DNA from: a virus | DNA: 32,754 nt | Virus genome (UHGV): UHGV-0097046 | Direction: 5' to 3' (one strand) | Shown here: piece after piece, positions 1-32,754 of the stretch | Numbering within the stretch: the first letter of the stretch is position 1 | Layout of the letters: the number at the start of each line of letters is the position of its first letter | Translations under genes and position numbers: made by a program | Notes under the pieces: generated by a model | Database searches by the model: none | Told to the model about the DNA's origin: nothing | What the model saw: only the letters and a program-made list of their open reading frames with translations

Positions 1-26
1 TGTGCAAACCTAACCTAAACTTACTA

Positions 27-51
27 GGGACTCTTCGAAGTCCCTTTTTTT
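27..51 (+). terminator. Hairpin gggact-cttcga-agtccc followed by TTTTTTT; candidate intrinsic terminator for transcription entering from the left
   Basis: 6-bp perfect stem plus T-run read directly from sequence; abuts stop of the convergent minus-strand ORF 50..292. Confidence 0.5.
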
Positions 52-292
52 ATGCAACAATTCGAAGTGTAAGTTTCTTATGTTGTGTAGGTTTAGTTTC
101 ATTTCGCCACTCAGGGAATACATGATCCATCATAACCGCATTAGTCTCATCAATCAGCTTTAAGGACTTTCTCAACGCCTTATTATCAGCTTTAAGTGTT
201 TTAATCTCTGATTCCATCGCTACCATTCTTTCTTTCATTTTGGTAATTTCTAACATCAGATTACCCAGAAATTCTTTGTTTTGATTCATCAT
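50..292 (-). CDS. Hypothetical small coiled-coil protein (80 aa)
   Basis: ORF with GAGGTGA Shine-Dalgarno-like sequence upstream of ATG; heptad-like K/E-rich sequence; no recognisable family. Confidence 0.5.
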   Translation of the reverse strand: MMNQNKEFLGNLMLEITKMKERMVAMESEIKTLKADNKALRKSLKLIDETNAVMMDHVFPEWRNETKPTQHKKLTLRIVA

Positions 293-307
293 AAATTCAC
301 CTCTCTA

Positions 308-1303
308 TTAAGCTGCGTATGCGTAGGCGCTGTAGTTGGTGTCGTAGATAGCGTCATGCAGTGCCATCTGTGCTTCGCGGATCTCGTCTTCGTTTACTTC
401 AATCTCTTCTTGTTCTTCTTCGGTATCTTCCCAAGTGGTTTTGAATTTAGCCATAAAGTTATTGCGCAGGGATTCAAAGTTAGTAACAGGTGCGGATTCT
501 TCTTCAACTTCAACCGGAACAACTACCGGAGCAACTTCTTGTTCTACTTCTGCAACAACACCCCAGCGATAGTTAAGGAGTTCTTCCAGTTCTTCATCAA
601 TGGATTTTTCTTCAACTGCTTCAACTTCAACCGCTGCTACTTCGAAAGTGGTTTCCTGTGCTGCCAGTTCAGCTTTCAGAGATGCGTTTTCAGCTTCCAG
701 TTCAGCGATGCGTGCTTTCAGTGCTTCAACTTCGGAATATTCAACCACTGCAACTTCTTCTTTAACTTCTTCAACTACTACCGGAGAAACTTCTTTCTGT
801 GCTTCTTTTTTGCAGAAGAAGGAGGAAGTAACCTGTAATGCGTGGTTGTAGAAGGAACCGCCTTTAGCGGTGTTAACAGTACCAGAAACATCCTTTACAG
901 TGGATTCGGTAGCAACAGTACGGAAGCGTTTTGCGACTTCCTGGGTCTCTACGCCGTATTCGTTACGTTTGCTCTTGTGATGCATTACAGCACGGAAGCC
1001 GGAAGCCGTTTTAACAACAGCCAGATAGTAAGTTTCATCAGCTTTAACAGCACGAGCGAAGCAATAAACGGATTCACCTTCTACCAGTGTAGGTTTAACG
1101 TGACGTTTGTCGAAACGGTTGGTGATCTGCCATTCAGCACCGTCTTTGATGCCAGCATTTTGACGCATTTCGGTCAGAGTCTTACCTGATACTACTTCAA
1201 AGGATTTGTCTTGTTTGCTTGCTTTACCTTCCATGACAGTGATGTTCAGTTTGCCGTTGGATTTAATAAACATGTTGAAGGTAATGCGCTTAGAATTTTT
1301 CAT
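308..1303 (-). CDS. Hypothetical early protein, 331 aa, globular N-terminal domain plus coiled-coil and strongly acidic E/V-rich C-terminal half
   Basis: Long ORF, AGGAG RBS 7 nt upstream of ATG; EALKARIAELEAENASLKAEL coiled-coil; long acidic tail; function not recognisable from sequence. Confidence 0.6.
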   Translation of the reverse strand: MKNSKRITFNMFIKSNGKLNITVMEGKASKQDKSFEVVSGKTLTEMRQNAGIKDGAEWQITNRFDKRHVKPTLVEGESVYCFARAVKADETYYLAVVKTASGFRAVMHHKSKRNEYGVETQEVAKRFRTVATESTVKDVSGTVNTAKGGSFYNHALQVTSSFFCKKEAQKEVSPVVVEEVKEEVAVVEYSEVEALKARIAELEAENASLKAELAAQETTFEVAAVEVEAVEEKSIDEELEELLNYRWGVVAEVEQEVAPVVVPVEVEEESAPVTNFESLRNNFMAKFKTTWEDTEEEQEEIEVNEDEIREAQMALHDAIYDTNYSAYAYAA

Positions 1304-1351
1304 ATAAATACTCCTGAATGCTCTGTGTTAGTTTAATTGTTCATATCAAAA

Positions 1352-1381
1352 GCCTCCTTGCGCCAACAGGGAGGCTTTTTT
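1352..1381. terminator. GC-rich hairpin (gcctcc...ggaggc) with T-run on plus strand and T-rich flank on minus strand; intergenic terminator/attenuator between leftward genes
   Basis: 9-bp stem (with one G-U) read from sequence, TTTTTT immediately 3'. Confidence 0.45.
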
Positions 1382-1419
1382 ATTTTTAAAGCCATCATAT
1401 AATTCTCAGTGAAAGGTTA

Positions 1420-1602
1420 TTACCAGACCTCGGCGGTAATCTTTACTTTAATGTCATACTTCTTTAAGAGTTTGTGGAAGGTTGATTGATCAATACCTTC
1501 ACCTTTAAACCATTCACCCATCACTACATCAGGTGTCAGTTCAAAATAACGCTTTGCCATTTCTAAAACGATTTCACGAGTGAACTTAACAGGTCGTGCC
1601 AT
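1420..1602 (-). CDS. Small Hin/resolvase-type helix-turn-helix DNA-binding protein (60 aa)
   Basis: GGAGG RBS; motif ARPVKFT...GIDQSTFHKLLKKYDIK paralogous to ORF 4638..4871 and to the C-terminus of ORF 4904..5497; resembles the DNA-binding domain of Hin-like recombinases (basic arm followed by HTH). Confidence 0.55.
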   Translation of the reverse strand: MARPVKFTREIVLEMAKRYFELTPDVVMGEWFKGEGIDQSTFHKLLKKYDIKVKITAEVW

Positions 1603-1704
1603 CTTATATCCTCCTAAATCTGGAATAATGATTTCTTAAAAAAGAGCTTTTCGCTCTGAACAATTCTATTTATAAAATGTTTTTCGAAAAACCCTGTAAA
1701 ACCA

Positions 1705-1720
1705 CTGTATATCCGATCAG
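1705..1720. promoter_or_regulatory. LexA-like SOS box candidate (CTGTATATCCGATCAG)
   Basis: CTG-N10-CAG with CTGTAT left half; lies ~5 bp upstream of a candidate leftward -35 (TTTACA) for the 1420..1602 gene. Confidence 0.4.
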
Positions 1721-1789
1721 TGGGAGCACGAATTGCTAAAGAGAAGATTAATAATTAATCAATTCGTACATTATTCAATCGAATAAGCA

Positions 1790-1823
1790 CTGTATGTTTA
1801 GCCAGTGCTGTATGAATTAACAG
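1790..1823. promoter_or_regulatory. Two adjacent LexA-like SOS boxes (CTGTATGTTTAGCCAG and CTGTATGAATTAACAG)
   Basis: Both fit CTG-N10-CAG with CTGTAT left half; the second matches about 14 of 20 positions of the E. coli consensus TACTGTATATATATACAGTA; adjacent arrangement as in colicin-type double SOS operators. Confidence 0.45.
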
Positions 1824-1960
1824 TGAATCAGGGGATTTTCAGAAGTGAACAATCATTTTCATGCATGTATTTATACACGAAAAAATCTTGCGTATCATCA
1901 ATATGTGGATTGTTTCGAAAATTTCAACCCCTACCAACGAGAAAAAGTATAAAATAATCC

Positions 1961-1974
1961 TTGACAGTTGTCAA
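1961..1974. promoter_or_regulatory. Inverted repeat TTGACA-gt-TGTCAA, operator-like palindrome containing a -35-like hexamer
   Basis: Perfect 6-bp arms with 2-bp spacer read from sequence. Confidence 0.35.
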
Positions 1975-2000
1975 TACACTTGATCTAAGCGAGAAATGAC

Positions 2001-2167
2001 TATCAAAATTTTTGTGTGAAAATGGCGGATAACGATTATCAACCTTTATAACCTATTATAGCACGGCGACCTTTTGATGATTCTTTTTAAATCATGCATT
2101 TACAGCGGTTTTTGGTGATTTTCTGGTTAAATAATATACAAGAATTTTCTATCAAAATTTTTGATGA
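2001..2167. repeat. Two copies (~150 bp apart) of an ~18-bp element cTATCAAAATTTTTGnnGAAAA containing the palindrome TCAAAA-T-TTTTGA
   Basis: Copies at about 2001-2020 and 2150-2170; second copy is a perfect 13-bp palindrome; candidate dimeric regulator binding sites. Confidence 0.4.
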
Positions 2168-2170
2168 AAA

Positions 2171-2272
2171 ACCTACACTACAAACCTACGCTTTAAAGGG
2201 ATTGGCCTACACTACACTAGCCAGTAAACCTACACTATAACACCTACACACCTACACTAACCCTACACTTCA
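2171..2272. repeat. Array of about seven direct CCTACAC(T) heptamer/nonamer repeats (iteron-like)
   Basis: Occurrences near 2172, 2185 (variant), 2206, 2229, 2243, 2251, 2264 with irregular 8-23 bp spacing in a non-coding stretch. Confidence 0.5.
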
Positions 2273-2615
2273 ATCTCATAAGTGTATGATCTTGAAAGAC
2301 ATTTCACCACACAGACCATAGAATATAAAATTCGAACTAACGTTCTCCTTTTTGCTCGTTTTCTCTCACTACGTTCAAGAAAGATCTCGCAAAAAGAATA
2401 CGGCGTAGCCGTGCGCGAAGCGCCCATCAACACCTTCTAAGACCTGCAAGCAGGATTCGAAAGGGATTGGATAGTTCGCTTCGCTCACGTTCACACCTAC
2501 GGCGTTCACTCGCTTTTGAAAGGATTTTCTCAGAAAGGGATTTAATACTAGTTACTAACTGATTCTAGTAAACGAACGAAGTGAGTAACAATCACTTTCT
2601 AGAAAGGTATTGGTT

Positions 2616-2645
2616 ATCCCTTCGGGATTGCAACCTTCGGTTGCC
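2616..2645 (+). other. Two adjacent stable hairpins with UUCG tetraloops (atccc-TTCG-gggat; gcaacc-TTCG-gttgc) in the leader upstream of the rightward early genes
   Basis: Stems and tetraloops read from sequence; candidate RNA processing or stabilising structure or part of a small RNA. Confidence 0.35.
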
Positions 2646-2844
2646 AAATTGCTTCCTGATTATTATTTCTCCAAAAGAAAGATTCTTATATTCTAAAGAT
2701 ACTTCTTCGTTTTGATGATGATTTATTCAAAATCTATGAAGGAGGGCTTTGCCCGACTGAATACAATCACCTTTCATAATAACAAGAATTTTCTCTTTAT
2801 AAATAATATTAGATTGATTCACTTTCTTTTAGAGAATTTCCACT

Positions 2845-3312
2845 ATGAACCACAAGATGACTACCACTACTCCTTTTATCCTTCTGGGTCTGGATTCTGA
2901 TAGCTTCCACAATGACAAGTTAATGAAGATGTTCCGTGAACGTGGTTATAACATCCTTTTCAACTCTGATGAATCCCATTTCTCTAGTGCATGGTATGCG
3001 TTTTACCGTAATAAGAAGCCGACCATTGTTGTTAACGTCTTCACCGATGAAGAACGCTTAAAGTACCAGGATCTACCAGCAATTATTGTTCGTGATGATC
3101 TTCCGTTTGAAGTCCGTTCCGGTGACATTGACCTGGGTAGCTTCGTTACTGTCTATGAACTGGATGAAGCAATGTTTAACTACGGCAAAGAAACCGCTCA
3201 GGAAGCCCCAGAAGAAGATGAACAAGACGAAGATGACGACGACTACGCACCAATCTGTTTTTCTTCTCAGAATGGCTTCTACGGTTACGACGAAGGCTTA
3301 GATATGCTGTAA
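2845..3312 (+). CDS. Hypothetical early protein (155 aa) with acidic C-terminal tract (EEDEQDEDDDD)
   Basis: ORF from track; no strong RBS, start uncertain (alternative ATG at 2857); function not recognisable. Confidence 0.4.
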   Translation: MNHKMTTTTPFILLGLDSDSFHNDKLMKMFRERGYNILFNSDESHFSSAWYAFYRNKKPTIVVNVFTDEERLKYQDLPAIIVRDDLPFEVRSGDIDLGSFVTVYELDEAMFNYGKETAQEAPEEDEQDEDDDDYAPICFSSQNGFYGYDEGLDML

Positions 3313-3348
3313 GTTAGGTCAACCCCTTGGCGTCTTGTCAAGGGGGCA

Positions 3349-3377
3349 TTGACAAAAATTTCTGACTTTTTTATGAT
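3349..3377 (+). promoter_or_regulatory. Sigma70-type promoter: -35 TTGACA, 17-bp spacer, -10 TATGAT
   Basis: Consensus -35 and 5/6 -10 at canonical spacing, located upstream of the small ORF at 3436 and the Rha-family gene; preceded by a 7-bp-stem hairpin at 3323-3345. Confidence 0.55.
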
Positions 3378-3435
3378 TATCGCACTTGACAACTTTGATC
3401 CTATTTGACCTAGATTTGTAAAGAGGATGTTAATT

Positions 3436-3582
3436 ATGAACACTACTAAGAAAATTGATGGACGTAAAACCCCGAACCGCAAACCGTGGACCCCAAACCT
3501 GAATTTCTCAATGGTTGACTTCCATGAACGCCAGCGTCGCATTCAAGAAGAAATTGATCGCGCGATTGCTGAATCTAAATGA
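3436..3582 (+). CDS. Small basic protein (48 aa), not in ORF track (below length cutoff)
   Basis: ATG 8 nt downstream of AAGAGGA RBS; translation MNTTKKIDGRKTPNRKPWTPNLNFSMVDFHERQRRIQEEIDRAIAESK; preferred over the overlapping minus-strand ORF 3285..3542. Confidence 0.4.
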   Translation: MNTTKKIDGRKTPNRKPWTPNLNFSMVDFHERQRRIQEEIDRAIAESK

Positions 3583-3673
3583 GATAAAAACTTCTTATAA
3601 ATAAAATTGTTCCGGTGATGCTGCCGGAACTAGGAGGACCAAATCACTAAACCGTTTAAGGGGAATTTTTACT

Positions 3674-4489
3674 ATGAATACTGTTACTACTATGAATACT
3701 GCTATTAAACCTGCTTCCGTGTCTCTGGTTGTTGATAACACCAAACCGCTGACCATGTCTTCTCGTCAGATCGCTGAATTTACCGGAAAAGAGCATAAAA
3801 ACGTTAAACGTGATATTAAATCCATGCTCGATGCTCTGGAATTAGATGTGCTCAGTTTTGAGCGCACCTATCTTGATCAGTGTGGACGTGAACAAACCGA
3901 ATATCACCTTGACGAAGAAATGACGCTGACTCTTGTCACTGGTTACGATGTTAAGCGTCGAATGATCGTTATTCAGGAATGGAAACGACTGAAAGAAGAA
4001 AATGAAAAACTGCGTCAGGAACGTTTAGCCGTTAACCCGTATGCAGACTTTGAAGAAACCGACTGGATCGAACTGGCGTTAAAGAAAACTCGTGAAAATA
4101 AAAAGCTGATTGAACTTCATGTTCGTAAGTCTGTAGACAGCCATTCAATGACACGTCTGTTAGGCGCTAAAAAGGGCGCTACGAAGGTTAAAGAAGCACT
4201 GACGGCCTTACGTACTGCTGGATACATTGAGCGCGTCTATGATGAAAATAACAAGCCGTGTGGGTATGTTGCTAATGACTCTTCTCTGTCTTTCTGCCGC
4301 ATGAATGCTCACTACCAGCTTGAGTTTACTGTTGATGTGCTTCCGGTGCTGGTTGAATTGGGTGTTCTGGAAGAAGAACAAAAAGCAACTCTGAATCTTC
4401 CTAAGCCGAACAACACTATTCTGATTCAAAATAAAGCGGCTGAACGTCTCCGCCAGAATGTTGGATCACTGGAAGTCTTCGGACTGTAA
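3674..4489 (+). CDS. Rha-family phage regulatory protein (antirepressor-like N-terminal domain) with unknown C-terminal domain
   Basis: N-terminal motif LTMSSRQIAEFTGKEHKNVKRDIKSMLDALE matches the Rha domain signature (...IAE.TGK.H.NV.RDI...); AAGGGGA RBS; ends with TAATAA. Confidence 0.7.
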   Translation: MNTVTTMNTAIKPASVSLVVDNTKPLTMSSRQIAEFTGKEHKNVKRDIKSMLDALELDVLSFERTYLDQCGREQTEYHLDEEMTLTLVTGYDVKRRMIVIQEWKRLKEENEKLRQERLAVNPYADFEETDWIELALKKTRENKKLIELHVRKSVDSHSMTRLLGAKKGATKVKEALTALRTAGYIERVYDENNKPCGYVANDSSLSFCRMNAHYQLEFTVDVLPVLVELGVLEEEQKATLNLPKPNNTILIQNKAAERLRQNVGSLEVFGL

Positions 4490-4497
4490 TAATTTTT

Positions 4498-4522
4498 AGC
4501 CTCGCCTCGTGCGGGGCTTTTT
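4498..4522 (+). terminator. Intrinsic terminator (agcctcgc-ctcgt-gcggggct + TTTTT)
   Basis: 8-bp stem with one G-U, 5-nt loop, T-run; same hairpin design as terminators at 11823 and 17766. Confidence 0.65.
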
Positions 4523-4637
4523 CATACCTACATCACGCGACTTTTCGCGCCATCTTCCACCAACTCGCCGATGGCGTTTTGGACAACCCTATAGATACAA
4601 AAAAGCCACTCCGAAGAGTGGCAAAGAGAATCAAAAC

Positions 4638-4871
4638 TCAAAAACCTGTTGCTTCTACGATCTGACCATCACCGATCTGAACATAGAATTTAATGTCTAA
4701 CTTCTTCATATTCTTATAGAATTGGGCAATTGAAATCCCATGTTCACTAAGAATCTGTTCTTTCGCTTCCTTACCACGATCCGCTGTATAATAAGCGTAG
4801 GCAATATCAGCCATTTGTTCAGCGTTAAAACGGGCAGGACGACCGCGAGTAGCTTTAGTAGTCATAGTCAT
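4638..4871 (-). CDS. Small Hin/resolvase-type HTH DNA-binding protein (75-77 aa) with N-terminal GRP basic arm
   Basis: TKATRGRPARF...GISIAQFYKNMKKLDIK; paralog of 1420..1602; GGAGA RBS suits the second ATG (start about 4865). Confidence 0.55.
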   Translation of the reverse strand: MTMTTKATRGRPARFNAEQMADIAYAYYTADRGKEAKEQILSEHGISIAQFYKNMKKLDIKFYVQIGDGQIVEATGF

Positions 4872-4903
4872 TTCTCCAAATTAAAGTGAATGTTCACTTT
4901 TAT

Positions 4904-5497
4904 TTAGAGTGACTTACATTTTATCGGAAAAAGTTCTCCATCGTCAACCGACATAAAGAACTCTGCCTTAATCCCGTACTTCTTCAACCGTGAATAGTAT
5001 GTACCCCGACTTATATCAACCTTGCGAAGCACTTCAAAGAAGGATTTAGGATCGTTGTAATAGTGGCTGTACTTCACGTTAGCGAGTTCAACGAATAGTT
5101 CCCTTGTATCACCATAGCCTTTCTTGAAAGCCTCGTTACGATAGCGTGTAATAGCGTGATTCAATCTCTTCTGTTTCAACACTTCTCGGATCGACTTCCA
5201 CTGCAACCGATAGATAGGACCGTCATCAATGCGATAATAACGCTTGATATCAAAATCAAACCAATCTCGGACTCTCCGAAACTCTGTATGTGATGTTCTA
5301 TGCTTCTTAAAGAAGTTGTGAATATCGGTATACCCATGATCGCGATACAACTCGATTAAAATCTCTTTCGCTTCTTCGCGACTAAAACCGGATGTAGTGT
5401 AATCGGTCTTTAAGTGCTTATGTTTTACTGGCAAACGATATTCATGATCGGTACAAGACAAGGCTAATTCATCTCTTTCTTGCTGATTAATTAGCAT
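4904..5497 (-). CDS. Hypothetical protein (197 aa) with C-terminal Hin-type HTH-like segment
   Basis: Strong AAGGAGGG RBS; C-terminal ISRGTYYSRLKKYGIK resembles the HTH of the two small paralogs; divergent from terminase gene. Confidence 0.6.
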   Translation of the reverse strand: MLINQQERDELALSCTDHEYRLPVKHKHLKTDYTTSGFSREEAKEILIELYRDHGYTDIHNFFKKHRTSHTEFRRVRDWFDFDIKRYYRIDDGPIYRLQWKSIREVLKQKRLNHAITRYRNEAFKKGYGDTRELFVELANVKYSHYYNDPKSFFEVLRKVDISRGTYYSRLKKYGIKAEFFMSVDDGELFPIKCKSL

Positions 5498-5583
5498 ACA
5501 CCCTCCTTAAATCTTAATACCGTATTTATCAAAATATCAACAATTTAATAAATACCTTCATATTTCGTAATGAGGGTAATTAC

Positions 5584-7488
5584 ATGAAACTGATTTCTAA
5601 TAAGGCAAAATTAAAAAAGATTCTCAAAAATATCTCTGCTGCAATTCGTCCACCTAAAACCATGAAACCTAGCGAATGGGTAGAGGCTAATGTAGTTGCG
5701 ACCGATGGTGTTAAAGCCGGATCGCTAATTAAATTGCATCCCTTCCAACGTGGAATGATGGACGCGATCACCGAAGACCGTAGAAAAATTGTGTTTAAAT
5801 GTTCGGCACAGTTGGGTAAGACCATGATTCTTAACGGAATTATCTTCCATCGGATCGCGAGTAACCCTACTAATATCGGGGTGTTGCAATCGAATGTCCG
5901 CGAGTTGAATAGCTGGATCGCTGGTAAGGTGAAGCCAGTATTAGAGGCAACACCAGAATTAAAGGCGATGATCACCGACAAATCAGATCGCAATGCCGTT
6001 AACAACTCATCGATTATTCAGCTTCGTAACGGATCGTTTATGTATTTCATGTCGTTGAATAGTCCGTCACATCTTCGCGGTAAAACACTCCCTTTGATTA
6101 TTCTTGATGAAGTTGATGCGGCTGATGAGTCAGACGAAGGGAACCCGATCCAGCTAGCGGAACAACGCGCAACCACTTTCGGGGAAGATGCAAGGATCGT
6201 AATTGCTTCCACTCCAACCGCTCGTGATGGGGCGATTAACCAACAATGGGAACTCTCGGATAAGAGAAAATATCATGTCGTTTGCCAGCATTGCGGACAC
6301 AAGCACGTAATGGAATGGAGTAGAGTTTTCTTTGATTGGCATACGATTAACTGTAAATCACTGCCGAATCCAGATACTGCCGTTTATCGTTGCCCGTCAT
6401 GTGAAACTGATTGGACAGAAGGGGATCGCCTACGTGCTGTTGCTCAAGGTGAATGGATTGCTACAGAACCAAATGCGGAAGTAATCGGTTTTCATGCTAA
6501 CCGCCTTATGTCTCCGTTTAGTTCTATCCGTGCGTGTGTGGTGGACTTTGCTGATAGCTACGCGAATATGTCACTAGCAACGTTCTACAATACAGTCCTC
6601 GGTGAAACCTTCGATGATCTTAACGAAGATCGCACAGCCGACGAACTGGAAACGCTGAAAACTGATATTAGCCTAGACAATATTCCTGATGATGTACTGG
6701 CTCTGGTAGGTGGAGTTGACCAGCAAAAAGACCGTCTGGAATCTACCTTGCTGGGTATCTCTCGTAAGGGGATATGCGTAGTTGATCACCGATCATTCTA
6801 TGATGTGAACTGCGAACGCCACGAATCACCAGCATATGACCAGCTTTATAACTTCCTGAAAGCGAAATTCTATACCCGATCCGGTGAACGAATCCCGATG
6901 CTATCTGCTTTCGTGGACTCATCGAACGGACGAGCTACAAACGTGATCTACCGTTTTTGCACTAGGTGGCAAAACCTATGCGCCATTAAAGGCGCAAGTA
7001 ATGCTGATGCTCCAATCCTTCCGGCTAAGGACACAAGAACGGGCGGTTTTACTCTCAAAATTCTGGGCGTAAACAACCTTAAGACGATGATCCGTGAAAT
7101 GATTAACCGGAACTTGAGAGATGGCGATCCTCATACTGTCTTCCAGATTGGTGACGTTCCTGATGACTATTGCGAGCAATTGCTTTCTGAACAGTTGAAA
7201 CGGCAGGGTAATACCACACGTTGGGTAAAAGTTGGTCAGCAACGAAACGAGGCTCTCGACTGCCTGGCTTATTCCTATGCTGCTTCTCGCCATGTACTCA
7301 ATAAAATGTCATGGGAAAAACTCGAAGCCATCAAAGATAGTTTGAACCGTGAACCAGAAGAACCCGTAAAAGCTCCTGAAACGCAATCTGACGAGCAAAT
7401 CGAAGAAACTAAGCCAATCACACGACCACAACGTCAAAACATCGCCAGACGCCCAAATAGAGGCCGTAGCTGGGTAACATCGTTCTAA
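5584..7488 (+). CDS. Terminase large subunit, lambda gpA-like
   Basis: P-loop-like CSAQLGKT, Walker B LIILDEVD, and recognisable similarity to lambda gpA segments (EW..AN, PFQRG.M.A, HCGH zinc-ribbon-like, TVLGETF, RNEALDCLAYSYAA); first gene of rightward late operon. Confidence 0.88.
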   Translation: MKLISNKAKLKKILKNISAAIRPPKTMKPSEWVEANVVATDGVKAGSLIKLHPFQRGMMDAITEDRRKIVFKCSAQLGKTMILNGIIFHRIASNPTNIGVLQSNVRELNSWIAGKVKPVLEATPELKAMITDKSDRNAVNNSSIIQLRNGSFMYFMSLNSPSHLRGKTLPLIILDEVDAADESDEGNPIQLAEQRATTFGEDARIVIASTPTARDGAINQQWELSDKRKYHVVCQHCGHKHVMEWSRVFFDWHTINCKSLPNPDTAVYRCPSCETDWTEGDRLRAVAQGEWIATEPNAEVIGFHANRLMSPFSSIRACVVDFADSYANMSLATFYNTVLGETFDDLNEDRTADELETLKTDISLDNIPDDVLALVGGVDQQKDRLESTLLGISRKGICVVDHRSFYDVNCERHESPAYDQLYNFLKAKFYTRSGERIPMLSAFVDSSNGRATNVIYRFCTRWQNLCAIKGASNADAPILPAKDTRTGGFTLKILGVNNLKTMIREMINRNLRDGDPHTVFQIGDVPDDYCEQLLSEQLKRQGNTTRWVKVGQQRNEALDCLAYSYAASRHVLNKMSWEKLEAIKDSLNREPEEPVKAPETQSDEQIEETKPITRPQRQNIARRPNRGRSWVTSF

Positions 7489-7560
7489 TAACTCGCCGTC
7501 CTTCGGGGCGGCTTACTCCTAAATATTGTTAATCCAATAACAATTAAATAAGGGGTAATT

Positions 7561-8058
7561 ATGAGTTTAGAACTAATTCCCTTAGTAATTCGTAAAGGTG
7601 AAAAAATCACGCTGGCGAATGAAGAGGGTGTAACAATTCAGGTAGGAAATAGTAAAGGTATCATTTATCAGGTTGATGATACTCCGGCTAATCACGAGAT
7701 TAAAACCTTAGATTTTGCCGAGGGTAAATATACCATCGTAACCACTTTGGAAGAAGAACTGGTATCAATGCAGGAATTAACTGTATTGCCAGTATTCGCC
7801 AAACAATCCAAAAAAGAATATCTGCGCGAAACGATTGCTTTAATCGAAAATACCATCTATGCGCGCCTAGCCAATGATGAAAGTGCGTTATCTGCAATGA
7901 CGATAAAGGGTAATTCGTTTACCTACGAGTCAATTGCGGTTTTACAACAACTGAAAAGGGATTACGAAAAACAACTCGTAAAACTCATTCAGCAAGAACG
8001 GCGCAAGGCTGGCAATTACTCACCAATTACACCGATTAAAGTACGCTTAACTCGATAA
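7561..8058 (+). CDS. Hypothetical head-region protein (165 aa)
   Basis: ORF with TAAGGGGTAATT RBS context between terminase and portal; no family recognised. Confidence 0.55.
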   Translation: MSLELIPLVIRKGEKITLANEEGVTIQVGNSKGIIYQVDDTPANHEIKTLDFAEGKYTIVTTLEEELVSMQELTVLPVFAKQSKKEYLRETIALIENTIYARLANDESALSAMTIKGNSFTYESIAVLQQLKRDYEKQLVKLIQQERRKAGNYSPITPIKVRLTR

Positions 8059-8067
8059 GGATTTAAC

Positions 8068-9591
8068 ATGTTTAATTTTTTCAAACGCAAAAAAGATATG
8101 CCCGTGAATCCGGTTAAGAAAATCGGTATTCGCCAACACCGCAAATTATTTGTAGATCGCAAGATTGAAGAATTTACCAAAGACTTACATAAACGCTCTT
8201 TGGGATTGGTTGAAAGCGACCGCATTGAAGGAAGTATGGCGCGTAATGTCATCACTGGCAGCATTAACAGCGCGATTAAGGGGTCCGCATCACGTCTATA
8301 CAATCAAGGCCGTTATCTTGCGTTAAACACTTCTATTGGCTCCCGTTATTGCCAACACGTTATTGATTCCGTGGTAGGTACTGGCTTACAGCCTCGAACC
8401 TTCGTTATGAAAGGGGAAAAGCTGGACGCAACCACTAACACCGCTATTGAGAATGCTTTTTGGCGTTGGGCTAGCTCTCAGAAACGATTCTCGCGCATCG
8501 GAAAGATTAACTTCCTTGAATGCTTAAAGTTGATGGAAAAAGAGCGCGTGATGGGTGGTGATGCGTTTCTGGTACTCCATGAAGATGGTAAGGATCTGCA
8601 AGTATCCATTTATGGTGCGGATTGTGTTGATTGGTCAGATCAGCGCACCTTAGATAACGGTAATGTCGTTTACGCTGGCATCGAATATGAAGATGAAAAG
8701 CCCGTTGCATATTGGTTTAGGCGTCGTGACCTGTTTACTCAGTCCTTTACTGGCGAACGTGTACGAATCCCGGCGGAAAGAGTGCTGCATTACTTTATCC
8801 CTGGTACAGCCGACGCATTACGTGGTATTACTGATTTCTTGCCAATAATCAAAGATATAGCTCATCTTGAAGCGTTCCGCGAGACTGTAATAATCGGTAA
8901 GCGCGTGCACGCAAGCAGCATGGCCTTTATCACAAGCGATAAAGAAAATCAAGATTCATTTGATGTTGGTGAAGATGACACGGAAAACTATCAACCGCCA
9001 ACAATGATCACTGACTTCGAACCGGGTACTATCAATATACTGGAACCGGGGCAAGACGTTAAAACGGTACAATCAACTCAAGGCGGCGATGATTTCGAAA
9101 AATTCAATGAAGCAATGCTGACTTCTATTTCTATGGGTCTGTCTAGCTTTAAACAAGCTCTTACAGGAGATACAAGTTCTATTAACTACTCATCAGCAAA
9201 ATTCGGTCATAATATTGAATCCGCTCGCTTCAAGACGCATCAAGATCGCTTAGTTGATACTGTTATTCTTCCATTATTTGAGGCGTTTTTACGTCACGCG
9301 GTAATTAACTCAAAAATCAATGTTCGCATGACGCAGATCGATTCTATTTTGGATGCAACGACAATTATTAGACCTCGCGTTACGTCTATTGAACCGATCA
9401 AAGATATTCAGAGTGAAGTTCTGTTAATAGAAAGCGGATTGAAGTCTAAAGCTCAGGTCATTATGGAAATGGGTCAAGATCCGTCTCAGGTCTTTAAAGA
9501 AATTGAGGCAGAAAAACACATGCTAAATACATGCGTCGTGAGTGAGGGTGAGACTGAAAAAGAAAAATCTCCTGATACTCAAAATGAATAA
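8068..9591 (+). CDS. Portal protein, lambda gpB-like
   Basis: Position after terminase, size 507 aa, and similarity to lambda gpB central/C-terminal segments (F..F.EAML.SISMGLSSFKQAL...INYSSAKF). Confidence 0.8.
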   Translation: MFNFFKRKKDMPVNPVKKIGIRQHRKLFVDRKIEEFTKDLHKRSLGLVESDRIEGSMARNVITGSINSAIKGSASRLYNQGRYLALNTSIGSRYCQHVIDSVVGTGLQPRTFVMKGEKLDATTNTAIENAFWRWASSQKRFSRIGKINFLECLKLMEKERVMGGDAFLVLHEDGKDLQVSIYGADCVDWSDQRTLDNGNVVYAGIEYEDEKPVAYWFRRRDLFTQSFTGERVRIPAERVLHYFIPGTADALRGITDFLPIIKDIAHLEAFRETVIIGKRVHASSMAFITSDKENQDSFDVGEDDTENYQPPTMITDFEPGTINILEPGQDVKTVQSTQGGDDFEKFNEAMLTSISMGLSSFKQALTGDTSSINYSSAKFGHNIESARFKTHQDRLVDTVILPLFEAFLRHAVINSKINVRMTQIDSILDATTIIRPRVTSIEPIKDIQSEVLLIESGLKSKAQVIMEMGQDPSQVFKEIEAEKHMLNTCVVSEGETEKEKSPDTQNE

Positions 9592-9633
9592 CCCAACGGG
9601 GCGCAATGCCCCCAATAATTTTCAAGGTGATCT

Positions 9634-11688
9634 ATGACAACAAAACAATTCCGTCGTAGTGTTGCGGTAGATACCCCTGATTTTATCGAAGAAAAAGACG
9701 AACGAATTATTGAATTGGCTTTCTCAAGCGAGGCTCCTTATACACGTTATTACATGAATCAGGACGGCGAGCAAGTCGAATTAAAAGAGATTCTCGTACA
9801 CGATGAATCAGCGGTTGATCTATCCGTTTTAAACGAGACTAACGCAAGTCTTCTGTTTAATCACAATCTGGATCTTCATATCGGCAAGATTGTTCCTGGC
9901 TCCGCTCGTATTGACGAAGACCGTGTAGGTCGTTGCCTTGTCCAATTCTCCAAAGTAGGCCAACTGGCTAATGAATGCTTTGAGAAGGTAAAAGAGGGAA
10001 CACTTTCACAAGTTAGCGTCGGTTATAACGTTCTTGATGGCAAAGCCGATTTTAACAAAGGGATCTATTATGTTACACGCTGGCAACCTTTCGAATGCAG
10101 TCTTGTAACGTGTGCCGCAGATCCATTTAATGCGGGTGTTGGACGCTCTCTAAATACAGACAACGAAATGATTGTTTTGGAGGGTGAACAAGTGGAAGAC
10201 GAAATTAAAGATACTCCGGTCGAAGAAATTAAACCGGAAGATGAAGAAAAACGTTCCGAAGAAGAGAAAGAGGAACAAGAAAATGAAGAAATTGATTCCG
10301 ATTCTGGAAATAGTGCTGACAGTGGCGAAGATGTGGAAGAACCGCAAGAAGTAACGCCAGAAGAAAAAGAAGAACGTTCCGAAGATGAACCGGAAGAAAC
10401 AGAAGAACTAAATAAAGATACAGACGAGAACGACGAAACGGAAAATACATCCGAACCAGTCGAAGAAGAAAAGATTGAAGACGAAGAAAAACCGTTTGAA
10501 CGTTCTCGCGAAGATACCGCCGAAATTCGTGCTATCGGAAAACATCTAAATATCTCCGAAGACGTGATTGAAGCTGCAATTAAAGATAGTGCCGTGACTA
10601 TTGAAAATTTTAAAGAAAAAGCACGCGCACTAAATACTACCGAATCTAAAACTTTTGTTAAAGGAAAAATTACCATGACCGATACCATTAAAACTCTGGA
10701 ATCCCGTTTCGATCTTAATAAAGCTGTACGTGCAATCGCAGAGGGTAAAGCCCTGACTGGCGCAGAAGCTGAATATTCTCAGGAAGAAGCACGTAAAGCC
10801 GCAGCGCGTGGTCGTGCGCAGCGTTCTAACTCCGTATTCATTCCGGCGTCCGCTCTGCGTGCTAGCCAGAACATGGAATCTCTGAAACCAGTAGTTGGTG
10901 AAGAAATCCGCCATGATTGCTTCGTTGATATGATCATGGAACGTTCTATTCTGGGTAAATTGGGTGTGCGTACCATTAACGCAACTGGTCCTGTTTCTCT
11001 GCCGTCTCTGACTTCCAGCAATCTGGAAAACTTCGGTTTTGTTGCAGAAGGTCAATCCGCTGGTGAAGGTACTATTAAGTTTGCAGCGCAGCCGATGACT
11101 CTCAAGACTTTTAACGGAATTGTTCCTGTAACGCGTCAGGCTGCAATCACACTGCCCAATATTGGCGCTATCGTTGGTGAGCACATGCTGAAACACAGTG
11201 CTATCGCTCTGGAAAAAGCGATTCTGTCCAATGCTGCTAACACTAACGCTCGTGATGGTCTGACTAAGATCCTGACCGACGCTGGCAAAGTTAAACAGAT
11301 TGATTGGACCTATGCCGAGTTCCTGAAACTGGTAGCTGAACTGACCGACAAAGGTTATAACGAAGCGGATCTGGCATTTGCTACCCGTGGTGTTGTTAAA
11401 GCTGAACTGGCAGCGCAACTCAAAGCAGCTAATGTTCCGGGCTTCCTGGTAGAAGGCGATAAACTGGTTAACCGTCCGATCTATGGCTCTGGTGTAGTTG
11501 CTCAGGATACCATGCTGTTTGGTGACTTTAGCTCCCTTGTTGTTGCAGACTTCGGATCGCTGGAACTGGATTGCGACGATACCACAGGTCGCGCGGCTGG
11601 CAACCTGTACTTCCGTGTATGGGCTGATCTGGATTGGGCTGTTATGGACCATAGCGCACTGACCGTAGTTCAGAAAAAAGTTGACTGA
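9634..11688 (+). CDS. Fused prohead protease (HK97 S78-type) - acidic linker/scaffold-like region - HK97-fold major capsid protein (684 aa)
   Basis: N-terminal protease motifs (LLFNHNLDLHIGK; SQVSVGY; ECSLVTCAADP); residues ~185-300 extremely E/D-rich; C-terminal 380 aa with HK97-like capsid character (...GFLVEGDKLVNRPIYG...LYFRVWADLDWAVMD). Confidence 0.75.
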   Translation: MTTKQFRRSVAVDTPDFIEEKDERIIELAFSSEAPYTRYYMNQDGEQVELKEILVHDESAVDLSVLNETNASLLFNHNLDLHIGKIVPGSARIDEDRVGRCLVQFSKVGQLANECFEKVKEGTLSQVSVGYNVLDGKADFNKGIYYVTRWQPFECSLVTCAADPFNAGVGRSLNTDNEMIVLEGEQVEDEIKDTPVEEIKPEDEEKRSEEEKEEQENEEIDSDSGNSADSGEDVEEPQEVTPEEKEERSEDEPEETEELNKDTDENDETENTSEPVEEEKIEDEEKPFERSREDTAEIRAIGKHLNISEDVIEAAIKDSAVTIENFKEKARALNTTESKTFVKGKITMTDTIKTLESRFDLNKAVRAIAEGKALTGAEAEYSQEEARKAAARGRAQRSNSVFIPASALRASQNMESLKPVVGEEIRHDCFVDMIMERSILGKLGVRTINATGPVSLPSLTSSNLENFGFVAEGQSAGEGTIKFAAQPMTLKTFNGIVPVTRQAAITLPNIGAIVGEHMLKHSAIALEKAILSNAANTNARDGLTKILTDAGKVKQIDWTYAEFLKLVAELTDKGYNEADLAFATRGVVKAELAAQLKAANVPGFLVEGDKLVNRPIYGSGVVAQDTMLFGDFSSLVVADFGSLELDCDDTTGRAAGNLYFRVWADLDWAVMDHSALTVVQKKVD

Positions 11689-11817
11689 ACTCCTGTAGAA
11701 CCTTCTGAACCTTCCCCCGATTCGGGGGAAGAAAATCTGATTCCTAAACCGGAAGAAGAATCCCAGACGGTTACGGCGAAAGCCACAGCAAAACGAGGCC
11801 GCAAGCCTAAAGAATGA
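11689..11817 (+). other. In-frame open extension after the capsid TGA stop (42 codons, TPVEPSEPSPDSGEENLIPKPEEESQTVTAKATAKRGRKPKE): candidate programmed readthrough tail
   Basis: Same frame as 9634..11688, no stop for 42 codons, acidic Pro-rich linker then basic terminal peptide shared with the major tail extension; 9-bp-stem hairpin begins ~20 nt after the TGA. Confidence 0.45.
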
Positions 11818-11822
11818 TAATT

Positions 11823-11848
11823 AGCCCTGCCTAGTGCGGGGCTTTTTT
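11823..11848 (+). terminator. Intrinsic terminator (agccctgc-ctagt-gcggggct + TTTTTT)
   Basis: 8-bp stem, T6 run, directly after the readthrough extension stop. Confidence 0.65.
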
Positions 11849-11879
11849 GTATGTAAATACTCCATAAAGGGGGTAACTA

Positions 11880-12169
11880 TGTTCAAATTATCAGAATCAC
11901 AATTATCAAGAATGTTTAAGAGTGCTCCTGTATTTTCGGTGGAAGGTGGTAAATCAATTCGTGCTTATCATGAAATTACTACTACCGACGAATCGGGGGT
12001 AATGACAGAAACCGAATTTCTATTCTGTCGTGAGGGAGACTTAAATCAGGGTGATATTGTCATTGTAGAAAACCAGCGTTTCAAAGTTCAATACGTTAAG
12101 CGCAATGGTGATAATACCACTGATTGCTTTATTACTCTGGCAGGGGGTACACATGCTCGCTACCGTTAA
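11880..12169 (+). CDS. Head-tail connector/head completion protein candidate (96 aa)
   Basis: Start at ATG preceded by AAAGGGGGTAACT RBS (track ORF begins upstream at 11834 without RBS); position immediately after capsid gene. Confidence 0.45.
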
Positions 12170-12575
12170 TAATATGCCTAGACTGAAAATCAAACGCGCC
12201 TTGCAAGATATTATCGAACAAGATTTAGGTCTGGCTTTAAACGTAGAACAAACTCAGCAAGGTTTTAGTGATGACGTGGTTTGTTGGATTACTGGCATGA
12301 ATGAGACTTACACTAGGGTCCGTGGTGGTAATGCAATGCAAGCTGAATGCGTTATCGAAATGCAATTATATTCTCAGATTCATGAAACAAAAATCCATGA
12401 GGGTATTTGCCAGATAATCCAGATTCAGCCGGATAACCCACGTTTTAAAGATTTGGGCTTCTCTATTTCAGATATCACTCCAGTAGCCTCTAATACCGAT
12501 TATGACGATGATTCTAGTGATGGGGGTATCGTTGGGACACTTAGCCTTAAATTTTCTTATCTAGCGCGTTTTTAA
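12153..12575 (+). CDS. Head-tail joining/tail completion protein candidate (about 140 aa)
   Basis: ATG at 12153 preceded by AGGGGG, overlaps previous gene by 17 nt (translational coupling); position. Confidence 0.45.
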   Translation: MLATVNNMPRLKIKRALQDIIEQDLGLALNVEQTQQGFSDDVVCWITGMNETYTRVRGGNAMQAECVIEMQLYSQIHETKIHEGICQIIQIQPDNPRFKDLGFSISDITPVASNTDYDDDSSDGGIVGTLSLKFSYLARF

Positions 12576-12584
12576 GGGGTAATA

Positions 12585-13418
12585 ATGAATATTACACAAG
12601 ATAACTTAGATATTTTCACTGGATCACATGTTGAAGTGTCGATCTCTAACCAGATAGACAATCAGGTCGACTTTTTCGATCCTAGCTTTAGTTCTATGGA
12701 GAACATCGCAGCATTCCCTACGCTAACCGAATCCACAGAGATAGAAACTCTGGAAGAGTACGATCAGGACGCTACGGGGAAACTTGCTGGTTATCGTAGA
12801 CTGGAACCGACAACACTCACATTAAACCGTGTTCTTGACGATGAACATCAAGCAATGTTGATGAAAGCGGTAGAGGATAAAACACCTTTACGCTTCCGTA
12901 TGTTCTATGTTGTGAACTCTGGCTATAGTGCTGCTAACACTGGTTACTATGTCATCTATGACGCTTATGTCACTAGTCACAAAACCCGTGGCGCAGATAA
13001 CAAAGCTGTAACACTGGAATTTAAACTTGAACCAGATGGCGGGATTTTGGCAAGGGGTATTGCTACCGAAGGCCGGATCTTACGTCAGGGTGATTTTGGT
13101 ATCGGTGCTGGTGTAAATCCTTTCAGTGGTCCTATTGATAGTGAATCTCTGACAGGAAACCGTTTCGTAACTTACAAGGGAACTGCTAGCACTAACCCTT
13201 ATGGTGCTGATACATCGTTAATTCATCTTCAAGCTAATGAGCATGGCGCATGGCAATTAACCTGTAATACTTCTGGCGCACCGCGTTTACGCGTCCGAAA
13301 TATTCAGGAAAACGGTAAATCTGAATGGATTAAAGTCTATTCTACAAACGAGAAACCGACACCTAGCGAAATTGGCGCAGTGGCTAAGACTGACCGGATC
13401 GATTTCGGCGAATACTAA
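12585..13418 (+). CDS. Structural protein (277 aa) sharing the C-terminal motif EKPTPSEIGAV with the tail fiber
   Basis: TAAGGGGTAATA RBS; motif KPTP[SA]EIGA also occurs in ORF 13499..17107. Confidence 0.5.
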   Translation: MNITQDNLDIFTGSHVEVSISNQIDNQVDFFDPSFSSMENIAAFPTLTESTEIETLEEYDQDATGKLAGYRRLEPTTLTLNRVLDDEHQAMLMKAVEDKTPLRFRMFYVVNSGYSAANTGYYVIYDAYVTSHKTRGADNKAVTLEFKLEPDGGILARGIATEGRILRQGDFGIGAGVNPFSGPIDSESLTGNRFVTYKGTASTNPYGADTSLIHLQANEHGAWQLTCNTSGAPRLRVRNIQENGKSEWIKVYSTNEKPTPSEIGAVAKTDRIDFGEY

Positions 13419-13498
13419 GGATTCTCCTACCTAAATAAAACATGACGCGGGGAGGTTAACGCCTCCCTTATTCCTGTTTTATAGTGAGGTGATTCTAG

Positions 13499-16400
13499 AT
13501 GCAATCAATCCAATTTAAACGCACACAAACGGCTGGTAAAAAACCAACGCCGGAACAATTATCACAGGGTGAATTGGCTATTAACCTTGCTGATCACGTT
13601 CTGTATACCAAAGATAAAAATAACGCAGTAGTTCAAATCTCTGTTTCTCCAGAAAAACACGCTGAACTTAACACGAAAGTAGACCAGAATAAAACTAGCA
13701 CTGACCGTGTTATTGCTTCCAACAAACAAGAGGCCGCTAATAATCTGGCTAGTGTTAAAGCTGAACTGAATCAGACTATTACCGCTAAAGACACCGCAAC
13801 CAATAAGCGCATTGATGCTACCAACACCACTGTTAGTAACTTAACCCAGACAGTTACGGCAAATAAAACCGATGCCGACACTAAGATCAATAACCTTACG
13901 GGGACCGTATCTGCGAATAAGACCGCAATTGAAAGAACCGTTGCCGCAAACAAATCTGATGCAGATAGCAAACATGCAGCTTTAACGAAAACGGTCACTG
14001 ACAATAACACCGCGATTAACAACAAGGTTAATACCACTAACACCAACGTTAGCAACTTAACTAAAACTGTTACTGCAAATAAAACCGATGCAGATAACAA
14101 AATTTCTAGCTTAACTAGCACGGTTGCAGCTAACAAAACAGCGATTGAAAAGGTCGTTTCCGACAACAAGAAAGATGCTGATACTAAAATCAGTAACCTT
14201 ACTGGCACTGTGAATAGTAACCATACCGCTATTAACAACAAGGTAGACCAGAACAAATCATCGACCGATGCCGCAATTACAGCCGCCAACAAGCGAATTG
14301 ATGGTATTGAAGGTAGTGCTAACGCAGCATATATCAAGAAGAACACAAAGACCTATCACGGCGCGTATTTGTATAGCAAGACTGGTAACTATCTGGAAGA
14401 TTCAACCGCGAGAGATCTTAATTACTTCGGTGCATTCCGTACCAATGGTCAAGATGGACTCATGGATCTAACCCTTAACGTTCCTCACTCTTCCGGTAAA
14501 GCGCATGGTCGAGGATTTACTTTCCGTTATGCGTCTGGCGGATCTCGTGTTGAAACCTATGGTTTTGATGCTCAGGGACAAAAAGCGTTTAGCTATAAAA
14601 TGTATCACGAAGGGGATAAACCGACTCCTGCTGAAATTGGCGCATATACCAAAGGCGAAATTGATAAGATGTTTATTAAAAATGTCACAATGTCTGTTCC
14701 TTCTGGTAGTGAATCCCGTGCTTATTTCAAGATTGCTACGGCTACGATCCCACAAAATGGTCGTATGGTAATGCTTCGTATCTTCGGTGGTAATGGTTAT
14801 AACGTTAACTCCTATGATCAGGTTGATTTCCTTGAAATTGTTATCCGTTCCGGTAACAATAACCCGAAAGGCGTTAGTATTGCTGCTTATCGTCGAAACT
14901 CTTTGAACGTTCATCAAGTATTTGCGGTTAATACTTCCGGTGATAACTACGACATTTACGTTAACTACGGTCGTTATACTGATAACGTTATTGTCGAATA
15001 TGGTAAGACTAGCGGTGTTTCACTGACTGTTCATGACACCCCAGCTATGACTAACGTTAAGCCGTCTACTGGTGTTACAGATGGACGTGTTATTACAATG
15101 TTCAACACCGAAAACAAGGCCGGAACGTTGATGTTTGATAATAACGGACAGGGTACATATGATATTGTCAGTTTGAATAACGATTCAGGTACTGGTAAAA
15201 AATATCTTCGTAAATTCCGTAGTAAAGCCGCAGAAACAATCTGGCATGAAACTGTTCAAGGTAACGTTTATCGTTTAGCGACTGGTACTACCGATTCTAG
15301 CGAAGTTCTACGAATCACTGGTCGCACCATGTTTACTGGTAAAGGTGTATTTGATGCCGGACAAAACGTTCTTAGATTAGAGCGTCCTAGTAATCAATCA
15401 AACTATATTGAATGGCAAGACCGCCGCAATGGTGCTAATGCTCGTCAAGGTTGGATTGGTTTTGGTAGTGCTGAAACAAATAACTTCCAATGGTATAGCG
15501 ATCAGGGGAAAAACTCATTTCAGCTAGAAGCTAACGGTCAATGCTCTATTACCACTGGTGCAACTAAAATTGTATATACAAACGGCGAGTATGTAGCTGC
15601 TAACTCAAATGCATTCCGTATGATTTACGGCAATTATGGTGCATTTTGGCGCAATGACTCCGCAAAAGTTTATCTTCTGTCAACGGCTGAAAACGATAAG
15701 TTTGGTGGTTGGAATACTTATCGACCATTCATTTATGATCTGACTTCCGGTAACGTTCAATTAGGCGGTGATGGTAACGAAGATGCATTAACGTTAGAAC
15801 GTGCAAGCCGTGCCGCTCGTTTTAGTAATGACGTTTACATTAAGAAAGGTTTTTTGACTTTCGACGCTGGGCGTTCTGGATCGCGTGATTATATTCGATT
15901 TAATCATTGGGGCGATAGCAACAACGCCCGTGATAACGTTTTATACCTCGAAGACAGCAAAGGTCGCCATTTCAGCACCGAACGTAATATGGCTACAGGT
16001 GGACTAAAGGCATATTTCTTAGGTGATCTTGAAGTTGCTGGTCAAATGAGATGGGGTAAGAATACCGGACAATCTAGCTTCAATATTCGTGCATGGGGTA
16101 ATGATACTCGTAAACAAGTATTAGAATGCGCAGATGAAAGCGGCTGGCATTTCTACACACAGCGTGCTGGCGGTCCTGGTACTACCGCAATCGAGTTTAG
16201 CGTAAACGGTAAAATTAACGCTCCCCAACTGTCTATTAGTCAGGATGCAACCATTCCTAAGTTTAATAGCGGTTTTGGTGTTGGTGTTGCTAACGGATTG
16301 GGTGGAAATTCTATTGTTTTAGGCGATAGTGATACTGGATTTAAACAAAACGGTGATGGTGTCCTTGATACCTACGCTAATAACGTTAATGTTGTTCGTC

Positions 16401-17107
16401 ACACATCTGGCGGCATTACCTTTAACCGTCGTGTTGTTGTTGCTAACAAAAATGGTTTAGGTTATTCCGATATCTCTGATGTAACTCGTGACCGTGCTCC
16501 ATTCTTGGTTAACATGGATAGTATTAAGGGGTCTGGTGCATATTTCCCTATTATCGCTGGCTATAGTAACTTAGGTGATGTTGGTTATCGTCAGTCCTTC
16601 GAGTTTGGTTGGACGGGTAGCGGTTCGACTCACGGTTGGCGTACTGGTATTATCCGTATGCGTGGCGATAACGCCAACGGGCAGCAAGCACGCTGGGAAT
16701 TTACTATGGATGGTGACTTTACCGCAGGTCGTAACGGTAGCTTTAACGATGTTTACATTCGCTCTGACTCCCGTTTGAAGATTAACAAGGAAGAATTACA
16801 GGACGGCGCATTAGAGAAAGTAAACTCCCTGAAAGTCTACACCTACGATAAAGTTAAATCTCTTTCAGATGACACAGTGATTAAACGCGAAGTAGGTATT
16901 ATTGCTCAGGATCTGGAAGAAGTGTTGCCGGAAGCAGTAGGTATTCAATCCACCGAAGATCCAGAACAACCGGAAGCAATTAAGACTATTTCTAACTCTG
17001 CTGTTAATGCCTTGATTATTAAAGCTATTCAGGAAATGGACGCCAAATATCAAGCTAAGATTGAAGCATTGACTAAAGAGATTGCCGAACTCAAAGCAAC
17101 TAAATAA
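13499..17107 (+). CDS. Tail fiber protein (1202 aa) with N-terminal anchor motif, ~21-aa tandem repeats and C-terminal intramolecular chaperone (peptidase S74-like) domain
   Basis: N-terminus KKPTPEQLSQGELAINLADHVLYTKD (fiber-anchor-like); repeats T-V-x-ANKTDAD-x-KI-x-xLT-x-TV-x-ANKTAIE; C-terminal SDSRLK...GIIAQDLEEVLPEAV...coiled coil typical of auto-cleaving chaperone domains of endosialidase and T5 L-shaped fibers. Confidence 0.85.
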   Translation: MQSIQFKRTQTAGKKPTPEQLSQGELAINLADHVLYTKDKNNAVVQISVSPEKHAELNTKVDQNKTSTDRVIASNKQEAANNLASVKAELNQTITAKDTATNKRIDATNTTVSNLTQTVTANKTDADTKINNLTGTVSANKTAIERTVAANKSDADSKHAALTKTVTDNNTAINNKVNTTNTNVSNLTKTVTANKTDADNKISSLTSTVAANKTAIEKVVSDNKKDADTKISNLTGTVNSNHTAINNKVDQNKSSTDAAITAANKRIDGIEGSANAAYIKKNTKTYHGAYLYSKTGNYLEDSTARDLNYFGAFRTNGQDGLMDLTLNVPHSSGKAHGRGFTFRYASGGSRVETYGFDAQGQKAFSYKMYHEGDKPTPAEIGAYTKGEIDKMFIKNVTMSVPSGSESRAYFKIATATIPQNGRMVMLRIFGGNGYNVNSYDQVDFLEIVIRSGNNNPKGVSIAAYRRNSLNVHQVFAVNTSGDNYDIYVNYGRYTDNVIVEYGKTSGVSLTVHDTPAMTNVKPSTGVTDGRVITMFNTENKAGTLMFDNNGQGTYDIVSLNNDSGTGKKYLRKFRSKAAETIWHETVQGNVYRLATGTTDSSEVLRITGRTMFTGKGVFDAGQNVLRLERPSNQSNYIEWQDRRNGANARQGWIGFGSAETNNFQWYSDQGKNSFQLEANGQCSITTGATKIVYTNGEYVAANSNAFRMIYGNYGAFWRNDSAKVYLLSTAENDKFGGWNTYRPFIYDLTSGNVQLGGDGNEDALTLERASRAARFSNDVYIKKGFLTFDAGRSGSRDYIRFNHWGDSNNARDNVLYLEDSKGRHFSTERNMATGGLKAYFLGDLEVAGQMRWGKNTGQSSFNIRAWGNDTRKQVLECADESGWHFYTQRAGGPGTTAIEFSVNGKINAPQLSISQDATIPKFNSGFGVGVANGLGGNSIVLGDSDTGFKQNGDGVLDTYANNVNVVRHTSGGITFNRRVVVANKNGLGYSDISDVTRDRAPFLVNMDSIKGSGAYFPIIAGYSNLGDVGYRQSFEFGWTGSGSTHGWRTGIIRMRGDNANGQQARWEFTMDGDFTAGRNGSFNDVYIRSDSRLKINKEELQDGALEKVNSLKVYTYDKVKSLSDDTVIKREVGIIAQDLEEVLPEAVGIQSTEDPEQPEAIKTISNSAVNALIIKAIQEMDAKYQAKIEALTKEIAELKATK
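13790..14260 (+). repeat. Tandem in-frame coding repeats (~63 nt units) within the tail fiber gene
   Basis: Repeated ACCGATGC(C/A)GA(C/T)A...AA(A/T)ATC...CTTAC blocks encoding the TANKTDADxKIxNLT units. Confidence 0.6.
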
Positions 17108-17163
17108 TAAAAGTCGGGGGACTAGTTCCCCCGTAATAACAATTTTAATTAAGGGGTAATTCT

Positions 17164-17634
17164 ATGTCTCAATTTAATGATATTTTTACTGGTGGTCTGG
17201 TAAGTCTGTTCTATCACGCTGATACCACTAACACCGCTCTCGATCACTCCGGTTACGAAGAAATTAAAGAGTGTGCTGGTTTTCCTGAAACTGGTATCGA
17301 GCGCGGTACTGTAGAAGTTAAATCCTTCTCTTCTCAGTATAACCGTAAGCTGGTAGGGAAACTGAACGTTCCTGATCTGACTCTGACCGTTAACTACATC
17401 CCAGGCGATGCGGTGCACGAGAAGCTCATTAAAGCTGCCGAAGACGGTACTCGAATTCAGATTAAGATTGAATACTATGTTGATGCAGCAAAACAGACTG
17501 GTATTCGCACCGCTTTCAACGGCTTTATTTCTAAAGTTGCTATGAACGGTGGCGATGAAGAAGTTGTAACCAAAGAGTTTACCTTCGCGGTGGACGGAAA
17601 GCCGATCAAACAGGAAATCTTCACTGCCGGATGA
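17164..17634 (+). CDS. Major tail tube protein, lambda gpV N-domain-like (156 aa)
   Basis: Similarity to the lambda gpV tube domain (EDGTRIQIKIEY / FNGFISKVA / EVVTKEFTFAVDGKP versus gpV EGDTRAYKIRF / FRGWVSSIG / EVITRTVKVTNVGRP); AAGGGGTAATTCT RBS; position before G/T chaperones. Confidence 0.75.
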   Translation: MSQFNDIFTGGLVSLFYHADTTNTALDHSGYEEIKECAGFPETGIERGTVEVKSFSSQYNRKLVGKLNVPDLTLTVNYIPGDAVHEKLIKAAEDGTRIQIKIEYYVDAAKQTGIRTAFNGFISKVAMNGGDEEVVTKEFTFAVDGKPIKQEIFTAG

Positions 17635-17760
17635 ACTAACGAAGAACTTCCTTTAATAGAACCGGAACCACTACCGGAACATGAAGCGGTGGTGATTCCA
17701 GAAGTAGAAGAAGTTACGGCGAAAGCCACAGCAAAACGAGGCCGCAAGGCTAAGAATTAA
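17635..17760 (+). other. In-frame open extension after the major tail TGA stop (41 codons, TNEELPLIEPEPLPEHEAVVIPEVEEVTAKATAKRGRKAKN): candidate programmed readthrough tail
   Basis: Same frame as 17164..17634; last 36 nt encoding VTAKATAKRGRK identical to 11770-11805; followed by the same terminator design. Confidence 0.45.
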
Positions 17761-17765
17761 TTTTA

Positions 17766-17793
17766 AGCCCTGCCTTAATGGTGGGGCTTTTTT
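17766..17793 (+). terminator. Intrinsic terminator (gccctgcc-ttaat-ggtggggc + TTTTTT)
   Basis: About 9-bp stem with G-U pairs, T-run. Confidence 0.6.
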
Positions 17794-17808
17794 ATTGGAG
17801 TAATCAAA

Positions 17809-18315
17809 ATGGCAAATGTCGTTAATAAGCCCGGCTGGGTCGGATCATCTGCTGTATCGGTGACGGGTAAGCGATGGATGAAAGAAGCATTAACAGCTTT
17901 AAAAGTTCCGGCTCCGCGTAATATGTCGGCAATGGCTGGTCGTGGTATGGATACGGTTGTAGCTACTGCATCGTGGTCTACTTCATTGGGTAATAACTGG
18001 GGTGTAACTGCTTCAAACTATCCTGTTTCCGGTATGCAAAGCAAAGGATCTATGGAGAACCCCGAAAACGTGGGCGTAGGCCGTCTAATTGGCGTTATCG
18101 TTGGTCAATTCAATGGCGGTACTCCTACTATGGCTGTATATCTCCAGAACGGTAGAGCGGGGAATATAACCGTTAATTTGGGTGGTGCTGCTGTCACTGT
18201 TCCTTATAACAGTATGCAAAGTGGTTTTCATTACTACTGGTTAAGCAATCCTCCGGCAGCTTTCCTCAATAACATTAAGAAGACTGGCACTAAGCAGACT
18301 TTGAAAATCTCTTAA
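17809..18315 (+). CDS. Hypothetical tail-region protein (168 aa), Gly/Ser/Thr-rich, possibly beta-sandwich
   Basis: ORF between major tail gene and chaperone genes; no family recognised. Confidence 0.5.
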   Translation: MANVVNKPGWVGSSAVSVTGKRWMKEALTALKVPAPRNMSAMAGRGMDTVVATASWSTSLGNNWGVTASNYPVSGMQSKGSMENPENVGVGRLIGVIVGQFNGGTPTMAVYLQNGRAGNITVNLGGAAVTVPYNSMQSGFHYYWLSNPPAAFLNNIKKTGTKQTLKIS

Positions 18316-18357
18316 ATTCTAAATAAACATATCGAATTAACTTAAGAGGAAACAAGA

Positions 18358-18666
18358 ATGAATATTAATGAAATGCTGAAAGCTCTTTCTCCGAAACGCG
18401 AATCTCTGACCATCGGTGGATTCACTTTCTATGCTCGCCCTATGTCAGTAAAAGAATTTAACGAACATGTTTTCAATACCGATAAAGATGACCGTGATGA
18501 ACGTTCTATTCTTCGTTGTATTGAAGATGAAGACGGTAAACCAGTATTTGAATCTATGGAACAAGTTAAGGCACTGTATACTAACGTCCGCAGTGAATTA
18601 ATCGGTTTGGTTGCTCAAGCGTCATTGATGCAAGATCCGACAGTAATTGAAAACGAGGTAAAGTAA
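18358..18666 (+). CDS. Tail assembly chaperone, gpG-like (102 aa)
   Basis: Position immediately upstream of tape measure; GAGGAAACAAGA RBS; followed by a -1-frame ORF lacking its own RBS. Confidence 0.55.
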   Translation: MNINEMLKALSPKRESLTIGGFTFYARPMSVKEFNEHVFNTDKDDRDERSILRCIEDEDGKPVFESMEQVKALYTNVRSELIGLVAQASLMQDPTVIENEVK

Positions 18667-18695
18667 ACCCGCTTCTGAATTTCTATTTTCGGCAA

Positions 18696-19037
18696 ATGAT
18701 GCGATCGGGGCTTAGTAAAGATGAAATGGATAATATGCCAATCACTCTGTTTTGGAAATTATACATTTTCGACACCTACTTAGAACCACAAAGCCCCGCG
18801 TTTCATGATATGCAGAATGCGATGTTGCAATATTCCATGTATATGACGTCGCAAGGAATGACACGCGAAACTGCACGCAAACTCAAGCCTAGCCAATTCC
18901 AATTAATTAGAGAAGAAAAACTCTTTAAAACTAAAGAAGAACTGGAAGAAATTGCACGCAAGAAAGAAGAAGAACGTAAAGCGGCAATGCTGAACATGTT
19001 TGATCCATCTTTGCTTGAGAAACTCAGAAGCGGTTAA
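18696..19037 (+). CDS. gpT-like segment, probably expressed mainly as G-T fusion via -1 frameshift
   Basis: In -1 frame relative to 18358..18666; frame open from 18651; no Shine-Dalgarno before ATG 18696. Confidence 0.45.
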   Translation: MMRSGLSKDEMDNMPITLFWKLYIFDTYLEPQSPAFHDMQNAMLQYSMYMTSQGMTRETARKLKPSQFQLIREEKLFKTKEELEEIARKKEEERKAAMLNMFDPSLLEKLRSG

Positions 19038-19048
19038 AGGGGTAATTT

Positions 19049-21478
19049 ATGACAAAACATATAGTAACAATAGAAGGGGATAATAAAGGTCTAAGGAGAA
19101 GTACCAATGAAGCCGCCGACCTTCTCGATAGTTTGTCTGAAAAGGCAAGTAATATTGATTTTGGTGGTGGCTTATCTGGTCTGACTGGATCTCTTCGTGG
19201 GATCGCTGGCTCTGCTGGTTTGGCTGCTGGTGGTATCGGCTTAGTTGCGACCGCAGTGGTTGCAGCCGCTAAAGCTGGCGCGGAATACGTTAAACAATAT
19301 TCAGAAGTATCTAAGGCGACCGGACTCTCGATTGAATCCCTTCAAAGACTGGAAAAGGAATTTTCTGGTACTGGCCTAACAGTTGAAAAATTCGGTGATA
19401 TCAACAAAGACACCTTAGATAAGATGGGTGATGCATGGGCTAACGGTGGTGGTATTGCTGATGACTTAGAATCGGTTGGTCTTAAGTTAGAAAACTATGC
19501 TCACTTCATGACAGATCCGCAAGGTGGTATGAAAGCGGCGATCCAAGTGTTCTATGACATGAAGAAAGCCGGAAAATCAATGGCTGAAATCAAGTTCATG
19601 ATGGAATCTTTAGCCAGTGATTCAAGCCATATGACCAGCCAGCTTGAGAAATATAATAGTGCTCAAGAGGCGATGATCGCTATTCAGAATCAATCTGTTA
19701 ACGTCACCGAAGAAAACGCTAAAAAATATGATAAATTTTCTCAGAATATTAATAAGCTGGAAAATAACCTGAAAGGCGCAGCCATGACCATTACTGGTCC
19801 TTTGGTTGATAGCTTAAACTGGTTATTTGAATGGTTTAATATTGATTGGGAAAAGAGTTCTCTATTCAGGGCATTAGACCGTCTGAATAAAGAAGGTAAG
19901 ACCGCAACTGGTGGTATTCTTAACACCAACCATAAAGACGCTCAAAAGATTATTGACAAGTACAATAAAGAAAAGCGTTGGAATAATCTAGCAGATTGGG
20001 AAAAGGCCGCGATCCGTGGTGCTGGTGTCGATCCTCGTACTGCTGGCTTTGATGTAGAAGGATTTAAGAAACGTTTTGGTGGGTCTTATAAGAAAAATGG
20101 TGCTCTGATTGTCGTAGATGCTGGTGAACATCTGACACGCAAGGCAGATCCTAACACTGATTTAACTCTACCAAATAAACCAGTAAGACCAGAATCATTG
20201 GGTAAATCTGGCAACGAGAAGAAAGCCGAGGAAGAAGCACGCAAGAAAGCGGAAGAGGCAGCTAAAAAGGCTAAGGAAGCCGCAGAAAAAGCACAGAAAG
20301 AACGTGAGGATGCAATCAAGCGTCTGAATGCACTTGATGTTAAATTGCAAGGGCAAGTTGCAGCGTCTATTGCTTCTCAAAACAAGCAGTTAGAAGCCAG
20401 CTTGAAAGATTTGGATACTGCTTTAGATCTGGGCTTAATCTCTCAGCAAGACGCAGCCGCGAAACGCCAATCCTTAATCGATCAGAATACTGAAAACGTA
20501 TACAAGATGATTTTAGGTGCTGATCCGGTTGATGCTCTGAATGCTTTAACACAATTGCAACAAATCAGGGATAATGAGTTAGAAAGCCATAAACGGTTAC
20601 TTGATGGTAAGGCTATCTCCTACGAAGAATATATGCGTCGTGTGAATGATACCGAACAAAGTTATTCGCAGATTGAAGATTCTTTGCATGGAATGGATGG
20701 TTTTAAAACCAATCAGTTGACCAATAGCTTAGACTATCAGGACTCAAATAATCCGTTTGCTAAATTTAATGCAATCGATAAAGAGAAATCGGAAGCCGAA
20801 CAAGATTATAAAACCGATAAACTCAAGATTGATGGGATCACCGATCCGGCTAAACGGATGGAAGAATTAGAAAAACTCAATGAAAACCATCAAAAACGAA
20901 TGGCTGCAATTGAGAAGAAATATGCTGATGCTCGCCAGTCAATAGCCGATGATATGTACGGCGGTTTTGCTGCTGCAATGACTCTCTTCGGGCAGGAAAA
21001 CACTAAAGCTATGCAGATGGCTTTCAATGCTCATAAAGCATTCTCTATCGGACAAGCGACGGTGAACATGTGGACGGCTGCTACCGATGCATGGAACGAT
21101 CCGACCAACGTAACCACAGGTCAAAAAATCGCTGCTGCTGCATTGGCTGTTTCTCAGAACATGGGGAACATCGCAAACATCAAGTCTACTAACGTTAGCG
21201 GTATGGCTCATGATGGTATCGATAATATCCCTCGTGAGGGTACATGGTTGCTTGATAAGGGTGAACGAGTAGTTGATCAGCGTACTAACGGTGATTTGAA
21301 AGACTTCCTTGCTGCTCAAAAATCAGGCGGTGGCAACTCTCAGCCGATTGAAGTTAACGCACCTTTGAACATTAACGGCAACGTTAATAGCTCAGACAAG
21401 ATGGTCATGGATGCTATCAAACGTCACGCTAAGTTAGTTGCTCAGGCGGTAGAAGACGCACAACGCCGTAAGATGTAA
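19049..21478 (+). CDS. Tail tape measure protein (809 aa)
   Basis: Size, position after the G/T pair, Gly/Ala-rich hydrophobic segment (GGGLSGLTGSLRGIAGSAGLAAGGIGLVATAVVAAAKAGA), extended coiled-coil/charged regions. Confidence 0.8.
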   Translation: MTKHIVTIEGDNKGLRRSTNEAADLLDSLSEKASNIDFGGGLSGLTGSLRGIAGSAGLAAGGIGLVATAVVAAAKAGAEYVKQYSEVSKATGLSIESLQRLEKEFSGTGLTVEKFGDINKDTLDKMGDAWANGGGIADDLESVGLKLENYAHFMTDPQGGMKAAIQVFYDMKKAGKSMAEIKFMMESLASDSSHMTSQLEKYNSAQEAMIAIQNQSVNVTEENAKKYDKFSQNINKLENNLKGAAMTITGPLVDSLNWLFEWFNIDWEKSSLFRALDRLNKEGKTATGGILNTNHKDAQKIIDKYNKEKRWNNLADWEKAAIRGAGVDPRTAGFDVEGFKKRFGGSYKKNGALIVVDAGEHLTRKADPNTDLTLPNKPVRPESLGKSGNEKKAEEEARKKAEEAAKKAKEAAEKAQKEREDAIKRLNALDVKLQGQVAASIASQNKQLEASLKDLDTALDLGLISQQDAAAKRQSLIDQNTENVYKMILGADPVDALNALTQLQQIRDNELESHKRLLDGKAISYEEYMRRVNDTEQSYSQIEDSLHGMDGFKTNQLTNSLDYQDSNNPFAKFNAIDKEKSEAEQDYKTDKLKIDGITDPAKRMEELEKLNENHQKRMAAIEKKYADARQSIADDMYGGFAAAMTLFGQENTKAMQMAFNAHKAFSIGQATVNMWTAATDAWNDPTNVTTGQKIAAAALAVSQNMGNIANIKSTNVSGMAHDGIDNIPREGTWLLDKGERVVDQRTNGDLKDFLAAQKSGGGNSQPIEVNAPLNINGNVNSSDKMVMDAIKRHAKLVAQAVEDAQRRKM

Positions 21479-21483
21479 TTAAA

Positions 21484-21526
21484 AGCCCCCATAGTCATAA
21501 ATAATCATAAAACTATGGGGGCTTTT
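21484..21526 (+). terminator. Hairpin (agcccccatag ... ctatgggggct) with TTTT; terminator or attenuator after tape measure gene
   Basis: 11-bp perfect stem with ~16-nt loop, then T-run immediately before the next start codon. Confidence 0.45.
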
Positions 21527-21528
21527 CT

Positions 21529-22089
21529 ATGTTCAAATCCAAGAATATTAAAATCACAGATTTTACTCTTAAATCAAAACAGCCTTTCTTCAAGGCGCAA
21601 TCTATCTCCGGTAAATTTCAACGTCGCTTTACTGGCATTCATTTTTACGAAGCAGAATTTACCGCGAATTACATGGCTCAGGATATTAACGAAGTAAAAG
21701 AATTTGTAGCACGTCACCTTTTTGGTCGTCCTTTTAGTGTGCCACTGTCTTACTTTTCAAAATATACAGGTGATGTACGCCAGATGGTTACGGCTGCTGC
21801 TGGTACTGCTCGCGGTGGGCGTAAGGTGAGAATCTCCAACTTCACCGGAACACTGAAAGCGGGAACTATCATCCAGTTTGAGAACCACAAGAAAATCTAC
21901 ACGATCACCGAAGATGTGAAATCAGGTGGCGAAATGAAACTCTTCCCTAATTTGCGTCAGAACGTCCTGGCTGGTGAGGTGATCAAGTATCAGAACGTAG
22001 AAGGTGAATTTGTTCTCAAAACGGAAAATATCGATTGGAAGATCGCCCAGATTGGCAAGATGAAATTCGAATTAGTGGAGAATGTATAA
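21529..22089 (+). CDS. Minor/distal tail protein (lambda gpM position)
   Basis: Position directly after tape measure; stop overlaps next start (TAATG). Confidence 0.5.
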   Translation: MFKSKNIKITDFTLKSKQPFFKAQSISGKFQRRFTGIHFYEAEFTANYMAQDINEVKEFVARHLFGRPFSVPLSYFSKYTGDVRQMVTAAAGTARGGRKVRISNFTGTLKAGTIIQFENHKKIYTITEDVKSGGEMKLFPNLRQNVLAGEVIKYQNVEGEFVLKTENIDWKIAQIGKMKFELVENV

Positions 22090-22742
22090 TGGCAACTATT
22101 CAGGAATCATTCAGCAAACTATGCACTAATCTGGACTTCATCGAGGTATACAACGACCAGACAGGTCAGAATGTGTCTAGATTGACTCTACCGCAGCTTT
22201 TCTCTACTGGCTCGATGTTTCACATTATCGAAGTGATAACAGCGTCAGGGGACGTTCTACGGCTTACAGATGGGTATTTCGATTTGGACTATAACGGTTT
22301 TACATATCTCGCAACGGGTGATTTTCTTCAAATCTCATCGAATACCGAAGAGAAGGAGATCAACAACAACGGGATCAACGTAACTGTTTCTAACGTTCGC
22401 GAAGAATACATTAGCCTGATTCGAAACAAGCAATTCGATAAATCTGATGTGAAAATCGAGATGGTTTTCCTTAACCCCAACACGGGCAAGGTTGAAACTA
22501 CTTACCCTGTTTTCCGTGGGGTAGTCGATTCCATCGGTATTAACATCGAACATGAAGATGATGAGTGTAAAAACGAATCAGAATTTCAGCTTAATAGTAT
22601 CTGGGAAGTTCTAGATAAAAACGCTCGTAGTCATGCCTCCGATGGTATCCACCGATCCTATGTTGGAAACGAGAACGATCTATTCTTCTCTCGTGCCGGG
22701 AAGTGGCAAAGCGAGTCGAAGTGGTTTAGCTCTAAGAAATAA
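22089..22742 (+). CDS. Minor tail protein (lambda gpL position, 217 aa)
   Basis: Start at ATG overlapping upstream stop with GGAGA RBS (track ORF begins upstream at 22035); size close to gpL. Confidence 0.5.
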   Translation: MATIQESFSKLCTNLDFIEVYNDQTGQNVSRLTLPQLFSTGSMFHIIEVITASGDVLRLTDGYFDLDYNGFTYLATGDFLQISSNTEEKEINNNGINVTVSNVREEYISLIRNKQFDKSDVKIEMVFLNPNTGKVETTYPVFRGVVDSIGINIEHEDDECKNESEFQLNSIWEVLDKNARSHASDGIHRSYVGNENDLFFSRAGKWQSESKWFSSKK

Positions 22743-22788
22743 TCCCTTCTCCCTAAGCCTAGTAAATAACAGCATGGAGGTATTCAAC

Positions 22789-23208
22789 ATGCTAAAAACT
22801 AGGCTTATCACCGATTACATCAATTCTTTAATAGGTCAGGAGTTCGTTCAAGGCGAGAATGATTGCAATCTCATTGCATGTAAGATCATCGATATTCTCG
22901 CTGGTACTGACCTATATAATTCTCTTTATAAAAAATATTCAACTAAAGAAGAAGGCTTGAAAATCTGCAAAGAATTAAGCGGATATTCAAACATCCTTCA
23001 ACCAATAAAGAAACATTTCAAATTAGTCACTGATGATTTACAGGACGGCGACTTACTGGTCACAGCCCACAAATTAGGAAACCGTAATTATTATTCCGTA
23101 GTTCCTCATTATTCCGGTTATGGCCTCGTTGAAGAAGATGGTATCTGGATGACCATTCCTGTTTCAGACATTGACTATGAACAAGTTTATAGATTCGGGG
23201 GTGAATAA
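22789..23208 (+). CDS. Tail assembly protein candidate (lambda gpK/gpI position), possible NlpC/P60-like Cys-His fold
   Basis: ATG at 22789 with GGAGG RBS (track ORF begins upstream at 22633); conserved Cys (ENDCNL) and downstream His residues; stop overlaps J-like start. Confidence 0.4.
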   Translation: MLKTRLITDYINSLIGQEFVQGENDCNLIACKIIDILAGTDLYNSLYKKYSTKEEGLKICKELSGYSNILQPIKKHFKLVTDDLQDGDLLVTAHKLGNRNYYSVVPHYSGYGLVEEDGIWMTIPVSDIDYEQVYRFGGE

Positions 23209-26200
23209 TGGGATTTGAAATATTGGTAGGCGCGGTGATCGCTGGTGCTTCGGCGGGGATGGCGGCAGCCGCAACATTTTCTGTTATGACCGCAGTCGCT
23301 ATCGGTATGGCTGCTGGTGCAATGACCTTGATCGCTTCCACTGTAGGCGCACCAAAAACACCTAAAGTACAAAGCCCAGATAATGCGGTGACACTAGGAA
23401 CATCAAACGATCCGAAGACAGTATTACCCGTTCTTTTCGGTGTTACCCGTACTGGTACAAACTGCGTTTACAAAGCAATTTCTAAAAGAGAAAACAATAA
23501 GTTAGTGCAAATCTTCGCTGTAGCAGAGGGTGAAATCGACCACTACAAAGCACTGTTTATCGATAATAAAAATGTTCTTGTTGGTAAGAACATGACGATC
23601 CGTGATGGCATTCTCGATAAGGGCAACATTAAAGAAGAATACCGGAAAGTGTTGGAGGTTGAGTTCCGCACGGGTAAGAATCCTAACACCGCTTTGTCAC
23701 TGGCAAAACAGCATTTAGGCTCAGACTGGACCGATGCTTACAAGGGTAACGGCATTGCAACCATGTGTATTGTGTTACGTCGTGATGACAAATCTCTTGC
23801 TGCTGGTGTTGATATCCTTCAACCAAATAGCCAAGTGGCAGTCGATGTTATGGGCTTAAAGATTCGTAACCTTGAAACCAATGCTATTGAGGCTAGCACT
23901 AACGGCGTGGACCAGATTTTCCACTACCTAACAAATGAAAAATATGGCTTATCCGTACCAATTGAAAACATTAACGTTGATTCATTCCTGAAAGTACGTA
24001 AGCAAGTACGCCAGATGGATTTGCATTCAAACGGTGCATGTGATCCGAACGCCAGCTTTAAAGAGAACTTAACTAGCCTTATGCAGACTTTCGGCGGGGT
24101 GATGTTCGAATCCTTCGGAAGAATTACCCTGAAACTGGATGCTCCTGATATTGTTAAGCATACCTTCAATGAAGACAATATCATGATGGGTAAGGTATCA
24201 CTGAAAACAGGTGGCACTAACGGTTATTTCAATACCATTAACGCGATGTATCAGGAACCATCAATTGACTATTCCGAGCAAATGCTACGTTATCCGGCTG
24301 ATGCTGAAAACGATGCTACTATTCGTCAAGATGGTCGAATTATCGCTAAAGATATTGAATATCGTTTTGTTAAGTCTAAAGCCCAGATTGATAAACTTGC
24401 GAGTGTAGAACGAAATAAATCTCGTATCACTCAGGTTATCAGCTTTATGACTACTGACGCATTCACTGCCGAAGTTTGGGACGTTATCAGCGTAACCTAT
24501 GATGAATTGAAACTGAATAATTCACTTTGGCGTATTACCGCAATTGATCGTTCTATTGATTCTGGTATTGCTGGGATGATGACTATCACCGCTACAGAAT
24601 ATAATTCTCAGGTTTATACTGACCTGAACTATGCGGCAACTCCAGACAATAGACCAAGTGGTTTACCGGATTCAATGACAGTACAGAAGCCTACTAATTT
24701 CAGAATTAAGGCAACTGGCGAGACGATTTACGGTAAAAACGTTACTTTGACATGGGATGCACCGGAAGATTTTAACCGCTACGGCTTCCAGATTGATTAC
24801 CGTGTAAGCGGATCACCTAACTGGATTAAGTTGGGACAGACTTCACAGCAAATTTTCAGTGTCAATGCACTGGCAAAAGATCGTTCCTACGATTACCGAG
24901 TTTGTGCTTTCGGTATCATCGCGCGATCCGATTGGGTAGAACTGGTTAACCAGAATCCTACCGTTACCTATGAATTGCCGACTCCGGTTATTCGAATCAA
25001 AAATCAGGGTAGCACGCCAGGAACTTTCGAAGGTAATGATCTGATTATCGAATGGGAAAACCAGCAACAATTAGATGTGATGATCAACGGTGAAACTAAC
25101 AAGTTTAGTGACCTGTTTGAAGCATACATTATCAAGGTGACTAACAAGGCTGGTAAGTCTATTCAGTACCGTACCCGCGATCCTGAATCATGGACTTATA
25201 CGCTTGATATGAACCAGTTTAACGGCCTTTCGCGTCAACTGACGGTAGAAGTATCAGCTAAGGGCTATAACAACTCAGAGAGCGCCCCAGCGCGTTTAGT
25301 GGCTATCAACCCACAACATAAGCCAATGAAAGGTTTTAGTGCGCGTGGTGGCTTTAATACTGCGTTTGTTAGCTGGGCGGATGACGTAGAACATGACTAT
25401 GCAGGGTCAATCATCCAGTATGCAACCGACAACACTTTCTCAGATGCAAGGGCAGTAAGCACGAATAGTGTTAGCCATACTTCCTTTGATATTGCTGACG
25501 GTGATTATTATATCCGTGGTGCTCACTACGATATTTTCGGTATGGATGATGCTGTTTGGTCTGAACCGTATTTCATGCAAATGAAATCTACCATTAGCTG
25601 GGACGATCAGGACAAAGAAGCACTGGAAGACCTGATTGGTTTACAAGATCGCTTAGATGAAACCATCGCTGATGCTATTGCTCAAGCTGGCGCTAATGCC
25701 GATGCTAAAATTGATGCAATGCATAAGCAAATCACTACCGAGACGGGTAAAACTGTTCAAGCCTCAGCCGATACCTTAAAGAGTCTGATTGCTTCTGGTG
25801 ATAAGGCAAGTTCAACTAAGATTGATCAGGTTAAAGCTGAACTGAAAGGCGATATCACCAAAGAAGTTAGCGCCTCCGCTACAACCCTGAAACAAGCTAT
25901 TGCTACCAGTGAAGCAGCAAGCGCAAGTAAGATTGACCAAGTTCGGGTAGAAATGGATGGCAAGATTGCTGGTGTGAATCAGGAAGCGGACGTTAAGATC
26001 GATGCTTTGAAGGGAACCATTAACAGCAAATACAATCTAGCAGTTAATGCAGATGGTCGCGTGGCTGGCATTCACATGAGCGCAACTAACGATCCGGCAC
26101 AACCGACTAAAATCATCTTTACGGCTGATAAAATTGCTGTAGCTCCGCAGAACGGGACCGATGTTTGCCCGTTTGGTATCGAAGGTAACAAGGTTTATCT

Positions 26201-26984
26201 CGATAATGCGATGATTCGTAATGCCTCAATCGGATCAGCACAGATTACTGATGCTAGTATCACCACGGCTAAAATTGGCAATGCTGCGATCAATTCAGCG
26301 AAAATCCAAGACGGCGCGATCACCAACGCCAAGATTGTAAATGGCGCAATTGATAACGCTAAAATCGGTAACTATATCCAGTCTTCCAACTGGAACGGAT
26401 CTACCGGATGGCATATCAATAAGAACGGTAGTGCTACGTTCATGAACGCTACCGTTAAAGGTAATATCACGGCTGATTCCGGTACTCTGAACAACGTCAC
26501 GATTAACTCTAGCTGTGTTATTAAGGGTATGCTTGAAGCTACTCAGGTTAAGGGTGATTTCGTTAAGGTGATTGGTCGTAAGTTCCCACACCGTGATGTT
26601 AACGTTGATAATGGTTATGGTGGCTATCCGCAAGGTACAGTAACCGTTCGCGTTGAAGATGATCACAAGTTCGATCGTCAAATCGTTATTCCGGCAATTA
26701 GTTTTGGTGGATTGCGAGCGCGTGAAGGGTCGAACAATAATACCTATTACGACACCTGTCGCCTGATTGTTCGTAAGAATGGGTCAGAGTTGTATAATAG
26801 GGCGTATGGCGGTAATACTGGTCTTTACTCAGGTGTTATTGATATGCCAGCGGGTAAAGGTGCTGTGACCTTGACCTTTGAAGTGCAATCAAGCGCAATC
26901 AACAACTGGACGCCTAGCACATGGATCAGTGATTTAACTGTAATGGTAACTAAAAAAGCTACTACGGGTATTACTGTTTCTTAA
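23208..26984 (+). CDS. Central tail fiber / host specificity protein, lambda gpJ-like (1258 aa)
   Basis: C-terminal 150 aa clearly similar to the receptor-binding end of lambda gpJ (SGTLNNVTINSSC...; TVTVRVEDDHKFDRQIVIP; IDMPAGKGAVTLTF; LTVMVTKKATTGITVS); internal fibronectin-III-like segments; hydrophobic Gly/Ala-rich N-terminus. Confidence 0.88.
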   Translation: MGFEILVGAVIAGASAGMAAAATFSVMTAVAIGMAAGAMTLIASTVGAPKTPKVQSPDNAVTLGTSNDPKTVLPVLFGVTRTGTNCVYKAISKRENNKLVQIFAVAEGEIDHYKALFIDNKNVLVGKNMTIRDGILDKGNIKEEYRKVLEVEFRTGKNPNTALSLAKQHLGSDWTDAYKGNGIATMCIVLRRDDKSLAAGVDILQPNSQVAVDVMGLKIRNLETNAIEASTNGVDQIFHYLTNEKYGLSVPIENINVDSFLKVRKQVRQMDLHSNGACDPNASFKENLTSLMQTFGGVMFESFGRITLKLDAPDIVKHTFNEDNIMMGKVSLKTGGTNGYFNTINAMYQEPSIDYSEQMLRYPADAENDATIRQDGRIIAKDIEYRFVKSKAQIDKLASVERNKSRITQVISFMTTDAFTAEVWDVISVTYDELKLNNSLWRITAIDRSIDSGIAGMMTITATEYNSQVYTDLNYAATPDNRPSGLPDSMTVQKPTNFRIKATGETIYGKNVTLTWDAPEDFNRYGFQIDYRVSGSPNWIKLGQTSQQIFSVNALAKDRSYDYRVCAFGIIARSDWVELVNQNPTVTYELPTPVIRIKNQGSTPGTFEGNDLIIEWENQQQLDVMINGETNKFSDLFEAYIIKVTNKAGKSIQYRTRDPESWTYTLDMNQFNGLSRQLTVEVSAKGYNNSESAPARLVAINPQHKPMKGFSARGGFNTAFVSWADDVEHDYAGSIIQYATDNTFSDARAVSTNSVSHTSFDIADGDYYIRGAHYDIFGMDDAVWSEPYFMQMKSTISWDDQDKEALEDLIGLQDRLDETIADAIAQAGANADAKIDAMHKQITTETGKTVQASADTLKSLIASGDKASSTKIDQVKAELKGDITKEVSASATTLKQAIATSEAASASKIDQVRVEMDGKIAGVNQEADVKIDALKGTINSKYNLAVNADGRVAGIHMSATNDPAQPTKIIFTADKIAVAPQNGTDVCPFGIEGNKVYLDNAMIRNASIGSAQITDASITTAKIGNAAINSAKIQDGAITNAKIVNGAIDNAKIGNYIQSSNWNGSTGWHINKNGSATFMNATVKGNITADSGTLNNVTINSSCVIKGMLEATQVKGDFVKVIGRKFPHRDVNVDNGYGGYPQGTVTVRVEDDHKFDRQIVIPAISFGGLRAREGSNNNTYYDTCRLIVRKNGSELYNRAYGGNTGLYSGVIDMPAGKGAVTLTFEVQSSAINNWTPSTWISDLTVMVTKKATTGITVS

Positions 26985-27088
26985 AAATTTAATTTTAATA
27001 ATTAATCCCGCTTAATTCTTTTGAGTTAGGCGGGATTATTTTTATCTAAATAATTCTGCCATGAAATTATAAAAATATCGGGGGCGTA

Positions 27089-27367
27089 ATGACTGAAATT
27101 ATATATGGCGGTATCGGTGTTATCGCCTTAATTTGCGGTGGTCTTTGGAGACTTCACCGAAATCAATTAGCAACTGAAAATAGGTTATCTAAATTGGAAT
27201 CCAGCGACGCATTGTTAAACCAGAAGTTTGAGACGATGCAGAATAACCATACTCAGATTGCTGAACGTGTTTACCAAATGGAACAAACACTACACGGTAT
27301 AGAGAAGAAAGTGGTTGCGATGGATGCTAAATTTGACCAAGTTCTCGACATACTCAAACAAAAATAA
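27089..27367 (+). CDS. Membrane-anchored coiled-coil protein (92 aa); holin or i-spanin-like lysis candidate
   Basis: One N-terminal TM helix (IIYGGIGVIALICGGLW) then coiled-coil; location in lysis region. Confidence 0.45.
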   Translation: MTEIIYGGIGVIALICGGLWRLHRNQLATENRLSKLESSDALLNQKFETMQNNHTQIAERVYQMEQTLHGIEKKVVAMDAKFDQVLDILKQK

Positions 27368-27385
27368 TAATAAAGGGGTGAATAT

Positions 27386-27556
27386 ATGAAGAATAAACTT
27401 AAGAAATATTTTGGTTATCTCTTGATTGTCGCCCTCACTTATAACGTAGCTATTAGACCTCTGCTAACGTCCTTTGGGCTTGAACTCCCGGCTATGACCG
27501 TGGATGAACAATTGCTAAGGACACTGGCGGGGGGCTTTTCGTTATTAGGGGGCTAA
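27386..27556 (+). CDS. Small membrane protein (about 56 aa), holin candidate; not in ORF track
   Basis: ATG after TAAAGGGGTGAAT RBS; hydrophobic segment YFGYLLIVALTYNVAI; exact end uncertain by 1-2 nt. Confidence 0.3.
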   Translation: MKNKLKKYFGYLLIVALTYNVAIRPLLTSFGLELPAMTVDEQLLRTLAGGFSLLGG

Positions 27557-27557
27557 C

Positions 27558-28241
27558 ATGGCAACCAGTACCAATAAACGAAACGCTCTAAGGACTAAGA
27601 AAGCGTTACGGCAATGGTCTGAAAAGGCAACCGATACATTCGAAAGGGCACTAGGGGAAGGGGCGATCTTTGCTTCCAGAGCACTCCAGAAGAAGATTAA
27701 CAAGAATGTTGATAGACCTACTCGATGGACTCAACAAGCTGTAGGTAATACCAACTACAAGAACCGATCAGGGACGAGACACCAAATCTTCATCAAGGGC
27801 GCAAGGGATAAGGACAAGAAGATCGGCAGTCAGGATGACTATCTGAAACACTATTTCGATGGTGGCAAAATCAATAAGCTAGTGCCAATCGCTAACGGTA
27901 AGGTCTTAGACGCCCACGGGAACATTAAGGCCATCAAAGGCGGTAAGATGATGCGTAACATCGAAAACGGCAACTTCATCAAGGTAGAAAACAAGGAAGG
28001 AACTTTTATCATGAAGAAGTACAAGCCTAAGAAATCCCGAACCAAACGCGCTAGGAATGGATCGGCGGTGGCAAAACGTCGCTTAGAGAAACGCATCCAG
28101 AAACAGAGTAAGCGAATTGTTGCCGTTAAGTCGGATAAAATTTCTACTCGTTATTCGACGCTAGGATCGTGGGAAAGCAACGAGGAAATGATGCTTAAGA
28201 ACATTAATAAGCACATTAAATCGCGCATGAGATACGTTTAA
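27558..28241 (+). CDS. Highly basic K/R-rich protein (227 aa), function unknown
   Basis: ORF start overlaps preceding stop; about 25 percent K+R; no family recognised. Confidence 0.55.
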   Translation: MATSTNKRNALRTKKALRQWSEKATDTFERALGEGAIFASRALQKKINKNVDRPTRWTQQAVGNTNYKNRSGTRHQIFIKGARDKDKKIGSQDDYLKHYFDGGKINKLVPIANGKVLDAHGNIKAIKGGKMMRNIENGNFIKVENKEGTFIMKKYKPKKSRTKRARNGSAVAKRRLEKRIQKQSKRIVAVKSDKISTRYSTLGSWESNEEMMLKNINKHIKSRMRYV

Positions 28242-28279
28242 TCCATAAATACCCTCATAGAATCTTATGGGGGTATAAC

Positions 28280-28627
28280 ATGGCTAAAAATATTTTCACT
28301 GAATTTCCTACTTATCCGGTCGATCAGCTTTCCGGTATTTTTATTAATGGCATTAGTCCAGAATCAATGACTTATGATTTTGAGGCGAAGAGAGTTAAAC
28401 ATAAACAATATAAAGAATGTATCCGTGACCATGAAAAGGGGACCGTGTTTTGTGTCGCTACATTGGCTAAACGTCCTAAGTATCGTTTTCGTGTCGAGCA
28501 AGAAGTCGATGTAGTTAATCCTTATAGCTTTAATTGTCTGGGCGATGCACGCGCGGTGTGTGTAGGCACTGCTCCTTATTATATCAAGGGTATGCGCTTT
28601 ATTGGTTATATCTTCGAAATGATCTAA
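28280..28627 (+). CDS. Hypothetical protein (115 aa)
   Basis: ORF between basic protein and endolysin; no family recognised. Confidence 0.5.
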   Translation: MAKNIFTEFPTYPVDQLSGIFINGISPESMTYDFEAKRVKHKQYKECIRDHEKGTVFCVATLAKRPKYRFRVEQEVDVVNPYSFNCLGDARAVCVGTAPYYIKGMRFIGYIFEMI

Positions 28628-28636
28628 GGGGGTAAT

Positions 28637-28990
28637 ATGTTAAGCAAACATTTTTCTCGCAAGGAATTTAAATGTAAATGCGGAAAATGTGATTATGATA
28701 CAATCGACGCTGAATTACTGGTAATTCTTGAGGATGTACGAGAGCACTTCGGTAAACCAGTGATTATTAACAGTGGCAACCGTTGCCCGACTCATAACAA
28801 GAATGTAGGCGGGGCAGCCAATAGCTATCACGTTCGAGGCCGTGCGGCTGACATTGTTATCAAGGGTGTCTCACCTGATATTGTTCATGCTTATCTTGAT
28901 GGGAAATATCCTACTCAATACGGCTTAGGAAAATATAAAACATTTACGCATATCGATTCCAGATCAAAAAAATCACGGTGGAATGGATAA
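28637..28990 (+). CDS. Endolysin, peptidase M15 (zinc D-Ala-D-Ala carboxypeptidase / L-Ala-D-Glu peptidase-like)
   Basis: Motif SGNRCPTHNKNVGGAANSYHVRGRAADIV with H-x6-D and downstream H zinc ligands typical of M15/hedgehog-type peptidases; TAAGGGGGTAAT RBS. Confidence 0.8.
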   Translation: MLSKHFSRKEFKCKCGKCDYDTIDAELLVILEDVREHFGKPVIINSGNRCPTHNKNVGGAANSYHVRGRAADIVIKGVSPDIVHAYLDGKYPTQYGLGKYKTFTHIDSRSKKSRWNG

Positions 28991-29180
28991 AACAAAAGCG
29001 CCTCTGGTGGGCGCTTTTTTGTTAGAATATGCTGGCGACGTTAGCTATATTTCTGACTATTTTTTCATTATAGACAAATATACCGCAGACGATAAAGTCG
29101 TTTTTGACGAAGTAGATCCGTCTCTGGTTGAAGTAATGAAAGAACCGGAAGACCTAGAGCTTGATTTAAGCCAATTATAG
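28983..29180 (+). CDS. Doubtful small acidic ORF (65 aa)
   Basis: Starts inside endolysin stop region and contains the terminator hairpin at 28996-29020; may be non-coding. Confidence 0.25.
   Translation: MDKTKAPLVGAFLLEYAGDVSYISDYFFIIDKYTADDKVVFDEVDPSLVEVMKEPEDLELDLSQL
28996..29020 (+). terminator. Intrinsic terminator (aagcgcc-tctggtg-ggcgctt + TTTTTT) ending the late operon
   Basis: 7-bp stem and T6 run directly after endolysin stop. Confidence 0.7.
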
Positions 29181-29204
29181 ACTCTCTAACGCAATTAAAT
29201 TAAA

Positions 29205-29226
29205 AAGGGGTACGGATGTACCCCTT
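29205..29226 (-). terminator. Hairpin aaggggtac-ggat-gtacccctt with T-rich flank on the minus strand; terminator for the leftward recombinase operon
   Basis: 9-bp perfect stem; A-run upstream on plus strand gives a U-tract on minus-strand RNA. Confidence 0.55.
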
Positions 29227-29262
29227 AAAGCGTTTGGTTCGTTATACGGCGATTTAGGCCGC

Positions 29263-29535
29263 CTATGATTTATTTTCTTGTTCTATGAAAATCTTTCTCA
29301 CCTCATCAGAATAAATGTCTAGTGATTCCTCATAACATTTTCTGTATTCACCGTAATTACTGGTGGTCTTTTGACATAGCAATTTCAATGTCTTATGTGC
29401 TCCATCAATGAAAGCATCTTCTCTATAGGTTAGCGGTCTACGCATTTCTTGGTCTACGGTTGCCAATGCCAGGCAAGAATTCATAGATAAAATCAAACCT
29501 AAAATCTTAATCATCTTCATTAGCTTAAATTCCAA
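29263..29535 (-). CDS. Small secreted protein (about 83-90 aa) with signal peptide
   Basis: N-terminal hydrophobic segment MIKILGLILSMNSCLALA with AxA-type cleavage site; overlaps recombinase stop by 11 nt (co-transcribed). Confidence 0.55.
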   Translation of the reverse strand: MEFKLMKMIKILGLILSMNSCLALATVDQEMRRPLTYREDAFIDGAHKTLKLLCQKTTSNYGEYRKCYEESLDIYSDEVRKIFIEQENKS

Positions 29536-31219
29536 ATTCTTGTAATGGACCTGGTATTTCTTCTTCTGGTTTCCAGTTCTTATCTGTCAGCATGTCTAAA
29601 CATGGATGCAGAACAAGCCCGTTACTCTCCAGAATCTGCCTATCATTGATAGTCTTCAAATCAACGAAGATCCGGCCTTTCCTCGGTCCTCTTGAATTTT
29701 CTATTACAACTCTCTGGGTCTTGCCATCGATGTATTCCAGTACAAACAAGTTTTTGTACTTGTCAATCCTGCTACACCCGATCCGTTTTAGAGCTTGCTT
29801 AATCTTAAACCGGACCTTAATGCGATCCTCGTTGTAAACATCTTCTAAATCAAATTCTGCGAGCTTCTCCCAGCCTTGAGAGTCAACAGAATACATTTCC
29901 TCTTCTGCCATCTTAATTTGATTGTAGAGTGTTTCACGCTCGCTATTGAGGGTAGTAATCTGATCGGCTAGCTCCTTCGTTGCTCCTGTCATAGCAGAAA
30001 GGGTAATCAGGTTATCAATCTTGCGTGATATTTCATCAATCTGTACTTTCAAAGCCGGAACCGGATTAGCCTTATCTTCAGCAATCCAGATTTTATCAGC
30101 CAGCAATTGCAATACAGCTTTCTCTAATTGGTCGCCGCGAAAACTCCAGTTTGTATGCACACATTCAATACGACTAGAGCGCATTGCATCGCATGAATAA
30201 CGATATTGGTTAGGCCGTCTGTTTGTTCCTTTCACCTTAACCATAGCGGAACCGCAATGTTCACATTTCAATAGACCAACACCACTAAGCAAGGGAATAG
30301 GTTTAACTTCTTCTTTGTCTCCAAAGTTACATGCTCTAACACCAATGCTTTTCTTAAGGTGATAAAACTCAGCGTCATCTAGCACACGAGGATAATAATC
30401 CTTTAACTCATACTTAACGCCATCTACAGAGATTTCCTTGATACCAATCAAAGCGCGGGTATGGAACAACCTTTCAATCATTGCCCGTGACCAGTTTGAA
30501 TGCCTCTTGTGACTTGCGGCTGGTGGTGGTGTGTATGTCGCGTTAAGGTGATCCAGTATCTCGGCGGTTGACCGTCCATTCCTGCGTAATTCCACAACTT
30601 CCTGAACAATAGGGAAGAAGACCGGATGAGGAAGCACATAACCAGATGTGGTATCAGTCCACCACATATTCTTTCCAATTTCCTCGATTGCAACAGCCGG
30701 ATTTTGTGGATTTTCTTGATGAGCTTTAATCTTAATCAGTGCGCTTGAGTTAGTACGATTGCGCTTAGTCTGGCTTTCCTCATTACCACGGATGAATAAA
30801 AGGATGGAGAACATCAGGTCCATCGGGTTAGCGGTAACAGTATCCAGCGAGTAGATCTTGTTATCCATGCCAGTAACAATGGTTATCCCCCTACGGATGA
30901 TTGAAAGGAATAACTCCTGCGCACTGACAATATCGGCACGGGATAAACGGTCCAAGTTTTCGATGAATAGCCAGCTACCAACAGGAACGGATCTACCTAT
31001 TGCATCAAGGAAACGAGATAGCGCCCCTGTTTTGGAGTTAGCACCCTTAAACGCAGATACACCCAGATCCTGATAATCATTTACCAGTTCAAGGTCATAC
31101 TTTACCGCAATCTCTCTAGCCATCCTGATTTGTCGTTCATAACTCGAACCATCATTCTGACGCATAGACGAGAAGCGAATATACGAATACAGTTTAGTTT
31201 TCATACCATTTCCAAACAA
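29525..31219 (-). CDS. Large serine recombinase (serine integrase/resolvase family, 559-564 aa)
   Basis: N-terminal catalytic domain motifs YIRFSSMRQ (active-site Ser) and DRLSR; large C-terminal region with Cys-rich zinc-ribbon-like segment (CEHCGSAMV...YRYSCD...ECVH) and coiled-coil; track start is TTG at 31219, alternative ATG at 31204. Confidence 0.85.
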   Translation of the reverse strand: MFGNGMKTKLYSYIRFSSMRQNDGSSYERQIRMAREIAVKYDLELVNDYQDLGVSAFKGANSKTGALSRFLDAIGRSVPVGSWLFIENLDRLSRADIVSAQELFLSIIRRGITIVTGMDNKIYSLDTVTANPMDLMFSILLFIRGNEESQTKRNRTNSSALIKIKAHQENPQNPAVAIEEIGKNMWWTDTTSGYVLPHPVFFPIVQEVVELRRNGRSTAEILDHLNATYTPPPAASHKRHSNWSRAMIERLFHTRALIGIKEISVDGVKYELKDYYPRVLDDAEFYHLKKSIGVRACNFGDKEEVKPIPLLSGVGLLKCEHCGSAMVKVKGTNRRPNQYRYSCDAMRSSRIECVHTNWSFRGDQLEKAVLQLLADKIWIAEDKANPVPALKVQIDEISRKIDNLITLSAMTGATKELADQITTLNSERETLYNQIKMAEEEMYSVDSQGWEKLAEFDLEDVYNEDRIKVRFKIKQALKRIGCSRIDKYKNLFVLEYIDGKTQRVVIENSRGPRKGRIFVDLKTINDRQILESNGLVLHPCLDMLTDKNWKPEEEIPGPLQEFGI

Positions 31220-31267
31220 AAACGCCCCTACCGCGTATTATAACGATAGGGGCTAGGTGATTAAAGA

Positions 31268-31681
31268 TTAAAGAATTTCACGGCAGCTAATCAGGGAATA
31301 AGACGTATCACCTTTTTTAACATCAAATATAGGCGCGCCATCTACAGAATGCAGATATTTGATGTAGGATTTACCATCTTCGGAACCATAATATTCTTCT
31401 TTCTCGTTCTTATCTTCTTTCAGTTTTGGGCTTTTGATTGTTTTATCAAATACCGGATCGTTGAAAGCAAATTGACTATTATCATCATTCACTCGAACCT
31501 TTACACCGATAAAACCACGGTATTTGCCAGACGGCGCATGATAATAACGGTCGCCATCACGAAGATATTGTGTATCATCTCCTTTATGTTCGAAGTAGGA
31601 ATTACACACATAATAGGTATTAGCATTCGCAGCACCAACCAAACCCAGAGCAAGAACAACACCAGCGATAATCTTTTTCAT
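31268..31681 (-). CDS. Secreted protein (137 aa) with signal peptide
   Basis: MKKIIAGVVLALGLVGAANA signal sequence; two Cys; no family recognised. Confidence 0.6.
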   Translation of the reverse strand: MKKIIAGVVLALGLVGAANANTYYVCNSYFEHKGDDTQYLRDGDRYYHAPSGKYRGFIGVKVRVNDDNSQFAFNDPVFDKTIKSPKLKEDKNEKEEYYGSEDGKSYIKYLHSVDGAPIFDVKKGDTSYSLISCREIL

Positions 31682-31723
31682 AGTAGAACTTCCTCTTGTT
31701 GTTTGAATTACGATATATTTATA

Positions 31724-31852
31724 TCGTTAAAAGTTAATACTAATAATCAGACCAAACACAACCGCGCCAATCAAATCCATCCAGTCAATACACAAGCCGC
31801 TATATTCTTTCTTGAATGTCTTAGATGAAATGCCATCATGAAATTGTTTCAT
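31724..31852 (-). CDS. Tiny membrane peptide candidate (about 42 aa, MKQFHDGISSKTFKKEYSGLCIDWMDLIGAVVFGLIISINF); a second about 25-aa hydrophobic peptide lies just upstream (about 31855-31935)
   Basis: GGGGTGA and GGAG RBS-like sequences before each ATG; C-terminal TM segment; below ORF-track cutoff; coordinates approximate. Confidence 0.3.
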
Positions 31853-31953
31853 TGCTCACCCCATACTAACGACAATATAAGAAAGACTAATCATAGTTGT
31901 GAGACTACCTCCCACGAATGAGATAAAAGCTAACATGTTTGATTCTCCAGTTT

Positions 31954-31979
31954 AAAAAGCGGTGGGAATTGCACCCACC
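31954..31979 (-). terminator. Minus-strand intrinsic terminator (hairpin ggtggg/cccacc followed by GCTTTTT on the minus strand)
   Basis: 6-bp stem, 7-nt loop, U-tract on minus-strand RNA immediately after stop of 31983..32423. Confidence 0.5.
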
Positions 31980-31982
31980 AAA

Positions 31983-32423
31983 TTAGAAATTAATTAAGCG
32001 CGAACGATGGTCAGAGTATCCAGCAAACCTTTTTTCGTATAATTCGAAACACGTTTTATATTGCTCAATCTTCCAACCGTAGCGGGTAATCTTATTCAGT
32101 AGAACAATCACGGTATTCTCATCTAGGTATTGTCCTTGCTGTCCAATTACATAAGTCTCACGATTCAATCTCAGCTTACGGAAACCTTTAACACCTAATT
32201 CCTTAGCCACTGCTTTAATCTCTTTAATCTCACCTTCTGCGGCTACATATTCAGCGTCGATAATCTCAGGTGATGATCTCAGTGCTACCAGAACTAAGGC
32301 CATTGCTTCTTCTTCGGTACGAGCAACACCAGCTTTCTCGAAAGTCATCTCACCAAATTTACGAATCATGATATTGAACATTGTCTGTATTCCGTTTAAA
32401 TCTGCGGGAATAGTACCCGCCAA
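31983..32423 (-). CDS. Hypothetical protein (133-146 aa)
   Basis: Track start is TTG; first ATG (MFNIMIRKF...) about 42 nt downstream is preferred because a hairpin (gcggg...cccgc) occupies the upstream part. Confidence 0.5.
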   Translation of the reverse strand: MAGTIPADLNGIQTMFNIMIRKFGEMTFEKAGVARTEEEAMALVLVALRSSPEIIDAEYVAAEGEIKEIKAVAKELGVKGFRKLRLNRETYVIGQQGQYLDENTVIVLLNKITRYGWKIEQYKTCFELYEKRFAGYSDHRSRLINF

Positions 32424-32431
32424 ATTAGAAA

Positions 32432-32704
32432 TTACTTCTTGCTGATAAACTCTTTAGCGATAAAGTTGATTACTTCTTTCAGCTTCTTGTCTGTATCGAT
32501 GCACGCTGGTAATTCTTCTTTAATATCCTGCGGCAGATACACATTGCCTTTAAAGTGGAGGAAACCATCATTACCAATCATGTAGGAGAACATCCATTCA
32601 CAATCGTTATCCGCTTCCCAGAGCGCCACGGTCTCATCGTCAATCAAGGTAATGTCCATGTTGCGACGCGCTGCGTAGTTGATGATTGCTTTACCGATGT
32701 TCAT
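32432..32704 (-). CDS. Hypothetical small acidic protein (90 aa from ATG at 32704)
   Basis: GAGGGGG RBS 8 nt upstream of the internal ATG (MNIGKAII...); the track start at 32728 lacks an RBS. Confidence 0.5.
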   Translation of the reverse strand: MNIGKAIINYAARRNMDITLIDDETVALWEADNDCEWMFSYMIGNDGFLHFKGNVYLPQDIKEELPACIDTDKKLKEVINFIAKEFISKK

Positions 32705-32754
32705 TGTTGTACCCCCTCGTGTTATCATGGGTACATGATATTAGGGAAACCTAA

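Follow-up and report, generated by a model that had tools for sequence, protein, structure and literature searches.

The prophage and its control region

The window analyzed here is a 32,754-nt stretch of viral DNA (UHGV virus genome UHGV-0097046) that encodes a lambda gpA-type large terminase, a lambda-family portal, tail proteins and an endolysin, together with a large serine recombinase of 564 aa and a protein of the Rha family. E. coli H2 (NZ_CP028733) carries the complete element as a ~35.1-kb prophage that interrupts hicB, and outside its structural genes the PGAP label is nearly always 'hypothetical'. The prophage was seen in chromosomes of E. coli, Shigella and Salmonella, and the exact 60-aa open reading frame (ORF) beside its control region is encoded in thousands of assemblies, where the neighboring DNA is E. 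coli chromosome; assemblies that encode the 60-aa protein number ~2,600. ETEC4085 (NZ_CP122634) and O55:H7 DEC5A (NZ_CP038394) are further natural lysogens. Megablast of positions 1-6000 against phage and plasmid collections gave no match, the best phage TerL match (the closest isolated phage) has 43% identity, and a literature search found no description of a hicB-integrating prophage with a serine recombinase. The host accessions that carry the prophage were likewise not found in the covered part of the PSOSP supplementary tables. The element is an uncharacterized temperate tailed prophage of E. coli and Salmonella, and this copy was put into hicB by the large serine recombinase. Its family is widespread yet undescribed, the regulatory proteins are all unrecognizable, and the control region is unusually long and non-coding.

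This control region comprises 1.2 kb of non-coding DNA (1.2-1.6 kb across the prophage family), is found in 58 of 5,426 complete E. coli genomes (~1%), and precedes a leftward operon whose 60-aa, 331-aa and 80-aa products have no match in Pfam, PHROG, NCBIfam or the PDB (Table 1). A homology search with the 331-aa protein returned near-identical 'hypothetical' proteins only, and PDB sequence searches with this protein and with the 155-aa product of a rightward gene returned nothing. For the 60-aa protein, the predicted structure is a three-helix bundle (pLDDT 74); a Foldseek search of this model against the PDB gave no significant match, the top non-significant ones were mostly HTH domains, and the protein is predicted to be HTH-like. 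Two paralogues lie in the same phage, one of 77 aa (E = 3e-6) and one in a 197-aa ORF beside the terminase, which contains two repeats (E = 1e-3). Scanning the GTDB representative genomes with a protein pattern taken from the alignment of 60-aa homologues gave no match. We regard this small protein as a candidate for a new switch regulator.

Table 1. Genes, boxes and candidate regulatory elements of the locus, with positions in the window
Feature	Position	Strand	Sequence	Remarks
80-aa coiled-coil ORF	50..292	-		Last gene of the leftward operon
331-aa ORF	308..1303	-		Acidic coiled coil in the middle; lies beyond the terminator that follows the 60-aa gene
Terminator (strong)	1348-1379			Between the 60-aa and 331-aa ORFs
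60-aa ORF	1420..1602	-		First gene of the leftward operon; AGGAGG RBS at 1610-1615
Terminator-like hairpin	1637..1657	-	AGAGC-GAAAA-GCTCT + T6	Precedes the 60-aa gene's RBS by ~20 nt
Proximal TATAAATA element	1667..1674	-	TATAAATA	9 nt upstream of the hairpin before the 60-aa gene; invariant in relatives
SOS box 1	1703-1722 (core 1705-1720)		CACTGTATATCCGATCAGTG (core CTGTATATCCGATCAG)	HI 13.72; weak/borderline
21-mer	1723..1743	-	CTCTTTAGCAATTCGTGCTCC	Directly 5' of box 1; invariant in 16 loci, unique in the window
Perfect palindrome	1746..1760		GATTAATAATTAATC	Between boxes 2 and 1; sole perfect match in the window
SOS box 2	1788-1807 (core 1790-1805)		CACTGTATGTTTAGCCAGTG (core CTGTATGTTTAGCCAG)	HI 10.41
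SOS box 3	1806-1825 (core 1808-1823)		TGCTGTATGAATTAACAGTG (core CTGTATGAATTAACAG)	HI 8.44
Distal TATAAATA(C) element	1868..1875	-	TATAAATAC	Precedes box 3 by 41-42 nt in every type-A relative
Sigma-32-consensus element	1927 to 1901	-	TTGAAA-N13-CCACATAT	CCCCATAT in most relatives
P1, near-consensus sigma-70 promoter	1946..1974	-	TTGACA-N17-TATACT	11/12 positions match; points left at the boxes
Rha/Ant-like gene	3674-4489	Opposite to 60-aa gene		1.85 kb away, behind two other ORFs

Three SOS boxes and their match to the LexA matrix

An SOS box of the E. coli type has a 16-bp palindromic core, CTG-N10-CAG and ideally CTGT-N8-ACAG, with an A/T-rich spacer. The initial annotation had placed three such motifs within non-coding DNA of the window, and their positions are exact: each of the three cores in Table 1 is a CTG-N10-CAG with the left half CTGTAT, and box 3 has the full CTGT-N8-ACAG. 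Boxes 2 and 3 abut, with a center-to-center distance of 18 bp and the dinucleotide TG common to both, and box 1 lies 85 bp off across a conserved core, giving a total span of 123 bp. The non-coding location is also borne out. PGAP annotates nothing under the boxes, and in 31 complete genomes the homologous stretch carries no RefSeq annotation. As possible sources of a small SOS-induced peptide we considered the ORFs at 1805-1957, 1845-1952 and 1861-1983, and rejected them as coding because relatives have frame-shifting indels there.

The location of the prophage in E. coli chromosomes makes this species its host, and the sites are therefore properly measured against the LexA consensus and matrix of E. 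coli. We recovered the Lewis heterology-index (HI) matrix by regression on 140 published pairs of sequence and HI, the potential SOS boxes of E. coli K-12 in the supplement of the PSOSP paper (PMC12527982), with a maximum residual of 3.5e-5; the recovered additive matrix is palindromic. In that paper, verified LexA binders extend up to HI 12.6, verified non-binders begin at 15.5, and the PSOSP cut-offs are 13.2 and 14.8 (PMC12527982). When the boxes are scored with this matrix, as had been proposed, boxes 3 and 2 score like sites with experimentally verified binding (≤ ~12.6), and box 1 is borderline, between the top verified binder and the lowest non-binder.

A matrix scan of the whole window returns boxes 3 and 2 as its best and second-best 20-mers and box 1 in fourth place; the only other 20-mer near HI 15 is at 15568-15587 (HI 13.64, mismatched cores). 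With perfect CTG/CAG cores required, the expected number of such sites per 32.7 kb is 0.014 for box 3, 0.06 for box 2 and 0.37 for box 1, and with core mismatches allowed it is 0.01, 0.057 and ~1.1 per window, respectively. None of 300 Markov-simulated windows held three such sites inside 125 nt. Across the complete prophage (L023), no perfect-core site apart from the boxes reaches HI 15, and no further site has an HI of 13.2 or less. The earlier judgment that the cluster is unlikely by chance is therefore right for boxes 3 and 2 and for the cluster as a whole; box 1 alone is within chance in this window (0.4-1.1 expected), and is backed instead by its conserved position and by stronger orthologues in relatives. 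From these scores, together with the comparative evidence below, we predict that the three motifs are very probably functional operators for the host's LexA.

Conservation of the boxes in related prophages

The boxes are retained in 11 IMG/VR prophages (85-92% identical in the region) and in several NCBI genomes. In a second group of close relatives, the part corresponding to 1650-2172 of the window is swapped for unrelated sequence without an SOS box. More distant relatives in Salmonella and E. coli were reached via homologues of the 60-aa protein (54-88% identical), and they share a gene order of Rha, a ~60-aa ORF, a ~150-aa ORF, 1.3-1.6 kb of non-coding DNA, the 60-aa gene, a ~330-aa ORF and a ~80-aa ORF. 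Many relatives have their boxes at fixed positions relative to the 60-aa gene's ATG, namely -223/-222, -205/-204 and -120/-119. The inner bases of the boxes have diverged, often with a better HI (4.3-7.3), and the best forms are ACCTGTGTAAATATACAGTA for box 1 (HI 5.0), TACTGGTTAAACATACAGTA for box 2 (HI 4.3) and TACTGTAAAAACATACAGCA for box 3 (HI 4.7).

The boxes differ in how constantly they are kept. Box 2 is present, always at -205/-204, in every type-A relative examined (HI 4.3-13.5). Box 1 is always at -120/-119; its Salmonella orthologues differ at 6-7 inner positions and score HI 5.0-10.8, and in two relatives (L004 and L010) its HI exceeds 15. Box 3 orthologues score HI 4.7-11.4, and the box has been lost in some relatives through CTG>CCG (L005 and L006) or CAG>CAC (L029 and L034); box 3 appears to be dispensable. 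In L030 and L031, an otherwise different cassette carries a single near-consensus box, TACTGTATGAATATACAGTA, with an HI of 1.49.

In a column analysis of a 16-sequence alignment (mean identity 77%), 17 of the 18 CTG/CAG columns are invariant, compared with 53.6% of 153 neighboring non-box columns (binomial P = 2e-4), and the inner ten positions of the boxes are less conserved than the background (majority fraction 81% vs 88%). This pattern supports purifying selection on the CTG/CAG cores across the E. coli and Salmonella relatives. Fixed cores with drifting inner bases point to the signature of a LexA operator, rather than to general conservation or to a private phage operator, and this comparative evidence is the strongest argument for LexA operators.

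Promoter-like elements around the boxes

No canonical sigma-70 promoter lies over any box; a scan found no match of at least 9 of 12 positions that overlaps one. The predicted P1, whose -35 lies within the palindrome TTGACAACTGTCAA, has a consensus equivalent in all relatives at a variable distance from the boxes: in the window it precedes box 3 by 114 nt, and in L030 it lies downstream of the box. The boxes are at ~+114 from P1 and at ~+35 from the distal TATAAATA. In the window, five of the six TATAAATA copies are intergenic and point at the next gene, and the proximal copy is a candidate -10 element of a phage promoter. A sigma-54 promoter like that of Salmonella relatives is absent from the window.

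Two conserved elements occupy the core between boxes 2 and 1. The arms of the palindrome at 1746-1760 are conserved and its center is variable in the Salmonella relatives, and it is probably an operator for a dimeric regulator. The 21-mer is a candidate for the -10/start region of a weak leftward promoter or for a regulator site; relatives of it adjoin other operators in type-B loci, as well as the single box of L030, and an exact scan of the GTDB representative genomes for the 21-mer found nothing. The corresponding conserved promoter candidate, (T)TGATT-N18-TAGCAA, has its -10 in the 21-mer and would put box 1 at ~+4 to +23, and its proposed -10, TAGCAA, lacks the conserved T at -7. The same bipartite element stands before the single box of L030 (~+13 to +32) and before other operators in box-less relatives.

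The terminator-like hairpin is retained with different stems in relatives (GAGCG-GTTAA-CGCTC and AGAGCG-AAA-CGCTCT), and its G-U pairs are possible in the leftward RNA only. Alifold supports only this 5-bp hairpin, without covariation, and Rfam gave no match, either at the gathering cut-off or at E ≤ 1. A structure signal over the leftward leader (z = -4.5) was set aside because operator palindromes fold on their own.

Which transcript the boxes may control

We favor the reading that the boxes confer LexA control on transcription of the leftward operon, and that derepression upon DNA damage leads to lytic growth (probability about 0.6). The boxes seem on balance to act leftward for three reasons. 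They keep an invariant distance to the ATG of the 60-aa gene, whereas between them and the rightward 155-aa gene lie 1020 to 1471 nt of mosaic DNA, depending on the relative. In L030, only the leftward promoter candidate fits the geometry, the single box being at ~+13 to +32 of it and at ~-56 to -75 of the rightward candidate. Lastly, the 155-aa and Rha genes have conserved TATAAATA elements of their own, which are identical with or without the SOS cassette.

During lysogeny, boxes 3 and 2, which abut, would each be occupied by a LexA dimer, and box 1 would be bound less tightly. The boxes bracket a 65-bp core containing the palindrome and the invariant 21-mer, and they precede the leftward operon by 100-220 bp, at a fixed distance. 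With LexA in place, transcription to the left would be blocked. One possible target is the weak promoter candidate in the 21-mer, with box 1 just downstream of its start; alternatively, LexA may act downstream of the stronger upstream starts (P1 and the distal TATAAATA), as in phage GIL01. Because P1 lies downstream of the box in L030, simple occlusion of P1 cannot be the general mechanism. Upon DNA damage, RecA-stimulated self-cleavage of LexA would relieve repression, the small regulator and the rest of the operon would be expressed, and their expression would push the prophage to lytic growth. Several observations count against this explanation: the lack of an overlapping canonical promoter, the terminator-like hairpin between the boxes and the 60-aa gene, the borderline score of box 1, the losses of box 3, and the absence of the boxes from about half of the relatives.

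Palindromic boxes carry no strand information, and they might instead control a rightward transcript from the weak candidate TTGCTA-N17-TAATCA (~1733-1761). Its start would fall near 1768, which puts boxes 2 and 3 at ~+20 to +57. Such an RNA would be antisense to the P1 leader, and would either interfere with P1 or read through to the 155-aa, 51-aa and Rha/Ant-like genes, a proposal close to the antirepressor idea of the initial annotation. Both hexamers do lie in conserved blocks, at a fixed spacer length with variable spacer sequence, and the Rha-like protein matches the PHROG 'anti-repressor Ant' families (E = 4e-20). However, the -10 candidate TAATCA has only two of six consensus positions, a mosaic segment of varying length (1.0-1.5 kb) separates the boxes from the first rightward ORF, and the L030 box and the separate TATAAATA elements of the 155-aa and Rha genes fit poorly with it, making rightward control unlikely. 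A leftward start within the 21-mer could also yield a LexA-controlled non-coding RNA of ~90 nt, beginning just upstream of box 1 and ending at the hairpin and T-run (1657-1637), with the 60-aa gene reached solely by read-through. E. coli has LexA-controlled small-RNA/toxin loci, tisB/istR, dinQ and symE, and here a conserved terminator-like hairpin with a U-run stands directly before the RBS. Against such an RNA, which we regard as distinctly unlikely, are the lack of covariation beyond the 5-bp hairpin and of an Rfam match, the short stem with only three G-C pairs, and a body that would consist mostly of a LexA box and A/T-rich promoter-like sequence.

The remaining explanations dispense with LexA acting unaided. 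The palindromes could be operators for a phage-encoded repressor resembling LexA, or sites that LexA occupies only with a phage cofactor similar to gp7 of GIL01. No phage repressor was identified, hence unrecognized DNA-binding proteins exist; type-B relatives hold a different palindrome, AATTGATTGAATATACATCAATT, at the homologous position; and the weakness of box 1 makes binding without help uncertain there. Yet the variation follows the LexA matrix, with fixed cores, a free A/T-rich spacer and HI values reaching 1.49-5, and a private repressor is unlikely to drift towards the host consensus TACTGTATATATATACAGTA, all of which renders this explanation improbable. That the boxes are functionless products of chance is the least credible of these alternatives, and we give it hardly any weight: the expectation for box 1 alone would allow it, but those for boxes 3 and 2, the simulated windows, and positions and cores conserved across species all speak against it.

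The initial annotation had also read the boxes as host SOS control of an early or antirepressor-type promoter. LexA-type boxes in the control region of a prophage with an E. coli host agree with its first half, and the antirepressor half finds no support. The gene at a fixed distance from the boxes encodes the 60-aa protein, which has no family match and is not homologous to a known antirepressor; the Rha/Ant-like gene has its own conserved upstream element, without an SOS box, in addition to its distance. Searches of Pfam, PHROG and NCBIfam with all non-structural ORFs of the prophage and its relatives found no CI, Cro, HTH_3, Peptidase_S24, replication or antirepressor domain other than Rha. 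A non-cleavable CI-type repressor that an antirepressor could inactivate is not recognizable among them, though one with an atypical sequence may be present. Since these ORFs contain neither an antirepressor nor a CI-type domain apart from Rha, and no canonical promoter overlaps the boxes, a link of the boxes to an antirepressor is not supported by the sequence.

A possibly modular control region

The SOS module occurs in 31 of the 5,426 complete E. coli genomes and in 15 of 29 IMG/VR relatives; about half of the relatives have a different cassette without an SOS box. At the homologous positions, these box-less (type-B) relatives, NZ_CP122758 for example, contain two copies of a CTTTAGCAA..GTGCT element, the palindrome named above, TAACA repeats, and a sigma-32-consensus element right before the proximal TATAAATA, and some Salmonella relatives contain a perfect sigma-54-type TGGCAC-N5-TTGCAT. 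Strongly diverged alleles of the 60-aa gene sit behind a nearly identical SOS cassette. As half of the relatives are without boxes, LexA cannot be the operon's sole regulator. The control region appears to be built from interchangeable input modules, among which the boxes probably form a recombining 'SOS cassette'.

A bolder reading, which we put forward as a speculation with rather low odds, is that this prophage family lacks a protein repressor of known type, and that its control region works as a modular board of stress inputs, where cassettes are swapped by recombination before the same small regulator gene. On this doubtful reading, the inputs would comprise the LexA boxes, the other palindromic operator, the sigma-32-type promoter and the sigma-54-type promoter of Salmonella. 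If it is true, then otherwise syntenic prophages would be induced by different host stresses, and in phages with the SOS cassette the host's LexA would directly gate the lytic switch, similarly to GIL01. To our knowledge, such direct gating by LexA is undescribed for tailed enterobacterial phages. Naturally occurring pairs, in which one phage has the cassette and the other lacks it, would allow a clean test of LexA's share in induction.

Comparison with known SOS-controlled systems

LexA represses antirepressor promoters in several temperate enterobacterial phages, including p95-tum of coliphage 186, antC of N15 and the ant genes of Gifsy and Fels-2. The present locus resembles them in that prophage-borne E. 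coli CTGT-N8-ACAG boxes would couple a phage regulator to the SOS response in the same hosts, E. coli and Salmonella. It differs in that the neighboring 60-aa protein has no similarity to Tum, Ant or AntC and no CI-type repressor is found, and in that three boxes are spread over 123 bp, rather than one box over a promoter, without overlap with a canonical promoter. References on the 186, N15 and Gifsy/Fels-2 antirepressor systems are listed in PMC4551915.

In GIL01, a tectivirus of Bacillus thuringiensis, LexA represses the phage promoter P1 via dinBox1 and dinBox1b, which lie downstream of the start, and is aided by gp7 (PMC4551915). Like GIL01, the present prophage has no recognizable CI repressor of the classical type and has small proteins of unknown fold, and its boxes 3 and 2 would match the two adjacent, unequal LexA sites downstream of a strong promoter if the predicted P1 is that promoter. 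In contrast, GIL01 has a Gram-positive host, another LexA motif and a linear-plasmid prophage, no equivalent of gp7 was identified here, and half of the relatives of the present prophage lack LexA sites, so that LexA probably does not maintain repression alone. In CTXphi of Vibrio cholerae, a LexA site upstream of the -35 of PrstA reportedly works jointly with RstR, the repressor of that phage (Kimsey and Waldor, 2009, cited in PMC4551915). A LexA box beside the operators of a second, phage-encoded regulator would be a shared arrangement, for which the palindrome at 1746-1760 and the location of box 1 before the proximal TATAAATA invite comparison. CTXphi, however, is filamentous and has only one box, and its partner repressor is known.

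Operators with several SOS boxes are also known from chromosomes: lexA has two boxes 21 bp apart, recN has three and colicin promoters have two that overlap. The tandem boxes of graded affinity are alike, and the HI values of boxes 3 and 2 fall in the range of chromosomal boxes, which are 8.3 for lexA box 2, 8.8 for uvrD, 9.2 for ruvA and 12.1 for polB (box sequences in Tables S1 and S3 of PMC12527982). The 18-bp spacing with a shared dinucleotide is not classical, and box 1 stands 85 bp away across a conserved core. The 'SOS-dependent prophage' class of PSOSP uses the same criterion, a low-HI box in a prophage promoter region, and with a minimum HI of 8.44, below HIc1 (13.2), the present prophage would be called SOS-dependent; the pipeline is silent on which gene is controlled (PMC12527982). 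LexA boxes in prophages are a well-known coupling to damage induction and pipelines score them routinely, and the core finding is consequently confirmatory. The LexA mechanism itself is of a known kind, and the more unusual part is the prophage family with its modular, non-coding control region.

Composition of the non-coding control region

The control region between the leftward operon and the first rightward gene (1603-2844) extends for 1.2 kb without a conserved ORF, and a long stretch of the same kind, 1.3-1.6 kb there, is present in all relatives. The region is a mosaic of at least three exchangeable segments. When the relatives' loci L066-L072 are compared with the window over 1420-1640, the alleles of the 60-aa gene that heads the leftward operon are just 54-56% identical, while the SOS cassettes upstream are ~92% identical; the hairpin and RBS form the recombination boundary between the two.

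Several candidate promoter and operator elements lie within this mosaic (see table). The palindrome at the leftward promoter P1, for which relatives carry equivalent palindromes TTGAC-N4-GTCAA, is likely the operator of a repressor. In the relatives without SOS boxes (L018, L007 and L015), AATTGATTGAATATACATCAATT is found about -250 from the 60-aa ATG, in place of the consensus LexA box TACTGTATGAATATACAGTA located at -295 in the relative L030. Because the central TGAATATAC is common to both and the arms alone differ, the pair looks like an operator-specificity swap. The sigma-32-type match is kept among the E. coli relatives, immediately precedes the 60-aa gene in the box-less ones, and forms an inverted repeat, GGGGTTG..CAATCCCC. 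The perfect sigma-54-type promoter of the Salmonella relatives is absent from the window.

Locations of sequence elements, gene family members and the insertion site
Feature	Location	Strand	Remark
TATAAATA	1667-1674	-	sequence match in window
TATAAATA	1868-1875	-	sequence match in window
TATAAATA	2798-2805	+	sequence match in window
TATAAATA	3596-3603	+	sequence match in window
TATAAATA	31716-31723	-	sequence match in window
HTH-like family	1420-1602	-	
HTH-like family	4638-4871	-	
HTH-like family	4904-5497	-	
sigma-32 heat-shock consensus match, TTGAAA-N13-CCCCATAT	1901-1927	-	window's version CCACATAT
sigma-32-type match	type-B loci such as L018, L007		about -93 from 60-aa ATG
sigma-54-type promoter, TGGCAC-N5-TTGCAT, perfect	L024-L026 3143-3160; L030-L031 3027-3043	leftward	non-coding control region, Salmonella relatives
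Palindrome TTGACAGTTGTCAA	1961-1974		overlaps -35 of near-consensus leftward P1
hicB insertion and large serine recombinase	L023 6566-6685 and 41850-42161; window 29525-31219	-	

Repeated elements, small HTH-like genes and insertion site

The sequence TATAAATA matches the T4 late-promoter consensus exactly; six copies are present in the window, against 2.6 expected. Five of the six copies are intergenic and oriented toward an ORF 35-71 nt downstream: four of these five precede the genes for Rha and for the 60-aa, 155-aa and 137-aa proteins, and the fifth lies within the non-coding region. The copies preceding the 60-aa and Rha genes are included in a 27-nt inverted repeat (1658-1684/3586-3612, 89% complementary), with a hairpin after each of the two copies. 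These elements may constitute a class of promoter specific to the phage; a gp55-like factor was not found.

Small HTH-like domains of a family private to this phage, with the motif RPxKF...GI..(S)TF.K..KK..IK, have three occurrences in the window. In the 197-aa ORF, which runs divergently from the large terminase gene, the domain is doubled. An Edwardsiella homologue of this ORF has faint Phage_Nu1 and DUF1441 matches, and the 197-aa ORF may therefore be the small terminase.

Integration, presumably by the 564-aa large serine recombinase, splits the antitoxin gene hicB into two pseudogene halves and leaves hicA intact; further prophage copies adjoin ghrA/ycdX.

Candidate functions of the control region

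At 2169-2273, an iteron-like CCTACAC(T) array contains at least four strict copies at 23-34 nt spacing, together with degenerate ones, and is also found in relatives, where it reads GTGTAGG. It may be a replication origin; the prophage has no recognisable replication gene. The lack of a conserved ORF in 1603-2844, together with that of a recognisable repressor gene, raises the possibility that this region could confer RNA-based immunity of the P4/P1 type.

Follow-up and report, generated by a model that had tools for sequence, protein, structure and literature searches.

A G-run motif before late genes of an Escherichia coli prophage as a probable lineage-specific Shine-Dalgarno spelling

The window, which is the whole stretch of 32,754 nt that was analysed, belongs to an E. 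coli prophage of about 35 kb; of 5,426 complete genomes of this species, 58 carry a member of the prophage family. The gene starts used here match the RefSeq annotation of a 95%-identical prophage and the Pfam-supported genes. Among the 23 late genes, 13 (57%) have a run of four or five G at 4-7 nt, most often 5, before the ATG, on the plus strand like all sites described below. In the mRNA, (U)AAGGGG(G)U comes first, then a spacer rich in A and U, which keeps to 4-7 nt at 13/13 sites, and then the AUG. A G-run and a T are the only elements common to all of them; the 5′ flank of the run is TAA or AAA in 7/13 sites, and its 3′ flank is T in 10/13.

An earlier note on this DNA described a near-identical motif before eight late genes, and four of these sites are indeed exact copies of AAGGGGTAAT (at 7550, 12574, 17151 and 19037), each ending 1-3 nt before an ATG; the TAAT is separated from the start codon by 0-3 nt, not by the 2-5 nt initially reported. 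The exact copies precede the head-tail joining-like gene 7561-8058 (site at 7549-7560, TAAGGGGTAATT, with the G-run at 7552-7555 and a 5-nt spacer), gene 12585-13418 (12573-12584, TAAGGGGTAATA; its first TAA is the stop of gene 12153-12575), the tail tube gene 17164-17634 (17150-17163, TAAGGGGTAATTCT, G-run at 17153-17156), and the tape-measure gene 19049-21478 (19035-19048, TAAAGGGGTAATTT), where the T-like ORF lying upstream ends with the TAA at 19035-19037. Three more of the eight are variants. The M15-peptidase endolysin gene 28637-28990 (28625-28636, TAAGGGGGTAAT, the first TAA being the stop of gene 28280-28627) and gene 11879-12169 (11865-11878, TAAAGGGGGTAACT, G-run at 11869-11873, 5-nt spacer), whose start had been placed at 11880, carry an extra G (AAGGGGGTAAT / AAGGGGGTAAC), and the small gene 27386-27556 (27371-27385, TAAAGGGGTGAATAT) has the spelling AAGGGGTGAAT. 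The terminase large subunit gene 5584-7488 fits only loosely, since its site (5571-5583, TGAGGGTAATTAC) is of GAGGGT type without a G4 run.

Six further G-run sites, which lack the AA/TAAT flanks, had been overlooked: those of gene 12153-12575 (12141-12152, CAGGGGGTACAC), lying inside the preceding gene at a 17-nt gene overlap, of the distal-tail-like gene 21529-22089 (21516-21528, TGGGGGCTTTTCT), of the tail-tip gene 23208-26984 (23196-23207, CGGGGGTGAATA), and of genes 27089-27367 (27079-27088, CGGGGGCGTA), 27558-28241 (27547-27557, AGGGGGCTAAC) and 28280-28627 (28268-28279, TGGGGGTATAAC). Also missed was a site of like flavour beyond the late block (3657-3673, TAAGGGGAATTTTTACT), which precedes gene 3674-4489 for a Rha/Ant-like regulator. 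The portal gene (8068) has TAAGGA in the region AAGGATTTAAC (8058-8067), with the upstream stop TAA embedded, and three late genes (17809, 22089 and 22789) keep GGAG-type Shine-Dalgarno (SD) sequences. ORF 18735 is the sole late ORF without an SD (best duplex -3.1 kcal/mol); because it encodes a lambda-T-like domain 3′ of the tail assembly chaperone, it may not be independently initiated and is likely a frameshift product.

The motif is non-random and concentrated at starts. AAGGGG occurs 22 times, 20 of them on the plus strand, against 10.0 ± 3.0 in dinucleotide-preserving shuffles; allowing up to one mismatch, AAGGGGTAAT occurs 10 times against 1.83 ± 1.22 expected, a count reached in 0/100 shuffles. 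The earlier note had named equal frequency at non-start positions as the outcome contrary to its proposal. What was found is that the SD zone, defined as the 13 nt upstream of plus-strand starts and amounting to 1% of positions, holds 22/74 GGGG (30%), 8/20 AAGGGG (40%) and 5/9 GGGGTAA (56%) of that strand, an enrichment of about 30-55-fold. GGGG-type sites are found in 7/121 E. coli genes (6%; Fisher P = 5e-8 against the late genes) and in 8-14% of the late genes of five coliphages (lambda 3/24, P2 2/22, HK97 2/19, T4 3/36, RB49 4/29).

Comparison with related prophages revealed both the constancy of the sites and the history of their spelling. In four E. coli copies the G-runs and spacers are invariant, and the ungapped mismatch is 0.07-0.11 at positions -1 to -20, compared with 0.22 at -60 to -41 and 0.19 at third codon positions. 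The site of gene 7561 is the same in the Salmonella and Providencia relatives. At other orthologous starts of the Salmonella, Edwardsiella and Providencia relatives, canonical GAGGT/GGAGG stands in place of the G-run, and over these relatives and the E. coli ones GGGG alternates with GAGGT, GGAGG and AGAGG: the 12585 homologue has GCGAGGTT, the tail tube orthologues have AAAGGGTGA or AGAGAGGTAA, and the tape-measure orthologues have ACGAGGTAT or AAAGAGGTGG. TAAGGA alternates with TAAGGGG too, the portal junction of the three other E. coli copies being TAAGGGGTAAATC. In relative L021 the endolysin gene follows another upstream gene, yet the same TAGGGGGTAAT lies directly before its ATG, and at the tape-measure junction of L021 and L022 the stop is the 3′ TAA of GGGGTAATTT; the motif goes with the downstream gene and not with the upstream stop. 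GGGG-type usage rises from 0-5% in distant relatives to 26-32% in the Salmonella, Edwardsiella and Providencia prophages and 48-61% in those of E. coli, which marks the GGGG spelling as derived within the family, in its E. coli/Salmonella clade.

The proposed pairing partner of the motif is the 3′ end of 16S rRNA (3′-AUUCCUCCA-5′), for which the E. coli rrsD sequence GGATCACCTCCTTA was taken. The five-G form would pair fully, a central G·U wobble replacing the A-U pair of GGAGG, and the four-G form would pair with an rRNA U bulged out; the sequence complementary to the 16S tail, UAAGGAGGU, also includes the flanking UAA and U, which explains why a TAA is found 5′ of the G-run at places that are not gene ends. 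At the endolysin site UAAGGGGGU matches the 16S end at 9/9 bases, with the middle G in a G·U wobble. The predicted duplexes of the motif forms range from about -8 to -12.5 kcal/mol: AAGGGGGU gives -11.3 against -12.2 kcal/mol for AAGGAGGU, UAAGGGGGUAAU gives -12.4 kcal/mol, and UAAGGGGUAAU gives -8.3 kcal/mol with a one-base bulge, the difference between the five-G form and the weaker four-G form being about 4 kcal/mol. Among individual sites, values of -10.8 (12153), -12.1 (11879), -12.5 (27386) and -14.5 kcal/mol (23208) were obtained. The mean best duplex of the late genes, -9.0 kcal/mol, compares with -8.7 for lambda late genes, -8.05 for ribosomal-protein genes and -5.7 to -6.5 for other host sets (Mann-Whitney P = 4e-4 against 121 host genes). 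Such pairing would position 30S subunits at the start codon, as a canonical strong SD does.

These results suggest, with a probability that we put at about 90%, that the motif is the SD ribosome-binding site (RBS) of the late genes, in the G-run spelling (U)AAGGGG(G)U. Where the motif lies, its complementarity to 16S rRNA, its enrichment at starts, its conservation and its replacement by canonical sites in orthologues all bear out the view that it is a translation-initiation context; nothing contradicting SD function was found among all the comparisons made. The motif is real and conserved, and its mechanism is ordinary, with no new one involved. For the use of GGGG in place of GGAG, the simplest account is lineage-specific drift among functionally near-equivalent SD spellings, although a neutral choice in 57% of the late genes is somewhat surprising given its rarity elsewhere.

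Other origins of the motif itself carry very little weight. Chance or base composition could be invoked, with G-rich words being plentiful on a purine-rich coding strand: GGGG occurs 74 times on the plus strand and 30 on the other, and 12/20 plus-strand AAGGGG lie outside starts, two non-start copies being arms of inverted repeats (3323(-)/3340(+) and 29205(+)/29221(-), the latter scored as terminator-like by the scan). However, this explanation is refuted by the shuffles, which never meet the observed counts, by the enrichment within the 1% of positions preceding starts, and by the comparison with host genes, and its probability is negligible. It is also highly improbable that the motif primarily serves a phage regulator, as an operator, as part of late promoters or as a site of RNA processing, and is not an SD. 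Such a site might account for a 10-mer repeated identically exactly four times, and AT-rich, partly palindromic flanks (AATTA-AGGGG-TAATT at 17164) might conceivably bind a protein or fold into a small hairpin; but the distance to the ATG is fixed even in 9-nt intercistronic junctions and where upstream genes overlap, the shared part shrinks to the G-run and T, orthologous positions have canonical SDs, and the motif is missing from distant syntenic relatives (0/19 and 1/20). A sigma-70-like scan found promoter-like sites no more numerous than in shuffles, and none tied to the motif.

A different matter is whether the switch from GGAG to GGGG was adaptive and not the result of drift, either by tuning very long SD duplexes or by escaping an RNA-binding or RNA-cleaving factor directed to GGA/GGAG; overall this appears unlikely, and if it were true, selection would have driven a systematic re-spelling of the RBSs in a phage lineage. 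Very strong SDs can impair expression. The G-run might temper an over-long SD, given that the sites pair over 7-9 nt (UAAGG..GGU) and a perfect UAAGGAGGU(GAU) would bind the ribosome so tightly as to delay its clearance, the wobble or bulge holding affinity in a useful range. The full canonical 12-mer, at -18.5 kcal/mol against -8.3 to -12.4 for the observed forms, and the frequent complementarity-extending flanks agree with this idea; it is nevertheless doubtful, because sites 21529, 27089 and 27558 lack extended flanks and have nothing to temper, AAGGGGGU is just 0.9 kcal/mol weaker than AAGGAGGU, and lambda late genes reach a matching mean duplex energy with canonical spellings. Quite improbable, in turn, is that late mRNAs avoid GGAG/GGA so as to evade an RNA factor while keeping ribosome binding, the candidates being an endoribonuclease like T4 RegB, which cuts GG/AG in SD sites and is a documented GGAG-specific nuclease acting on SDs (PMC3014915), or the GGA-binding repressor CsrA. 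In the SD zone GGAG is present in 3/23 late genes against 51/121 host genes (P = 0.009) and GGA in 6/23 against 83/121 (P = 3e-4), and GGAG is the most depleted tetramer of the late coding strand (13 observed vs 47 expected, z = -6.3, synonymous shuffles), as it is in relatives L013 and L005. But the excess depletion is due entirely to the absent pentamers CGGAG and GGAGC (0 observed vs 18.8 expected), and the remaining [AGT]GGAG[AGT] has an observed/expected ratio (O/E) of 0.43, equal to that of distant relatives and T4-like phages (0.45-0.62); T4 itself, which encodes RegB, has an ordinary depletion in its late genes (0.60). The O/E of 0.50 in the non-redundant early genes of the lineage does not differ significantly from 0.28 in late genes, GGAA, GGAC and GGAT are not depleted, which speaks against CsrA, and GGAG persists in the three late genes mentioned above. 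The hicAB locus is disrupted, and its toxin HicA is not specific for GGAG (PMC7781912). No RegB, RNase or defence domain was detected when the early and accessory proteins and the small late ones were scanned with Pfam, PHROGs and PADLOC. With the excess depletion owed to two absent pentamers, no significant early/late contrast and no RNase domain in these scans, a GGAG-cleaving nuclease is not supported.

Tight coupling along the operon had also been proposed, on the basis of stop codons inside the motif. A stop does abut the G-run at 3/13 sites (12585, 19049 and 28637), and the portal junction at 8068 brings the stop-in-SD junctions to four, with stop-to-start gaps of 9-11 nt; the stop, however, is the TAA 5′ of the G-run and not the 3′ one. 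Terminating ribosomes would there be freed atop the next RBS, and re-initiation would be favoured. Stop/start overlaps or 1-nt gaps occur at five other junctions (12153, 22089, 23208, with the overlap TAATG, 27558 and 28983), so that four plus five of the 22 junctions have a geometry compatible with coupling. Several G-run sites follow spacers of 38-190 nt, including 7561 (72 nt, its upstream stop lying 63 nt from the site), 11879 (190 nt), 17164 (56 nt) and 27089 (104 nt); the spacers of 7561 and 17164 contain conserved hairpins (at 17115-17133 for 17164), and those of 11879 and 27089 contain terminator-like ones. Since four of the eight sites originally cited are preceded by spacers of 45-180 nt, translational coupling, as far as gene arrangement can indicate it, would hold only locally and not operon-wide.

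In annotation, the motif reliably marks gene starts in this prophage family and settles, for example, those at 11879 and 12153. It further means that a phage lineage can move most of its RBSs to a spelling rare in the host with predicted affinity kept, a small and clean case of lineage-specific SD dialects, of which GGAG-centred SD models under-call the starts. As a separate observation, some short asymmetric words all run in one direction across the prophage (CTCAG 38:0, GAACC 37:2, CTGCTG 16:0); this pattern is as in Type III restriction evasion and, by analogy, would point to restriction pressure on the family, which is probably a more useful lead than the motif.

Compared with the canonical E. 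coli SD (UAAGGAGGU), the prophage sites are alike in position before the AUG, pairing partner and predicted duplex energy, and the two interchange at orthologous genes; they differ in the central A, which is changed to G (G·U wobble) or deleted (bulged rRNA U). The similarity to the T4 RegB system, in which GGAG SDs of early genes are cut and mRNAs made later escape, is a resemblance only: GGAG SDs are present in 4/11 of the other genes of the window, which are mostly on the minus strand, and absent from most late genes, but the prophage has no RegB homologue found by the domain scans and no significant early/late contrast, its GGAG depletion consisting of two absent pentamers and a baseline shared with other AT-rich phages. 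With termination-reinitiation in polycistronic phage morphogenesis operons the late block shares stop-in-RBS junctions and ATGA/TAATG-type overlaps; unlike an operon coupled throughout, it has several G-run sites that follow spacers, some of them with hairpins or terminator-like structures.

The sequence (T)AAGGGG(G)TAAT is present ahead of late-gene starts and does not occur there by chance: AAGGGG was found 22 times where dinucleotide shuffles give 10.0 ± 3.0, and AAGGGGTAAT, with up to one mismatch, 10 times against an expected 1.8 ± 1.2. All four exact copies of AAGGGGTAAT end 1–3 nt before an ATG, namely those of the head-tail joining-like gene (7561), the gene at 12585, the tail tube gene (17164) and the tape measure gene (19049). 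With gene starts transferred from the RefSeq annotation of a near-identical prophage, a run of 4–5 G ending 4–7 nt before the ATG was identified in 13 of the 23 late genes. Seven of the eight starts listed in the earlier note carry such a run, the exception being the terminase (5584), which has only GAGGGT; six further sites (12153, 21529, 23208, 27089, 27558 and 28280) were added. Nor is the motif equally frequent away from starts, since the 13 nt ahead of each + strand start, which together make up 1% of the sequence, hold 30% of the + strand GGGG, 40% of the AAGGGG and 56% of the GGGGTAA words. Inverted repeats account for two of the non-start copies of AAGGGG, which form their arms at 3323/3340 and at 29205/29221; the latter repeat is terminator-like.

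The 3′ end of E. coli 16S rRNA, taken from rrsD, is GGATCACCTCCTTA. UAAGGGGGU can be paired with this tail at nine positions, including one G·U wobble, and UAAGGGGU is paired with a rRNA U bulged out; the predicted duplexes of these full motifs have energies of −12.4 and −8.3 kcal/mol, respectively, and the predicted duplex of AAGGAGGU is stronger than that of AAGGGGGU by only 0.9 kcal/mol. For the late genes the best duplex averages −9.0 kcal/mol, compared with −8.7 for lambda late genes, −8.05 for ribosomal-protein genes and −5.7 to −6.5 for other host sets. The TAA on the 5′ side of the G-run and the T on its 3′ side also fall within the sequence complementary to the 16S tail (UAAGGAGGU). 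All tests agree in identifying the motif, as far as sequence and predicted pairing can tell, as a Shine-Dalgarno (SD) site of ordinary mechanism; the proposal that it is a translation-initiation context was essentially correct, the motif being the ribosome-binding site of the late genes.

At the level of sequence comparison, the evidence from relatives is decisive for the SD reading. Syntenic relatives were located via homologues of the tail tube protein, and comprise another E. coli lineage (L013), Salmonella (L005), Edwardsiella (L007) and Providencia (L008) loci and two metagenomic contigs (L014 and L015). At orthologous starts the G-run form interchanges freely with canonical spellings: the SD position is occupied by GCGAGGTT in the 12585 homologue, by AAAGGGTGA or AGAGAGGTAA in the tube-gene orthologues, and by ACGAGGTAT or AAAGAGGTGG in those of the tape measure gene, while in Salmonella and Providencia the site of the 7561 homologue is retained as ATAAGGGGTAA. 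The G-runs and spacers do not vary among four E. coli copies, unlike the upstream flanks, the ungapped mismatch being 0.22 at −60 to −41, 0.07–0.11 within 20 nt of the start and 0.19 at third codon positions. In the copy L021 the gene upstream of the endolysin differs and TAGGGGGTAAT|ATG is unchanged; the motif moves with the downstream gene. A promoter or operator reading was rejected, as the fixed distance to the ATG, the interchange with canonical SD sites and promoter scans all speak against it.

The motif had also been proposed to embed the upstream stop codon and to imply tight translational coupling along the operon, and both proposals hold in part. The upstream stop is a TAA abutting the G-run at 12585, 19049 and 28637 (endolysin), and the portal gene (8068) is arranged likewise with TAAGGA, the stop-to-start gap at these four junctions being 9–11 nt; at the tape-measure junction of L021 and L022 the stop is instead the TAA located 3′ of the G-run. 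Five further junctions are overlapping or 1 nt apart, so that coupling is plausible, judging from gene arrangement, at about nine of 22 junctions. However, the genes at 7561, 11879, 17164 and 27089 lie behind spacers of 72, 190, 56 and 104 nt, and at 7561, 17164 and 3674 the TAA is present without a gene end, because it is part of the 16S-tail complement. The motif as such does not entail coupling.

Two of these spacers contain hairpins, at 7500–7520 (GCCGTCCTTCGGGGCGGC, upstream of the 7561 gene) and at 17115–17133 (upstream of the tail tube gene), which are kept at homologous positions in L005, L007, L008, L013, L014 and L015; at the tube gene the stems are built from different sequences in different genera, which points to conservation of RNA structure ahead of the most highly expressed genes. 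On the + strand, within the rightward block, strong hairpins with T-tracts that resemble intrinsic terminators follow the Rha-like gene (4498–4518), the capsid gene (11823–11843), the tail tube gene (17765–17789) and the tail tip gene (27003–27038); those behind the Rha-like, capsid and tube genes are near-identical in sequence (AGCCYYGCCT..GYGGGGCTTTTT). This arrangement suggests attenuated or antiterminated late transcription, or a control of stoichiometry. The region 18358–19037 contains a tail-assembly-chaperone-like ORF (18358–18666) and, downstream of it and open in the −1 frame, a lambda-T-like ORF devoid of a ribosome-binding site (duplex −3.1 kcal/mol); the pair is probably a programmed frameshift of the G/GT type. 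No canonical XXXYYYZ heptamer was found in 18358–19037, only GUAAAG directly before the stop.

According to annotation transfer and domain searches, the + strand block of morphogenesis and lysis genes (5584–29180) opens with the large terminase subunit of the GpA type (start 5584), followed by the head-tail joining-like protein, the portal, a protease-capsid fusion, a tail fibre of 1,202 aa (13499–17107), the tail tube and a Gp38-like adhesin (17809–18315); the chaperone G/T-like ORFs (18358 onward) precede the tape measure, and the block also comprises distal tail, hub and tip proteins, small membrane proteins and an endolysin of the M15-peptidase type. Segments of the tail-fibre gene are 71–80% identical at the DNA level to the distal long-tail-fibre gene 37 of RB49-like T-even phages, and the tube gene is followed by that of the Gp38-type adhesin; tail fibre and adhesin are a T-even receptor-binding module in a temperate phage with a lambda-like tail. 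Located between the genes for the small membrane proteins and that for the endolysin, 27558–28241 encodes an extremely basic (K/R-rich) protein of 227 aa and unknown function, homologues of which are found at the equivalent place in the relatives from Salmonella, Edwardsiella and Providencia. Nine genes, mostly of unknown function and including a large serine recombinase, are on the minus strand (50–1602, 4638–5497 and 29525–32728). Three of the minus-strand early proteins (1420–1602, 4638–4871 and 4904–5497) have a common C-terminal motif (..F/Y..LKKY/LDIK..), found twice in the 197-aa protein; no Pfam, PHROG or PADLOC family matched them, and on their shared motif they may be paralogous small DNA-binding regulators. 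The approximately 1.2 kb between divergent early genes (1603–2844) contains no ORF of at least 60 aa except one short TTG ORF, and could harbour an origin, a regulatory region or a non-coding RNA. No repressor or replication genes were recognisable within the window.

The 32.7-kb window covers the greater part of an E. coli prophage of approximately 35 kb. A megablast search with 12000–29000 matched 58 of 5,426 complete E. coli genomes, in every case in the chromosome, and the sole matches in the phage collection were to the tail-fibre segment in common with RB49-like T-even phages. The copy in strain CE0007a (L001) is about 95% identical over window positions 1–4501 and 11682–32754. In this strain the prophage interrupts hicB, which encodes the antitoxin of the hicAB toxin-antitoxin locus (right end of the window, about 32729–32754; L001 1162–1470 and 36755–36871), leaving an N-terminal HicB fragment adjoining an intact hicA; the copies in ETEC4090 and 2017.18.04CC are inserted adjoining or within ycdX, and not in hicB.

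The sole non-trivial aspect of the motif is its GGGG spelling, a lineage-specific dialect seldom used by the host or by other coliphages. Defined as GGGG in the zone −20 to −4, such sites are found in 13/23 late genes of the window, versus 7/121 E. coli genes from three sampled loci (Fisher P = 5e-8) and, among late genes, 3/24 in lambda, 2/22 in P2, 2/19 in HK97, 3/36 in T4 and 4/29 in RB49; conversely, GGAG is in the SD of 3/23 late genes versus 51/121 host genes. Usage is graded within the family, from 14/23 (L001) and 10/21 (L013) in E. coli relatives to 5–6 of 19–20 in Providencia, Edwardsiella and Salmonella and 0/19 and 1/20 in two distant relatives, where the sites read TAAGGA or GGAG; the dialect is thus a derived trait confined to a single clade. 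Drift between spellings that are nearly equivalent is its most likely cause.

An adaptive cause drew no support from the tests run and is unlikely. Since RegB of T4 cleaves GGAG, inactivating early mRNAs at their SD sites (PMC3014915), the late mRNAs were examined for a purge of this word, with synonymous-codon shuffles of the late coding strand as the expectation. Indeed, GGAG is the most depleted tetramer (13 observed versus 47 expected, z = −6.3), as it is in L013 and L005, while GGAA, GGAC, GGAT, GGGG and CTCC, the reverse complement of GGAG, occur as often as expected. However, the excess over other phages derives wholly from the absence of CGGAG and GGAGC (0 versus 18.8 expected), the remaining [AGT]GGAG[AGT] having an O/E of 0.43, on a level with distant relatives, T4 and RB49 (0.45–0.62). 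GGAG is depleted as well (O/E 0.50) in a non-redundant early-gene set, assembled from 14 lineage copies, drawing on IMG/VR relatives, with our own ORF heuristic; its depletion in T4 late genes is of ordinary size, and searches of the early, accessory and small late proteins brought up no nuclease or RegB-like domain. Thus, evasion of a RegB-like GGAG-specific RNase is unsupported as the origin of the GGGG spelling. A scan of genome contigs gave three loci, used only for word counts. Avoidance of CsrA (GGA) was discarded on the normal counts of GGAA, GGAC and GGAT. HicA was considered as the prophage sits inside hicB, and was set aside, the review literature containing neither sequence-specific mRNA cleavage nor GGAG specificity for it. 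The RB49-derived tail-fibre segment is uninformative as a natural experiment for GGAG purging, because RB49 gp37 is itself GGAG-free.

Throughout the window (1–32754), leftward-transcribed regions included, several short asymmetric words are found essentially in one orientation: on the + strand, CTCAG occurs 38 times and its reverse complement CTGAG 0, GAACC 37 and GGTTC 2, CTGCTG 16 and CAGCAG 0, AACCC 23 and GGGTT 1. Across the loci compared (L001, L013, L005 and L020–L034), the CTGAG, CAGCAG and GGGTT biases are the same in 15 other E. coli copies, with few CTGAG exceptions in loci apparently including host flank, and the GGTTC bias is weaker in several (up to 7 versus 18). The Salmonella relative has CTGAG 0 versus CTCAG 18 and CAGCAG 0 versus CTGCTG 17; in RB49, CTGAG stands at 1 versus 26 and GAACC at 1 versus GGTTC 59; the orientation is reversed in the metagenomic contig L015, with CAGCAG 17 versus CTGCTG 0. 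In the late coding strand (5584–29180) CGGAG and GGAGC are absent, with their reverse complements occurring 16 and 13 times, and the same absence is seen in L013 and L005; GACCC, GGGTT and CTTGG are likewise lacking. Restriction avoidance of the kind considered next may also account for CGGAG and GGAGC, although, unlike CTGAG, they occur on the + strand of leftward-transcribed regions. CAGCAG is the site of EcoP15I, a Type III enzyme that T7 escapes via a one-orientation arrangement (PMC3874151). By analogy, the one-orientation words look like a multi-target evasion of orientation-dependent restriction, the prophage resembling T7 in the arrangement of its words and extending it to several motifs at once.

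Follow-up and report, generated by a model that had tools for sequence, protein, structure and literature searches.

Putative leaky UGA stop codons precede homologous in-frame extension cassettes in the major capsid and tail tube genes of an Escherichia coli prophage family

The window analyzed here, a viral genome of 32,754 nucleotides (UHGV-0097046), carries on its plus strand a 684-codon gene (positions 9634 to 11685, or 9634 to 11688 with the stop included) in which a prohead protease, an acidic scaffold-like segment, and an HK97-type major capsid protein are fused. Pfam assigned Peptidase_S78 to residues 59 to 162 and Phage_capsid (PF05065) to residues 427 to 680 of the product, and the latter match, at 53 bits against a curated cutoff of 24.2, met the criterion for the HK97 fold. 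The same open reading frame corresponds to PHROG 617/4523, “major head (and protease) protein,” and its nearest solved structure is 8gta_A, “Major capsid protein” (E = 3e-12). The gene ends in TGA at 11686 to 11688, within the surroundings GAC-TGA-ACT, and the tetranucleotide TGAA (plus strand, 11686 to 11689), a putative leaky UGA with A as the +4 base, is invariant among relatives. Beyond this stop the capsid frame is open for exactly 42 sense codons (11689 to 11814; TPVEPSEPSPDSGEENLIPKPEEESQTVTAKATAKRGRKPKE), which comprise an acidic, proline-rich spacer of 27 codons (TPVEPSEPSPDSGEENLIPKPEEESQT; plus strand, 11689 to 11769) and a basic tip of 15 codons with a net charge of +5 (VTAKATAKRGRKPKE; plus strand, 11770 to 11814). 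The extension is closed by a tandem stop, TGA-TAA (plus strand, 11815 to 11820), and in every relative a tandem stop occupies this position, either TAATAA or TGATAA. It is followed on the same strand by an intrinsic terminator-like stem-loop with a T-run (11823 to 11849), consisting of a stem-loop at 11823 to 11843 with 8 pairs, 6 of them G-C, and then TTTTTGTATG; this stem-loop is also kept in all relatives. The anatomy of the cassette is thus shown directly, and the description given by an earlier reading made from sequence alone, namely, the TGA in its context, 42 open codons, TGA-TAA, and a terminator, with an acidic proline-rich linker leading to a Lys/Arg-rich end, held on every count.

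The two other frames are closed at the capsid stop, one by TAG at 11696 to 11698 and the other by TGA at 11682 to 11684 and again at 11706 to 11708, and each contains two or three stops across the extension region of the window. The earlier claim that the −1 and +1 frames meet stops within a few codons, pointing to readthrough rather than frameshifting, therefore held as well. Because the extension lies in frame 0, the other frames are closed, and there is no consistent ATG, GTG, or TTG start, readthrough remains the sole route into it.

The sequence-only reading understated the situation in one respect: the tail tube gene carries a homologous cassette too. This gene (plus strand, 17164 to 17631, 156 codons; 17164 to 17634 with the stop) was named from Pfam, PHROG, and PGAP evidence. 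Its product passed the threshold for Phage_TTP_11 (PF16460, “lambda-like tail tube”) only marginally, at 29.0 bits against a cutoff of 28.4, and matched PHROG 158, “major tail protein,” with E = 7e-22; PGAP labels the corresponding gene, which is 95% identical to that of the window, “phage tail tube protein.” The PHROG match covers only positions 15 to 158 of a profile of 376 positions, and relatives therefore carry extra C-terminal sequence. A second putative leaky TGA with A at +4 (plus strand, 17632 to 17635), invariant among close tube relatives, is followed by an extension of 41 codons (plus strand, 17635 to 17757) made up of the spacer TNEELPLIEPEPLPEHEAVVIPEVEE (17635 to 17712) and the basic tip VTAKATAKRGRKAKN (17713 to 17757). 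As read from the sequence, the extension closes with TAA (plus strand, 17758 to 17760), after which comes an intrinsic terminator-like stem-loop with a T-run (plus strand, 17765 to 17795; 10 pairs, 6 G-C). Its sequence resembles that of the terminator at 11823, and the arms (AAGCCCTGCC...GGGGCTT) match between the two. A 32-nt segment is common to both cassettes, 11776 to 11807 recurring at 17719 to 17750 with a single mismatch, and the extension frames of capsid and tube genes end 2 to 5 nt 5′ of the terminator stem in every case. The duplication is shown directly, and it bears on an alternative raised earlier, that conservation of 11770 to 11805 reflects purely a DNA-level terminator module; this was not borne out, as the tube duplicate again lies in frame behind TGA-A.

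Only 2 of the 29 genes in the window, those for the capsid and the tube, whose products are the most abundant in the virion, end in anything other than TAA. Family-wide, nearly all TGA-A stops fall at the capsid and tube sites, and the remaining TGA stops are mostly TGA-T. The open run is less telling: of the window's 27 remaining genes, 5 have at least 41 open codons past the stop, in 3 cases because the next gene shares the frame, and so 42 open codons after a stop are unremarkable by themselves within a single sequence.

We then compared relatives. Capsid loci were sampled by a pattern lying 3′ of the cassette and tube loci by peptides of the tube protein, and the extension itself was not used. 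Among viral contigs, TGA followed by A and an open frame were present at every capsid locus (45/45) and every close tube locus (24/24). Metagenomes yielded a further 20 genuine matches (13 capsid and 7 tube loci), all with TGA-A and an open frame, and among these matches the cassette was never found behind a third gene. The downstream frame is thus unbroken at every capsid locus compared, and the residue before the capsid leaky stop is always D or E. Capsid extensions measured 84, 99, 126, 129, 132, or 135 nt and tube extensions 108, 117, 120, or 123 nt (36, 39, 40, or 41 codons, open in all), so that all differences are multiples of 3; at least eight indel events are required, and without a frame constraint this outcome would have a probability of about 1.5e-4. 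Substitutions, of which there were at least 98, created no in-frame stop against about 4.2 expected (P of about 0.014), and the versions contain 1 to 7 stops in each shifted frame. Codon-usage log-likelihoods were +10 to +37 bits in the frame of the upstream gene and negative or near zero in the shifted frames; the median for chunks of real genes of the same length was +25 bits. The two capsid gene types share only about 40% identity, yet the frame relation is kept behind both, and it is also kept where recombination has paired capsid and extension types differently (L086 and L099). We conclude that the cassette is not random, because stop and frame are kept in all carriers, the indels are all multiples of 3, a tube copy exists, and, within the window, only these two genes use TGA. 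That the cassette is conserved as a reading frame is thereby shown directly, with the reservation that carriers are about 85 to 100% identical in DNA over this segment, the phylogeny is shallow, and the loci are not independent.

Relatives without the cassette end differently. Cassette-free capsid relatives terminate in TAA-T or TAA-A, and cassette-free tube relatives (L011 and L074, with 59% and 39% identity, respectively) in TAA-T. A scan of genome contigs gave only three distant capsid relatives, from Atlantibacter, Yersinia pekkanenii, and Phytobacter, which have TAA-T and no extension and were usable only as negative controls. DNA searches of the phage collection, for near as well as distant matches, found none, and thus no sequenced isolate with this module; the best protein-level relative, DCP80 (33% identity), lacks the cassette. 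Of complete E. coli genomes, about 1% contain a member of the prophage family. Strain 39EVA (NZ_CP138416) is 100% identical to the window over 11300 to 11900, and HCP5S3_I4 (NZ_CM149869) is another carrier. The host, E. coli, is genetically tractable.

What the relatives preserve in the peptide is its charge pattern and not its sequence. Capsid spacers of 11, 18, or 27 codons contain 41 to 56% P, E, or D and have a net charge of −4 to −9, and the capsid gene tips KRGRKPKE, KKQRKTKE, KKVGRPPKAK, KKERKTKAK, and KKAGRPPKAKE carry +5 to +7; in tube variants the spacer charge is −6 to −9 and the tip charge +5 to +6. An acidic, proline-containing spacer (−4 to −9) joined to a basic tip (+5 to +7) is therefore retained across five different tip sequences. 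Conservation of the basic terminal peptide, which the sequence-only reading had singled out for comparison, held only in part, as selection on its residues is weak: substitutions fall almost evenly on codon positions 1, 2, and 3 (18/23/21 for the capsid and 12/9/15 for the tube), the synonymous share of codon changes is about 32%, and the sampled divergence is shallow. The core GTTACGGCGAAAGCCACAGC is almost invariant, synonymous sites included, which may reflect gene conversion or a constraint on RNA or DNA rather than peptide function. Some tips recall an AT-hook in having a G-R-P core flanked by K or R (KKVGRPPKAK and KKAGRPPKAKE), but KKQRKTKE and KKERKTKAK lack the R-G-R-P core. An AT-hook was rejected as an identification for the window tips, KRGRKPKE and KRGRKAKN, which are likewise without that core and gave no Pfam match at E ≤ 0.1.

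The sequence-only reading had also placed a hairpin at about 11708 to 11728, some 20 nt past the stop, and proposed that it could promote recoding. The hairpin is real, with its placement corrected to 11711 to 11731 (plus strand), 22 nt past the stop and inside the spacer-coding region, where the 9-bp stem CTTCCCCCG-ATT-CGGGGGAAG (arms 11711 to 11719 and 11723 to 11731) sits within a fold of z = −2.9. All long capsid variants retain it, most of them with U·G in place of the loop-closing C-G pair, and the 28-codon capsid variant and the tube copy lack it. A stable stem-loop does lie 3′ of the UGA in every version, starting 11 to 22 nt past the stop with z of −1.7 to −4.3 against shuffles; the short capsid variant has one compensatory pair (L032), and the tube helix has uncompensated changes. 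No hairpin sequence, loop, or spacing is common to the long capsid, short capsid, and tube versions, and the shared cis signal is limited to UGA-A-(C/A)-U. A small hairpin, GGC-GAAA-GCC, lies within the conserved core, and an Rfam scan of 11500 to 18000 at a permissive threshold returned no match. Given its distance from the stop, its absence from the short capsid and tube versions, and the lack of a common structure, the 9-bp hairpin is unlikely to be a general stimulator of recoding, and this part of the earlier proposal is weakened.

No tRNA genes were found in the window or in the corresponding 39EVA prophage plus flanks (L046); a phage-encoded suppressor tRNA was accordingly rejected, and decoding of the UGA must therefore depend on the host. 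We searched for a natural version with a sense codon replacing the TGA and did not find one. The sole “fused” protein (P0001) is an artifact of a gene caller that read TGA as Trp. The capsid extension was absent from the 5.8 billion predicted proteins searched, and the tube extension had a single example among predicted proteins, again called with TGA as Trp.

Several explanations other than readthrough into a functional peptide can be considered. The cassette could be an untranslated 3′ trailer with a terminator, duplicated behind two highly expressed genes in the service of termination or of mRNA stability; the open frame would then be accidental, the result of common descent and a purine-rich composition. 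In favor of this view, the terminator belongs to the duplicated part, the invariance of GTTACGGCGAAAGCCACAGC reaches synonymous sites while codon-position bias is weak, the conserved core has its small hairpin, and an open run of 42 codons is not rare alone. However, it leaves the eight or more indels in multiples of 3 unexplained, the spacer parts that were not duplicated are also open and have gene-like codon usage in exactly the upstream frame, and TGA-A occurs at only these two genes, with TAA at the other 27 and in cassette-free relatives; we regard it as unlikely. Less probable still, we consider, is that readthrough is real and the peptide irrelevant, a rare ribosome at the tandem stop, 2 to 4 nt before the stem, masking the 5′ arm of the terminator or protecting the mRNA and so tuning downstream transcription. 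Such ribosome delivery would need an open frame without residue conservation, in keeping with the weak selection on residues, and fits the constant 2- to 5-nt distance to the stem. It does not, however, require a charge pattern kept across five unrelated tips and several spacers, readthrough of a few percent could affect termination for only a few transcripts in a hundred, and genes adjoining terminators are commonplace.

A selenocysteine codon with a SECIS-like hairpin downstream, suggested by the stable stem-loop 3′ of the UGA in each version, is considered very improbable, as the three versions have no hairpin, loop, or spacing in common, the tube helix is uncompensated, and Rfam gave nothing. 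The SelB protein of E. coli needs a G/U-containing loop with a bulged U; the loops here are ATT and GAAA. It is also very improbable that the extension is a separate small gene with its own noncanonical start or translated by reinitiation after the TGA, although a precedent of sorts exists in DCP80, where a small open reading frame with a basic end (MERAISPMSLGAEALDAAPVKKSKSASG) starts at a TAATG overlap just past the capsid gene. There is no conserved in-frame ATG, GTG, or TTG, and the capsid extension of the window has none at all; where other variants have TTG or GTG, the positions differ, and deletions of 27 and 48 nt remove candidates. An independent gene, moreover, would need no fixed frame with two different upstream genes, and gene callers never predict one (no match in the predicted proteins searched). 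Ribosomal frameshifting was examined and rejected as well. The A6 run in CAG-AAA-AAA-GTT, immediately 5′ of the capsid stop, is out of register for slippage, ribosomes shifting to −1 at this run would encounter TGA no more than two codons later, and the other capsid type lacks the run. An extension of the frameshift type known from T7 10B and PSA/A118 is excluded by its position in frame 0.

We therefore return to readthrough as the preferred reading and consider it likely that host tRNA-Trp reads UGA-A to give minor extended isoforms of capsid and tube, with no protein, ribosome-profiling, or reporter evidence at present; readthrough itself, the inserted amino acid, and its efficiency are inferred only. 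In E. coli, UGA with A at +4 is especially prone to misreading by tRNA-Trp, stops ranging from UGA, the leakiest, to UAA-U, the tightest (PMC5289835), and UGA readthrough is a competition between Trp-tRNA-Trp and RF2/RF3 that happens at native genes (PMC10570021). UGA-A would thus stand at both gene ends as the signal at which tRNA-Trp most readily outcompetes release factor 2. Most ribosomes would terminate and yield the normal capsid and tube proteins, and a small fraction would add one residue at the stop (Trp is expected) and continue for 42 codons (capsid) or 41 codons (tube) before halting at a strong stop, TGA-TAA or TAA, directly before the intrinsic terminator. The resulting isoforms, predicted to be about 4.5 kDa larger, would bear a disordered acidic, proline-rich spacer with a lysine/arginine-rich end. 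The predicted stop-spanning peptides are VDWTPVEPSEPSPDSGEENLIPKPEEESQTVTAK and QEIFTAGWTNEELPLIEPEPLPEHEAVVIPEVEEVTAK, which with Trp would read VD[W]TPVEPSEPSPDSGEENLIPKPEEESQTVTAK and QEIFTAG[W]TNEELPLIEPEPLPEHEAVVIPEVEEVTAK. The minor capsid isoform with a flexible charged tail that the sequence-only reading envisaged is in this sense an interpretation supported by the comparison, without protein evidence.

The tips would likely be displayed sparsely on head and tail, with a probable accessory role in electrostatic adhesion or stabilization; both exposure on the virion and tip function are inferred. External display is argued by analogy, since C-terminal additions are external in known HK97-fold capsids and lambda-like tubes; the analogy draws on T7 10B, phi29 gp8, and lambda gpV. 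The R4C structure paper does not state where the capsid C terminus lies. It is possible that UGA-A readthrough in wild E. coli is well below 1%, which would amount to less than one extended subunit per virion. Wild isolates differ from K-12 in residue 246 of RF2. Particle production by these prophages has not been demonstrated, and virion roles are inferred.

The closest parallel is A1 of Qbeta (Allolevivirus), where the coat gene terminates in a leaky UGA at which host tRNA rarely inserts Trp, and a minor C-terminally extended coat isoform enters the virion; its extension opens with a proline-rich (PPII) linker (PMC6526423). The Qbeta coat stop is likewise followed by A. Qbeta, however, is a single-stranded RNA phage whose coat has an unrelated fold; its extension, at a single site, folds into a domain of about 196 amino acids that infectivity requires. 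This prophage, in contrast, is a tailed double-stranded DNA phage with an HK97-fold capsid, disordered tails of 28 to 45 amino acids, and two sites. The textbook case of phage readthrough, Qbeta A1, is thus an RNA phage. The Listeria phages PSA, A118, and A500 also extend their capsid and major tail proteins by recoding, but they do so by +1 or −1 frameshifting at slippery sites, with the extension in another frame, and here the extension is in frame 0 behind a stop and the two extensions are mutually homologous. T7/T3 gp10A-gp10B and gp5A-gp5B of Lactobacillus phage A2 resemble the present system in having an HK97-type capsid with a minor longer isoform in the shell (PMC5009743). They differ in using a −1 frameshift, in affecting the capsid gene only, and, for T3 and A2, in having Ig-like domains as extensions. 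The T7 10B extension is surface exposed and dispensable and is the basis of T7 display.

For the tube, SPP1 gp17.1/gp17.1* and the Ig-like domain of lambda gpV are optional C-terminal additions outside a lambda-like tube. These are folded domains, constitutive in lambda and made by a +1 frameshift in SPP1, whereas the addition here is a short disordered peptide. The alphavirus opal codon and MuLV gag-pol share the arrangement of a leaky stop and then an RNA structure about 8 to 20 nt downstream (via PMC5009743), but no structure is common to the three versions here, and to our knowledge no such 3′ stem-loop stimulator has been described for bacterial ribosomes. All documented cases of longer capsid or tail isoforms in tailed phages covered by a review use ribosomal frameshifting (PMC5009743). 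In the literature searched, which covered few subscription journals, we found no prior report of readthrough in tailed-phage structural genes; this absence is not proof.

A bolder reading is that UGA-A, an acidic polyproline-like spacer, a cationic tip, a strong stop, and a terminator together form a portable “leaky-stop display cassette,” which gene conversion and recombination would carry between the capsid and tube genes and from one prophage to another, and which would place sparse, tethered cationic tips on the head and tail of E. coli siphophages. Their density would track the tRNA-Trp/RF2 physiology of the host (cAMP, temperature, and growth state), and tailed double-stranded DNA phages would gain their first example of programmed stop codon readthrough in structural genes. 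Taken as a whole, this reading is possible but less likely than not. If readthrough is confirmed, stop codon readthrough would join the recoding repertoire of double-stranded DNA phages, and gene callers would be systematically overlooking such extensions. The cassette would offer a naturally occurring scaffold for low-copy display on the head as well as the tail. The fidelity of host translation varies with cAMP, with temperature, and between single cells (PMC10570021), and the surface composition of these virions would be tied to it.

The capsid gene of the window is a fused protease/scaffold-like/capsid ORF on the plus strand (9634 to 11688; 684 aa), with a Peptidase_S78 domain, an HK97-type domain (Pfam Phage_capsid) and a very acidic scaffold-like segment in its middle. 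Its 3′ end reads GTT-GAC-TGA-ACT, and past the TGA (11686 to 11688) the capsid frame remains open for exactly 42 codons, TPVEPSEPSPDSGEENLIPKPEEESQTVTAKATAKRGRKPKE. The extension is closed by a tandem stop, TGA-TAA (11815 to 11820, plus strand), followed by a terminator-like stem-loop and T-run (11823 to 11849, plus strand). Both other frames shut within a few codons of the capsid stop and contain 2 to 3 stops apiece across the extension region. The sequence-only reading had described this arrangement, including the basic end and the closed −1 and +1 frames, and these claims held on direct reading. By itself, however, the 42-codon open run carries no significance; an equally long post-stop run is found in 5 of 27 other genes of the window, in 3 of them because the next gene lies in the same frame.

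A 32-nt part of the tip-coding segment (11776 to 11807) is repeated, with 1 mismatch, at 17719 to 17750, 3′ of an ORF for the tail tube protein (17164 to 17634). The tube assignment is supported by a Pfam Phage_TTP_11 match barely over the cut-off, by a PHROG 158 “major tail protein” match, and by the PGAP label “phage tail tube protein” on the corresponding gene, which is 95% identical to that of the window. The tube gene ends in GCC-GGA-TGA-ACT, and its frame stays open for 41 codons after the TGA, TNEELPLIEPEPLPEHEAVVIPEVEEVTAKATAKRGRKAKN, until a TAA that is followed by a terminator related to the capsid one (17765 to 17795, plus strand). Thus, the two most abundant virion proteins share one layout: a TGA-A stop, then an acidic, proline-containing spacer with a basic tip of the VTAKATAKRGRK type, and finally a strong stop and terminator.

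The window also encodes a 277-aa tube paralogue (12585 to 13418; 29% identity by tblastn, PHROG 158 match over residues 10 to 154) with an additional C-terminal part. Its stop is TAA-G in the window and TGA-T in some relatives, without an extension, making it a useful internal control. A 1,202-aa tail fibre gene (13499 to 17107) separates the head-completion genes from the tube gene, and a Gp38-like tail fibre adhesin gene (17809 to 18315; Pfam Gp38_N, PHROG 1121) directly follows the tube terminator, a gene order unusual for a siphophage.

Among 29 plausible genes of the window, 27 terminate with TAA and none with TAG; the sole exceptions are the capsid and tube genes. Across related loci we counted 171 TAA, 49 TGA and 2 TAG stops, with TGA falling mainly at the capsid and tube cassettes. 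UGA ranks as the leakiest stop and, when followed by A, the most prone to misreading by tRNA-Trp in Escherichia coli, while UAA-U is the tightest (PMC5289835). In the phage, the leakiest signal, as ranked in that work, occurs at two genes only, and every other gene has the tightest class.

We found no DNA-level match among sequenced phage isolates. The window is an E. coli prophage, and 11300 to 11900 is 100% identical in strains 39EVA and HCP5S3_I4. The 39EVA prophage (NZ_CP138416.1, 1216204 to 1249594) adjoins the prp operon and a truncated cytosine permease gene. An IS1A insertion lies close to the prophage's right end, and that copy is therefore possibly not fully intact. Among complete E. 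coli genomes, 54 of 5,426 had matches, and in most of these the alignment does not begin until window position 11682, 11695 or 11770. In those genomes the capsid is a different allele with approximately 40% protein identity and no detectable DNA similarity between the capsid genes, while DNA identity is 85 to 91% over the extension, the terminator and the beginning of the following gene. Against the E. coli prophages H18 to H52, the mosaic boundary (window 11682 to 11900) falls at the capsid stop codon. The stretches that separate the two terminators from the start codons following them (11844 to 11881 and 17790 to 17812; e.g., TTTTTTGTATGTAAATACTCCATAAAGGGGGTAACTATG) are almost invariant in all relatives, and this conservation sufficed to define a 24-nt search pattern.

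Viral contigs were sampled with this 24-mer, located 3′ of the cassette, which found 37 contigs; since it lies downstream, the sample is blind to the frame of the extension. The sequence-only reading had named conservation of the open frame in homologues as a check, and all 45 capsid loci on viral contigs have a TGA stop, A as the next base, D or E as the last residue, and a frame open for 28, 33, 42, 43, 44 or 45 codons and closed by a tandem stop. Tube loci were sampled through tube-protein peptides, and 24 of 24 close relatives carry TGA-A and an open extension of 36, 39 or 41 codons. A metagenome scan by a conserved 20-mer gave 20 genuine matches, every one with TGA-A behind either of two capsid types or the tube gene and none behind any third gene; some were recombinants of capsid type and extension type (L086 and L099). 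No prophage had more than two copies of the cassette. More distant relatives lack it and end in TAA, namely, the capsid genes of DCP80, Atlantibacter, Yersinia pekkanenii and Phytobacter (28 to 34% identity) and the tube genes of L011 (59%) and L074 (39%). In Escherichia phage DCP80 (PQ671644.1), the capsid TAA precedes a distinct ORF of 28 codons whose end is basic. This 141-kb record is classed as Straboviridae (T4-like), and its left end (3.7 to 10.8 kb) carries a portal/fused protease-capsid/tail module with 33% identity to the window's lambda-portal-type prophage, suggesting a chimeric assembly or an unusual mosaic.

Several features indicate that the extension is maintained as a reading frame. 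All its lengths are multiples of 3 (capsid, 84, 99, 126, 129, 132 and 135 nt; tube, 108, 117, 120 and 123 nt), which requires at least 8 indel events and has a chance probability of ~1.5e-4. From at least 98 substitutions, 0 in-frame stops arose against ~4.2 expected (P ~0.014), while the off-frames contain 1 to 7 stops each. Scored with codon usage learned from the other genes of the window, the extensions reach +10 to +37 bits in the frame of the upstream gene, similar to real gene segments (median, +25), and are negative or near zero in shifted frames. The spacer is acidic and Pro/Glu/Asp-rich throughout (net charge −4 to −9), and the tip keeps a net charge of +5 to +7 across KRGRKPKE, KKQRKTKE, KKVGRPPKAK, KKERKTKAK and KRSRKAKD. 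Other observations speak against coding: the three codon positions have nearly equal numbers of substitutions (18/23/21 and 12/9/15), synonymous changes make up only about one-third of codon changes, divergence among the sampled extensions is shallow, and the core GTTACGGCGAAAGCCACAGC is almost invariant, silent sites included. Gene conversion between the copies or a constraint at the RNA level might account for this invariance. Taken together, the evidence on both sides describes a peptide that behaves as a disordered region under selection for its frame, composition and charge, and not for exact sequence. The tip-coding core, whose nucleotide sequence hardly varies among all the capsid and tube copies, also includes a small hairpin, GGC-GAAA-GCC, with a loop of the GNRA type (11773 to 11790 and 17716 to 17733).

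How the frame would be expressed was considered against several alternatives. Frameshifting fails its class-defining test because the extension is in frame 0. No conserved start codon was found within the extension, no tRNA genes were found in the window or the corresponding 39EVA prophage, and a search of 5.8 billion proteins revealed no natural variant in which a sense codon replaces the stop, leaving host-driven readthrough as the simplest route. Selenocysteine decoding is very unlikely, as the versions share no SECIS-like hairpin and an Rfam scan gave no match. The capsid extension had no match in that protein search, and a single apparent tube fusion (protein P0001) came from a contig with TGA called as Trp. 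An AT-hook was rejected for the window, where the tip sequences are RGRKP and RGRKA and a Pfam search gave no match. Readthrough, as proposed in the sequence-only reading, is thus the probable interpretation, with strong comparative evidence and an unanticipated second site in its favor, although detection of the product is lacking. Host ribosomes, with tRNA-Trp misreading UGA-A, would make the extended capsid and tube proteins, at a level set by competition between Trp-tRNA-Trp and RF2/RF3 that varies with cAMP, temperature and from cell to cell (PMC10570021).

The only cis feature common to all versions is UGA-A-(C/A)-U. The 9-bp hairpin proposed as a recoding promoter exists (CTTCCCCCG-ATT-CGGGGGAAG), but its true site is 11711 to 11731, 22 nt past the stop, and its proposed role found no support as a general feature; every version has a stable local fold 3′ of the stop, but the folds differ (z-scores: long capsid, −2.9; short capsid, −4.3; window tube, −2.9; L065-type tube, −1.7). 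In the short capsid version, an 11-bp hairpin with GAAA as its loop lies 11 nt past the stop. Two observations favor a role for the hairpins: the short variant has one compensatory U-A to C-G pair (L032), and in the long version the hairpin codons are unusually invariant (1 change versus ~6 expected from the rest of the spacer; P ~0.02, our own count). A role is disfavored by uncompensated changes in the tube helix and by the 22-nt spacing, which is too long for action on a ribosome decoding the stop; hence, we regard the hairpin as unproven and not required.

At the sequence level, the cassette sites satisfy the criteria of programmed readthrough; the extended product itself is inferred. In function and logic they resemble Qbeta A1, in which Trp insertion at UGA yields a minor coat isoform with a Pro-rich linker (PMC6526423). 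The dual capsid and tail layout recalls Listeria phages PSA, A118 and A500, and there is partial likeness to T7/T3 10B, A2 gp5B and SPP1 gp17.1*, but all of these frameshift (PMC5009743). The open-access literature that we searched gave no report of stop-codon readthrough in tailed-phage structural genes. A tail assembly chaperone pair in the window (18358 to 19037) resembles the classic G/GT −1 frameshift: the first ORF (18358 to 18666) is TAC-like and ends in GTA-AAG-TAA, and the second (18696 to 19037; weak Pfam Phage_tail_T match) has a frame, −1 relative to the first, open from 18651. The slip site, inferred from sequence, is probably A-AAG at 18660 to 18663, which would place the TAA stop in the A site. 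In that case, one phage would use both frameshifting and readthrough.

A genome of ~35 to 38 kb implies a T=7 head with roughly 415 capsid subunits, and the 809-aa tape measure a tail of roughly 180 tube subunits; both figures are inferred. At 0.1 to 5% readthrough, each head would then carry <1 to ~20 extended subunits, and each tail a smaller number. Known C-terminal additions on HK97-fold capsid proteins (T7 10B, phi29 gp8) and on lambda-like tube proteins (gpV, SPP1 gp17.1*) are external, and PHROG 158 relatives have ~220 additional C-terminal positions. By analogy with the known external additions, the cationic tip would be sparsely displayed outside head and tail on an extended acidic spacer; the charge pattern of the proposed minor capsid isoform is retained across variants, while the isoform remains inferred. 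Our best guess, in the absence of functional data, is that the tips could provide weak electrostatic adhesion to anionic surfaces (LPS, capsule, mucus or DNA, for example), or particle-stabilizing contacts. Since no variant with a sense codon was seen, selection presumably acts against full occupancy.

Follow-up and report, generated by a model that had tools for sequence, protein, structure and literature searches.

A single open reading frame (ORF) of 684 aa in the virus genome UHGV-0097046 (the window, 32,754 nt, one strand) was found to encode the precursor of the head shell in a lambda-like E. coli prophage. A protease, a spacer, a delta-like region, and a capsid domain are almost certainly joined in its one frame. 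The sequence further suggests a new element in this gene, a conserved internal start signal for a shorter, protease-free capsid precursor. The best overall explanation, which we regard as likely, is a fused precursor with an inward-facing pro-region, a protease acting mainly in trans, and probable nesting of two products. Coordinates of the features are given in Table 1.

Table 1. Features in and around the fusion gene (positions in the window; SD, Shine–Dalgarno sequence).
Positions	Strand	Feature	Details
9598..9612	+	Small GC hairpin (GGGGCgcaatGCCCC) followed by CAATAATTTT	Between portal stop and fusion start; fold z −1.9
9624..9630	+	SD AAGGTGA of annotated start ATG 9634	Duplex of −4.1 kcal/mol with the 16S 3' end
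9634..11688	+	Complete ORF, 684 aa (75.5 kDa)	Precursor: protease, spacer, delta-like domain, HK97-fold capsid
9634..10158	+	Prohead protease domain, aa 1–175	S78/assemblin fold
10159..10503	+	Acidic disordered spacer, aa 176–290	47% D/E; pLDDT <35; length and composition vary among relatives
10179..10194	+	Candidate internal start, codon 187	SD GGAGGGTGA (10179–10187), 4 nt, in-frame GTG (10192–10194)
10504..10881	+	Conserved helical pro-region, aa 291–416	HK97 delta-like; helices 292–333 and 352–391 (AF2)
10661..10677	+	Candidate internal start, codon 348	AAGGA (10661–10665), 9 nt, ATG (10675–10677)
10855..10893	+	Predicted maturation-cleavage zone, aa 408–420	Disordered in model; indel hotspot; aligns with first residue of the R4C virion chain
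10882..11685	+	Predicted mature HK97-fold major capsid protein, aa ~417–684 (268 aa, 28.7 kDa)	PF05065, 8gta alignment, Foldseek
11823..11850	+	Intrinsic-terminator-like hairpin (8 bp, 6 GC) with T-run	Directly 3' of capsid gene; z −2.0

The ORF runs uninterrupted from ATG 9634 to the stop codon at 11686–11688, and its product is present in RefSeq as WP_024245434.1 under the name 'phage major capsid protein'. With the portal stop at 9591 and the fusion start at 9634, there is no space for a separate protease or scaffold gene between portal and capsid, and the absence of such a gene reported in the initial annotation was thus confirmed. The hairpin in this gap resembles a weak terminator or attenuator. 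The hairpin downstream of the capsid gene occupies the same position as an annotated terminator in phage Mano.

We estimated the probability that the fusion is an artefact or a product of decay, i.e., either a sequencing or assembly frameshift that ran two genes together or the decayed gene of a dead prophage, to be negligible. Although the prophage is rare (the same ORF was found in seven of 5,426 complete E. coli genomes), one copy (H41) is interrupted by IS2, and related phages with separate protease and capsid genes exist (Faecalibacterium phage FP_Epona), independent complete genomes carry the ORF intact, with an identical or near-identical sequence. Intact homologues with both domains were present in hundreds of Salmonella and E. 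coli prophages (53–98% identity), with conserved catalytic and fold-defining residues in both domains and conserved synteny around the fusion gene. The same fusion is carried by the cultured phages R4C, ep3, VP882, and phiHAP-1. A frameshift, which had been named as a possible source of the fusion, was ruled out by the continuity of the ORF in the seven E. coli genomes and hundreds of relatives.

The protease domain was characterized by profile and by fold. Pfam PF04586 Peptidase_S78 matched aa 59–162 with 39.6 bits in the whole protein and 43.2 bits in the domain alone (cut-off 21). The equivalog model NCBIfam TIGR01543 proheadase_HK97 scored 35.8 bits, below its cut-off of 59, and by these profiles the domain is related to HK97 gp4 and is not its equivalog. 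Four residues, His77 (9862–9864), Ser128 (10015–10017), E154, and D163, were invariant in 34 fused sequences of 24–39% identity. His77 and Ser128, ~50 residues apart, are the presumed catalytic pair, by analogy with the catalytic H65 and S114 of HK97 gp4. A Foldseek search with the full-length model returned capsid matches only and none for the protease, so the protease domain had to be modelled separately; the protease-only model had an assemblin/T4 gp21-like fold at low confidence (pLDDT 52.6). Sequence searches of the PDB found no solved protease relative and matched the capsid only. The motifs quoted in the initial annotation (LLFNHNLDLHIGK, VSVGY, and FECSLVTCAADP) were all located in the ORF. 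Profile and fold both agreed with its identification of the N-terminal domain as a prohead protease.

The AF2 model of the full protein consisted of four segments. The C-terminal segment matched Pfam Phage_capsid PF05065 at aa 427–680 (53 bits, cut-off 24.2), and thus the proposed fusion of protease and capsid domains in one 684-aa frame was upheld by two Pfam matches above their cut-offs. Foldseek matched the capsid to 8gta_A (E 9e-11) and, with a probability of 1.00, to HK97 1ohg, 2gp1, and 3qpr, D3, P2/P4, and 80alpha. The R4C gene encodes 629 aa, and its virion chain (PDB 8gta_A) comprises exactly residues 362–629, which aligned to residues 417–684 of our protein. As the R4C virion chain represents the last 268 aa, the mature protein is expected to start near aa 417, and processing to a capsid protein of ~268 aa is, by this analogy, probable. 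The R4C structure paper nowhere mentions a protease or cleavage, and residue 362 may therefore be the first modelled residue and not the true N-terminus. According to the same paper, R4C is without HK97-type chain-mail crosslinking. Of the capsid part originally claimed, the HK97 fold stood, but its length of ~380 aa did not, the predicted virion portion being ~268 aa (417–684). Our literature searches gave no experimental work on either processing or internal initiation for a protease–capsid fusion.

Similarity to a scaffold was found upstream of the capsid domain. TIGR01554 aligned aa 313–680 to positions 5–384 of its 385 (44.2 bits, cut-off 27.5), and the family profile aligned to HK97 gp5 residues 6–330, including 'Scaffolding domain delta'. 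According to these alignments, the scaffold (delta-domain) similarity lies at aa ~291–416, downstream of the acidic run. A motif in the pro-region of our protein also occurs in R4C, VP882, ep3, and the split capsid gene of Epona.

The acidic run itself (residues 176–300, 47% D/E, net charge −46) contained essentially no tandem repeats. The D/E content of the spacer compares to a family median of 20%, and its acidity is specific to its own clade. Because near-identical alleles are missing 36–68 aa of it (deletions of aa 215–250, 201–252, or 209–276), comparison of the alleles points to a dispensable spacer. The initial annotation had proposed profile searches of three segments, the middle one described as an acidic scaffold-like linker. 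The S78 and Phage_capsid profiles matched as proposed, and the middle region is indeed E/D-rich, but it is predicted to be disordered, its acidity is clade-specific, near-identical alleles lack part of it, and scaffold similarity fell outside it.

The fused design is already known and common among phages. The best 120 homologues were all 616–694 aa long, with both Pfam domains precomputed in 119 of them. PHROG 617 was matched end to end (aa 12–681 to profile positions 15–623 of 626, E 1.5e-68). NCBIfam NF045541, 'prohead protease/major capsid protein fusion protein', scored 131.3 bits against a cut-off of 525 and over aa 21–382 only, which suggests the same architecture in a different sequence family. 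The family comprised 1,680 clusters (50% identity, E ≤ 1e-10), with the fusion seen in almost every one of the best 150. The arrangement, previously described as uncommon, thus belongs to a large family that is already catalogued (PHROG 617/4523, NCBIfam NF045541, a standard SEA-PHAGES term). Searched with the gene at the nucleotide level, the phage collection gave no match, and single-protein and alignment scans of genome contigs (one genome per species) gave no relative. Fused relatives include Dinoroseobacter phage R4C gp6, Vibrio phage VP882 gp07, Halomonas phage phiHAP-1 ORF5, and Escherichia phage ep3 gp31. As in our gene, the order within them is S78 protease, variable linker, conserved helical pro-region, and HK97-fold capsid, and the fusion follows a gpA-type TerL, a W-like protein, and a lambda-family portal. 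Identity to any cultured phage is only 26–37%, and our gene differs from its fused relatives in the unusual length and acidity of the spacer and in a boundary start that is GTG rather than ATG.

The candidate internal start lies just past the protease domain. Its SD duplex was estimated at −9.8 kcal/mol, compared to −4.1 kcal/mol for ATG-1, and the RNA around it was weakly structured. Against its use, codon 187 is GTG, not ATG. Initiation at this codon would yield a product of 54.6 kDa (aa 187–684) without the protease. An SD followed by ATG was detected 14 to 18 aa past the protease in L006, DCP80, VP882, phiHAP-1, and R4C, and 26 to 36 aa past it in ep3, Mano, Alexa, Persinger, phiRSP, and FoX1. 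No boundary start was seen in L008, and the boundary ATG of S-LBS1 has no SD. The pattern GAGG-N5-9-GTG was kept in three enterobacterial sub-lineages although the linker sequence differs between them.

We also assessed the boundary start statistically. Met occurred at +8 to +24 in 79 of 129 diverse fused proteins, compared to 38.9 expected (control windows 33–52, P 3e-13), the windows of this test having been chosen after the pattern was seen. K and E were enriched upstream of the boundary Met in the family proteins. The SD was stronger in the real codons than in synonymous recodings (Fisher P 1e-4 overall; P 0.087 for our gene alone). Since synonymous conservation was raised across aa 180–360 in the enterobacterial clade, conservation of the SD within this clade carries little weight. 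The split capsid gene of FP_Epona starts, with an AGGAGG SD, at the same protease/spacer boundary. Repeated rounds of fission and fusion between the genes could have left behind part of the Met enrichment. On the strength of these signals, we lean towards a functional internal start at codon 187.

The second candidate start, at codon 348, would yield a product of 36.1 kDa (aa 348–684). We consider it unlikely that this is the main protease-less product (36 kDa, the size of HK97 gp5, with a delta-like arm of ~70 aa) and that GTG-187 is minor or unused. Met348 was invariant in 120 of 120 aligned enterobacterial homologues within a conserved K-G-K/N context encoding AAAGGAAA, its SD duplex is the second best in the gene (−5.6 kcal/mol), and it is located where a disordered loop gives way to helices 352–391. 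A Met with an SD is found in a similar position in L006, DCP80, and L008. However, R4C and VP882 have no aligned Met at 348, and no clear family-wide Met peak was seen at this register, where the anchor pattern matched 50 proteins only; as a family-wide start it was therefore rejected, and it is retained as a clade-specific candidate. The GGA codon before Met348 is invariant, yet not above the locally raised synonymous conservation, and the synonymous-site test was rejected as evidence for this SD because the whole of aa 180–360 is raised. A product starting at Met348 would furthermore lose the conserved helices 292–333, which are retained in the pro-region of the split Epona capsid gene.

An alternative that needs no internal start is that only the 684-aa protein is made, each of ~415 subunits having its own protease freed in cis. 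In its favour, the ORF has no break, a usable SD precedes the annotated start, the fusion is described as one protein in the literature, two fused homologues (L008 and S-LBS1) show no recognisable boundary start, and with a disordered tether of ~115 aa the protease could come within reach of its own cleavage zone. We nevertheless consider this alternative rather improbable. Initiation would be expected at an intact SD and GTG in weakly structured RNA whose duplex is much stronger than the one at ATG-1; the family-wide enrichment of the boundary Met with purine-rich upstream codons and the excess of SD strength over synonymous alternatives also argue against a single product. In addition, 415 copies of the 46.8-kDa internal part would take up roughly half of a T=7 procapsid, if not more. 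Assuming T=7 and a cavity radius like that of HK97 proheads, 415 full-length pro-regions (19.4 MDa) were estimated to fill 46–70% of the procapsid cavity, compared to 26–39% without the protease. Known relatives of the protease, HK97 gp4 and T4 gp21, act in trans inside proheads. The initial annotation held that the fusion implies cis-acting autoproteolysis; nothing in our results shows cis action, and the internal start suggests that many subunits are without a protease. Since it suggests nested products, it argues against a purely cis maturation with one protease per subunit.

For the fused precursor with nested products, the following course can be proposed. Precursors would assemble on the portal into a procapsid, with the parts N-terminal to the capsid domain facing inward and the delta-like helices (aa ~291–416) acting as a built-in scaffold. 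The tethered protease (His77/Ser128) would turn active in the crowded interior and cut the pro-region, its own tether, and neighbouring subunits, i.e., it would act mainly in trans. A capsid protein of ~268 aa (28.7 kDa, start near aa 417) would remain, and the fragments would exit before DNA packaging. The GTG-187 product, composed of spacer, delta-like region, and capsid domain, would be made beside the 75.5-kDa full-length protein, and the protease would thereby be supplied at a sub-stoichiometric dose, as in lambda C/Nu3, HSV-1 UL26/UL26.5, and HFTV1 gp17/17.5. Our judgement is evenly divided on whether the protease–capsid fusion family as a whole consists of nested genes, in which a conserved internal ribosome-binding site at the end of the protease would give a bulk of protease-free scaffold–capsid precursor, with a minority of full-length, protease-tethered protein co-assembling as ordinary shell subunits.

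Compared to HK97 gp4/gp5, our gene has the same Pfam S78 protease, capsid fold, and delta-like pro-region (removed in HK97), and the gp5 chain 3qpr_A aligned across both pro-region and capsid. The HK97 protease is encoded by a separate gene and recruited non-covalently through its own C-terminus, whereas here it is covalently tethered by the disordered spacer. FP_Epona gp38 (protease, 176 aa) and gp39 (capsid, 530 aa) are split relatives. The Epona protease is homologous to ours (39% identity over aa 20–173), and gp39, which begins right past the protease, shows in its pro-region the helical motif ER-x-R-x-x-EI...G-x-S/T that our protein also has. Since the two Epona genes are kept apart by a stop codon and 13 nt, only the short product type is made there. 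Nested protease/scaffold genes have a precedent (bioRxiv 10.64898/2026.09.13.751334): lambda C/Nu3, HSV-1 UL26/UL26.5, and Haloferax virus HFTV1 gp17/gp17.5 have an in-frame internal start past the protease. Genes of the lambda C/Nu3 type give two products with a common C-terminus, a long one that includes the protease and a shorter one for assembly, which is presumably the more abundant. In those genes the shared part is scaffold only and the capsid gene is separate, whereas here the shared part would be scaffold and capsid protein. Internal initiation has been demonstrated in the lambda C/Nu3-type systems; in our gene it is inferred from the sequence.

For annotation, our analysis suggests that the protein named 'phage major capsid protein' in RefSeq also supplies the head protease and the scaffold, and that the mature capsid protein (~29 kDa, predicted) is far smaller than the annotated product. 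Gene callers and proteomics pipelines would overlook the shorter product. If the family is indeed nested, the logic of lambda C/Nu3 and UL26/UL26.5 would be extended to a gene that combines three functions, and relative initiation rates, not a separate gene or a binding tag, would set the protease dose. Confirmation of the internal start would explain how phages with the fusion avoid ~415 proteases per procapsid, and would mean that stoichiometry control by nested genes, as in lambda, herpesviruses, and an archaeal virus, also applies in a very large set of phages and prophages that has received little study.

The protease and capsid protein were confirmed to be encoded as one polypeptide, as the initial annotation had claimed. 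The ORF is uninterrupted in a single frame, the motifs quoted for that claim are present in its translation, and both Pfam domains scored above their cut-offs, the Peptidase_S78 match identifying the N-terminal domain as a protease. A gpA-type large terminase, a W-like head-tail joining protein and a lambda-family portal are encoded upstream, the portal gene directly preceding the fusion, and an FII-like protein gene follows. The short hairpin between portal and fusion could act as an attenuator or mRNA-stability element. The strong hairpin immediately 3' of the capsid gene is overlapped by a mechanically called ORF starting at GTG 11834; the RefSeq start of the next gene is equivalent to 11879. 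Further downstream, a fibre gene follows the head-completion genes and precedes the lambda-like tail tube gene, which is itself followed by a gene for a Gp38-type adhesin domain. A side-fibre module in such a place is unusual for a lambda-like layout.

Features of the fusion gene, its product and its surroundings (window coordinates; the fusion ORF is on the plus strand)
Feature	Nucleotides	Residues	Basis or remark
Portal gene, stop	9591		lambda family
Short GC hairpin	9598-9612		weak T-tract
Fusion ORF	9634-11688	1-684	ATG 9634, stop 11686-11688
Beta-rich domain		1-159	AlphaFold2, 10-residue block pLDDT 57-87
Peptidase_S78		59-162	Pfam, 39.6 bits (cut-off 21)
Disordered segment		160-286	AlphaFold2, pLDDT <35
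Acidic spacer	10159-10518	176-295	
Candidate internal start, GTG	10192-10194	187	-9.8 kcal/mol
Two helical units		292-333, 352-391	AlphaFold2; disordered loop 334-350 between
Second candidate start, ATG	10675	348	SD AAGGA, -5.6 kcal/mol
Disordered segment		411-427	AlphaFold2
Phage_capsid		427-680	Pfam, 53 bits (cut-off 24.2)
HK97-like domain		428-684	AlphaFold2; floppy E-loop
Long antisense ORFs	10068-10688, 10630-11652		probably spurious
Terminator-like hairpin	11823-11850		strong, T-run
Fibre gene	13499-17107		1202 aa; T4 Gp34 trimerization and C-terminal S74 intramolecular-chaperone domains
Tail tube gene	17164-17634		lambda-like
Adhesin-domain gene	17809-18315		T4 Gp38 N-terminal domain
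Large serine recombinase	29525-31219 (-)		Resolvase, Recombinase and Zn-ribbon domains

Chromosomal prophage genes with 97-100% identity to the fusion gene occur in seven of 5,426 complete E. coli genomes. In strain 39EVA, where the gene's sole annotation is 'phage major capsid protein' (WP_024245434.1), the prophage lies next to the prp operon and to a cytosine permease gene that is truncated; the abutting truncated copy suggests integration into that gene. The serine recombinase encoded towards the window's right end is likely the integrase, and in the matching region of 39EVA (L001:8652-9026) there is an IS1. In E. coli HCP5S3_I4 (NZ_CM149869.1, 2468152-2471542), an otherwise identical capsid gene is split by IS2, and this prophage copy is therefore head-defective.

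A search of 5.8 billion proteins yielded 477 matches to the fusion protein. The best 120 of these were all 616-694 aa long and came mostly from Salmonella and E. coli (53-98% identity); precomputed annotation listed both Pfam domains in 119, the exception (P0031) listing the protease domain only. Terminase, W-like gene, portal and fusion were in the same order in all six homologues from this set fetched with DNA. Among 1.84 billion 50%-identity representatives, 3,742 matched at E <= 1e-3 and 1,680 at E <= 1e-10. Because nearly all of the best 150 of the 3,742 (mostly 565-700 aa) matched both halves, a sequencing frameshift joining two genes was ruled out: the fused ORF is kept at full length across relatives. 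Two Salmonella-type relatives carry, directly after the capsid gene, an extra gene of ~346 aa with DUF723/CapR-like matches (L011:5186-6226 and L015:5201-6247), a moron-like insertion absent from the window.

With so many clusters at the stricter threshold, the arrangement, at first described as uncommon, proved to be common, and it is already catalogued. The fusion aligns end to end with PHROG 617 (E 1.5e-68), PHROG 4523 bears the name 'major head and protease protein', and NCBIfam holds NF045541 ('prohead protease/major capsid protein fusion protein'), a family to which our protein, judged by its score (131 bits vs a cut-off of 525), does not belong. Capsid, protease and scaffold have been described as 'fused into one' across several actinophage clusters (bioRxiv 10.1101/2020.01.10.891226). 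Cultured Gram-negative phages of varied tail types also carry the fusion (ep3, PT1, VP882, phiHAP-1, Mano, Alexa, Persinger, phiRSP, FoX1, S-LBS1 and R4C). The 684-aa protein is a divergent representative of known protease-capsid fusions. Its closest relative in the phage database (37% identity) belongs to the 141-kb record of Escherichia phage DCP80 (PQ671644.1), which is classified as a T4-like Gaprivervirus yet opens with lambda-type genes (~1700-10900) for terminase, portal and the protease-capsid fusion; the record may be a chimeric assembly. A predicted protein of 4,451 aa (P0233) contains the whole fusion at residues 1620-2258; it may represent either a true polyprotein or an ORF that runs on because of an alternative genetic code. 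The 874-aa homologue of Roseobacter phage CRP-701 (L029:712-3336) has an extra ~300-aa domain before the protease and appears to be a four-part fusion.

The protein was modelled with AlphaFold2 from a 30-sequence alignment (mean pLDDT 63.5). The modelled capsid domain matched solved capsid proteins of R4C, P2/P4, 80alpha/SaPI1, D3 and HK97 (Foldseek probability 1.00). In the protease domain, E52, L54, L74, H77, G84, S128, Y131, E154, S156 and D163 were invariant among 34 fused proteins (24-39% identity). H77 and S128, 51 residues apart, are likely the catalytic pair by analogy with HK97 gp4.

Residues 176-300 are 47% Asp plus Glu (net charge -46). This stretch had been read as a scaffold-like linker; it is instead a spacer, and the scaffold-like part lies 3' of it. 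The linkers of R4C, VP882 and phiHAP-1 are short and Pro/Ala/Thr-rich, the median linker in a diverse fused set is 20% acidic with only ~7% reaching 35%, and near-identical E. coli alleles have in-frame deletions of aa 215-250, 201-252 or 209-276. The acidic run is a length-tolerant disordered tether, not a conserved part. By sequence comparison, the conserved pro-region is aa ~291-416, where an ER-x-R-x-x-EI...G-x-S/T...F helical motif and a [FY]-S-L...R...E-x-E block are common to all distant fused phages. The TIGR01554 model, of which the HK97 delta domain is a part, aligns to aa 313-680, and a family profile aligns to residues 6-330 of full-length HK97 gp5, a chain annotated as 'Scaffolding domain delta'.

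Among enterobacterial relatives, synonymous sites were far more conserved at 10170-10710 (aa 180-360; 0.5-1.0 of conserved-residue codons identical) than in the protease and capsid domains (~0-0.3). Recent recombination of the segment or RNA-level constraints could account for this; the two long antisense ORFs overlap the same stretch. Raw counts of Glu codons (GAA:GAG) were 40:4 in the acidic spacer vs 33:9 elsewhere in the gene, possibly because SD-like GAGG strings are avoided there.

By sequence, the one relative with a solved structure was the capsid protein of Dinoroseobacter phage R4C (PDB 8gta_A), whose gene encodes a 629-aa fusion in the same gene neighbourhood. The virion chain of 268 aa corresponds exactly to R4C residues 362-629 and aligns to aa 417-684 of our protein. 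The structure paper reports 415 copies in a T=7 shell and nowhere mentions protease or cleavage; residue 362 may thus mark where the model begins and not the true N-terminus. Aligned with the chain start, aa 408-420 are disordered in our model and an indel hotspot among relatives, as would be expected of an exposed processing site. On this alignment, the mature capsid protein would be ~268 aa (28.7 kDa).

We scored every in-frame ATG, GTG and TTG for upstream pairing with the 16S 3' end. The best-scoring start was GTG codon 187, preceded by GGAGGGTGA and positioned exactly where the protease domain ends; the annotated ATG scored weaker (-4.1 kcal/mol). Several observations suggest that this placement is not accidental. 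An SD with ATG was found 14 to 18 aa past the protease in the relative L006, DCP80, VP882, phiHAP-1 and R4C (GGAGGA, -9.5 kcal/mol in R4C), and a conserved M-x-[EK]-[KI]-[IV]-LRDA-x-GN at +26 to +36 aa in ep3, Mano, Alexa, Persinger, phiRSP and FoX1. The relative L008 had no boundary start, and cyanophage S-LBS1 had an ATG without SD. Within the enterobacterial clade, three sub-lineages kept GAGG-N5-9-GTG despite differing linkers. Enrichment of boundary starts in eight clade representatives, in a window chosen post hoc, gave Poisson-binomial P values of 1.5e-4 (at -5 kcal/mol) and 1e-2 (at -3.5).

The signal was tested on new data from 129 diverse fused representatives. Met frequency peaked 12 to 17 aa past the protease end (5.3% vs 2.1% overall), and 79 representatives had a Met at +8 to +24 (38.9 expected, 33-52 in control windows; P 3e-13). 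Residues after this Met resembled N-termini, and Lys (3.2x) and Glu (2.6x), with purine-rich codons, were enriched upstream. When seven upstream codons were recoded synonymously by each gene's own codon usage, the SDs became weaker than the real ones, with individual P of 0.01-0.14 in the +14 to +18 group and 0.087 for our gene (Fisher combined P 1.2e-4 for 15 genes, 1.8e-3 for seven clade representatives). RNA around codons 187 and 348 was less stable than shuffles (z +1.4). In the split relative, Faecalibacterium phage FP_Epona, a stop codon stands at the protease/spacer boundary, the capsid gene begins 14 nt later behind AGGAGG, and its pro-region has the same helical motif as the fused proteins.

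Initiation at codon 187 would be expected, since an intact SD and start codon lie in open RNA. The gene thus read probably yields two co-terminal products, the full-length protein (75.5 kDa) and a protease-less one (54.6 kDa). The same nested logic is seen in lambda C/Nu3, HSV-1 UL26/UL26.5 and HFTV1 gp17/17.5, the last by ribosome profiling (bioRxiv 10.64898/2026.09.13.751334); unlike in those systems, the part shared here would extend to the capsid protein. A rough packing estimate, with the cavity radius (20-23 nm) taken from HK97 proheads and the T number assumed from R4C, agrees with a protease-less second product: 415 copies of aa 1-416 (19.4 MDa) would fill 46-70% of the cavity, and as many of aa 187-416 would fill 26-39%. 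Alternatively, repeated gene fission and fusion could maintain a boundary start without need for both products in the fused state. In the split relative, Faecalibacterium phage FP_Epona, a stop codon stands at the protease/spacer boundary, the capsid gene begins 14 nt later behind AGGAGG, and its pro-region has the same helical motif as the fused proteins. The second candidate start, before the second helical unit, was invariant in 120 enterobacterial homologues; Met348 was not conserved in R4C or VP882 among aligned distant fused phages, and codon-level conservation there did not exceed the locally raised background.

The fusion had initially been taken to imply cis-acting autoproteolysis. 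Cis-only cleavage does not follow from the fusion, and the internal-start signature makes it less likely. This signature is the sole part of the analysis likely to draw specialist follow-up.

Follow-up and report, generated by a model that had tools for sequence, protein, structure and literature searches.

Within the window, the stretch of 32,754 nucleotides of virus genome UHGV-0097046 that was analysed, two structural genes share one design at their 3' ends (Table 1). The major tail tube protein scores 29.0 bits against Pfam PF16460 (cut-off 28.4) and matches the phrog_158 major tail protein at E 7e-22; its gene ends GGA TGA ACT, beyond which frame 0 stays open for 41 sense codons (TNEELPLIEPEPLPEHEAVVIPEVEEVTAKATAKRGRKAKN) up to a TAA, with the +1 and +2 frames shut within 8 codons. 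The prohead protease, scaffold and major capsid fusion protein matches Pfam Peptidase_S78 and Phage_capsid, phrog_617 and the major capsid protein of PDB 8gta (E 3e-12), and its gene ends GAC TGA ACT, followed by 42 open codons and then TGA TAA. Direct reading of the DNA confirms what an earlier note on this stretch had described, namely TGA-ACT and a 41-codon open frame on the tube gene and the same arrangement on the capsid gene. An open frame by itself is not rare: the chance of an open 42-codon stretch, put at ~13% in that note, agrees with the two other genes, among the 34 in the window, that have at least 42 open post-stop codons not belonging to a downstream gene. What carries weight is that the open frame occurs together with TGA-A, a shared tip and the pattern seen across relatives.

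Table 1. Coordinates of the capsid and tail tube genes, their stops, their in-frame extensions and associated elements in the window.
Feature	Position	Strand	Remarks
Prohead protease - scaffold - major capsid fusion gene	9634..11688	+	684 aa, TGA stop included
Putative leaky stop context TGA ACT, capsid gene	11686..11691	+	TGA-A kept among relatives
Capsid-extension linker, acidic, proline-rich	11689..11772	+	28 codons, net charge -7
Hairpin CUUCCCCCG-AUU-CGGGGGAAG inside capsid extension	11711..11731	+	strong; role uncertain
36-nt identical repeat, copy 1	11770..11805	+	capsid extension
Capsid-extension polybasic tip TAKATAKRGRKPKE	11773..11814	+	
Tandem stops TGA TAA closing capsid extension	11815..11820	+	
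Intrinsic terminator 3' of capsid extension	11823..11849	+	11823-11843 in a narrower delimitation
Major tail tube gene	17164..17634	+	156 aa, TGA stop included; PF16460, phrog_158, gpV-like fold
Putative leaky stop context TGA ACT (UGA then A), tube gene	17632..17637	+	TGA-A invariant among relatives
Tube-extension linker, acidic, proline-rich	17635..17715	+	27 codons, net charge -9, 5 Pro
RNA hairpin inside tube extension	17664..17699	+	-20 kcal/mol, z -3.6; role uncertain
36-nt identical repeat, copy 2	17713..17748	+	tube extension
Tube-extension polybasic tip TAKATAKRGRKAKN	17716..17757	+	14 codons, net charge +6; common to capsid extension
Final TAA stop, tube extension	17758..17760	+	direct reading
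Intrinsic terminator 3' of tube extension	17765..17795 (stem 17765-17789)	+	10-bp stem, 6 GC pairs, T-run

The 36 nt common to both extensions, as reported earlier, are indeed identical; no such pair arose in 100 shuffled sequences (0/100), and the repeat around this core reaches 63 nt at 87% identity. The terminal peptides and the terminators had also been called identical, which is true of 12 residues (VTAKATAKRGRK) and of the stem arms, but the remaining residues (PKE vs AKN) and the loop and length of the terminators differ. The identity of the 36 nt had been read as selection at the protein level. This reading is countered by the lack of even one synonymous difference, for which reason the sequence points to recent gene conversion or shared ancestry, and by the fact that in most relatives the two tips are not the same (capsid KKQRKTKE or KKVGRPPKAK, tube KRSRKAKD). 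With regard to peptides, the tip sequence is VTAKATAKRGRKAKN, and the tryptic peptides predicted to span a readthrough junction, with W at the stop, are QEIFTAG-W-TNEELPLIEPEPLPEHEAVVIPEVEEVTAK for the tube protein and VD-W-TPVEPSEPSPDSGEENLIPKPEEESQTVTAK for the capsid protein.

At the sequence level the tube protein found no counterpart in the PDB, and only the fold search was productive: Foldseek paired the AF2 model with the lambda gpV tube structures 8k36, 7t4f and 7t2e at E ~3e-7, the matches to 8k36, 7t4f, 7t2e and 2k4q spanning E 3e-7 to 7e-4. The tube domain superposes on that of gpV and ends at the start of the linker that joins gpV to its external Ig domain, and the analogy with lambda gpV drawn in the earlier note therefore holds structurally. 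The tube extension itself is modelled as coil, with pLDDT of 46-60, and is predicted to be disordered; it shows no Ig-like or FN3 fold, Pfam yielding no domain even with the E limit relaxed to 10. The likeness of the tip to an AT-hook, suggested at the same time, fared less well. The tips in the window, KRGRKAKN and KRGRKPKE, have no match to AT-hook PF02178 (cut-off 17.4 bits), and the KKVGRPPKAK variants reach 13.4-14.2 bits, below that cut-off. As in AT-hooks and histone H1-like polybasic tails, the tips are rich in Lys, Arg and Ala, and some variants (KKVGRPPKAK) place GRP amid basic residues, but what is conserved across variants is the net charge and not the GRP core, and the virion exterior offers no evident DNA-binding context.

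The association between these extensions and one particular stop is strict. All of the more than 90 copies compared (34 distinct extensions from E. coli prophages, a Providencia and a Salmonella-like relative, which are not independent because most come from closely related E. coli prophages) lie in frame behind TGA-A at the end of either a capsid or a tube gene. The same is true of the tip-bearing sites in IMG/VR (56/56), of the capsid genes with an extension from an independent scan of the capsid family (21/21) and of the metagenome copies found when the stop was left open as NNN (5/5). TGA-A is invariant in 6 distinct tube and 13 distinct capsid contexts in which the preceding codon varies, and a composition screen of ~1100 distinct ORFs found such extensions nowhere but after the TGA-A of capsid and tube genes. 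In the window TAA closes 30 of the 34 genes and TGA only three, two of which are the capsid and tube genes. Tube relatives that lack the extension stop at TAATAA or TAA (L104, L105, L106, L108, L215), and 46 of the 58 capsid genes without it stop at TAA. Where the capsid extension is present, it closes among relatives with tandem stops, TAATAA or TGATAA.

More distant relatives extend this pattern. In Providencia, TGA ACT is followed by TNEELPEEEPLPVATEKSTKRRKSK. For relative P0030, whose protein ends ...IQKGE with no basic tail, TGA-A and an extension were predicted beforehand from the protein; the DNA, which reads TGA AAT and then NNEELPEEIPVATAKATKRGRKPKA ahead of a different terminator, confirmed the prediction. 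Relatives free of the putative leaky stop have, at the corresponding places, short Ala/Lys tails that are constitutive (AEARSK, VEASKAK and KAKAPAGK on the capsid, SRK and VVTAKP on the tube), and the Edwardsiella tube protein carries a fused tail, ...VIPEAVAAKEK, with no stop between; after the Edwardsiella capsid gene there is a tip-like sequence out of frame (-1), and frame 0 shuts after 9 codons. The extension is absent from RefSeq annotation, and a DNA search of the isolated phage genomes in INPHARED with both regions gave no match, the nearest isolated-phage capsid being 37% identical and without an extension (DCP80 record). A genome-contig scan with the capsid alignment found only 14 distant relatives, all without an extension, and a second IMG/VR pattern scan, using the extension start, added no new diverged examples and one chance match, L213.

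Several features of the extensions are those of a translated frame. Their lengths fall into 9 distinct values, each divisible by 3, and the seven gap classes inside them (3, 3, 6, 6, 15, 27 and 48 nt) are all in frame, as against none of the eight classes in the next 75 non-coding nucleotides (1, 1, 1, 1, 1, 1, 2 and 5 nt; Fisher p ~1.6e-4). In the linkers, relatives differ by indels of 6 and 15 nt (tube extension) and of 48 and 27 nt (capsid extension). In-frame stops in homologous extensions, which the earlier note had named as evidence that would tell against translation, are found in none of the 34 distinct variants, a result of moderate weight only (P ~0.07 for capsid, ~0.21 for tube). 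The sequence varies while its charge does not change in kind: linkers run from -4 to -9 overall (tube variants -6 to -9) and tips from +5 to +7. Nucleotide diversity in the extension is 0.10-0.15, as against 0.04 in the flanking terminator and spacer, so that the extension diverges 2-4 times faster and yet keeps its charge pattern. By codon position, diversity in the tube extension is 0.094, 0.062 and 0.12, and in the gene body 0.055, 0.053 and 0.28; the third-position excess expected under purifying selection is absent from the extension, and amino-acid constraint outside the charge pattern for this reason appears weak. What is conserved in the extension is the charge pattern and the tip motif.

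Other routes into the extension were considered. Independent initiation is unlikely within the capsid extension, where ATG, GTG and TTG are all missing in frame. The A6 stretch that precedes the capsid stop (CAG AAA AAA GTT) was rejected as a slippery site, being out of phase for a -1 heptamer and lacking from the other capsid family; nor is it needed, as the capsid extension is already in frame. Both extensions contain RNA hairpins, and these too were set aside as readthrough stimulators, since they lie 15-30 nt after the UGA, past the ribosome entry channel, and are variant-dependent and without covariation. The 30 nt directly past the UGA have no structure. The tube hairpin is not conserved, being weakened by substitutions found in nature (CTA to CAG) and missing from the TF-type extension, and short capsid extensions have CCGGAA-GAAA-UUCCGG in place of the hairpin seen in the capsid extension here. 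An Rfam search of the regions returned no family, with sub-threshold matches driven by the terminator.

Taken together, the sequence comparisons make it likely that readthrough of UGA-A on the capsid and tube genes gives rise to minority isoforms with an acidic arm and a basic tip. The view put forward in the earlier note, in which the tube and capsid proteins each have a recoded, translated C-terminal tail, is in agreement with the TGA-A association, the in-frame indels and the charge pattern. Both genes would close with a deliberately weak stop, UGA followed by A. Because Trp-tRNA(Trp) at times outcompetes RF2 at UGA in E. coli, at a level of a few percent, a minority of ribosomes would insert Trp and read on, adding 41 (tube) or 42 (capsid) codons, until translation halts at a strong stop just ahead of the transcription terminator. 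Wild E. coli with fully active RF2 may show less readthrough than K-12. In K-12 itself, readthrough of UGA by Trp-tRNA(Trp) amounts to ~2% at 37 C and 4% at 25 C (PMC10570021), and the Qbeta A1 protein is made at ~5% by Trp-tRNA(Trp) reading of UGA (PMC7026636). The occurrence and the level of readthrough, and Trp as the inserted residue, are things that we infer only.

Extended and normal subunits would then co-assemble, so that a few percent of both proteins probably carry an acidic arm with a positively charged tip, and each virion would bear a handful of tethered capsid and tube subunits. The tether would consist of an acidic, proline-rich spacer of 12-28 residues (-4 to -9) and a Lys/Arg-rich tip (+5 to +7), and would point outward from the virion surface, where lambda gpV bears its Ig-like domain. 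That the capsid C-terminus is external we likewise infer only, by analogy; for the HK97 fold this position presumably follows what display on T7 gp10B indicates. The tether would most likely serve to attach the virion weakly, by charge, to polyanions (LPS phosphates, capsule, mucin or extracellular DNA, for example), which would match the role proposed for the Ig-like decorations that frameshifting adds to other phages. Our best guess at function, again by analogy, is that of sub-stoichiometric surface tethers that bind polyanions.

Other explanations of the same sequences deserve consideration. An unlikely one, although the least so of those weighed, is that the extension is an untranslated module-boundary sequence at the 3' end, a recombination linker with a terminator and the relic of a former coding tail, in which the open frame is a remnant and TGA merely the stop that such modules carry. 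The extension does form a conserved island, common to two capsid families, between swapped capsid cassettes of only 37-39% identity, and this island could be a recombination boundary instead of reflecting function; the third-position diversity, lower than in gene bodies and without an excess, and the 36 nt identical between the two copies in this genome also fit such a relic. An untranslated relic would, however, gather frameshifts and stops, yet seven of seven indel classes are in frame against none of eight in the neighbouring non-coding DNA. Moreover, TAA, the stop that this phage prefers, has replaced TGA in none of the more than 90 copies, although the codons on either side change; the charge pattern is retained despite sequence change; and in Providencia and L215 the design persists even though the sequence has diverged and another terminator follows. 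It is less probable still that the system resembles an attenuator, readthrough ribosomes disturbing the terminator hairpin so that the leakiness of the stop sets transcription into the lower-copy genes downstream, with the peptide itself irrelevant. In both genes the extension stop falls 5-6 nt before the terminator stem (4 nt between stop and stem), the capsid and tube genes are the most abundant structural genes with lower-copy genes coming next, and weak amino-acid constraint together with a strictly open frame is what such a device would give. Left unexplained are the division into acidic linker and basic tip, the constitutive Ala/Lys tails of relatives and the spacer length of 25-45 codons; in addition, relatives without the extension have TAATAA equally close to the terminator, and readthrough of a few percent would barely alter termination.

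It is highly improbable that the conserved core is an RNA element, whether a small RNA derived from the 3'-UTR, a hairpin that serves processing or stability, or a site for protein binding, with the frame incidental. The core (GGCGAAAGCCACAG, with a GGC-GAAA-GCC mini-hairpin) is nucleotide-invariant throughout the E. coli copies, the regions are more stably folded than shuffled sequences (z -2.9 to -3.6), and each extension type has some hairpin 15-30 nt after the UGA. These hairpins, however, match no Rfam family, vary in sequence and position and are weakened by natural substitutions without compensatory changes, and the core is altered in Providencia (GAGAAATCCACA) and shorter by 3 nt in L215 with the frame kept; the TGA-A association and the in-frame indels would be left without explanation. 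Dedicated decoding of UGA, by way of selenocysteine, a suppressor tRNA or an alternative code in which TGA is Trp, is effectively refuted. A code 4 gene caller did give a 198-aa fused protein from one relative (P0001), which at first looked like a naturally occurring form in which a sense codon replaces the stop, but its DNA carries TGA and the fusion is a gene-calling artefact. The host is E. coli, every long gene is intact under code 11, a tRNA gene search of the window and the 40-kb prophage region came back empty, and there is neither a SECIS-like match nor a conserved hairpin directly after the UGA. Among 22 genomes recovered, strain HCP5S3_I4 has a 100%-identical copy of the prophage that IS2 interrupts.

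The favoured reading, readthrough that yields tethered minority isoforms, has a parallel in Qbeta (Allolevivirus) A1. As is proposed here, in Qbeta a leaky UGA ends the major capsid gene, Trp-tRNA(Trp) reads it through at a few percent in E. coli and the extended protein is incorporated at low copy. The Qbeta stop context is also UGA-A, and the Qbeta extension likewise opens with a proline-rich spacer. Qbeta, however, is an ssRNA phage whose A1 adds a folded domain of ~196 aa needed for infectivity, whereas the present case concerns a dsDNA siphovirus and two structural genes, with a tail of 25-45 aa, predicted to be disordered, that has a polybasic tip and ends at a transcription terminator. 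To our knowledge functional readthrough in bacteria and their viruses is textbook material for Qbeta only, and we know of structural proteins in tailed phages being extended via frameshifting, not readthrough. Stop-codon readthrough of structural genes would be undocumented for tailed DNA phages. A review of recoding lists only Qbeta A1 and B. subtilis SacB as readthrough cases (PMC7026636).

The proposed isoforms have counterparts in T7/T3 gp10B, the Listeria phages PSA, A118 and A500, SPP1 gp17.1* and Lactobacillus phage A2, where recoding acts at the 3' ends of highly abundant structural genes (major capsid and major tail) and a minority of the product gains a segment at its C-terminus that is exposed on the surface. 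In those systems a -1 or +1 shift at a slippery site usually adds an Ig-like or FN3 domain; here a stop codon is followed, in frame 0, by an added segment that has no fold, needs no slippery heptamer and places the same tip on two genes. The lambda gpV Ig-like domain has the same attachment point, and both appendages are presumed to be accessory and non-essential at the surface, but that of lambda is constitutive, folded and on every subunit, whereas the appendage considered here would be sub-stoichiometric, disordered and charge-based. A C-terminal tag shared by capsid and tail proteins had been thought undescribed. Paired recoded extensions are in fact known, since in the Listeria phages PSA, A118 and A500 capsid and tail genes are both frameshift-extended in one genome (PMC5009743); what appears new is the readthrough route and the shared short tip.

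A more far-reaching idea, which we hold only tentatively and consider doubtful, is that of a portable readthrough cassette moved between capsid and tube genes and furnishing head and tail with host-tuned electrostatic tethers. Its parts would be a UGA-A(C/A)U-AAC-GAA start, the acidic, proline-rich spacer, the polybasic tip, strong stops and the terminator. Movement between genes is suggested because the tube, short capsid and Providencia capsid extensions all start (T/N)NEELPE. If tether number follows host UGA readthrough, and with it temperature and cAMP, virion adhesiveness would therefore report the physiology of the producer cell.

The system would offer a natural short display site on siphovirus head and tail. 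If readthrough is confirmed, these genes would provide a second, independent and easily manipulated example of functional readthrough in E. coli, and it would follow that gene callers systematically overlook such tails, RefSeq annotating none here. It would also mean that short, disordered, charged tethers can replace the Ig-like decorations of other phages, and that the composition of the virion could hinge on the translational fidelity of its host.

The tube gene ends in GGA TGA ACT, and frame 0 then stays open for 41 codons (TNEELPLIEPEPLPEHEAVVIPEVEEVTAKATAKRGRKAKN) up to a TAA at 17758-17760, as the earlier note had read it; the capsid gene ends in GAC TGA ACT and continues for 42 open codons to TGA TAA and a terminator. 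The further claim that both genes share one terminal peptide and terminator stands in part, in that the peptides match over 12 residues but not to the end, and the terminators are similar rather than identical. At the DNA level 36 nt are identical (11770-11805 and 17713-17748), within a repeat that reaches 63 nt at 87%. Open frames this long are in themselves no rarity: two other genes of the window have one.

Features of the siphovirus-type Escherichia coli prophage structural region that makes up the window
Feature	Position (nt)	Remarks
Large terminase	5584-7488	
Portal	8068-9591	
Protease-scaffold-capsid fusion	9634-11688	
Tube-like protein	12585-13418	277 aa; paralogue of tube gene; N-terminal half is phrog_158
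T4-like long fibre	13499-17107	1202 aa; Gp34_trimer and S74 chaperone domain
Tail tube protein	17164-17634	156 aa
Terminator of tube extension	17765-17795	
gp38-like adhesin	17809-18315	
Chaperones G/T		between adhesin and tape measure
Tape measure	19049-21478	

Relatives of the window occur in 22 of 5426 complete E. coli genomes, isolated phage genomes gave no DNA match, and the RefSeq annotation of the tube-to-adhesin interval is empty. At 12585-18315 fibre and tube genes are intermixed (277-aa paralogue, fibre, true tube gene, adhesin), an arrangement unusual in a siphovirus. Chaperone G ends in GTA AAG TAA (18640-18700), and since the -1 frame into T is open only ~5 codons before the stop, the expected G-T frameshift needs an A_AAG abutting the stop and not a classical heptamer. 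The tube region of one related prophage (L103 11199-14589; E. coli HCP5S3_I4, NZ_CM149869.1) is 100% identical to the window; its capsid gene is split by IS2 and the prophage holds further IS1, IS2 and IS5 copies, so that this copy is defective. The 141-kb record of Escherichia phage DCP80 (L192, PQ671644.1), classified in the Straboviridae, opens (1-16780) with a lambda-like terminase, portal and protease-capsid module akin to this prophage group, and may be a chimeric assembly; 3' of its capsid TAA a short reading frame, MSLGAEALDAAPVKKSKSASG, has a Shine-Dalgarno sequence to itself.

The association with a single stop codon is, at the level of sequence, the core of the argument that the extensions are probably translated. 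TAA ends 30 of the 34 window genes and TGA three, the capsid and tube genes among them. When IMG/VR was scanned with the tip DNA, all 56 sites proved to be in frame with a capsid or tube gene and to follow its TGA-A; their extensions end in TAA, TAATAA or TGATAA. A separate scan by capsid-family alignment (79 loci, 25-98% identity) found TGA-A in 21/21 loci with an extension; among the 58 without one the stop is TAA in 46, and the other stops have further stops almost directly behind them. TGA was likewise present in all five copies of a metagenome scan in which the stop position was left free, and TGA-A stays fixed while the codon before it changes, as 19 distinct immediate contexts show. In a composition screen of ~1100 distinct ORFs from all fetched loci, the acidic-then-basic design was confined to capsid and tube genes, where it follows TGA-A. 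The third TGA-terminated gene of the window, a 77-aa ORF on the minus strand (4638-4871), starts with MTMTTKATRGRPARF, an AT-hook-like arm resembling the tip motif, and its 34-codon post-stop frame looks non-coding.

Two E. coli relatives (L104, L105) have the capsid extension, and their tube gene stops with TAATAA right at the terminator; in a Salmonella relative both extensions are missing, and TAA closes both genes. In a Providencia relative the capsid gene reads TGA ACT and then TNEELPEEEPLPVATEKSTKRRKSK, its nucleotides diverged and its frame kept. Capsid proteins of the Salmonella type end in ...IRVIQK and a short basic tail (AEARSK, VEASKAK, EEARAKK), and the protein P0030 ends in ...IQKGE with the tail absent. 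The prediction made beforehand from this protein end, TGA-A and an extension, held: the contig has TGA AAT and then NNEELPEEIPVATAKATKRGRKPKA, preceding a different terminator. In an Edwardsiella tarda prophage (L109 2740-2860) the capsid gene stops with TGA TAC and frame 0 has only 9 open codons; a tip-like peptide, VIPTGREEVSVKSGRKPKTDN, lies in the -1 frame, open from ~13 codons upstream of the stop, with a GTA AAG (A_AAG) slip motif. The out-of-frame tip counts against the argument; either the cassette has decayed here, or -1 frameshifting has taken the place of readthrough.

The nine extension lengths are each divisible by three. Gaps inside extensions (n=7) measure 3, 3, 6, 6, 15, 27 and 48 nt, and those in the next 75 non-coding nt (n=8) measure 1, 1, 1, 1, 1, 1, 2 and 5 nt. 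Extensions evolve 2-4x faster than the flanking non-coding DNA, yet in every variant the first part is acidic and Pro-rich (charge -4 to -9), and the last part is basic (+5 to +7). No third-position excess was found in the extension, and the nonsense-free test is moderate only. Most copies come from close relatives and do not count as independent. Part of the conservation may instead stem from recombination at module boundaries, since the extension is a conserved island beside swapped capsid cassettes of 37-39% identity. The 36-nt identity, which the earlier note attributed to selection at the protein level, is better explained by gene conversion between capsid and tube copies, because the two tips are unlike each other in most relatives and the KRGRK tip, typical of tube copies, occurs on the capsid only in the window's capsid family. 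The opening (T/N)NEELPE and its DNA are common to the extension of the tube gene, the short one of the capsid gene and that of the Providencia capsid gene, which suggests a transfer of the entire cassette between genes, together with its leaky stop.

At the capsid and tube UGA codons Trp-tRNA(Trp) would compete with RF2, and a few percent would be read through. With copy numbers that we take to be several hundred subunits for the capsid and about two hundred for the tube, each would then carry a handful of tails. At 37 C E. coli K-12 reads UGA through at ~2%, by means of Trp-tRNA(Trp), and at 25 C the level is 4% (PMC10570021); the Qbeta A1 protein arises by UGA readthrough at ~5% (PMC7026636). 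A suppressor tRNA, a SECIS element and a code change were considered and rejected; none is involved. The only database protein containing the extension, the 198-aa 'fused' P0001 (L102, ENA contig k141_243218), is not a real fusion; a gene call under code 4 made TGA Trp, and the full-length readthrough product is an artefact of that call. A stable hairpin lies 15-30 nt past the UGA in every extension type (window 11711-11731 and 17664-17699; related loci L105 and L108), with the sequences CUUCCCCCGAUUCGGGGGAAG; CCGGAA-GAAA-UUCCGG; CCGGAAG...CUUCCGG; and GGAACCACUACCG...CGGUGGUGAUUCC. Because place and sequence vary among extension types, the hairpins were not counted as readthrough stimulators; they may simply be a by-product of Pro-Glu codon pairs (CCGGAA is complementary to TTCCGG), or may slow ribosomes or RNA polymerase.

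In its proposed mechanism, by which ribosomes pass the UGA of a major structural gene, the system resembles Qbeta A1, and it shares its architectural purpose with the frameshift extensions of T7, T3, SPP1 and Listeria phages; the extension fails the defining tests of frameshifting, an Ig-like domain, an AT-hook, selenocysteine insertion and code reassignment. Full-text literature searches found no published readthrough in a tail tube gene. Capsid and tail proteins are both extended, by frameshift, in Listeria phages (PMC5009743).

AlphaFold predicts the tube domain with confidence and gives the extension as coil. With Foldseek the tube domain matches lambda gpV, whose external Ig-like domain starts at exactly the extension's attachment point, which bears out the analogy drawn in the earlier note; the capsid C-terminus is presumably external too, judging from T7 gp10B display. 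The AT-hook reading of the tip fails, as the window's tips gave no match to Pfam AT_hook and KKVGRPPKAK variants fell below threshold. What is conserved is charge, not the GRP core, and non-specific electrostatic adhesion to polyanions is therefore the favoured putative role. Many relatives have short Ala/Lys tails without any stop, on the capsid (AEAKSKA, AKAPASK, KAKAPAGK) and on the tube (SRK, ARK, VVTAKP), and an Edwardsiella tube protein runs stop-free into ...PLATYHMNVIPEAVAAKEK. Since these constitutive tails occupy the same C-termini, the tail is an old protein feature of the group, and the E. coli clade appears to have set a long version of it behind a leaky stop.

Follow-up and report, generated by a model that had tools for sequence, protein, structure and literature searches.

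A large serine recombinase and the reconstructed attachment sites of an Escherichia coli prophage inserted in hicB

The 32,754-nucleotide stretch of viral DNA analysed here (UHGV-0097046, henceforth the window) covers most of an E. coli prophage in its integrated state, ~35-36 kb in full length, and the large serine recombinase (LSR) gene of its right arm very probably encodes the integrase that inserted this prophage into hicB, judging from the sequences of the protein and of the prophage junctions. Complete genomes show the element interrupting hicB, which encodes the antitoxin of hicAB and lies between hicA and ydcR. The first base of the window is ~2.56 kb rightward of attL and its last one 6 nt beyond the attR crossover; the part of the prophage left outside the window carries an LprI-family gene and the gene of the small terminase subunit. 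Its genes include a gpA-type large terminase, portal, capsid-protease fusion, tail fibres, tape measure, tail tip, M15 endolysin and a Rha/Ant regulator, and in all likelihood we are dealing with a temperate siphovirus-type prophage of E. coli that has the recombinase as its integrase.

An earlier reading made from the letters of the window alone (the sequence-only reading) had reported neither a tyrosine integrase nor a CI-like repressor, and both absences hold for the complete prophage: RefSeq annotation together with Pfam/PHROG scans of the non-structural arm revealed no other recombinase or tyrosine integrase, and RefSeq annotation and Pfam/PHROG scans recognised no CI-type repressor. A recombination directionality factor or a replication gene was not recognised either among the prophage ORFs with Pfam and PHROGs. 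Compared by megablast with 50,697 phage records, the right arm gave a single 63-bp match at chance level and thus no close cultured relative of the element. The description of the neighbouring genes as lambda-type was too generous, since the best match of TerL has 43% identity and those of the other morphogenesis proteins 31% or less; by sequence, the morphogenesis genes of the element appear only remotely lambda-like.

The recombinase gene and the domains of the AlphaFold2 model of its product (mean pLDDT 82.5) are as follows.

29525..31204, minus strand: large serine recombinase gene (probable integrase), 559 aa from the ATG at 31204; Pfam, PHROG, alignment and model
residues ~1-125: catalytic alpha/beta domain
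residues 127-164: alphaE helix
residues 196-292: recombinase domain
residues 312-372: zinc ribbon (beta-ribbon strands 312-356)
residues 382-438: coiled-coil
residues 472-533: C-terminal beta domain

The ATG at 31204 is the start used in public gene calls (559 aa); an alternative in-frame TTG at 31219 would give an ORF of 564 aa (29525..31219, minus strand). Three Pfam domains were found above their gathering cut-offs: Resolvase (PF00239, residues 11-158, 54 bits against 23), Recombinase (PF07508, residues 203-291, 32 bits against 21) and Zn_ribbon_recom (PF13408, residues 315-373, 38 bits against 25). The protein also matches PHROG 95 'integrase' at 1e-58. The motif YIRFSSMRQ supplies R10, S12 and Q16, and DRLSR supplies D85, R86 and R89. 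In an alignment of 41 homologs with identities down to 27%, R10, Q16, D85, R86 and R89 are invariant, as are the zinc-ribbon cysteines C314, C317, C338 and C348, and S12 is at least 90% conserved. The coiled-coil is predicted as two antiparallel helices (382-406 and 410-438) that come after the ribbon strands; their pLDDT is mostly 80-88. A sequence search of the PDB reached only a catalytic-domain structure (3guv), and for this reason the C-terminal domains needed a fold search. The top PDB matches of the model in Foldseek are full-length serine integrase-DNA complexes (9dxf, 9dxd, phiC31, 4kis, Bxb1; E 1e-17 to 1e-7); its catalytic-domain fold matches TP901-1, Sin and gamma-delta, and its recombinase-domain part aligns to 4bqq, 4kis and 9dxf.

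Given these domains, conserved residues, model and fold matches, the protein is an intact LSR and no remnant. The 560-aa serine recombinase with YIRFSSMRQ, DRLSR and a zinc-ribbon/coiled-coil C-terminus that had been read from the sequence is thus borne out by Pfam, PHROG, alignment and model, and so is its leftward orientation, convergent with the late operon (the late/lysis genes end at 29180). Profile searches gave the three LSR domains, and homologs are no truncated remnants either: the full-length 559-aa frame recurs in more than 70 protein clusters from E. coli, Shigella, Salmonella, E. fergusonii and Edwardsiella. The assembly collection has the exact protein in 885 blocks, each of them shown as E. 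coli or Shigella; its RefSeq name is simply 'recombinase family protein'. Small serine invertases and resolvases have ~180-200 aa, a C-terminal HTH and two cis sites, and differ from this protein of 559 aa with a recombinase domain (RD) and a zinc-ribbon domain (ZD). A tyrosine recombinase of the lambda Int type does not fit either, as the complete prophage has no Phage_integrase gene and the identity at its junctions can be as short as 2 bp.

The sequence-only reading had held the attachment site to be unidentifiable. It had also proposed searching host genomes for prophage copies flanked by attL and attR; that search was run, the junctions were mapped and attP was reconstructed, and the phage half-site of attR and the crossover turned out to be contained, with 6 host nucleotides, in the last 34 bases of the window (32721-32754). 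For this, attL, attR and the empty site of K-12 were compared base by base. The window's own attL lies outside it, and the attL used comes from a strain that is 98.9% identical and shares its P arm.

32721..32746, plus strand: P half-site (phage arm) of attR, GTTATCATGGGTACATGATATTAGGG
32747..32748, plus strand: central crossover dinucleotide AA of attR, with flanking polymorphisms
32749..32754, plus strand: first 6 nt of the host B' arm (ACCTAA), 3' part of hicB, at the end of the window
attB (in hicB): …GCCAGGCGAATTGGC-AA-ACCTAAACAGGAGATTAC…
attL (hicB 5' part, AA and P'): …GAATTGGC-AA-CCCGAATGTAGTCAACCCAAAATAAC…
attR (P, AA and hicB 3' part): …GTTAT(T/C)(G/A)TGGGTACATGATATTAGG(C/G/A)-AA-ACCTAAAC…
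reconstructed attP, ~54 bp: GTTAT(T/C)(G/A)TGGGTACATGATATTAGG(C/G/A)-AA-CCCGAATGTAGTCAACCCAAAATAAC

The base preceding the AA (-1) is C, G, A or T in attR depending on the lineage and always C in attB and attL, and the base following it (+1) is C in attP and A in attB. Strain HCP5S3_I4, with the same P arm as the window, has both differences in one genome (attL GGC-AA-CCC, attR GGG-AA-ACC). Read from the aligned junctions, these flanking polymorphisms confine strand exchange to the central AA, a non-palindromic dinucleotide. The contiguous identity between attL and attR is 2-7 bp by lineage; an overlap of 11-13 bp given by a first BLAST was an extension artefact.

The two 26-nt arms of attP form an inverted repeat with 18 matches out of 26, centred exactly on the AA; when the sequence is shuffled, 0.05% of trials have a best score of 18 or more anywhere in the stretch (P ~0.0005). 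The attB sites are weakly symmetric (8/26), and all eight half-sites have CC at positions 2-3 from the centre. An ambiguous reading, on which nothing here is built, would put a TAAC-like zinc-ribbon motif at positions 23-26 of attP half-sites versus ~15-19 of attB half-sites. The site lies ~1.5 kb from the recombinase gene. Serine integrases are generally known to act on sites of this kind, and the symmetric attP, weakly symmetric attB and 2-bp crossover found here are hallmarks of the family. These general properties of serine-integrase sites have been described (PMC3783163). The earlier statement that the window has no obvious attP stands only in that no intact attP is present, because the window is an integrated prophage; the phage half of attR is there. 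Two stretches that had been suggested for attP, 31220-31270 and 31690-31980, hold no attP-like inverted repeat and only one weak 17-nt palindrome.

Insertion takes place in codon 102 of the 138 of hicB, inside the Pfam HTH_3 domain (residues 88-134). The product at attL is HicB(1-101) followed by NPNVVNPK, which retains the HicB_lk_antitox domain only. The truncated HicB is therefore predicted from its sequence to lose the HTH and to keep the HicA-binding, toxin-neutralising domain, and lysogeny could reversibly rewire hicAB autoregulation. Since the insertion truncates a chromosomal antitoxin in its DNA-binding domain, this would be a possible effect of a prophage on toxin-antitoxin regulation. 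Of 5,426 complete genomes, 5,281 have an unbroken hicB across attB and 35 have the prophage junction there; a junction in another gene, ycdX, is present in 25, and two strains have both.

Relatives of the recombinase with 72-98% identity insert in hicB, ycdX or codB. The related prophage of strain FDAARGOS_1267 sits in ycdX and its junctions again place the exchange at AA, while a third prophage type is inserted in codB. The insertions fall at about codon 134 of 245 in ycdX and about codon 122 of 419 in codB.

ycdX-type attP (FDAARGOS_1267): GTGTTGATGGGTTTATGATATTAGGG-AA-CCCAAACGTTGTCAACCCACAATAAC, arms with 16/26 inverted match

The recombinases themselves are mosaics. Two catalytic-domain alleles exist, with ~79% identity between them, and a segment at residues ~195-360, which comprises the recombinase domain and the start of the zinc ribbon, has several. 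In five genomes the insertion site tracks the allele of this DNA-binding segment and not the catalytic allele. As examples, L031 combines the other catalytic allele with the DNA-binding segment of the window and is inserted in hicB, and L030 combines the catalytic allele of the window with a ycdX-type segment and is inserted in ycdX. We sorted 75 database proteins by the two segments and predicted the targets of four of them before looking these up; all four blind predictions were correct.

P0042: predicted and observed site ycdX
P0033: predicted and observed site hicB
P0067: predicted and observed site codB
P0070 (Salmonella): predicted and observed site next to ycdY

For a further protein, P0053, the RD/ZD allele is 81% like the codB type, and its contig is too short to reach the target.

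Site choice thus appears to be set by the recombinase and zinc-ribbon domains (residues ~195-360), as a correlation over ~12 sequences that share ancestry. Three distinct RD/ZD alleles all use ycdX, and because RD/ZD divergence is not one-to-one with the targets we claim only a correlation of allele and site and point to no specific residues. The P arm of the ycdX-a attP is identical to that of the hicB attP except at position -1, and the P' arms match at 22 of 26 positions; the hicB-type and ycdX-a-type enzymes have 92% identity over their whole length. Tentatively, the phages might form an allelic series with a near-constant attP and three unrelated intragenic attBs, in which swapping of a ~165-residue RD+ZD cassette retargets the phage and the catalytic domain is shuffled independently. 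If the ~20% of residues in which the hicB and ycdX-a cassettes differ suffice for the switch, they would mark positions reading attB and not attP. Such natural modular retargeting within one phage family is the most interesting aspect of the system: the hicB/ycdX/codB series, with its mix-and-match segments, is a ready comparison for the study of attB choice and bears on the retargeting of integrases in genome engineering.

The sequence-only reading had left integration open next to inversion or resolution. Integration is the likely function, as the recombinase is the only one of the element and the junctions and attP geometry agree with it. An integrase dimer on the ~54-bp attP would synapse with a dimer on attB inside hicB, Ser12 would cut all four strands at the central AA, leaving a 2-nt stagger, and the half-sites would rotate and their ends be religated to give attL and attR. 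The RD/ZD alleles would direct the phages to hicB, ycdX or codB, with the catalytic allele assorting independently. By analogy, excision would need a directionality factor. Its junctions are expected to read …GATATTAGG(C/G/A)AACCCGAATGTAG… for attP and …AATTGGCAAACCTAAAC… for the restored hicB. Catalysis, directionality and present activity are what membership of the LSR family would lead one to expect. On the other side, neither an excised form nor genes for a directionality factor, a CI-type repressor or replication could be recognised, and current activity is therefore only presumed: the attP junction CATGATATTNGGNAACCCGAATGTAG had 0 matches in IMG/VR and JGI metagenome contigs, and searches with single arms in viral and metagenome collections gave integrated copies only.

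This leaves some room for a domesticated or defective prophage, in which the recombinase inserted the element once and its gene is now a relic with no current role. Besides the attP junction missing from the collections searched and the replication, repressor and excision-factor genes that were not recognised, some copies of the element in other genomes are riddled with IS elements. Nevertheless, the window has a full set of structural genes with no IS element among them, and the 559-aa frame has stayed intact in its many clusters from E. coli to Edwardsiella. The many alleles, mosaic structural modules, three targets and double lysogens speak of repeated recent integration events, and we consider a relic unlikely.

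It is far less probable that the gene is an accessory serine recombinase, either an invertase/resolvase or a passenger, and that another activity inserted the prophage. The possibility is raised by a weaker PHROG match to 'DNA invertase' (2e-11) and by YbcK of DLP12 and YbcK-like proteins of 4A7, Perceval and Lambda_4C10, which belong to the LSR family, are found in E. coli and have 30% identity over 82% of the protein. Their genes lie in the middle of lambdoid genomes, in phages that also carry a tyrosine integrase, and YbcK is not known to have a role in integration. The LSR of the window, in contrast, is the sole recombinase of its element and sits beside the att junction. Inversion or resolution is itself unlikely because the window has no second site, neither att arm being duplicated in it. 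The size and domains are those of integrases and unlike the ~190-aa invertases, the junctions show 2-bp exchange with a symmetric attP close to the gene, and the target gene co-varies with the DNA-binding segment of the protein. All this argues for the integrase of the prophage.

Among known systems, SprA of Bacillus SPbeta and similar serine-integrase prophages sit inside a host coding sequence that is restored by precise excision. The hicB prophage resembles SPbeta in interrupting a host coding sequence; the E. coli phage family differs in using three alternative target genes, and no SprB-like factor or regulated, developmental excision was recognised for the hicB prophage. The best matches among cultured phages are Burkholderia Bcep176 gp53, Bcep22 and JC1 (28-31% identity over 84% of the protein). 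Like the enzyme described here, these are LSRs of proteobacterial temperate phages annotated as integrases; they are distant and belong to phages with other virion types, hosts and att sites. The integrase of Listeria A118 and L. innocua (LI Int; PDB 4kis, 6dnw) has the same domain order with a coiled-coil embedded in the zinc ribbon. Its attB is also intragenic (comK there, hicB here), and both systems have an imperfect inverted-repeat attP of ~50 bp with a 2-bp exchange centre (PMC3783163). They differ in that the structural alignment has 12-14% identity, the E. coli enzyme comes from a Gram-negative host, and it has an extra C-terminal beta-rich domain (residues 472-533).

The LSR survey of Durrant et al. 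(2022) used the boundaries of prophages to derive attP and attB sites that share a dinucleotide core, and it includes LSRs of E. coli and other gammaproteobacteria (PMC10083194). The logic of boundary reconstruction is the same as ours; the hicB/ycdX/codB allelic series is not described in the survey, and our protein and att sequences were not found in the supplementary text that was searched. As LSRs in proteobacterial phages are already documented (PMC10083194), the setting is uncommon rather than surprising, and to call it unusual next to lambda-type morphogenesis genes was an overstatement, there being homologs with ~30% identity in lambdoid E. coli and in Burkholderia phages. What is newly defined here is the att sites of this integrase. 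A literature search for the element (hicB/ydcR/ycdX prophage, WP_000850652, E. coli serine-integrase prophages) found no publication. The analysis assigns a probable function and exact att sites to a protein that ~1% of complete E. coli genomes carry and that occurs in Shigella, Salmonella and E. fergusonii too, and it extends the serine-integrase repertoire by a defined attP/attB pair whose host is Gram-negative.

Several small features surround the recombinase gene.

29205..29226, minus strand: terminator-like hairpin, 9 pairs and a T-run, downstream of the small ORF
29263..29520, minus strand: small orphan ORF, 85 aa from the ATG at 29520 (listed as 29263..29535 from the TTG at 29535)
31214..31253, minus strand: terminator-like hairpin, 11 pairs (7 G-C) and a T-run, between the 137-aa gene and the recombinase ATG
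31268-31681, minus strand: gene of a 137-aa secreted protein, between the recombinase gene and attR
31983-32423, minus strand: 146-aa gene, phrog_14908
32432-32728, minus strand: 98-aa gene, phrog_6147

The earlier proposal of an operon with a small secreted protein is right as to the layout: the small ORF is on the same strand, its ATG lies 4 nt beyond the recombinase stop and its N-terminus is signal-peptide-like (…CLALA|TVDQ). Since a terminator-like hairpin follows only after it, co-transcription of the two genes is plausible, and the hairpin at 29205..29226 probably ends the leftward unit, between the convergent units. The small ORF is an orphan, however, absent from relatives: it forms a single near-identical cluster among 5.8 billion proteins, matches no Pfam or PHROG family, and is predicted by gene callers in only 3 of 10 identical loci. 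Prophages with 92-98%-identical recombinases carry other cargo in this slot, such as convergent genes of 323-391 aa, and UvsW/UvsY-like genes are also found there in relatives. With the ORF an orphan and replaced by other genes in close relatives, we see no conserved functional coupling; going by these comparisons it is best taken as a chance occupant of a variable cargo slot. That the small protein, despite its position, forms a functional operon with the recombinase as an accessory or directionality factor is very improbable, a signal peptide not being expected of a DNA-recombination cofactor.

On the other side of the recombinase gene, the three small leftward genes between 31268 and 32728 are conserved in relatives only in part. 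The hairpin and T-run at 31214..31253 stand only ~10 nt upstream of the recombinase ATG, which suggests that expression of the gene may be insulated from the upstream genes, or controlled, by this hairpin. Its loop holds a perfect TATAAT.

Endolysin module and integrase flank a variable cargo hotspot (window 29181-29524), which has equivalents in loci L015-L017, L025, L030-L032 and L035-L040 of the same or related prophages in other genomes. In the relatives it is occupied by a UvsW-like helicase together with UvsY, by CapR/MUG113-like genes of 391 aa or by genes of 323-332 aa; in the window its sole occupant is the orphan small ORF. The integrase start is immediately preceded by a terminator-like hairpin (window 31214-31253, minus strand) with a perfect TATAAT in its loop, possibly a promoter embedded there or an element that controls read-through.

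Several prophage copies are interrupted by IS elements (L011/L012 in NZ_CM149869.1, L014 and L044), and the window copy is free of them. The elements seen in three named copies were:
HCP5S3_I4 copy: IS2 twice, IS1 within the integrase gene region, and IS5
EC416 copy: IS421
PigCaeca_2 copy: IS1; this copy is also without head genes

Because the window stops 6 nt past the crossover (32749-32754 being those 6 nt) and the IMG/VR prophage records of 35.3-35.6 kb start 324 bp ahead of attL, the left prophage-host junction, the window looks like an excerpt that a prophage-boundary tool cut near the true right boundary. The small terminase subunit (phrog_57, L011 17298-17852) lies at the far left end of the prophage, outside the window and adjoining attL, ~8 kb from the large subunit (window 5584-7488) and separated from it by leftward-transcribed genes. 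Such a split of the packaging genes is unusual. Three leftward ORFs have a C-terminal motif in common (…KKYDIK / KKLDIK / KKYGIK…):
window 1420-1602, minus strand, 60 aa
window 4638-4871, minus strand, 77 aa
window 4904-5497, minus strand, 197 aa
None of the three had a family match, and they may represent a small family of DNA-binding regulators.

Window 1303-2845 comprises ~1.5 kb without any ORF of at least 80 aa, is likewise unannotated in the RefSeq copies and gave neither Rfam nor tRNA matches. It contains two sets of iteron-like direct repeats:
window 2169-2273, AAACCTACACTAyAA, ~4 copies
window 2459-2616, GAAAGGGATTGGATA, 3 copies
This stretch is a possible origin or operator region; no replication or repressor genes were recognisable in the prophage that bears it.

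Two complete genomes, NZ_CP157110.1 (UTME-9) and NZ_CP063332.1 (BS74R-D), have both the hicB and the ycdX junctions and thus carry two prophages of the same family at these alternative sites. In the host DNA beside the right junction (attR at ycdX) of strain FDAARGOS_1267 (L025 7777-7820), the first ~45 nt of the ycdX remnant by the junction show ~12 differences from K-12, with coding for a YcdX-like peptide kept; beyond them the remnant is near-identical to K-12, and in other ycdX lysogens the match to K-12 is exact.

What the first reader, a model, noticed from the sequence alone, without database searches (positions are those of the whole stretch)
31686..32728. Right-end leftward cassette of small genes punctuated by terminators, including two tandem tiny hydrophobic peptides
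Between 31686 and 32728 the minus strand carries two unknown proteins (about 90 and 133 aa), each followed by its own hairpin terminator sharing the motif CCAA(A)TTAGAAATTA, then two tandem micro-ORFs (about 25 and 42 aa) that are largely transmembrane and each have an RBS. The pattern resembles moron or accessory cassettes; small membrane peptides next to small acidic proteins could form a toxin/immunity or exclusion module. Nothing matches families I can recognise by eye.
Basis: inference. Interest (0 to 1): 0.45.

Follow-up and report, generated by a model that had tools for sequence, protein, structure and literature searches.

The report
Prophage-end cassette with two tiny membrane peptides
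The stretch is the accessory-gene arm between the chromosome junction and the integrase of an uncharacterised E. coli prophage, and its two tiny membrane-peptide genes are real, unannotated and always found next to that integrase, though their function is still unknown.

Summary
On the minus strand lie g90 (32704-32432), g132 (32381-31983), a 26-aa ORF (31936-31856) and a 41-aa ORF (31852-31727), and two copies of TAATTTCTAATTTGG plus a hairpin.

Context: the window is a prophage inserted in E. coli hicB by a large serine integrase.

Comparison with about 30 related loci (integrases 70-100% identical) splits the cassette in two.
- The att-proximal cytoplasmic genes are shuffled. g132 is an optional 442-nt unit bounded by a 40-nt direct repeat, which explains the shared motif. 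g90 (phrog_6147) is absent from some relatives and occurs in virulent phages.
- The two micro-ORFs were in every locus checked. They are under purifying selection (pN/pS 0.085 and 0.44 in frame, at least 1 off frame). They are translationally coupled and usually accompanied by a small secreted protein.

A toxin/immunity pairing with g90 or g132 is not supported. The most likely reading, by inference only, is a prophage envelope module such as superinfection exclusion. No known family matches. Only the second hairpin looks like a terminator.

The parts
32705..32754 (-). attR junction and conserved leader. It holds crossover core (T)TTAGGTTT at 32754-32747, the phage arm CCCTAATATCATGTACCCAT, and the RBS GAGGGGG.
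   Evidence: In E. coli E275a the hicB 3' fragment starts about 14 nt inside the window end. attL in strain H2 gives the same core. The roughly 45-nt leader is conserved in 7 lineages whatever the first gene is.
32432..32704 (-). g90: a 90-aa acidic cytoplasmic protein, member of phrog_6147, function unknown.
32398..32437 (-). Direct-repeat copy 1: TAATTTCTAATTTGG plus hairpin GCGGG-TACTATT-CCCGC (32420-32404). It has no T-run.
   Evidence: The terminator scan did not call it.
31983..32381 (-). g132: optional gene, 128 aa in most relatives with the stop at 31994-31996. The window allele is frameshifted by an extra A at 32030-32035. The C-terminal half belongs to phrog_14908, with a Rho_N/HeH-like motif at residues 52-71.
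   Evidence: Absent in L041, L057, L058, L060 and L064. The AF2 model is unusable, pLDDT 35.
31956..31995 (-). Direct-repeat copy 2: the same 15-mer plus hairpin GGTGGG-TGCAATT-CCCACC followed by GCTTTTT. It looks like a terminator.
   Evidence: It is the only copy present in loci that lack g132.
31856..31936 (-). micro-ORF1: a 26-aa, entirely hydrophobic, single-helix membrane peptide (MLAFISFVGGSLTTMISLSYIVVSMG).
   Evidence: GRAVY 1.64. 25-26-aa homologues share a Y[ILM]V core (YIVV, YLVV or YMVV in all but L066, which has YMVN) in every lineage. pN/pS is 0.44 in frame against 1.0-1.3 off frame.
31727..31852 (-). micro-ORF2: a 41-aa tail-anchored peptide. Its N-terminal motif (window MKQFHDGISSKTFKK; family M[KR]QFHxGISSKT[FY]) is polar and nearly invariant. 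A variable linker and a C-terminal membrane helix follow.
   Evidence: pN/pS is 0.085 in frame against 3-4.7 off frame, and an in-frame 3-nt indel occurs. In the first 16 codons, window against Salmonella L040 shows 6 synonymous changes, including TCT to AGC, and 1 non-synonymous change.
31711..31726 (.). 16-bp AT-rich palindrome CGATATAAATATATCG between micro-ORF2 and the next gene. Role unknown.
   Evidence: Read from the sequence. Conserved in the E. coli relatives, where one variant begins with T.
31268..31681 (-). 137-aa secreted protein (signal peptide MKKIIAGVVLALGLVGAANA, 2 Cys).
   Evidence: In relatives it is replaced by 81-, 77- or 113-aa envelope proteins, most with the same signal peptide, or is deleted.
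31224..31253 (-). Strong intrinsic terminator that closes the cassette. Its loop holds a perfect TATAAT, about 17 nt before the int start codon.
   Evidence: -20.5 kcal/mol, z -4.8. Called by the scan. Hairpin and TATAAT are conserved in 7 lineages, with a compensatory stem change in L044.
29525..31204 (-). Large serine integrase, 559 aa.
   Evidence: Resolvase, Recombinase and Zn_ribbon_recom domains. phrog_95 integrase, E 3e-58.

Best explanation
The stretch is the accessory arm between attR and the integrase gene of an uncharacterised E. coli prophage of about 35 kb. The prophage is inserted in hicB by a large serine integrase. The arm is one leftward gene string with two kinds of content.

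1. Att-proximal, swappable small cytoplasmic proteins. g90 belongs to phrog_6147 and has an RWD-like alpha/beta fold. g132 is an optional 442-nt unit whose gain or loss runs through a 40-nt direct repeat (15-mer plus hairpin). That repeat is the origin of the 'shared terminator motif'. Relatives of these proteins occur in virulent phages, so they are general phage accessory proteins and not partners of the peptides.

2. A conserved envelope module next to int. It consists of a 26-aa all-hydrophobic peptide and a 41-aa tail-anchored peptide with a nearly invariant cytoplasmic N-terminus. They are translationally coupled and usually accompanied by a small secreted or lipid-anchored protein. A strong terminator closes the module, and the int promoter probably lies inside that terminator.

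Inferred mechanism: the two peptides insert into the inner membrane and, with the periplasmic partner, form a small envelope complex that serves the prophage. The most likely role is blocking entry of superinfecting phage DNA, or otherwise altering the envelope. The anatomy, coding status and linkage to int are shown. Membrane location is predicted. Timing of expression and the function are inference.
For: Context:
- Prophage in hicB, with attL and attR identified.
- The integrase has the three serine-recombinase domains.

Modularity:
- A 40-nt repeat flanks g132.
- Loci without g132 carry one repeat copy directly after g90.
- The secreted-protein slot is replaced, duplicated or deleted.
- g90 is absent in L044, L066 and L068.

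The micro-ORFs are genes:
- They are intact in every locus examined, including 17 of 17 IMG/VR integrase loci.
- pN/pS is 0.085 and 0.44 in frame, and at least 1 off frame.
- There is an in-frame indel.
- RBSs or ATGA stop/start overlaps are kept even when a 62- to 80-aa gene is inserted between them.

Linkage to int:
- All clusters whose context was examined lie upstream of a serine integrase of 557-571 aa that is 70-100% identical, at the hicB or ycdX site.
- The family is tiny: 9 clusters at 50% identity among 1.84 billion proteins.

Envelope theme:
- Hydrophobicity of the peptides.
- Signal peptides or lipoboxes on the partner proteins.
- Analogy to membrane-inserted moron proteins such as HK97 gp15 (PMC3594210).
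Against: - There is no expression or phenotype data.
- No credible sigma-70 promoter was found for the cassette. The first gene starts about 45 nt from the crossover, so in the lysogen it may lack a promoter. If so, the genes would be made only from the circular genome, which weakens a lysogenic-conversion role.
- No homology to any known exclusion, defence or toxin family.
- Strict synteny with int could instead point to a role in integration or the lysogeny decision.
- GC content differs only slightly from the rest of the prophage, 38.9% against 41.9%.
Confidence: 0.45

Rival explanations
1. Early operon read across attP. The whole string (g90 through the secreted protein) has no promoter of its own in the lysogen. 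It is transcribed only after circularisation, on infection or excision, from a promoter on the other side of attP. Its products then act during establishment or lytic growth and are not lysogenic-conversion factors.
For: - The first gene starts about 45 nt from the crossover, and the intervening sequence is the conserved attP arm plus an RBS.
- A promoter-like site (TTGAGA-16-AAAAAT with an upstream TG) points toward attP about 25 nt from the core on the attL side.
- g90 and the phrog_14908, phrog_16283 and phrog_15990 proteins have relatives in virulent phages. In phage Sortsne the g90 homologue lies in a run of small genes at the genome end.
Against: - The promoter match is weak (9 of 12) and overlaps a terminator.
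- Envelope-directed small proteins next to att are typical of prophage-expressed genes.
- The internal hairpin-terminator after g132 would limit read-through to the peptides.
Confidence: 0.2
2. Control of lysogeny or recombination. micro-ORF2 is a membrane-tethered regulator whose invariant cytoplasmic N-terminus binds a conserved partner. The partner could be the integrase, acting as a directionality or sequestration factor. It could also be FtsH, in the manner of lambda cIII (the cIII comparison is from my own knowledge).
For: - micro-ORF2 is the one small gene kept beside int in every lineage while everything else is shuffled.
- Its N-terminal 13 residues stay almost unchanged where the rest of the peptide has diverged to roughly 40% identity. 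In those same lineages the integrases are 70-73% identical.
Against: - Known directionality factors of serine integrases are soluble proteins (from my own knowledge).
- A strong terminator insulates the module from int.
- The accompanying periplasmic proteins fit an envelope role better.
- Synteny may simply reflect a module inherited together.
Confidence: 0.12
3. Toxin module. The hydrophobic peptides are membrane-damaging toxins (type I-like, or abortive infection), held in check by a neighbouring small protein or an antisense RNA.
For: - Their size and hydrophobicity resemble type I toxins.
- One weak plus-strand promoter-like site (31718-31747) points antisense into micro-ORF2.
Against: - g90 and g132 do not co-occur with the peptides.
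- The peptides sit inside a translationally coupled polycistron, with ATGA overlaps to neighbouring genes. They do not form a separate unit with a structured leader.
- No Rfam match. No PADLOC, Pfam or NCBIfam match.
- The two peptides can be separated by inserted genes.
Confidence: 0.1
4. The micro-ORFs are chance ORFs in an AT-rich spacer or untranslated region, and the conservation reflects an RNA or DNA element.
For: RefSeq leaves them unannotated in nearly all of the 57 genomes that carry them.
Against: - Substitutions are concentrated at synonymous sites of the annotated frame only, including a TCT to AGC serine switch.
- Indels are in frame.
- Length, RBS or coupling and the hydrophobic pattern are kept at about 40% identity.
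Confidence: 0.03

Closest known systems
Morons / lysogenic-conversion cassettes at prophage ends (for example HK97 gene 15; Cumby et al. 2012, PMC3594210)
   Same: - Extra genes are present in some relatives and absent in others, and are bounded by hairpins or terminators.
- The products are small and directed to the envelope.
- HK97 gp15 is a small inner-membrane protein that blocks DNA entry.
   Different: - No promoter was identified.
- GC content differs only slightly.
- The micro-ORF pair is not optional: it is in every relative checked.
- No sequence similarity to gp15/YebO or any other described moron product.
T4 Imm plus Sp superinfection exclusion pair (from my own knowledge)
   Same: Small membrane proteins encoded by a phage that act at the inner membrane and periplasm. 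This is a multi-component envelope module.
   Different: - No homology.
- Imm and Sp are much larger than 26 and 41 aa.
- T4 is virulent.
- The resemblance is a lead, not a test.
Type I toxins (Hok, Ibs, ShoB, TisB, Ldr; from my own knowledge)
   Same: Hydrophobic single-helix peptides of 19-50 aa, some of them prophage-borne. hok translation is coupled to the upstream mok ORF.
   Different: - No antisense RNA gene or structured leader was detected.
- The peptides are embedded in an operon.
- Two distinct conserved peptides occur together with a periplasmic partner.
- No sequence similarity.
phrog_6147 (for g90) and phrog_14908 (for the C-terminal half of g132)
   Same: Significant profile matches (E 5.9e-33 and 1.4e-14). 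Members occur in Sortsne, LL5, ESP2949-1, RaK2, egaa and IME_EC2.
   Different: Both PHROGs have no assigned function, so membership gives no mechanism.

Membership tests
Moron (independent accessory unit in a phage genome) | Present in some close relatives and absent in others | tested here: met
   g132 and the secreted-protein slot vary. This is not true of the micro-ORF pair, which is always present.
Moron (independent accessory unit in a phage genome) | Own promoter | tested here: inconclusive
   The only minus-strand sigma-70-like match is weak, lies inside micro-ORF1 and is not conserved in L040. A TAATAT sits at the att junction without a -35 element.
Moron (independent accessory unit in a phage genome) | Own terminator | tested here: met
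   Terminator-like sites at 31980-31960 and 31253-31224. The hairpin after g90 is not terminator-like.
Moron (independent accessory unit in a phage genome) | Base composition differs from neighbouring genes | tested here: inconclusive
   Cassette 38.9% GC, micro-ORFs 34-37%, whole window 41.9%.
Moron (independent accessory unit in a phage genome) | Expressed from the repressed prophage | not testable with these tools
   Needs RNA-seq or a reporter in a lysogen.
Toxin plus adjacent protein antitoxin or immunity pair | Obligate co-occurrence of the two partners | tested here: not met
   The peptides occur without g132 (L041, L057, L058, L060, L064) and without g90 (L044, L066, L068). g90 occurs in virulent phages, and micro-ORF2 was not found in the phage collection.
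Type I toxin-antitoxin | Small hydrophobic toxin peptide | tested here: met
   26 aa with GRAVY 1.64, and 41 aa with a C-terminal membrane helix.
Type I toxin-antitoxin | Antisense or overlapping sRNA gene and an autonomous transcription unit | tested here: not met
   No Rfam hit. Only a weak antisense promoter-like site. The ORFs are coupled to neighbouring genes by ATGA overlaps.
Known superinfection-exclusion families (Cor, Imm, SieA, gp15/YebO) | Sequence membership | tested here: not met
   No Pfam, PHROG, NCBIfam or PADLOC hit for the peptides. For the 137-aa protein there is only a signal-peptide-level Cor match, E 0.19.
Known superinfection-exclusion families (Cor, Imm, SieA, gp15/YebO) | Blocks infection when expressed | not testable with these tools
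   Needs plating assays.
phrog_6147 | Full-length profile match | tested here: met
   g90 residues 1-85 against profile positions 1-88 of 91, E 5.9e-33.
Recombination directionality factor of a serine integrase | Genetic linkage to the integrase | tested here: met
   micro-ORF2 lies 30-500 nt upstream of int in all lineages. Linkage alone does not define the family.
Recombination directionality factor of a serine integrase | Binds Int and switches attL x attR recombination on | not testable with these tools
   Needs in vivo or in vitro recombination assays.

The most novel reading that the evidence does not exclude
The 26-aa peptide, the 41-aa tail-anchored peptide and the small periplasmic 2-Cys protein form a previously undescribed three-part inner-membrane system. 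It is functionally tied to a lineage of enterobacterial large serine integrases. It would be either a new kind of entry-exclusion device, or a membrane-tethered switch whose invariant M[KR]QFHxGISSKTF tail controls integration, excision or the lysogeny decision.
Probability: 0.15. Interest if true: 0.65.

Novelty: new member of a known kind. Interest (0 to 1): 0.4.

Why it matters
- Two conserved protein-coding genes of 26 and 41 codons are missing from RefSeq annotation in almost all of the 57 complete E. coli genomes that carry them.
- They define a very small family: 9 clusters among 1.84 billion proteins.
- The family is strictly tied to one lineage of serine-integrase prophages of E. coli, Salmonella and relatives.
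- Small membrane proteins of prophages are a known but thinly sampled source of phage-exclusion and envelope-modifying functions.
- The invariant cytoplasmic tail of micro-ORF2 gives a concrete handle for finding its partner.
- The analysis also shows how a shared 'terminator motif' can simply be the scar of modular gene gain or loss.
- The prophage itself has no sequenced isolate. Its integrase is less than 31% identical to anything in the phage collection.

Tried and rejected
- Pfam, NCBIfam and PADLOC scans of all five cassette products gave nothing significant. PHROGs matched only families of unknown function.
- The same held for eight alternative cargo proteins from relatives. The only hint was a weak Rz-like match for the 113-aa protein, E 5e-4.
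- Rfam on 31100-32754 gave nothing real. There are no tRNAs in the window.
- The g132 structure prediction failed (pLDDT 35, shallow alignment), so no fold search was run on it.
- PDB sequence searches with the g90 and micro-ORF2 profiles found nothing.
- Two genome-contig scans with the integrase found no usable locus.
- The phage collection holds neither micro-ORF2 nor a close integrase.
- A literature search for a hicB-integrating serine-recombinase prophage found nothing relevant.
- Considered and dropped: holin or spanin roles, because the peptides are too small and the endolysin lies elsewhere at 28637-28990.
- Considered and dropped: a tRNA-like T-loop reading of the hairpins, which is a pattern only with no support.
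- Considered and dropped: the plus-strand ORF 31349-31828, which lies antisense to real genes and overlaps the slot that is replaced or deleted in relatives.

Full report
**1. What is in the sequence.**
Reading 32754 to 31200 on the minus strand gives, in order:
- a 50-nt leader;
- g90 (32704-32432, 90 aa, RBS GAGGGGG);
- the 15-mer TAATTTCTAATTTGG overlapping its stop, then a hairpin GCGGG-TACTATT-CCCGC;
- g132 (32381-31983, 132 aa);
- the same 15-mer overlapping its stop, then hairpin GGTGGG-TGCAATT-CCCACC and GCTTTTT;
- micro-ORF1 (31936-31856, 26 aa, RBS GGAG);
- three bases later, micro-ORF2 (31852-31727, 41 aa, RBS GGGGTGAG);
- a 16-bp palindrome;
- a 137-aa protein with a Sec signal peptide (31681-31268);
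- a strong terminator (31253-31224);
- a 559-aa large serine recombinase (31204-29525).

The 15-mer occurs only at these two places in the window, against about 0.26 expected at up to 2 mismatches. It is the core of a 40-nt direct repeat, 83% identical and spaced 442 nt apart. Only the second hairpin and the pre-int hairpin pass a terminator scan. Folding energies are -10.2, -11.4 and -20.5 kcal/mol. g90 is acidic (pI 4.7) and g132 is not (pI 8.6). micro-ORF1 is wholly hydrophobic, while micro-ORF2 is polar and basic for 25 residues and then hydrophobic.

**2. Where it sits.**
The region is 96-99.9% identical to chromosomal segments of 62 of 5,426 complete E. coli genomes. In strain E275a the window end abuts the 3' fragment of hicB. 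In strain H2 the other prophage end abuts the 5' part of hicB, about 2.6 kb beyond window position 1.
- The window is therefore most of a 35-kb prophage inserted in the antitoxin gene hicB.
- The crossover core is TTTAGGTTT.
- The cassette is the arm between attR and int, transcribed toward int.
- The rest of the window encodes a terminase and a tail-tip protein (annotated in near-identical prophages), an M15 endolysin and a Rha/Ant-like regulator. Most early genes have no PHROG match.
- No sequenced phage carries a close integrase (at most 31% identity) or micro-ORF2.

**3. Comparative anatomy.**
Related loci came from several sources:
- IMG/VR;
- contigs encoding g90 homologues;
- contigs encoding micro-ORF2 homologues.

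Their integrases are 70-100% identical to the window's. They sit either in hicB or in ycdX next to csgG.

The arrangements seen:

| Locus | Order from att to int |
|---|---|
| window | g90, g132, m1, m2, sec137 |
| L041 | g90, m1, m2, TM113, sec81 |
| L057 | g90, m1, m2, sec81 |
| L042 | g90, g128, 89 aa, m1, m2, sec77 |
| L040 | g90, 69 aa, 81 aa, lipoprotein105, m1, m2 |
| L044 | 81 aa, lipoprotein106, m1, 62 aa, m2 |
| L066 | 69 aa, m1, sec77, m2 |
| L068 | 81 aa, 71 aa, m1, sec80, m2 |

(m1 and m2 are micro-ORF1 and micro-ORF2. "sec" marks a secreted protein and "TM" a membrane-anchored one.)

Four conclusions follow.
- (a) g132 is optional. Where it is absent, a single copy of the repeat follows g90 directly. 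The two motif copies in the window are therefore the boundaries of a 442-nt insertion/deletion unit.
- (b) g90 is also dispensable. It belongs to phrog_6147, whose members occur in virulent phages such as Sortsne, LL5, ESP2949-1 and RaK2.
- (c) The two micro-ORFs were present in every lineage examined, including 17 of 17 IMG/VR integrase loci. They are always in the half nearest int. They are linked to each other or to inserted genes by short gaps or ATGA overlaps.
- (d) A small exported protein nearly always accompanies them. In three lineages it is a 77-80-aa protein with a C-x11-C motif.

**4. Are the micro-ORFs genes?**
Yes, on four lines of evidence.
- Among 18 distinct micro-ORF2 sequences, pN/pS is 0.29 overall. 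Among the 41-aa variants it is 0.085, against 3.0 and 4.7 in the two other frames. For micro-ORF1 it is 0.44 in frame against 1.3 and 1.0 off frame.
- A 3-nt indel changes SGLC to SLC or SLS without breaking the frame.
- Between the window and Salmonella L040, the first 16 codons of micro-ORF2 carry six synonymous changes, including TCT to AGC, and one amino-acid change.
- A full HMMER profile search of 1.84 billion cluster representatives found only nine clusters. All start with M[KR]QFH[DEQ]GISSKT[FY].

micro-ORF1 homologues keep their length (25-26 aa), their hydrophobicity and a Y[ILM]V core: YIVV, YLVV or YMVV in all but L066, which reads YMVN. RefSeq annotates almost none of them: 'none' appears under the match in nearly all of 57 genomes.

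**5. The larger proteins.**
- g90 gives a confident model (pLDDT 90) with helix, four strands, helix.
- Foldseek against the PDB finds nothing significant, and BFVD finds only uncharacterised phage proteins. The fold suggests a protein-binding module and nothing more.
- The g132 family is almost confined to Escherichia, at 84-98% identity. Its C-terminal half is phrog_14908, with a weak Rho_N/HeH-like motif. The same domain exists as a separate 81-aa gene in Salmonella elements.
- The g132 model failed.
- The window allele has an extra A in a poly-A run, which changes the last residues. One other database entry shares this end.

**6. Mechanism.**
*Shown:*
- a mosaic arm of small genes at a prophage end;
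- a conserved, translationally coupled pair of tiny hydrophobic proteins tied to a serine integrase lineage;
- exported partner proteins;
- insulation from int by a conserved terminator.

*Inferred:* the peptides sit in the inner membrane. micro-ORF2 is probably N-in, given its lysines before the helix. Together with the periplasmic partner they would form an envelope complex. The best guess is a prophage-benefit function at the envelope such as superinfection exclusion, by analogy with HK97 gp15, a small inner-membrane moron product (PMC3594210).

*Weak point:* no convincing promoter was found. The first gene starts about 45 nt from the crossover, inside a leader that is conserved whatever that gene is. 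The cassette may therefore be read only across attP in the circular genome. A weak promoter-like site faces attP from the attL side.

The strict synteny of micro-ORF2 with int, and its invariant tail, keep a regulatory role alive as well. A toxin/immunity pairing with g90 or g132 is contradicted by the co-occurrence data. A type I toxin reading lacks an antisense RNA and an autonomous unit.

**7. Verdict.**
- The moron/accessory reading is supported for the arm as a whole.
- The specific toxin/immunity idea is not supported.
- The noteworthy result is a new, unannotated two-peptide family locked to a serine-integrase prophage lineage. Its function is unknown, and it is most likely a new member of the class of small envelope proteins carried by prophages.

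Noticed in passing
window 32740-32754 plus flanks; L001 7541-7660; L002 2100-2411: The prophage interrupts hicB, the antitoxin gene of hicAB. The 5' part keeps roughly the first 100 codons of HicB and ends CCKPQ*. On the attR side the phage supplies an in-frame ATG (MILGKPKQEITRLF...) for the C-terminal fragment. The same MILG start precedes the ycdX 3' fragment (MILGNPKY...) in elements inserted at ycdX.
   Followed up: partly
window 31224-31253; L040, L041, L042, L044, L066, L068 upstream of int: The terminator just before int carries a perfect TATAAT in its loop in all seven lineages, with a compensatory stem change in L044. Only about 17-20 nt remain before the int ATG. The int promoter is probably nested in the terminator, so the int mRNA would start inside the 3' half of the stem.
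   Followed up: partly
L040, L041, L042 against the window (att junctions): Integrases 91-92% identical to the window's use a different attB, ycdX next to csgG, instead of hicB. The two cores are similar: TTTAGGTTT against TTTGGATT.
   Followed up: partly
window 29263-29535 (-): An ORF of 79-90 aa overlaps the int stop. It has a signal-peptide-like start and a C-x11-C-Y motif. It resembles the 77-80-aa secreted 2-Cys proteins that sit between or after the micro-ORFs in L042, L066 and L068.
   Followed up: partly
window 32030-32035: A poly-A run of six, against five in most relatives, shifts the frame of the last g132 codons. One other database protein (P0001) shares the shifted end, so this may be a real slippage allele and not a sequencing error.
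   Followed up: partly
L069 (E. coli HCP5S3_I4, 99.9% identical): An IS5 is inserted in the stretch that holds the micro-ORFs, and an IS1 lies where int should be. This copy looks like a decaying prophage.
   Followed up: no
window 31711-31726: A 16-bp AT-rich perfect palindrome, CGATATAAATATATCG, lies directly after the micro-ORF2 stop and is conserved in the E. coli relatives. It could be an operator or part of a promoter for the secreted-protein gene.
   Followed up: no
window 32404-32420 and 31961-31979; L040 5279-5297: The hairpin after g90 or g132 keeps a 7-nt loop with U at position 1 and A at position 5, on stems that differ by compensatory changes (GGCGGG/CCCGCC against GGTGGG/CCCACC). 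It is a conserved stem-loop whose role is unclear (leaky terminator, mRNA stabiliser or recombination hotspot).
   Followed up: partly
window 1-5600: Most genes at the left end have no PHROG match, apart from a Rha/Ant-like regulator at 3674-4489. No repressor or replication gene was recognised among the left-end ORFs scanned, and no isolated phage is related. The phage type itself appears undescribed.
   Followed up: partly
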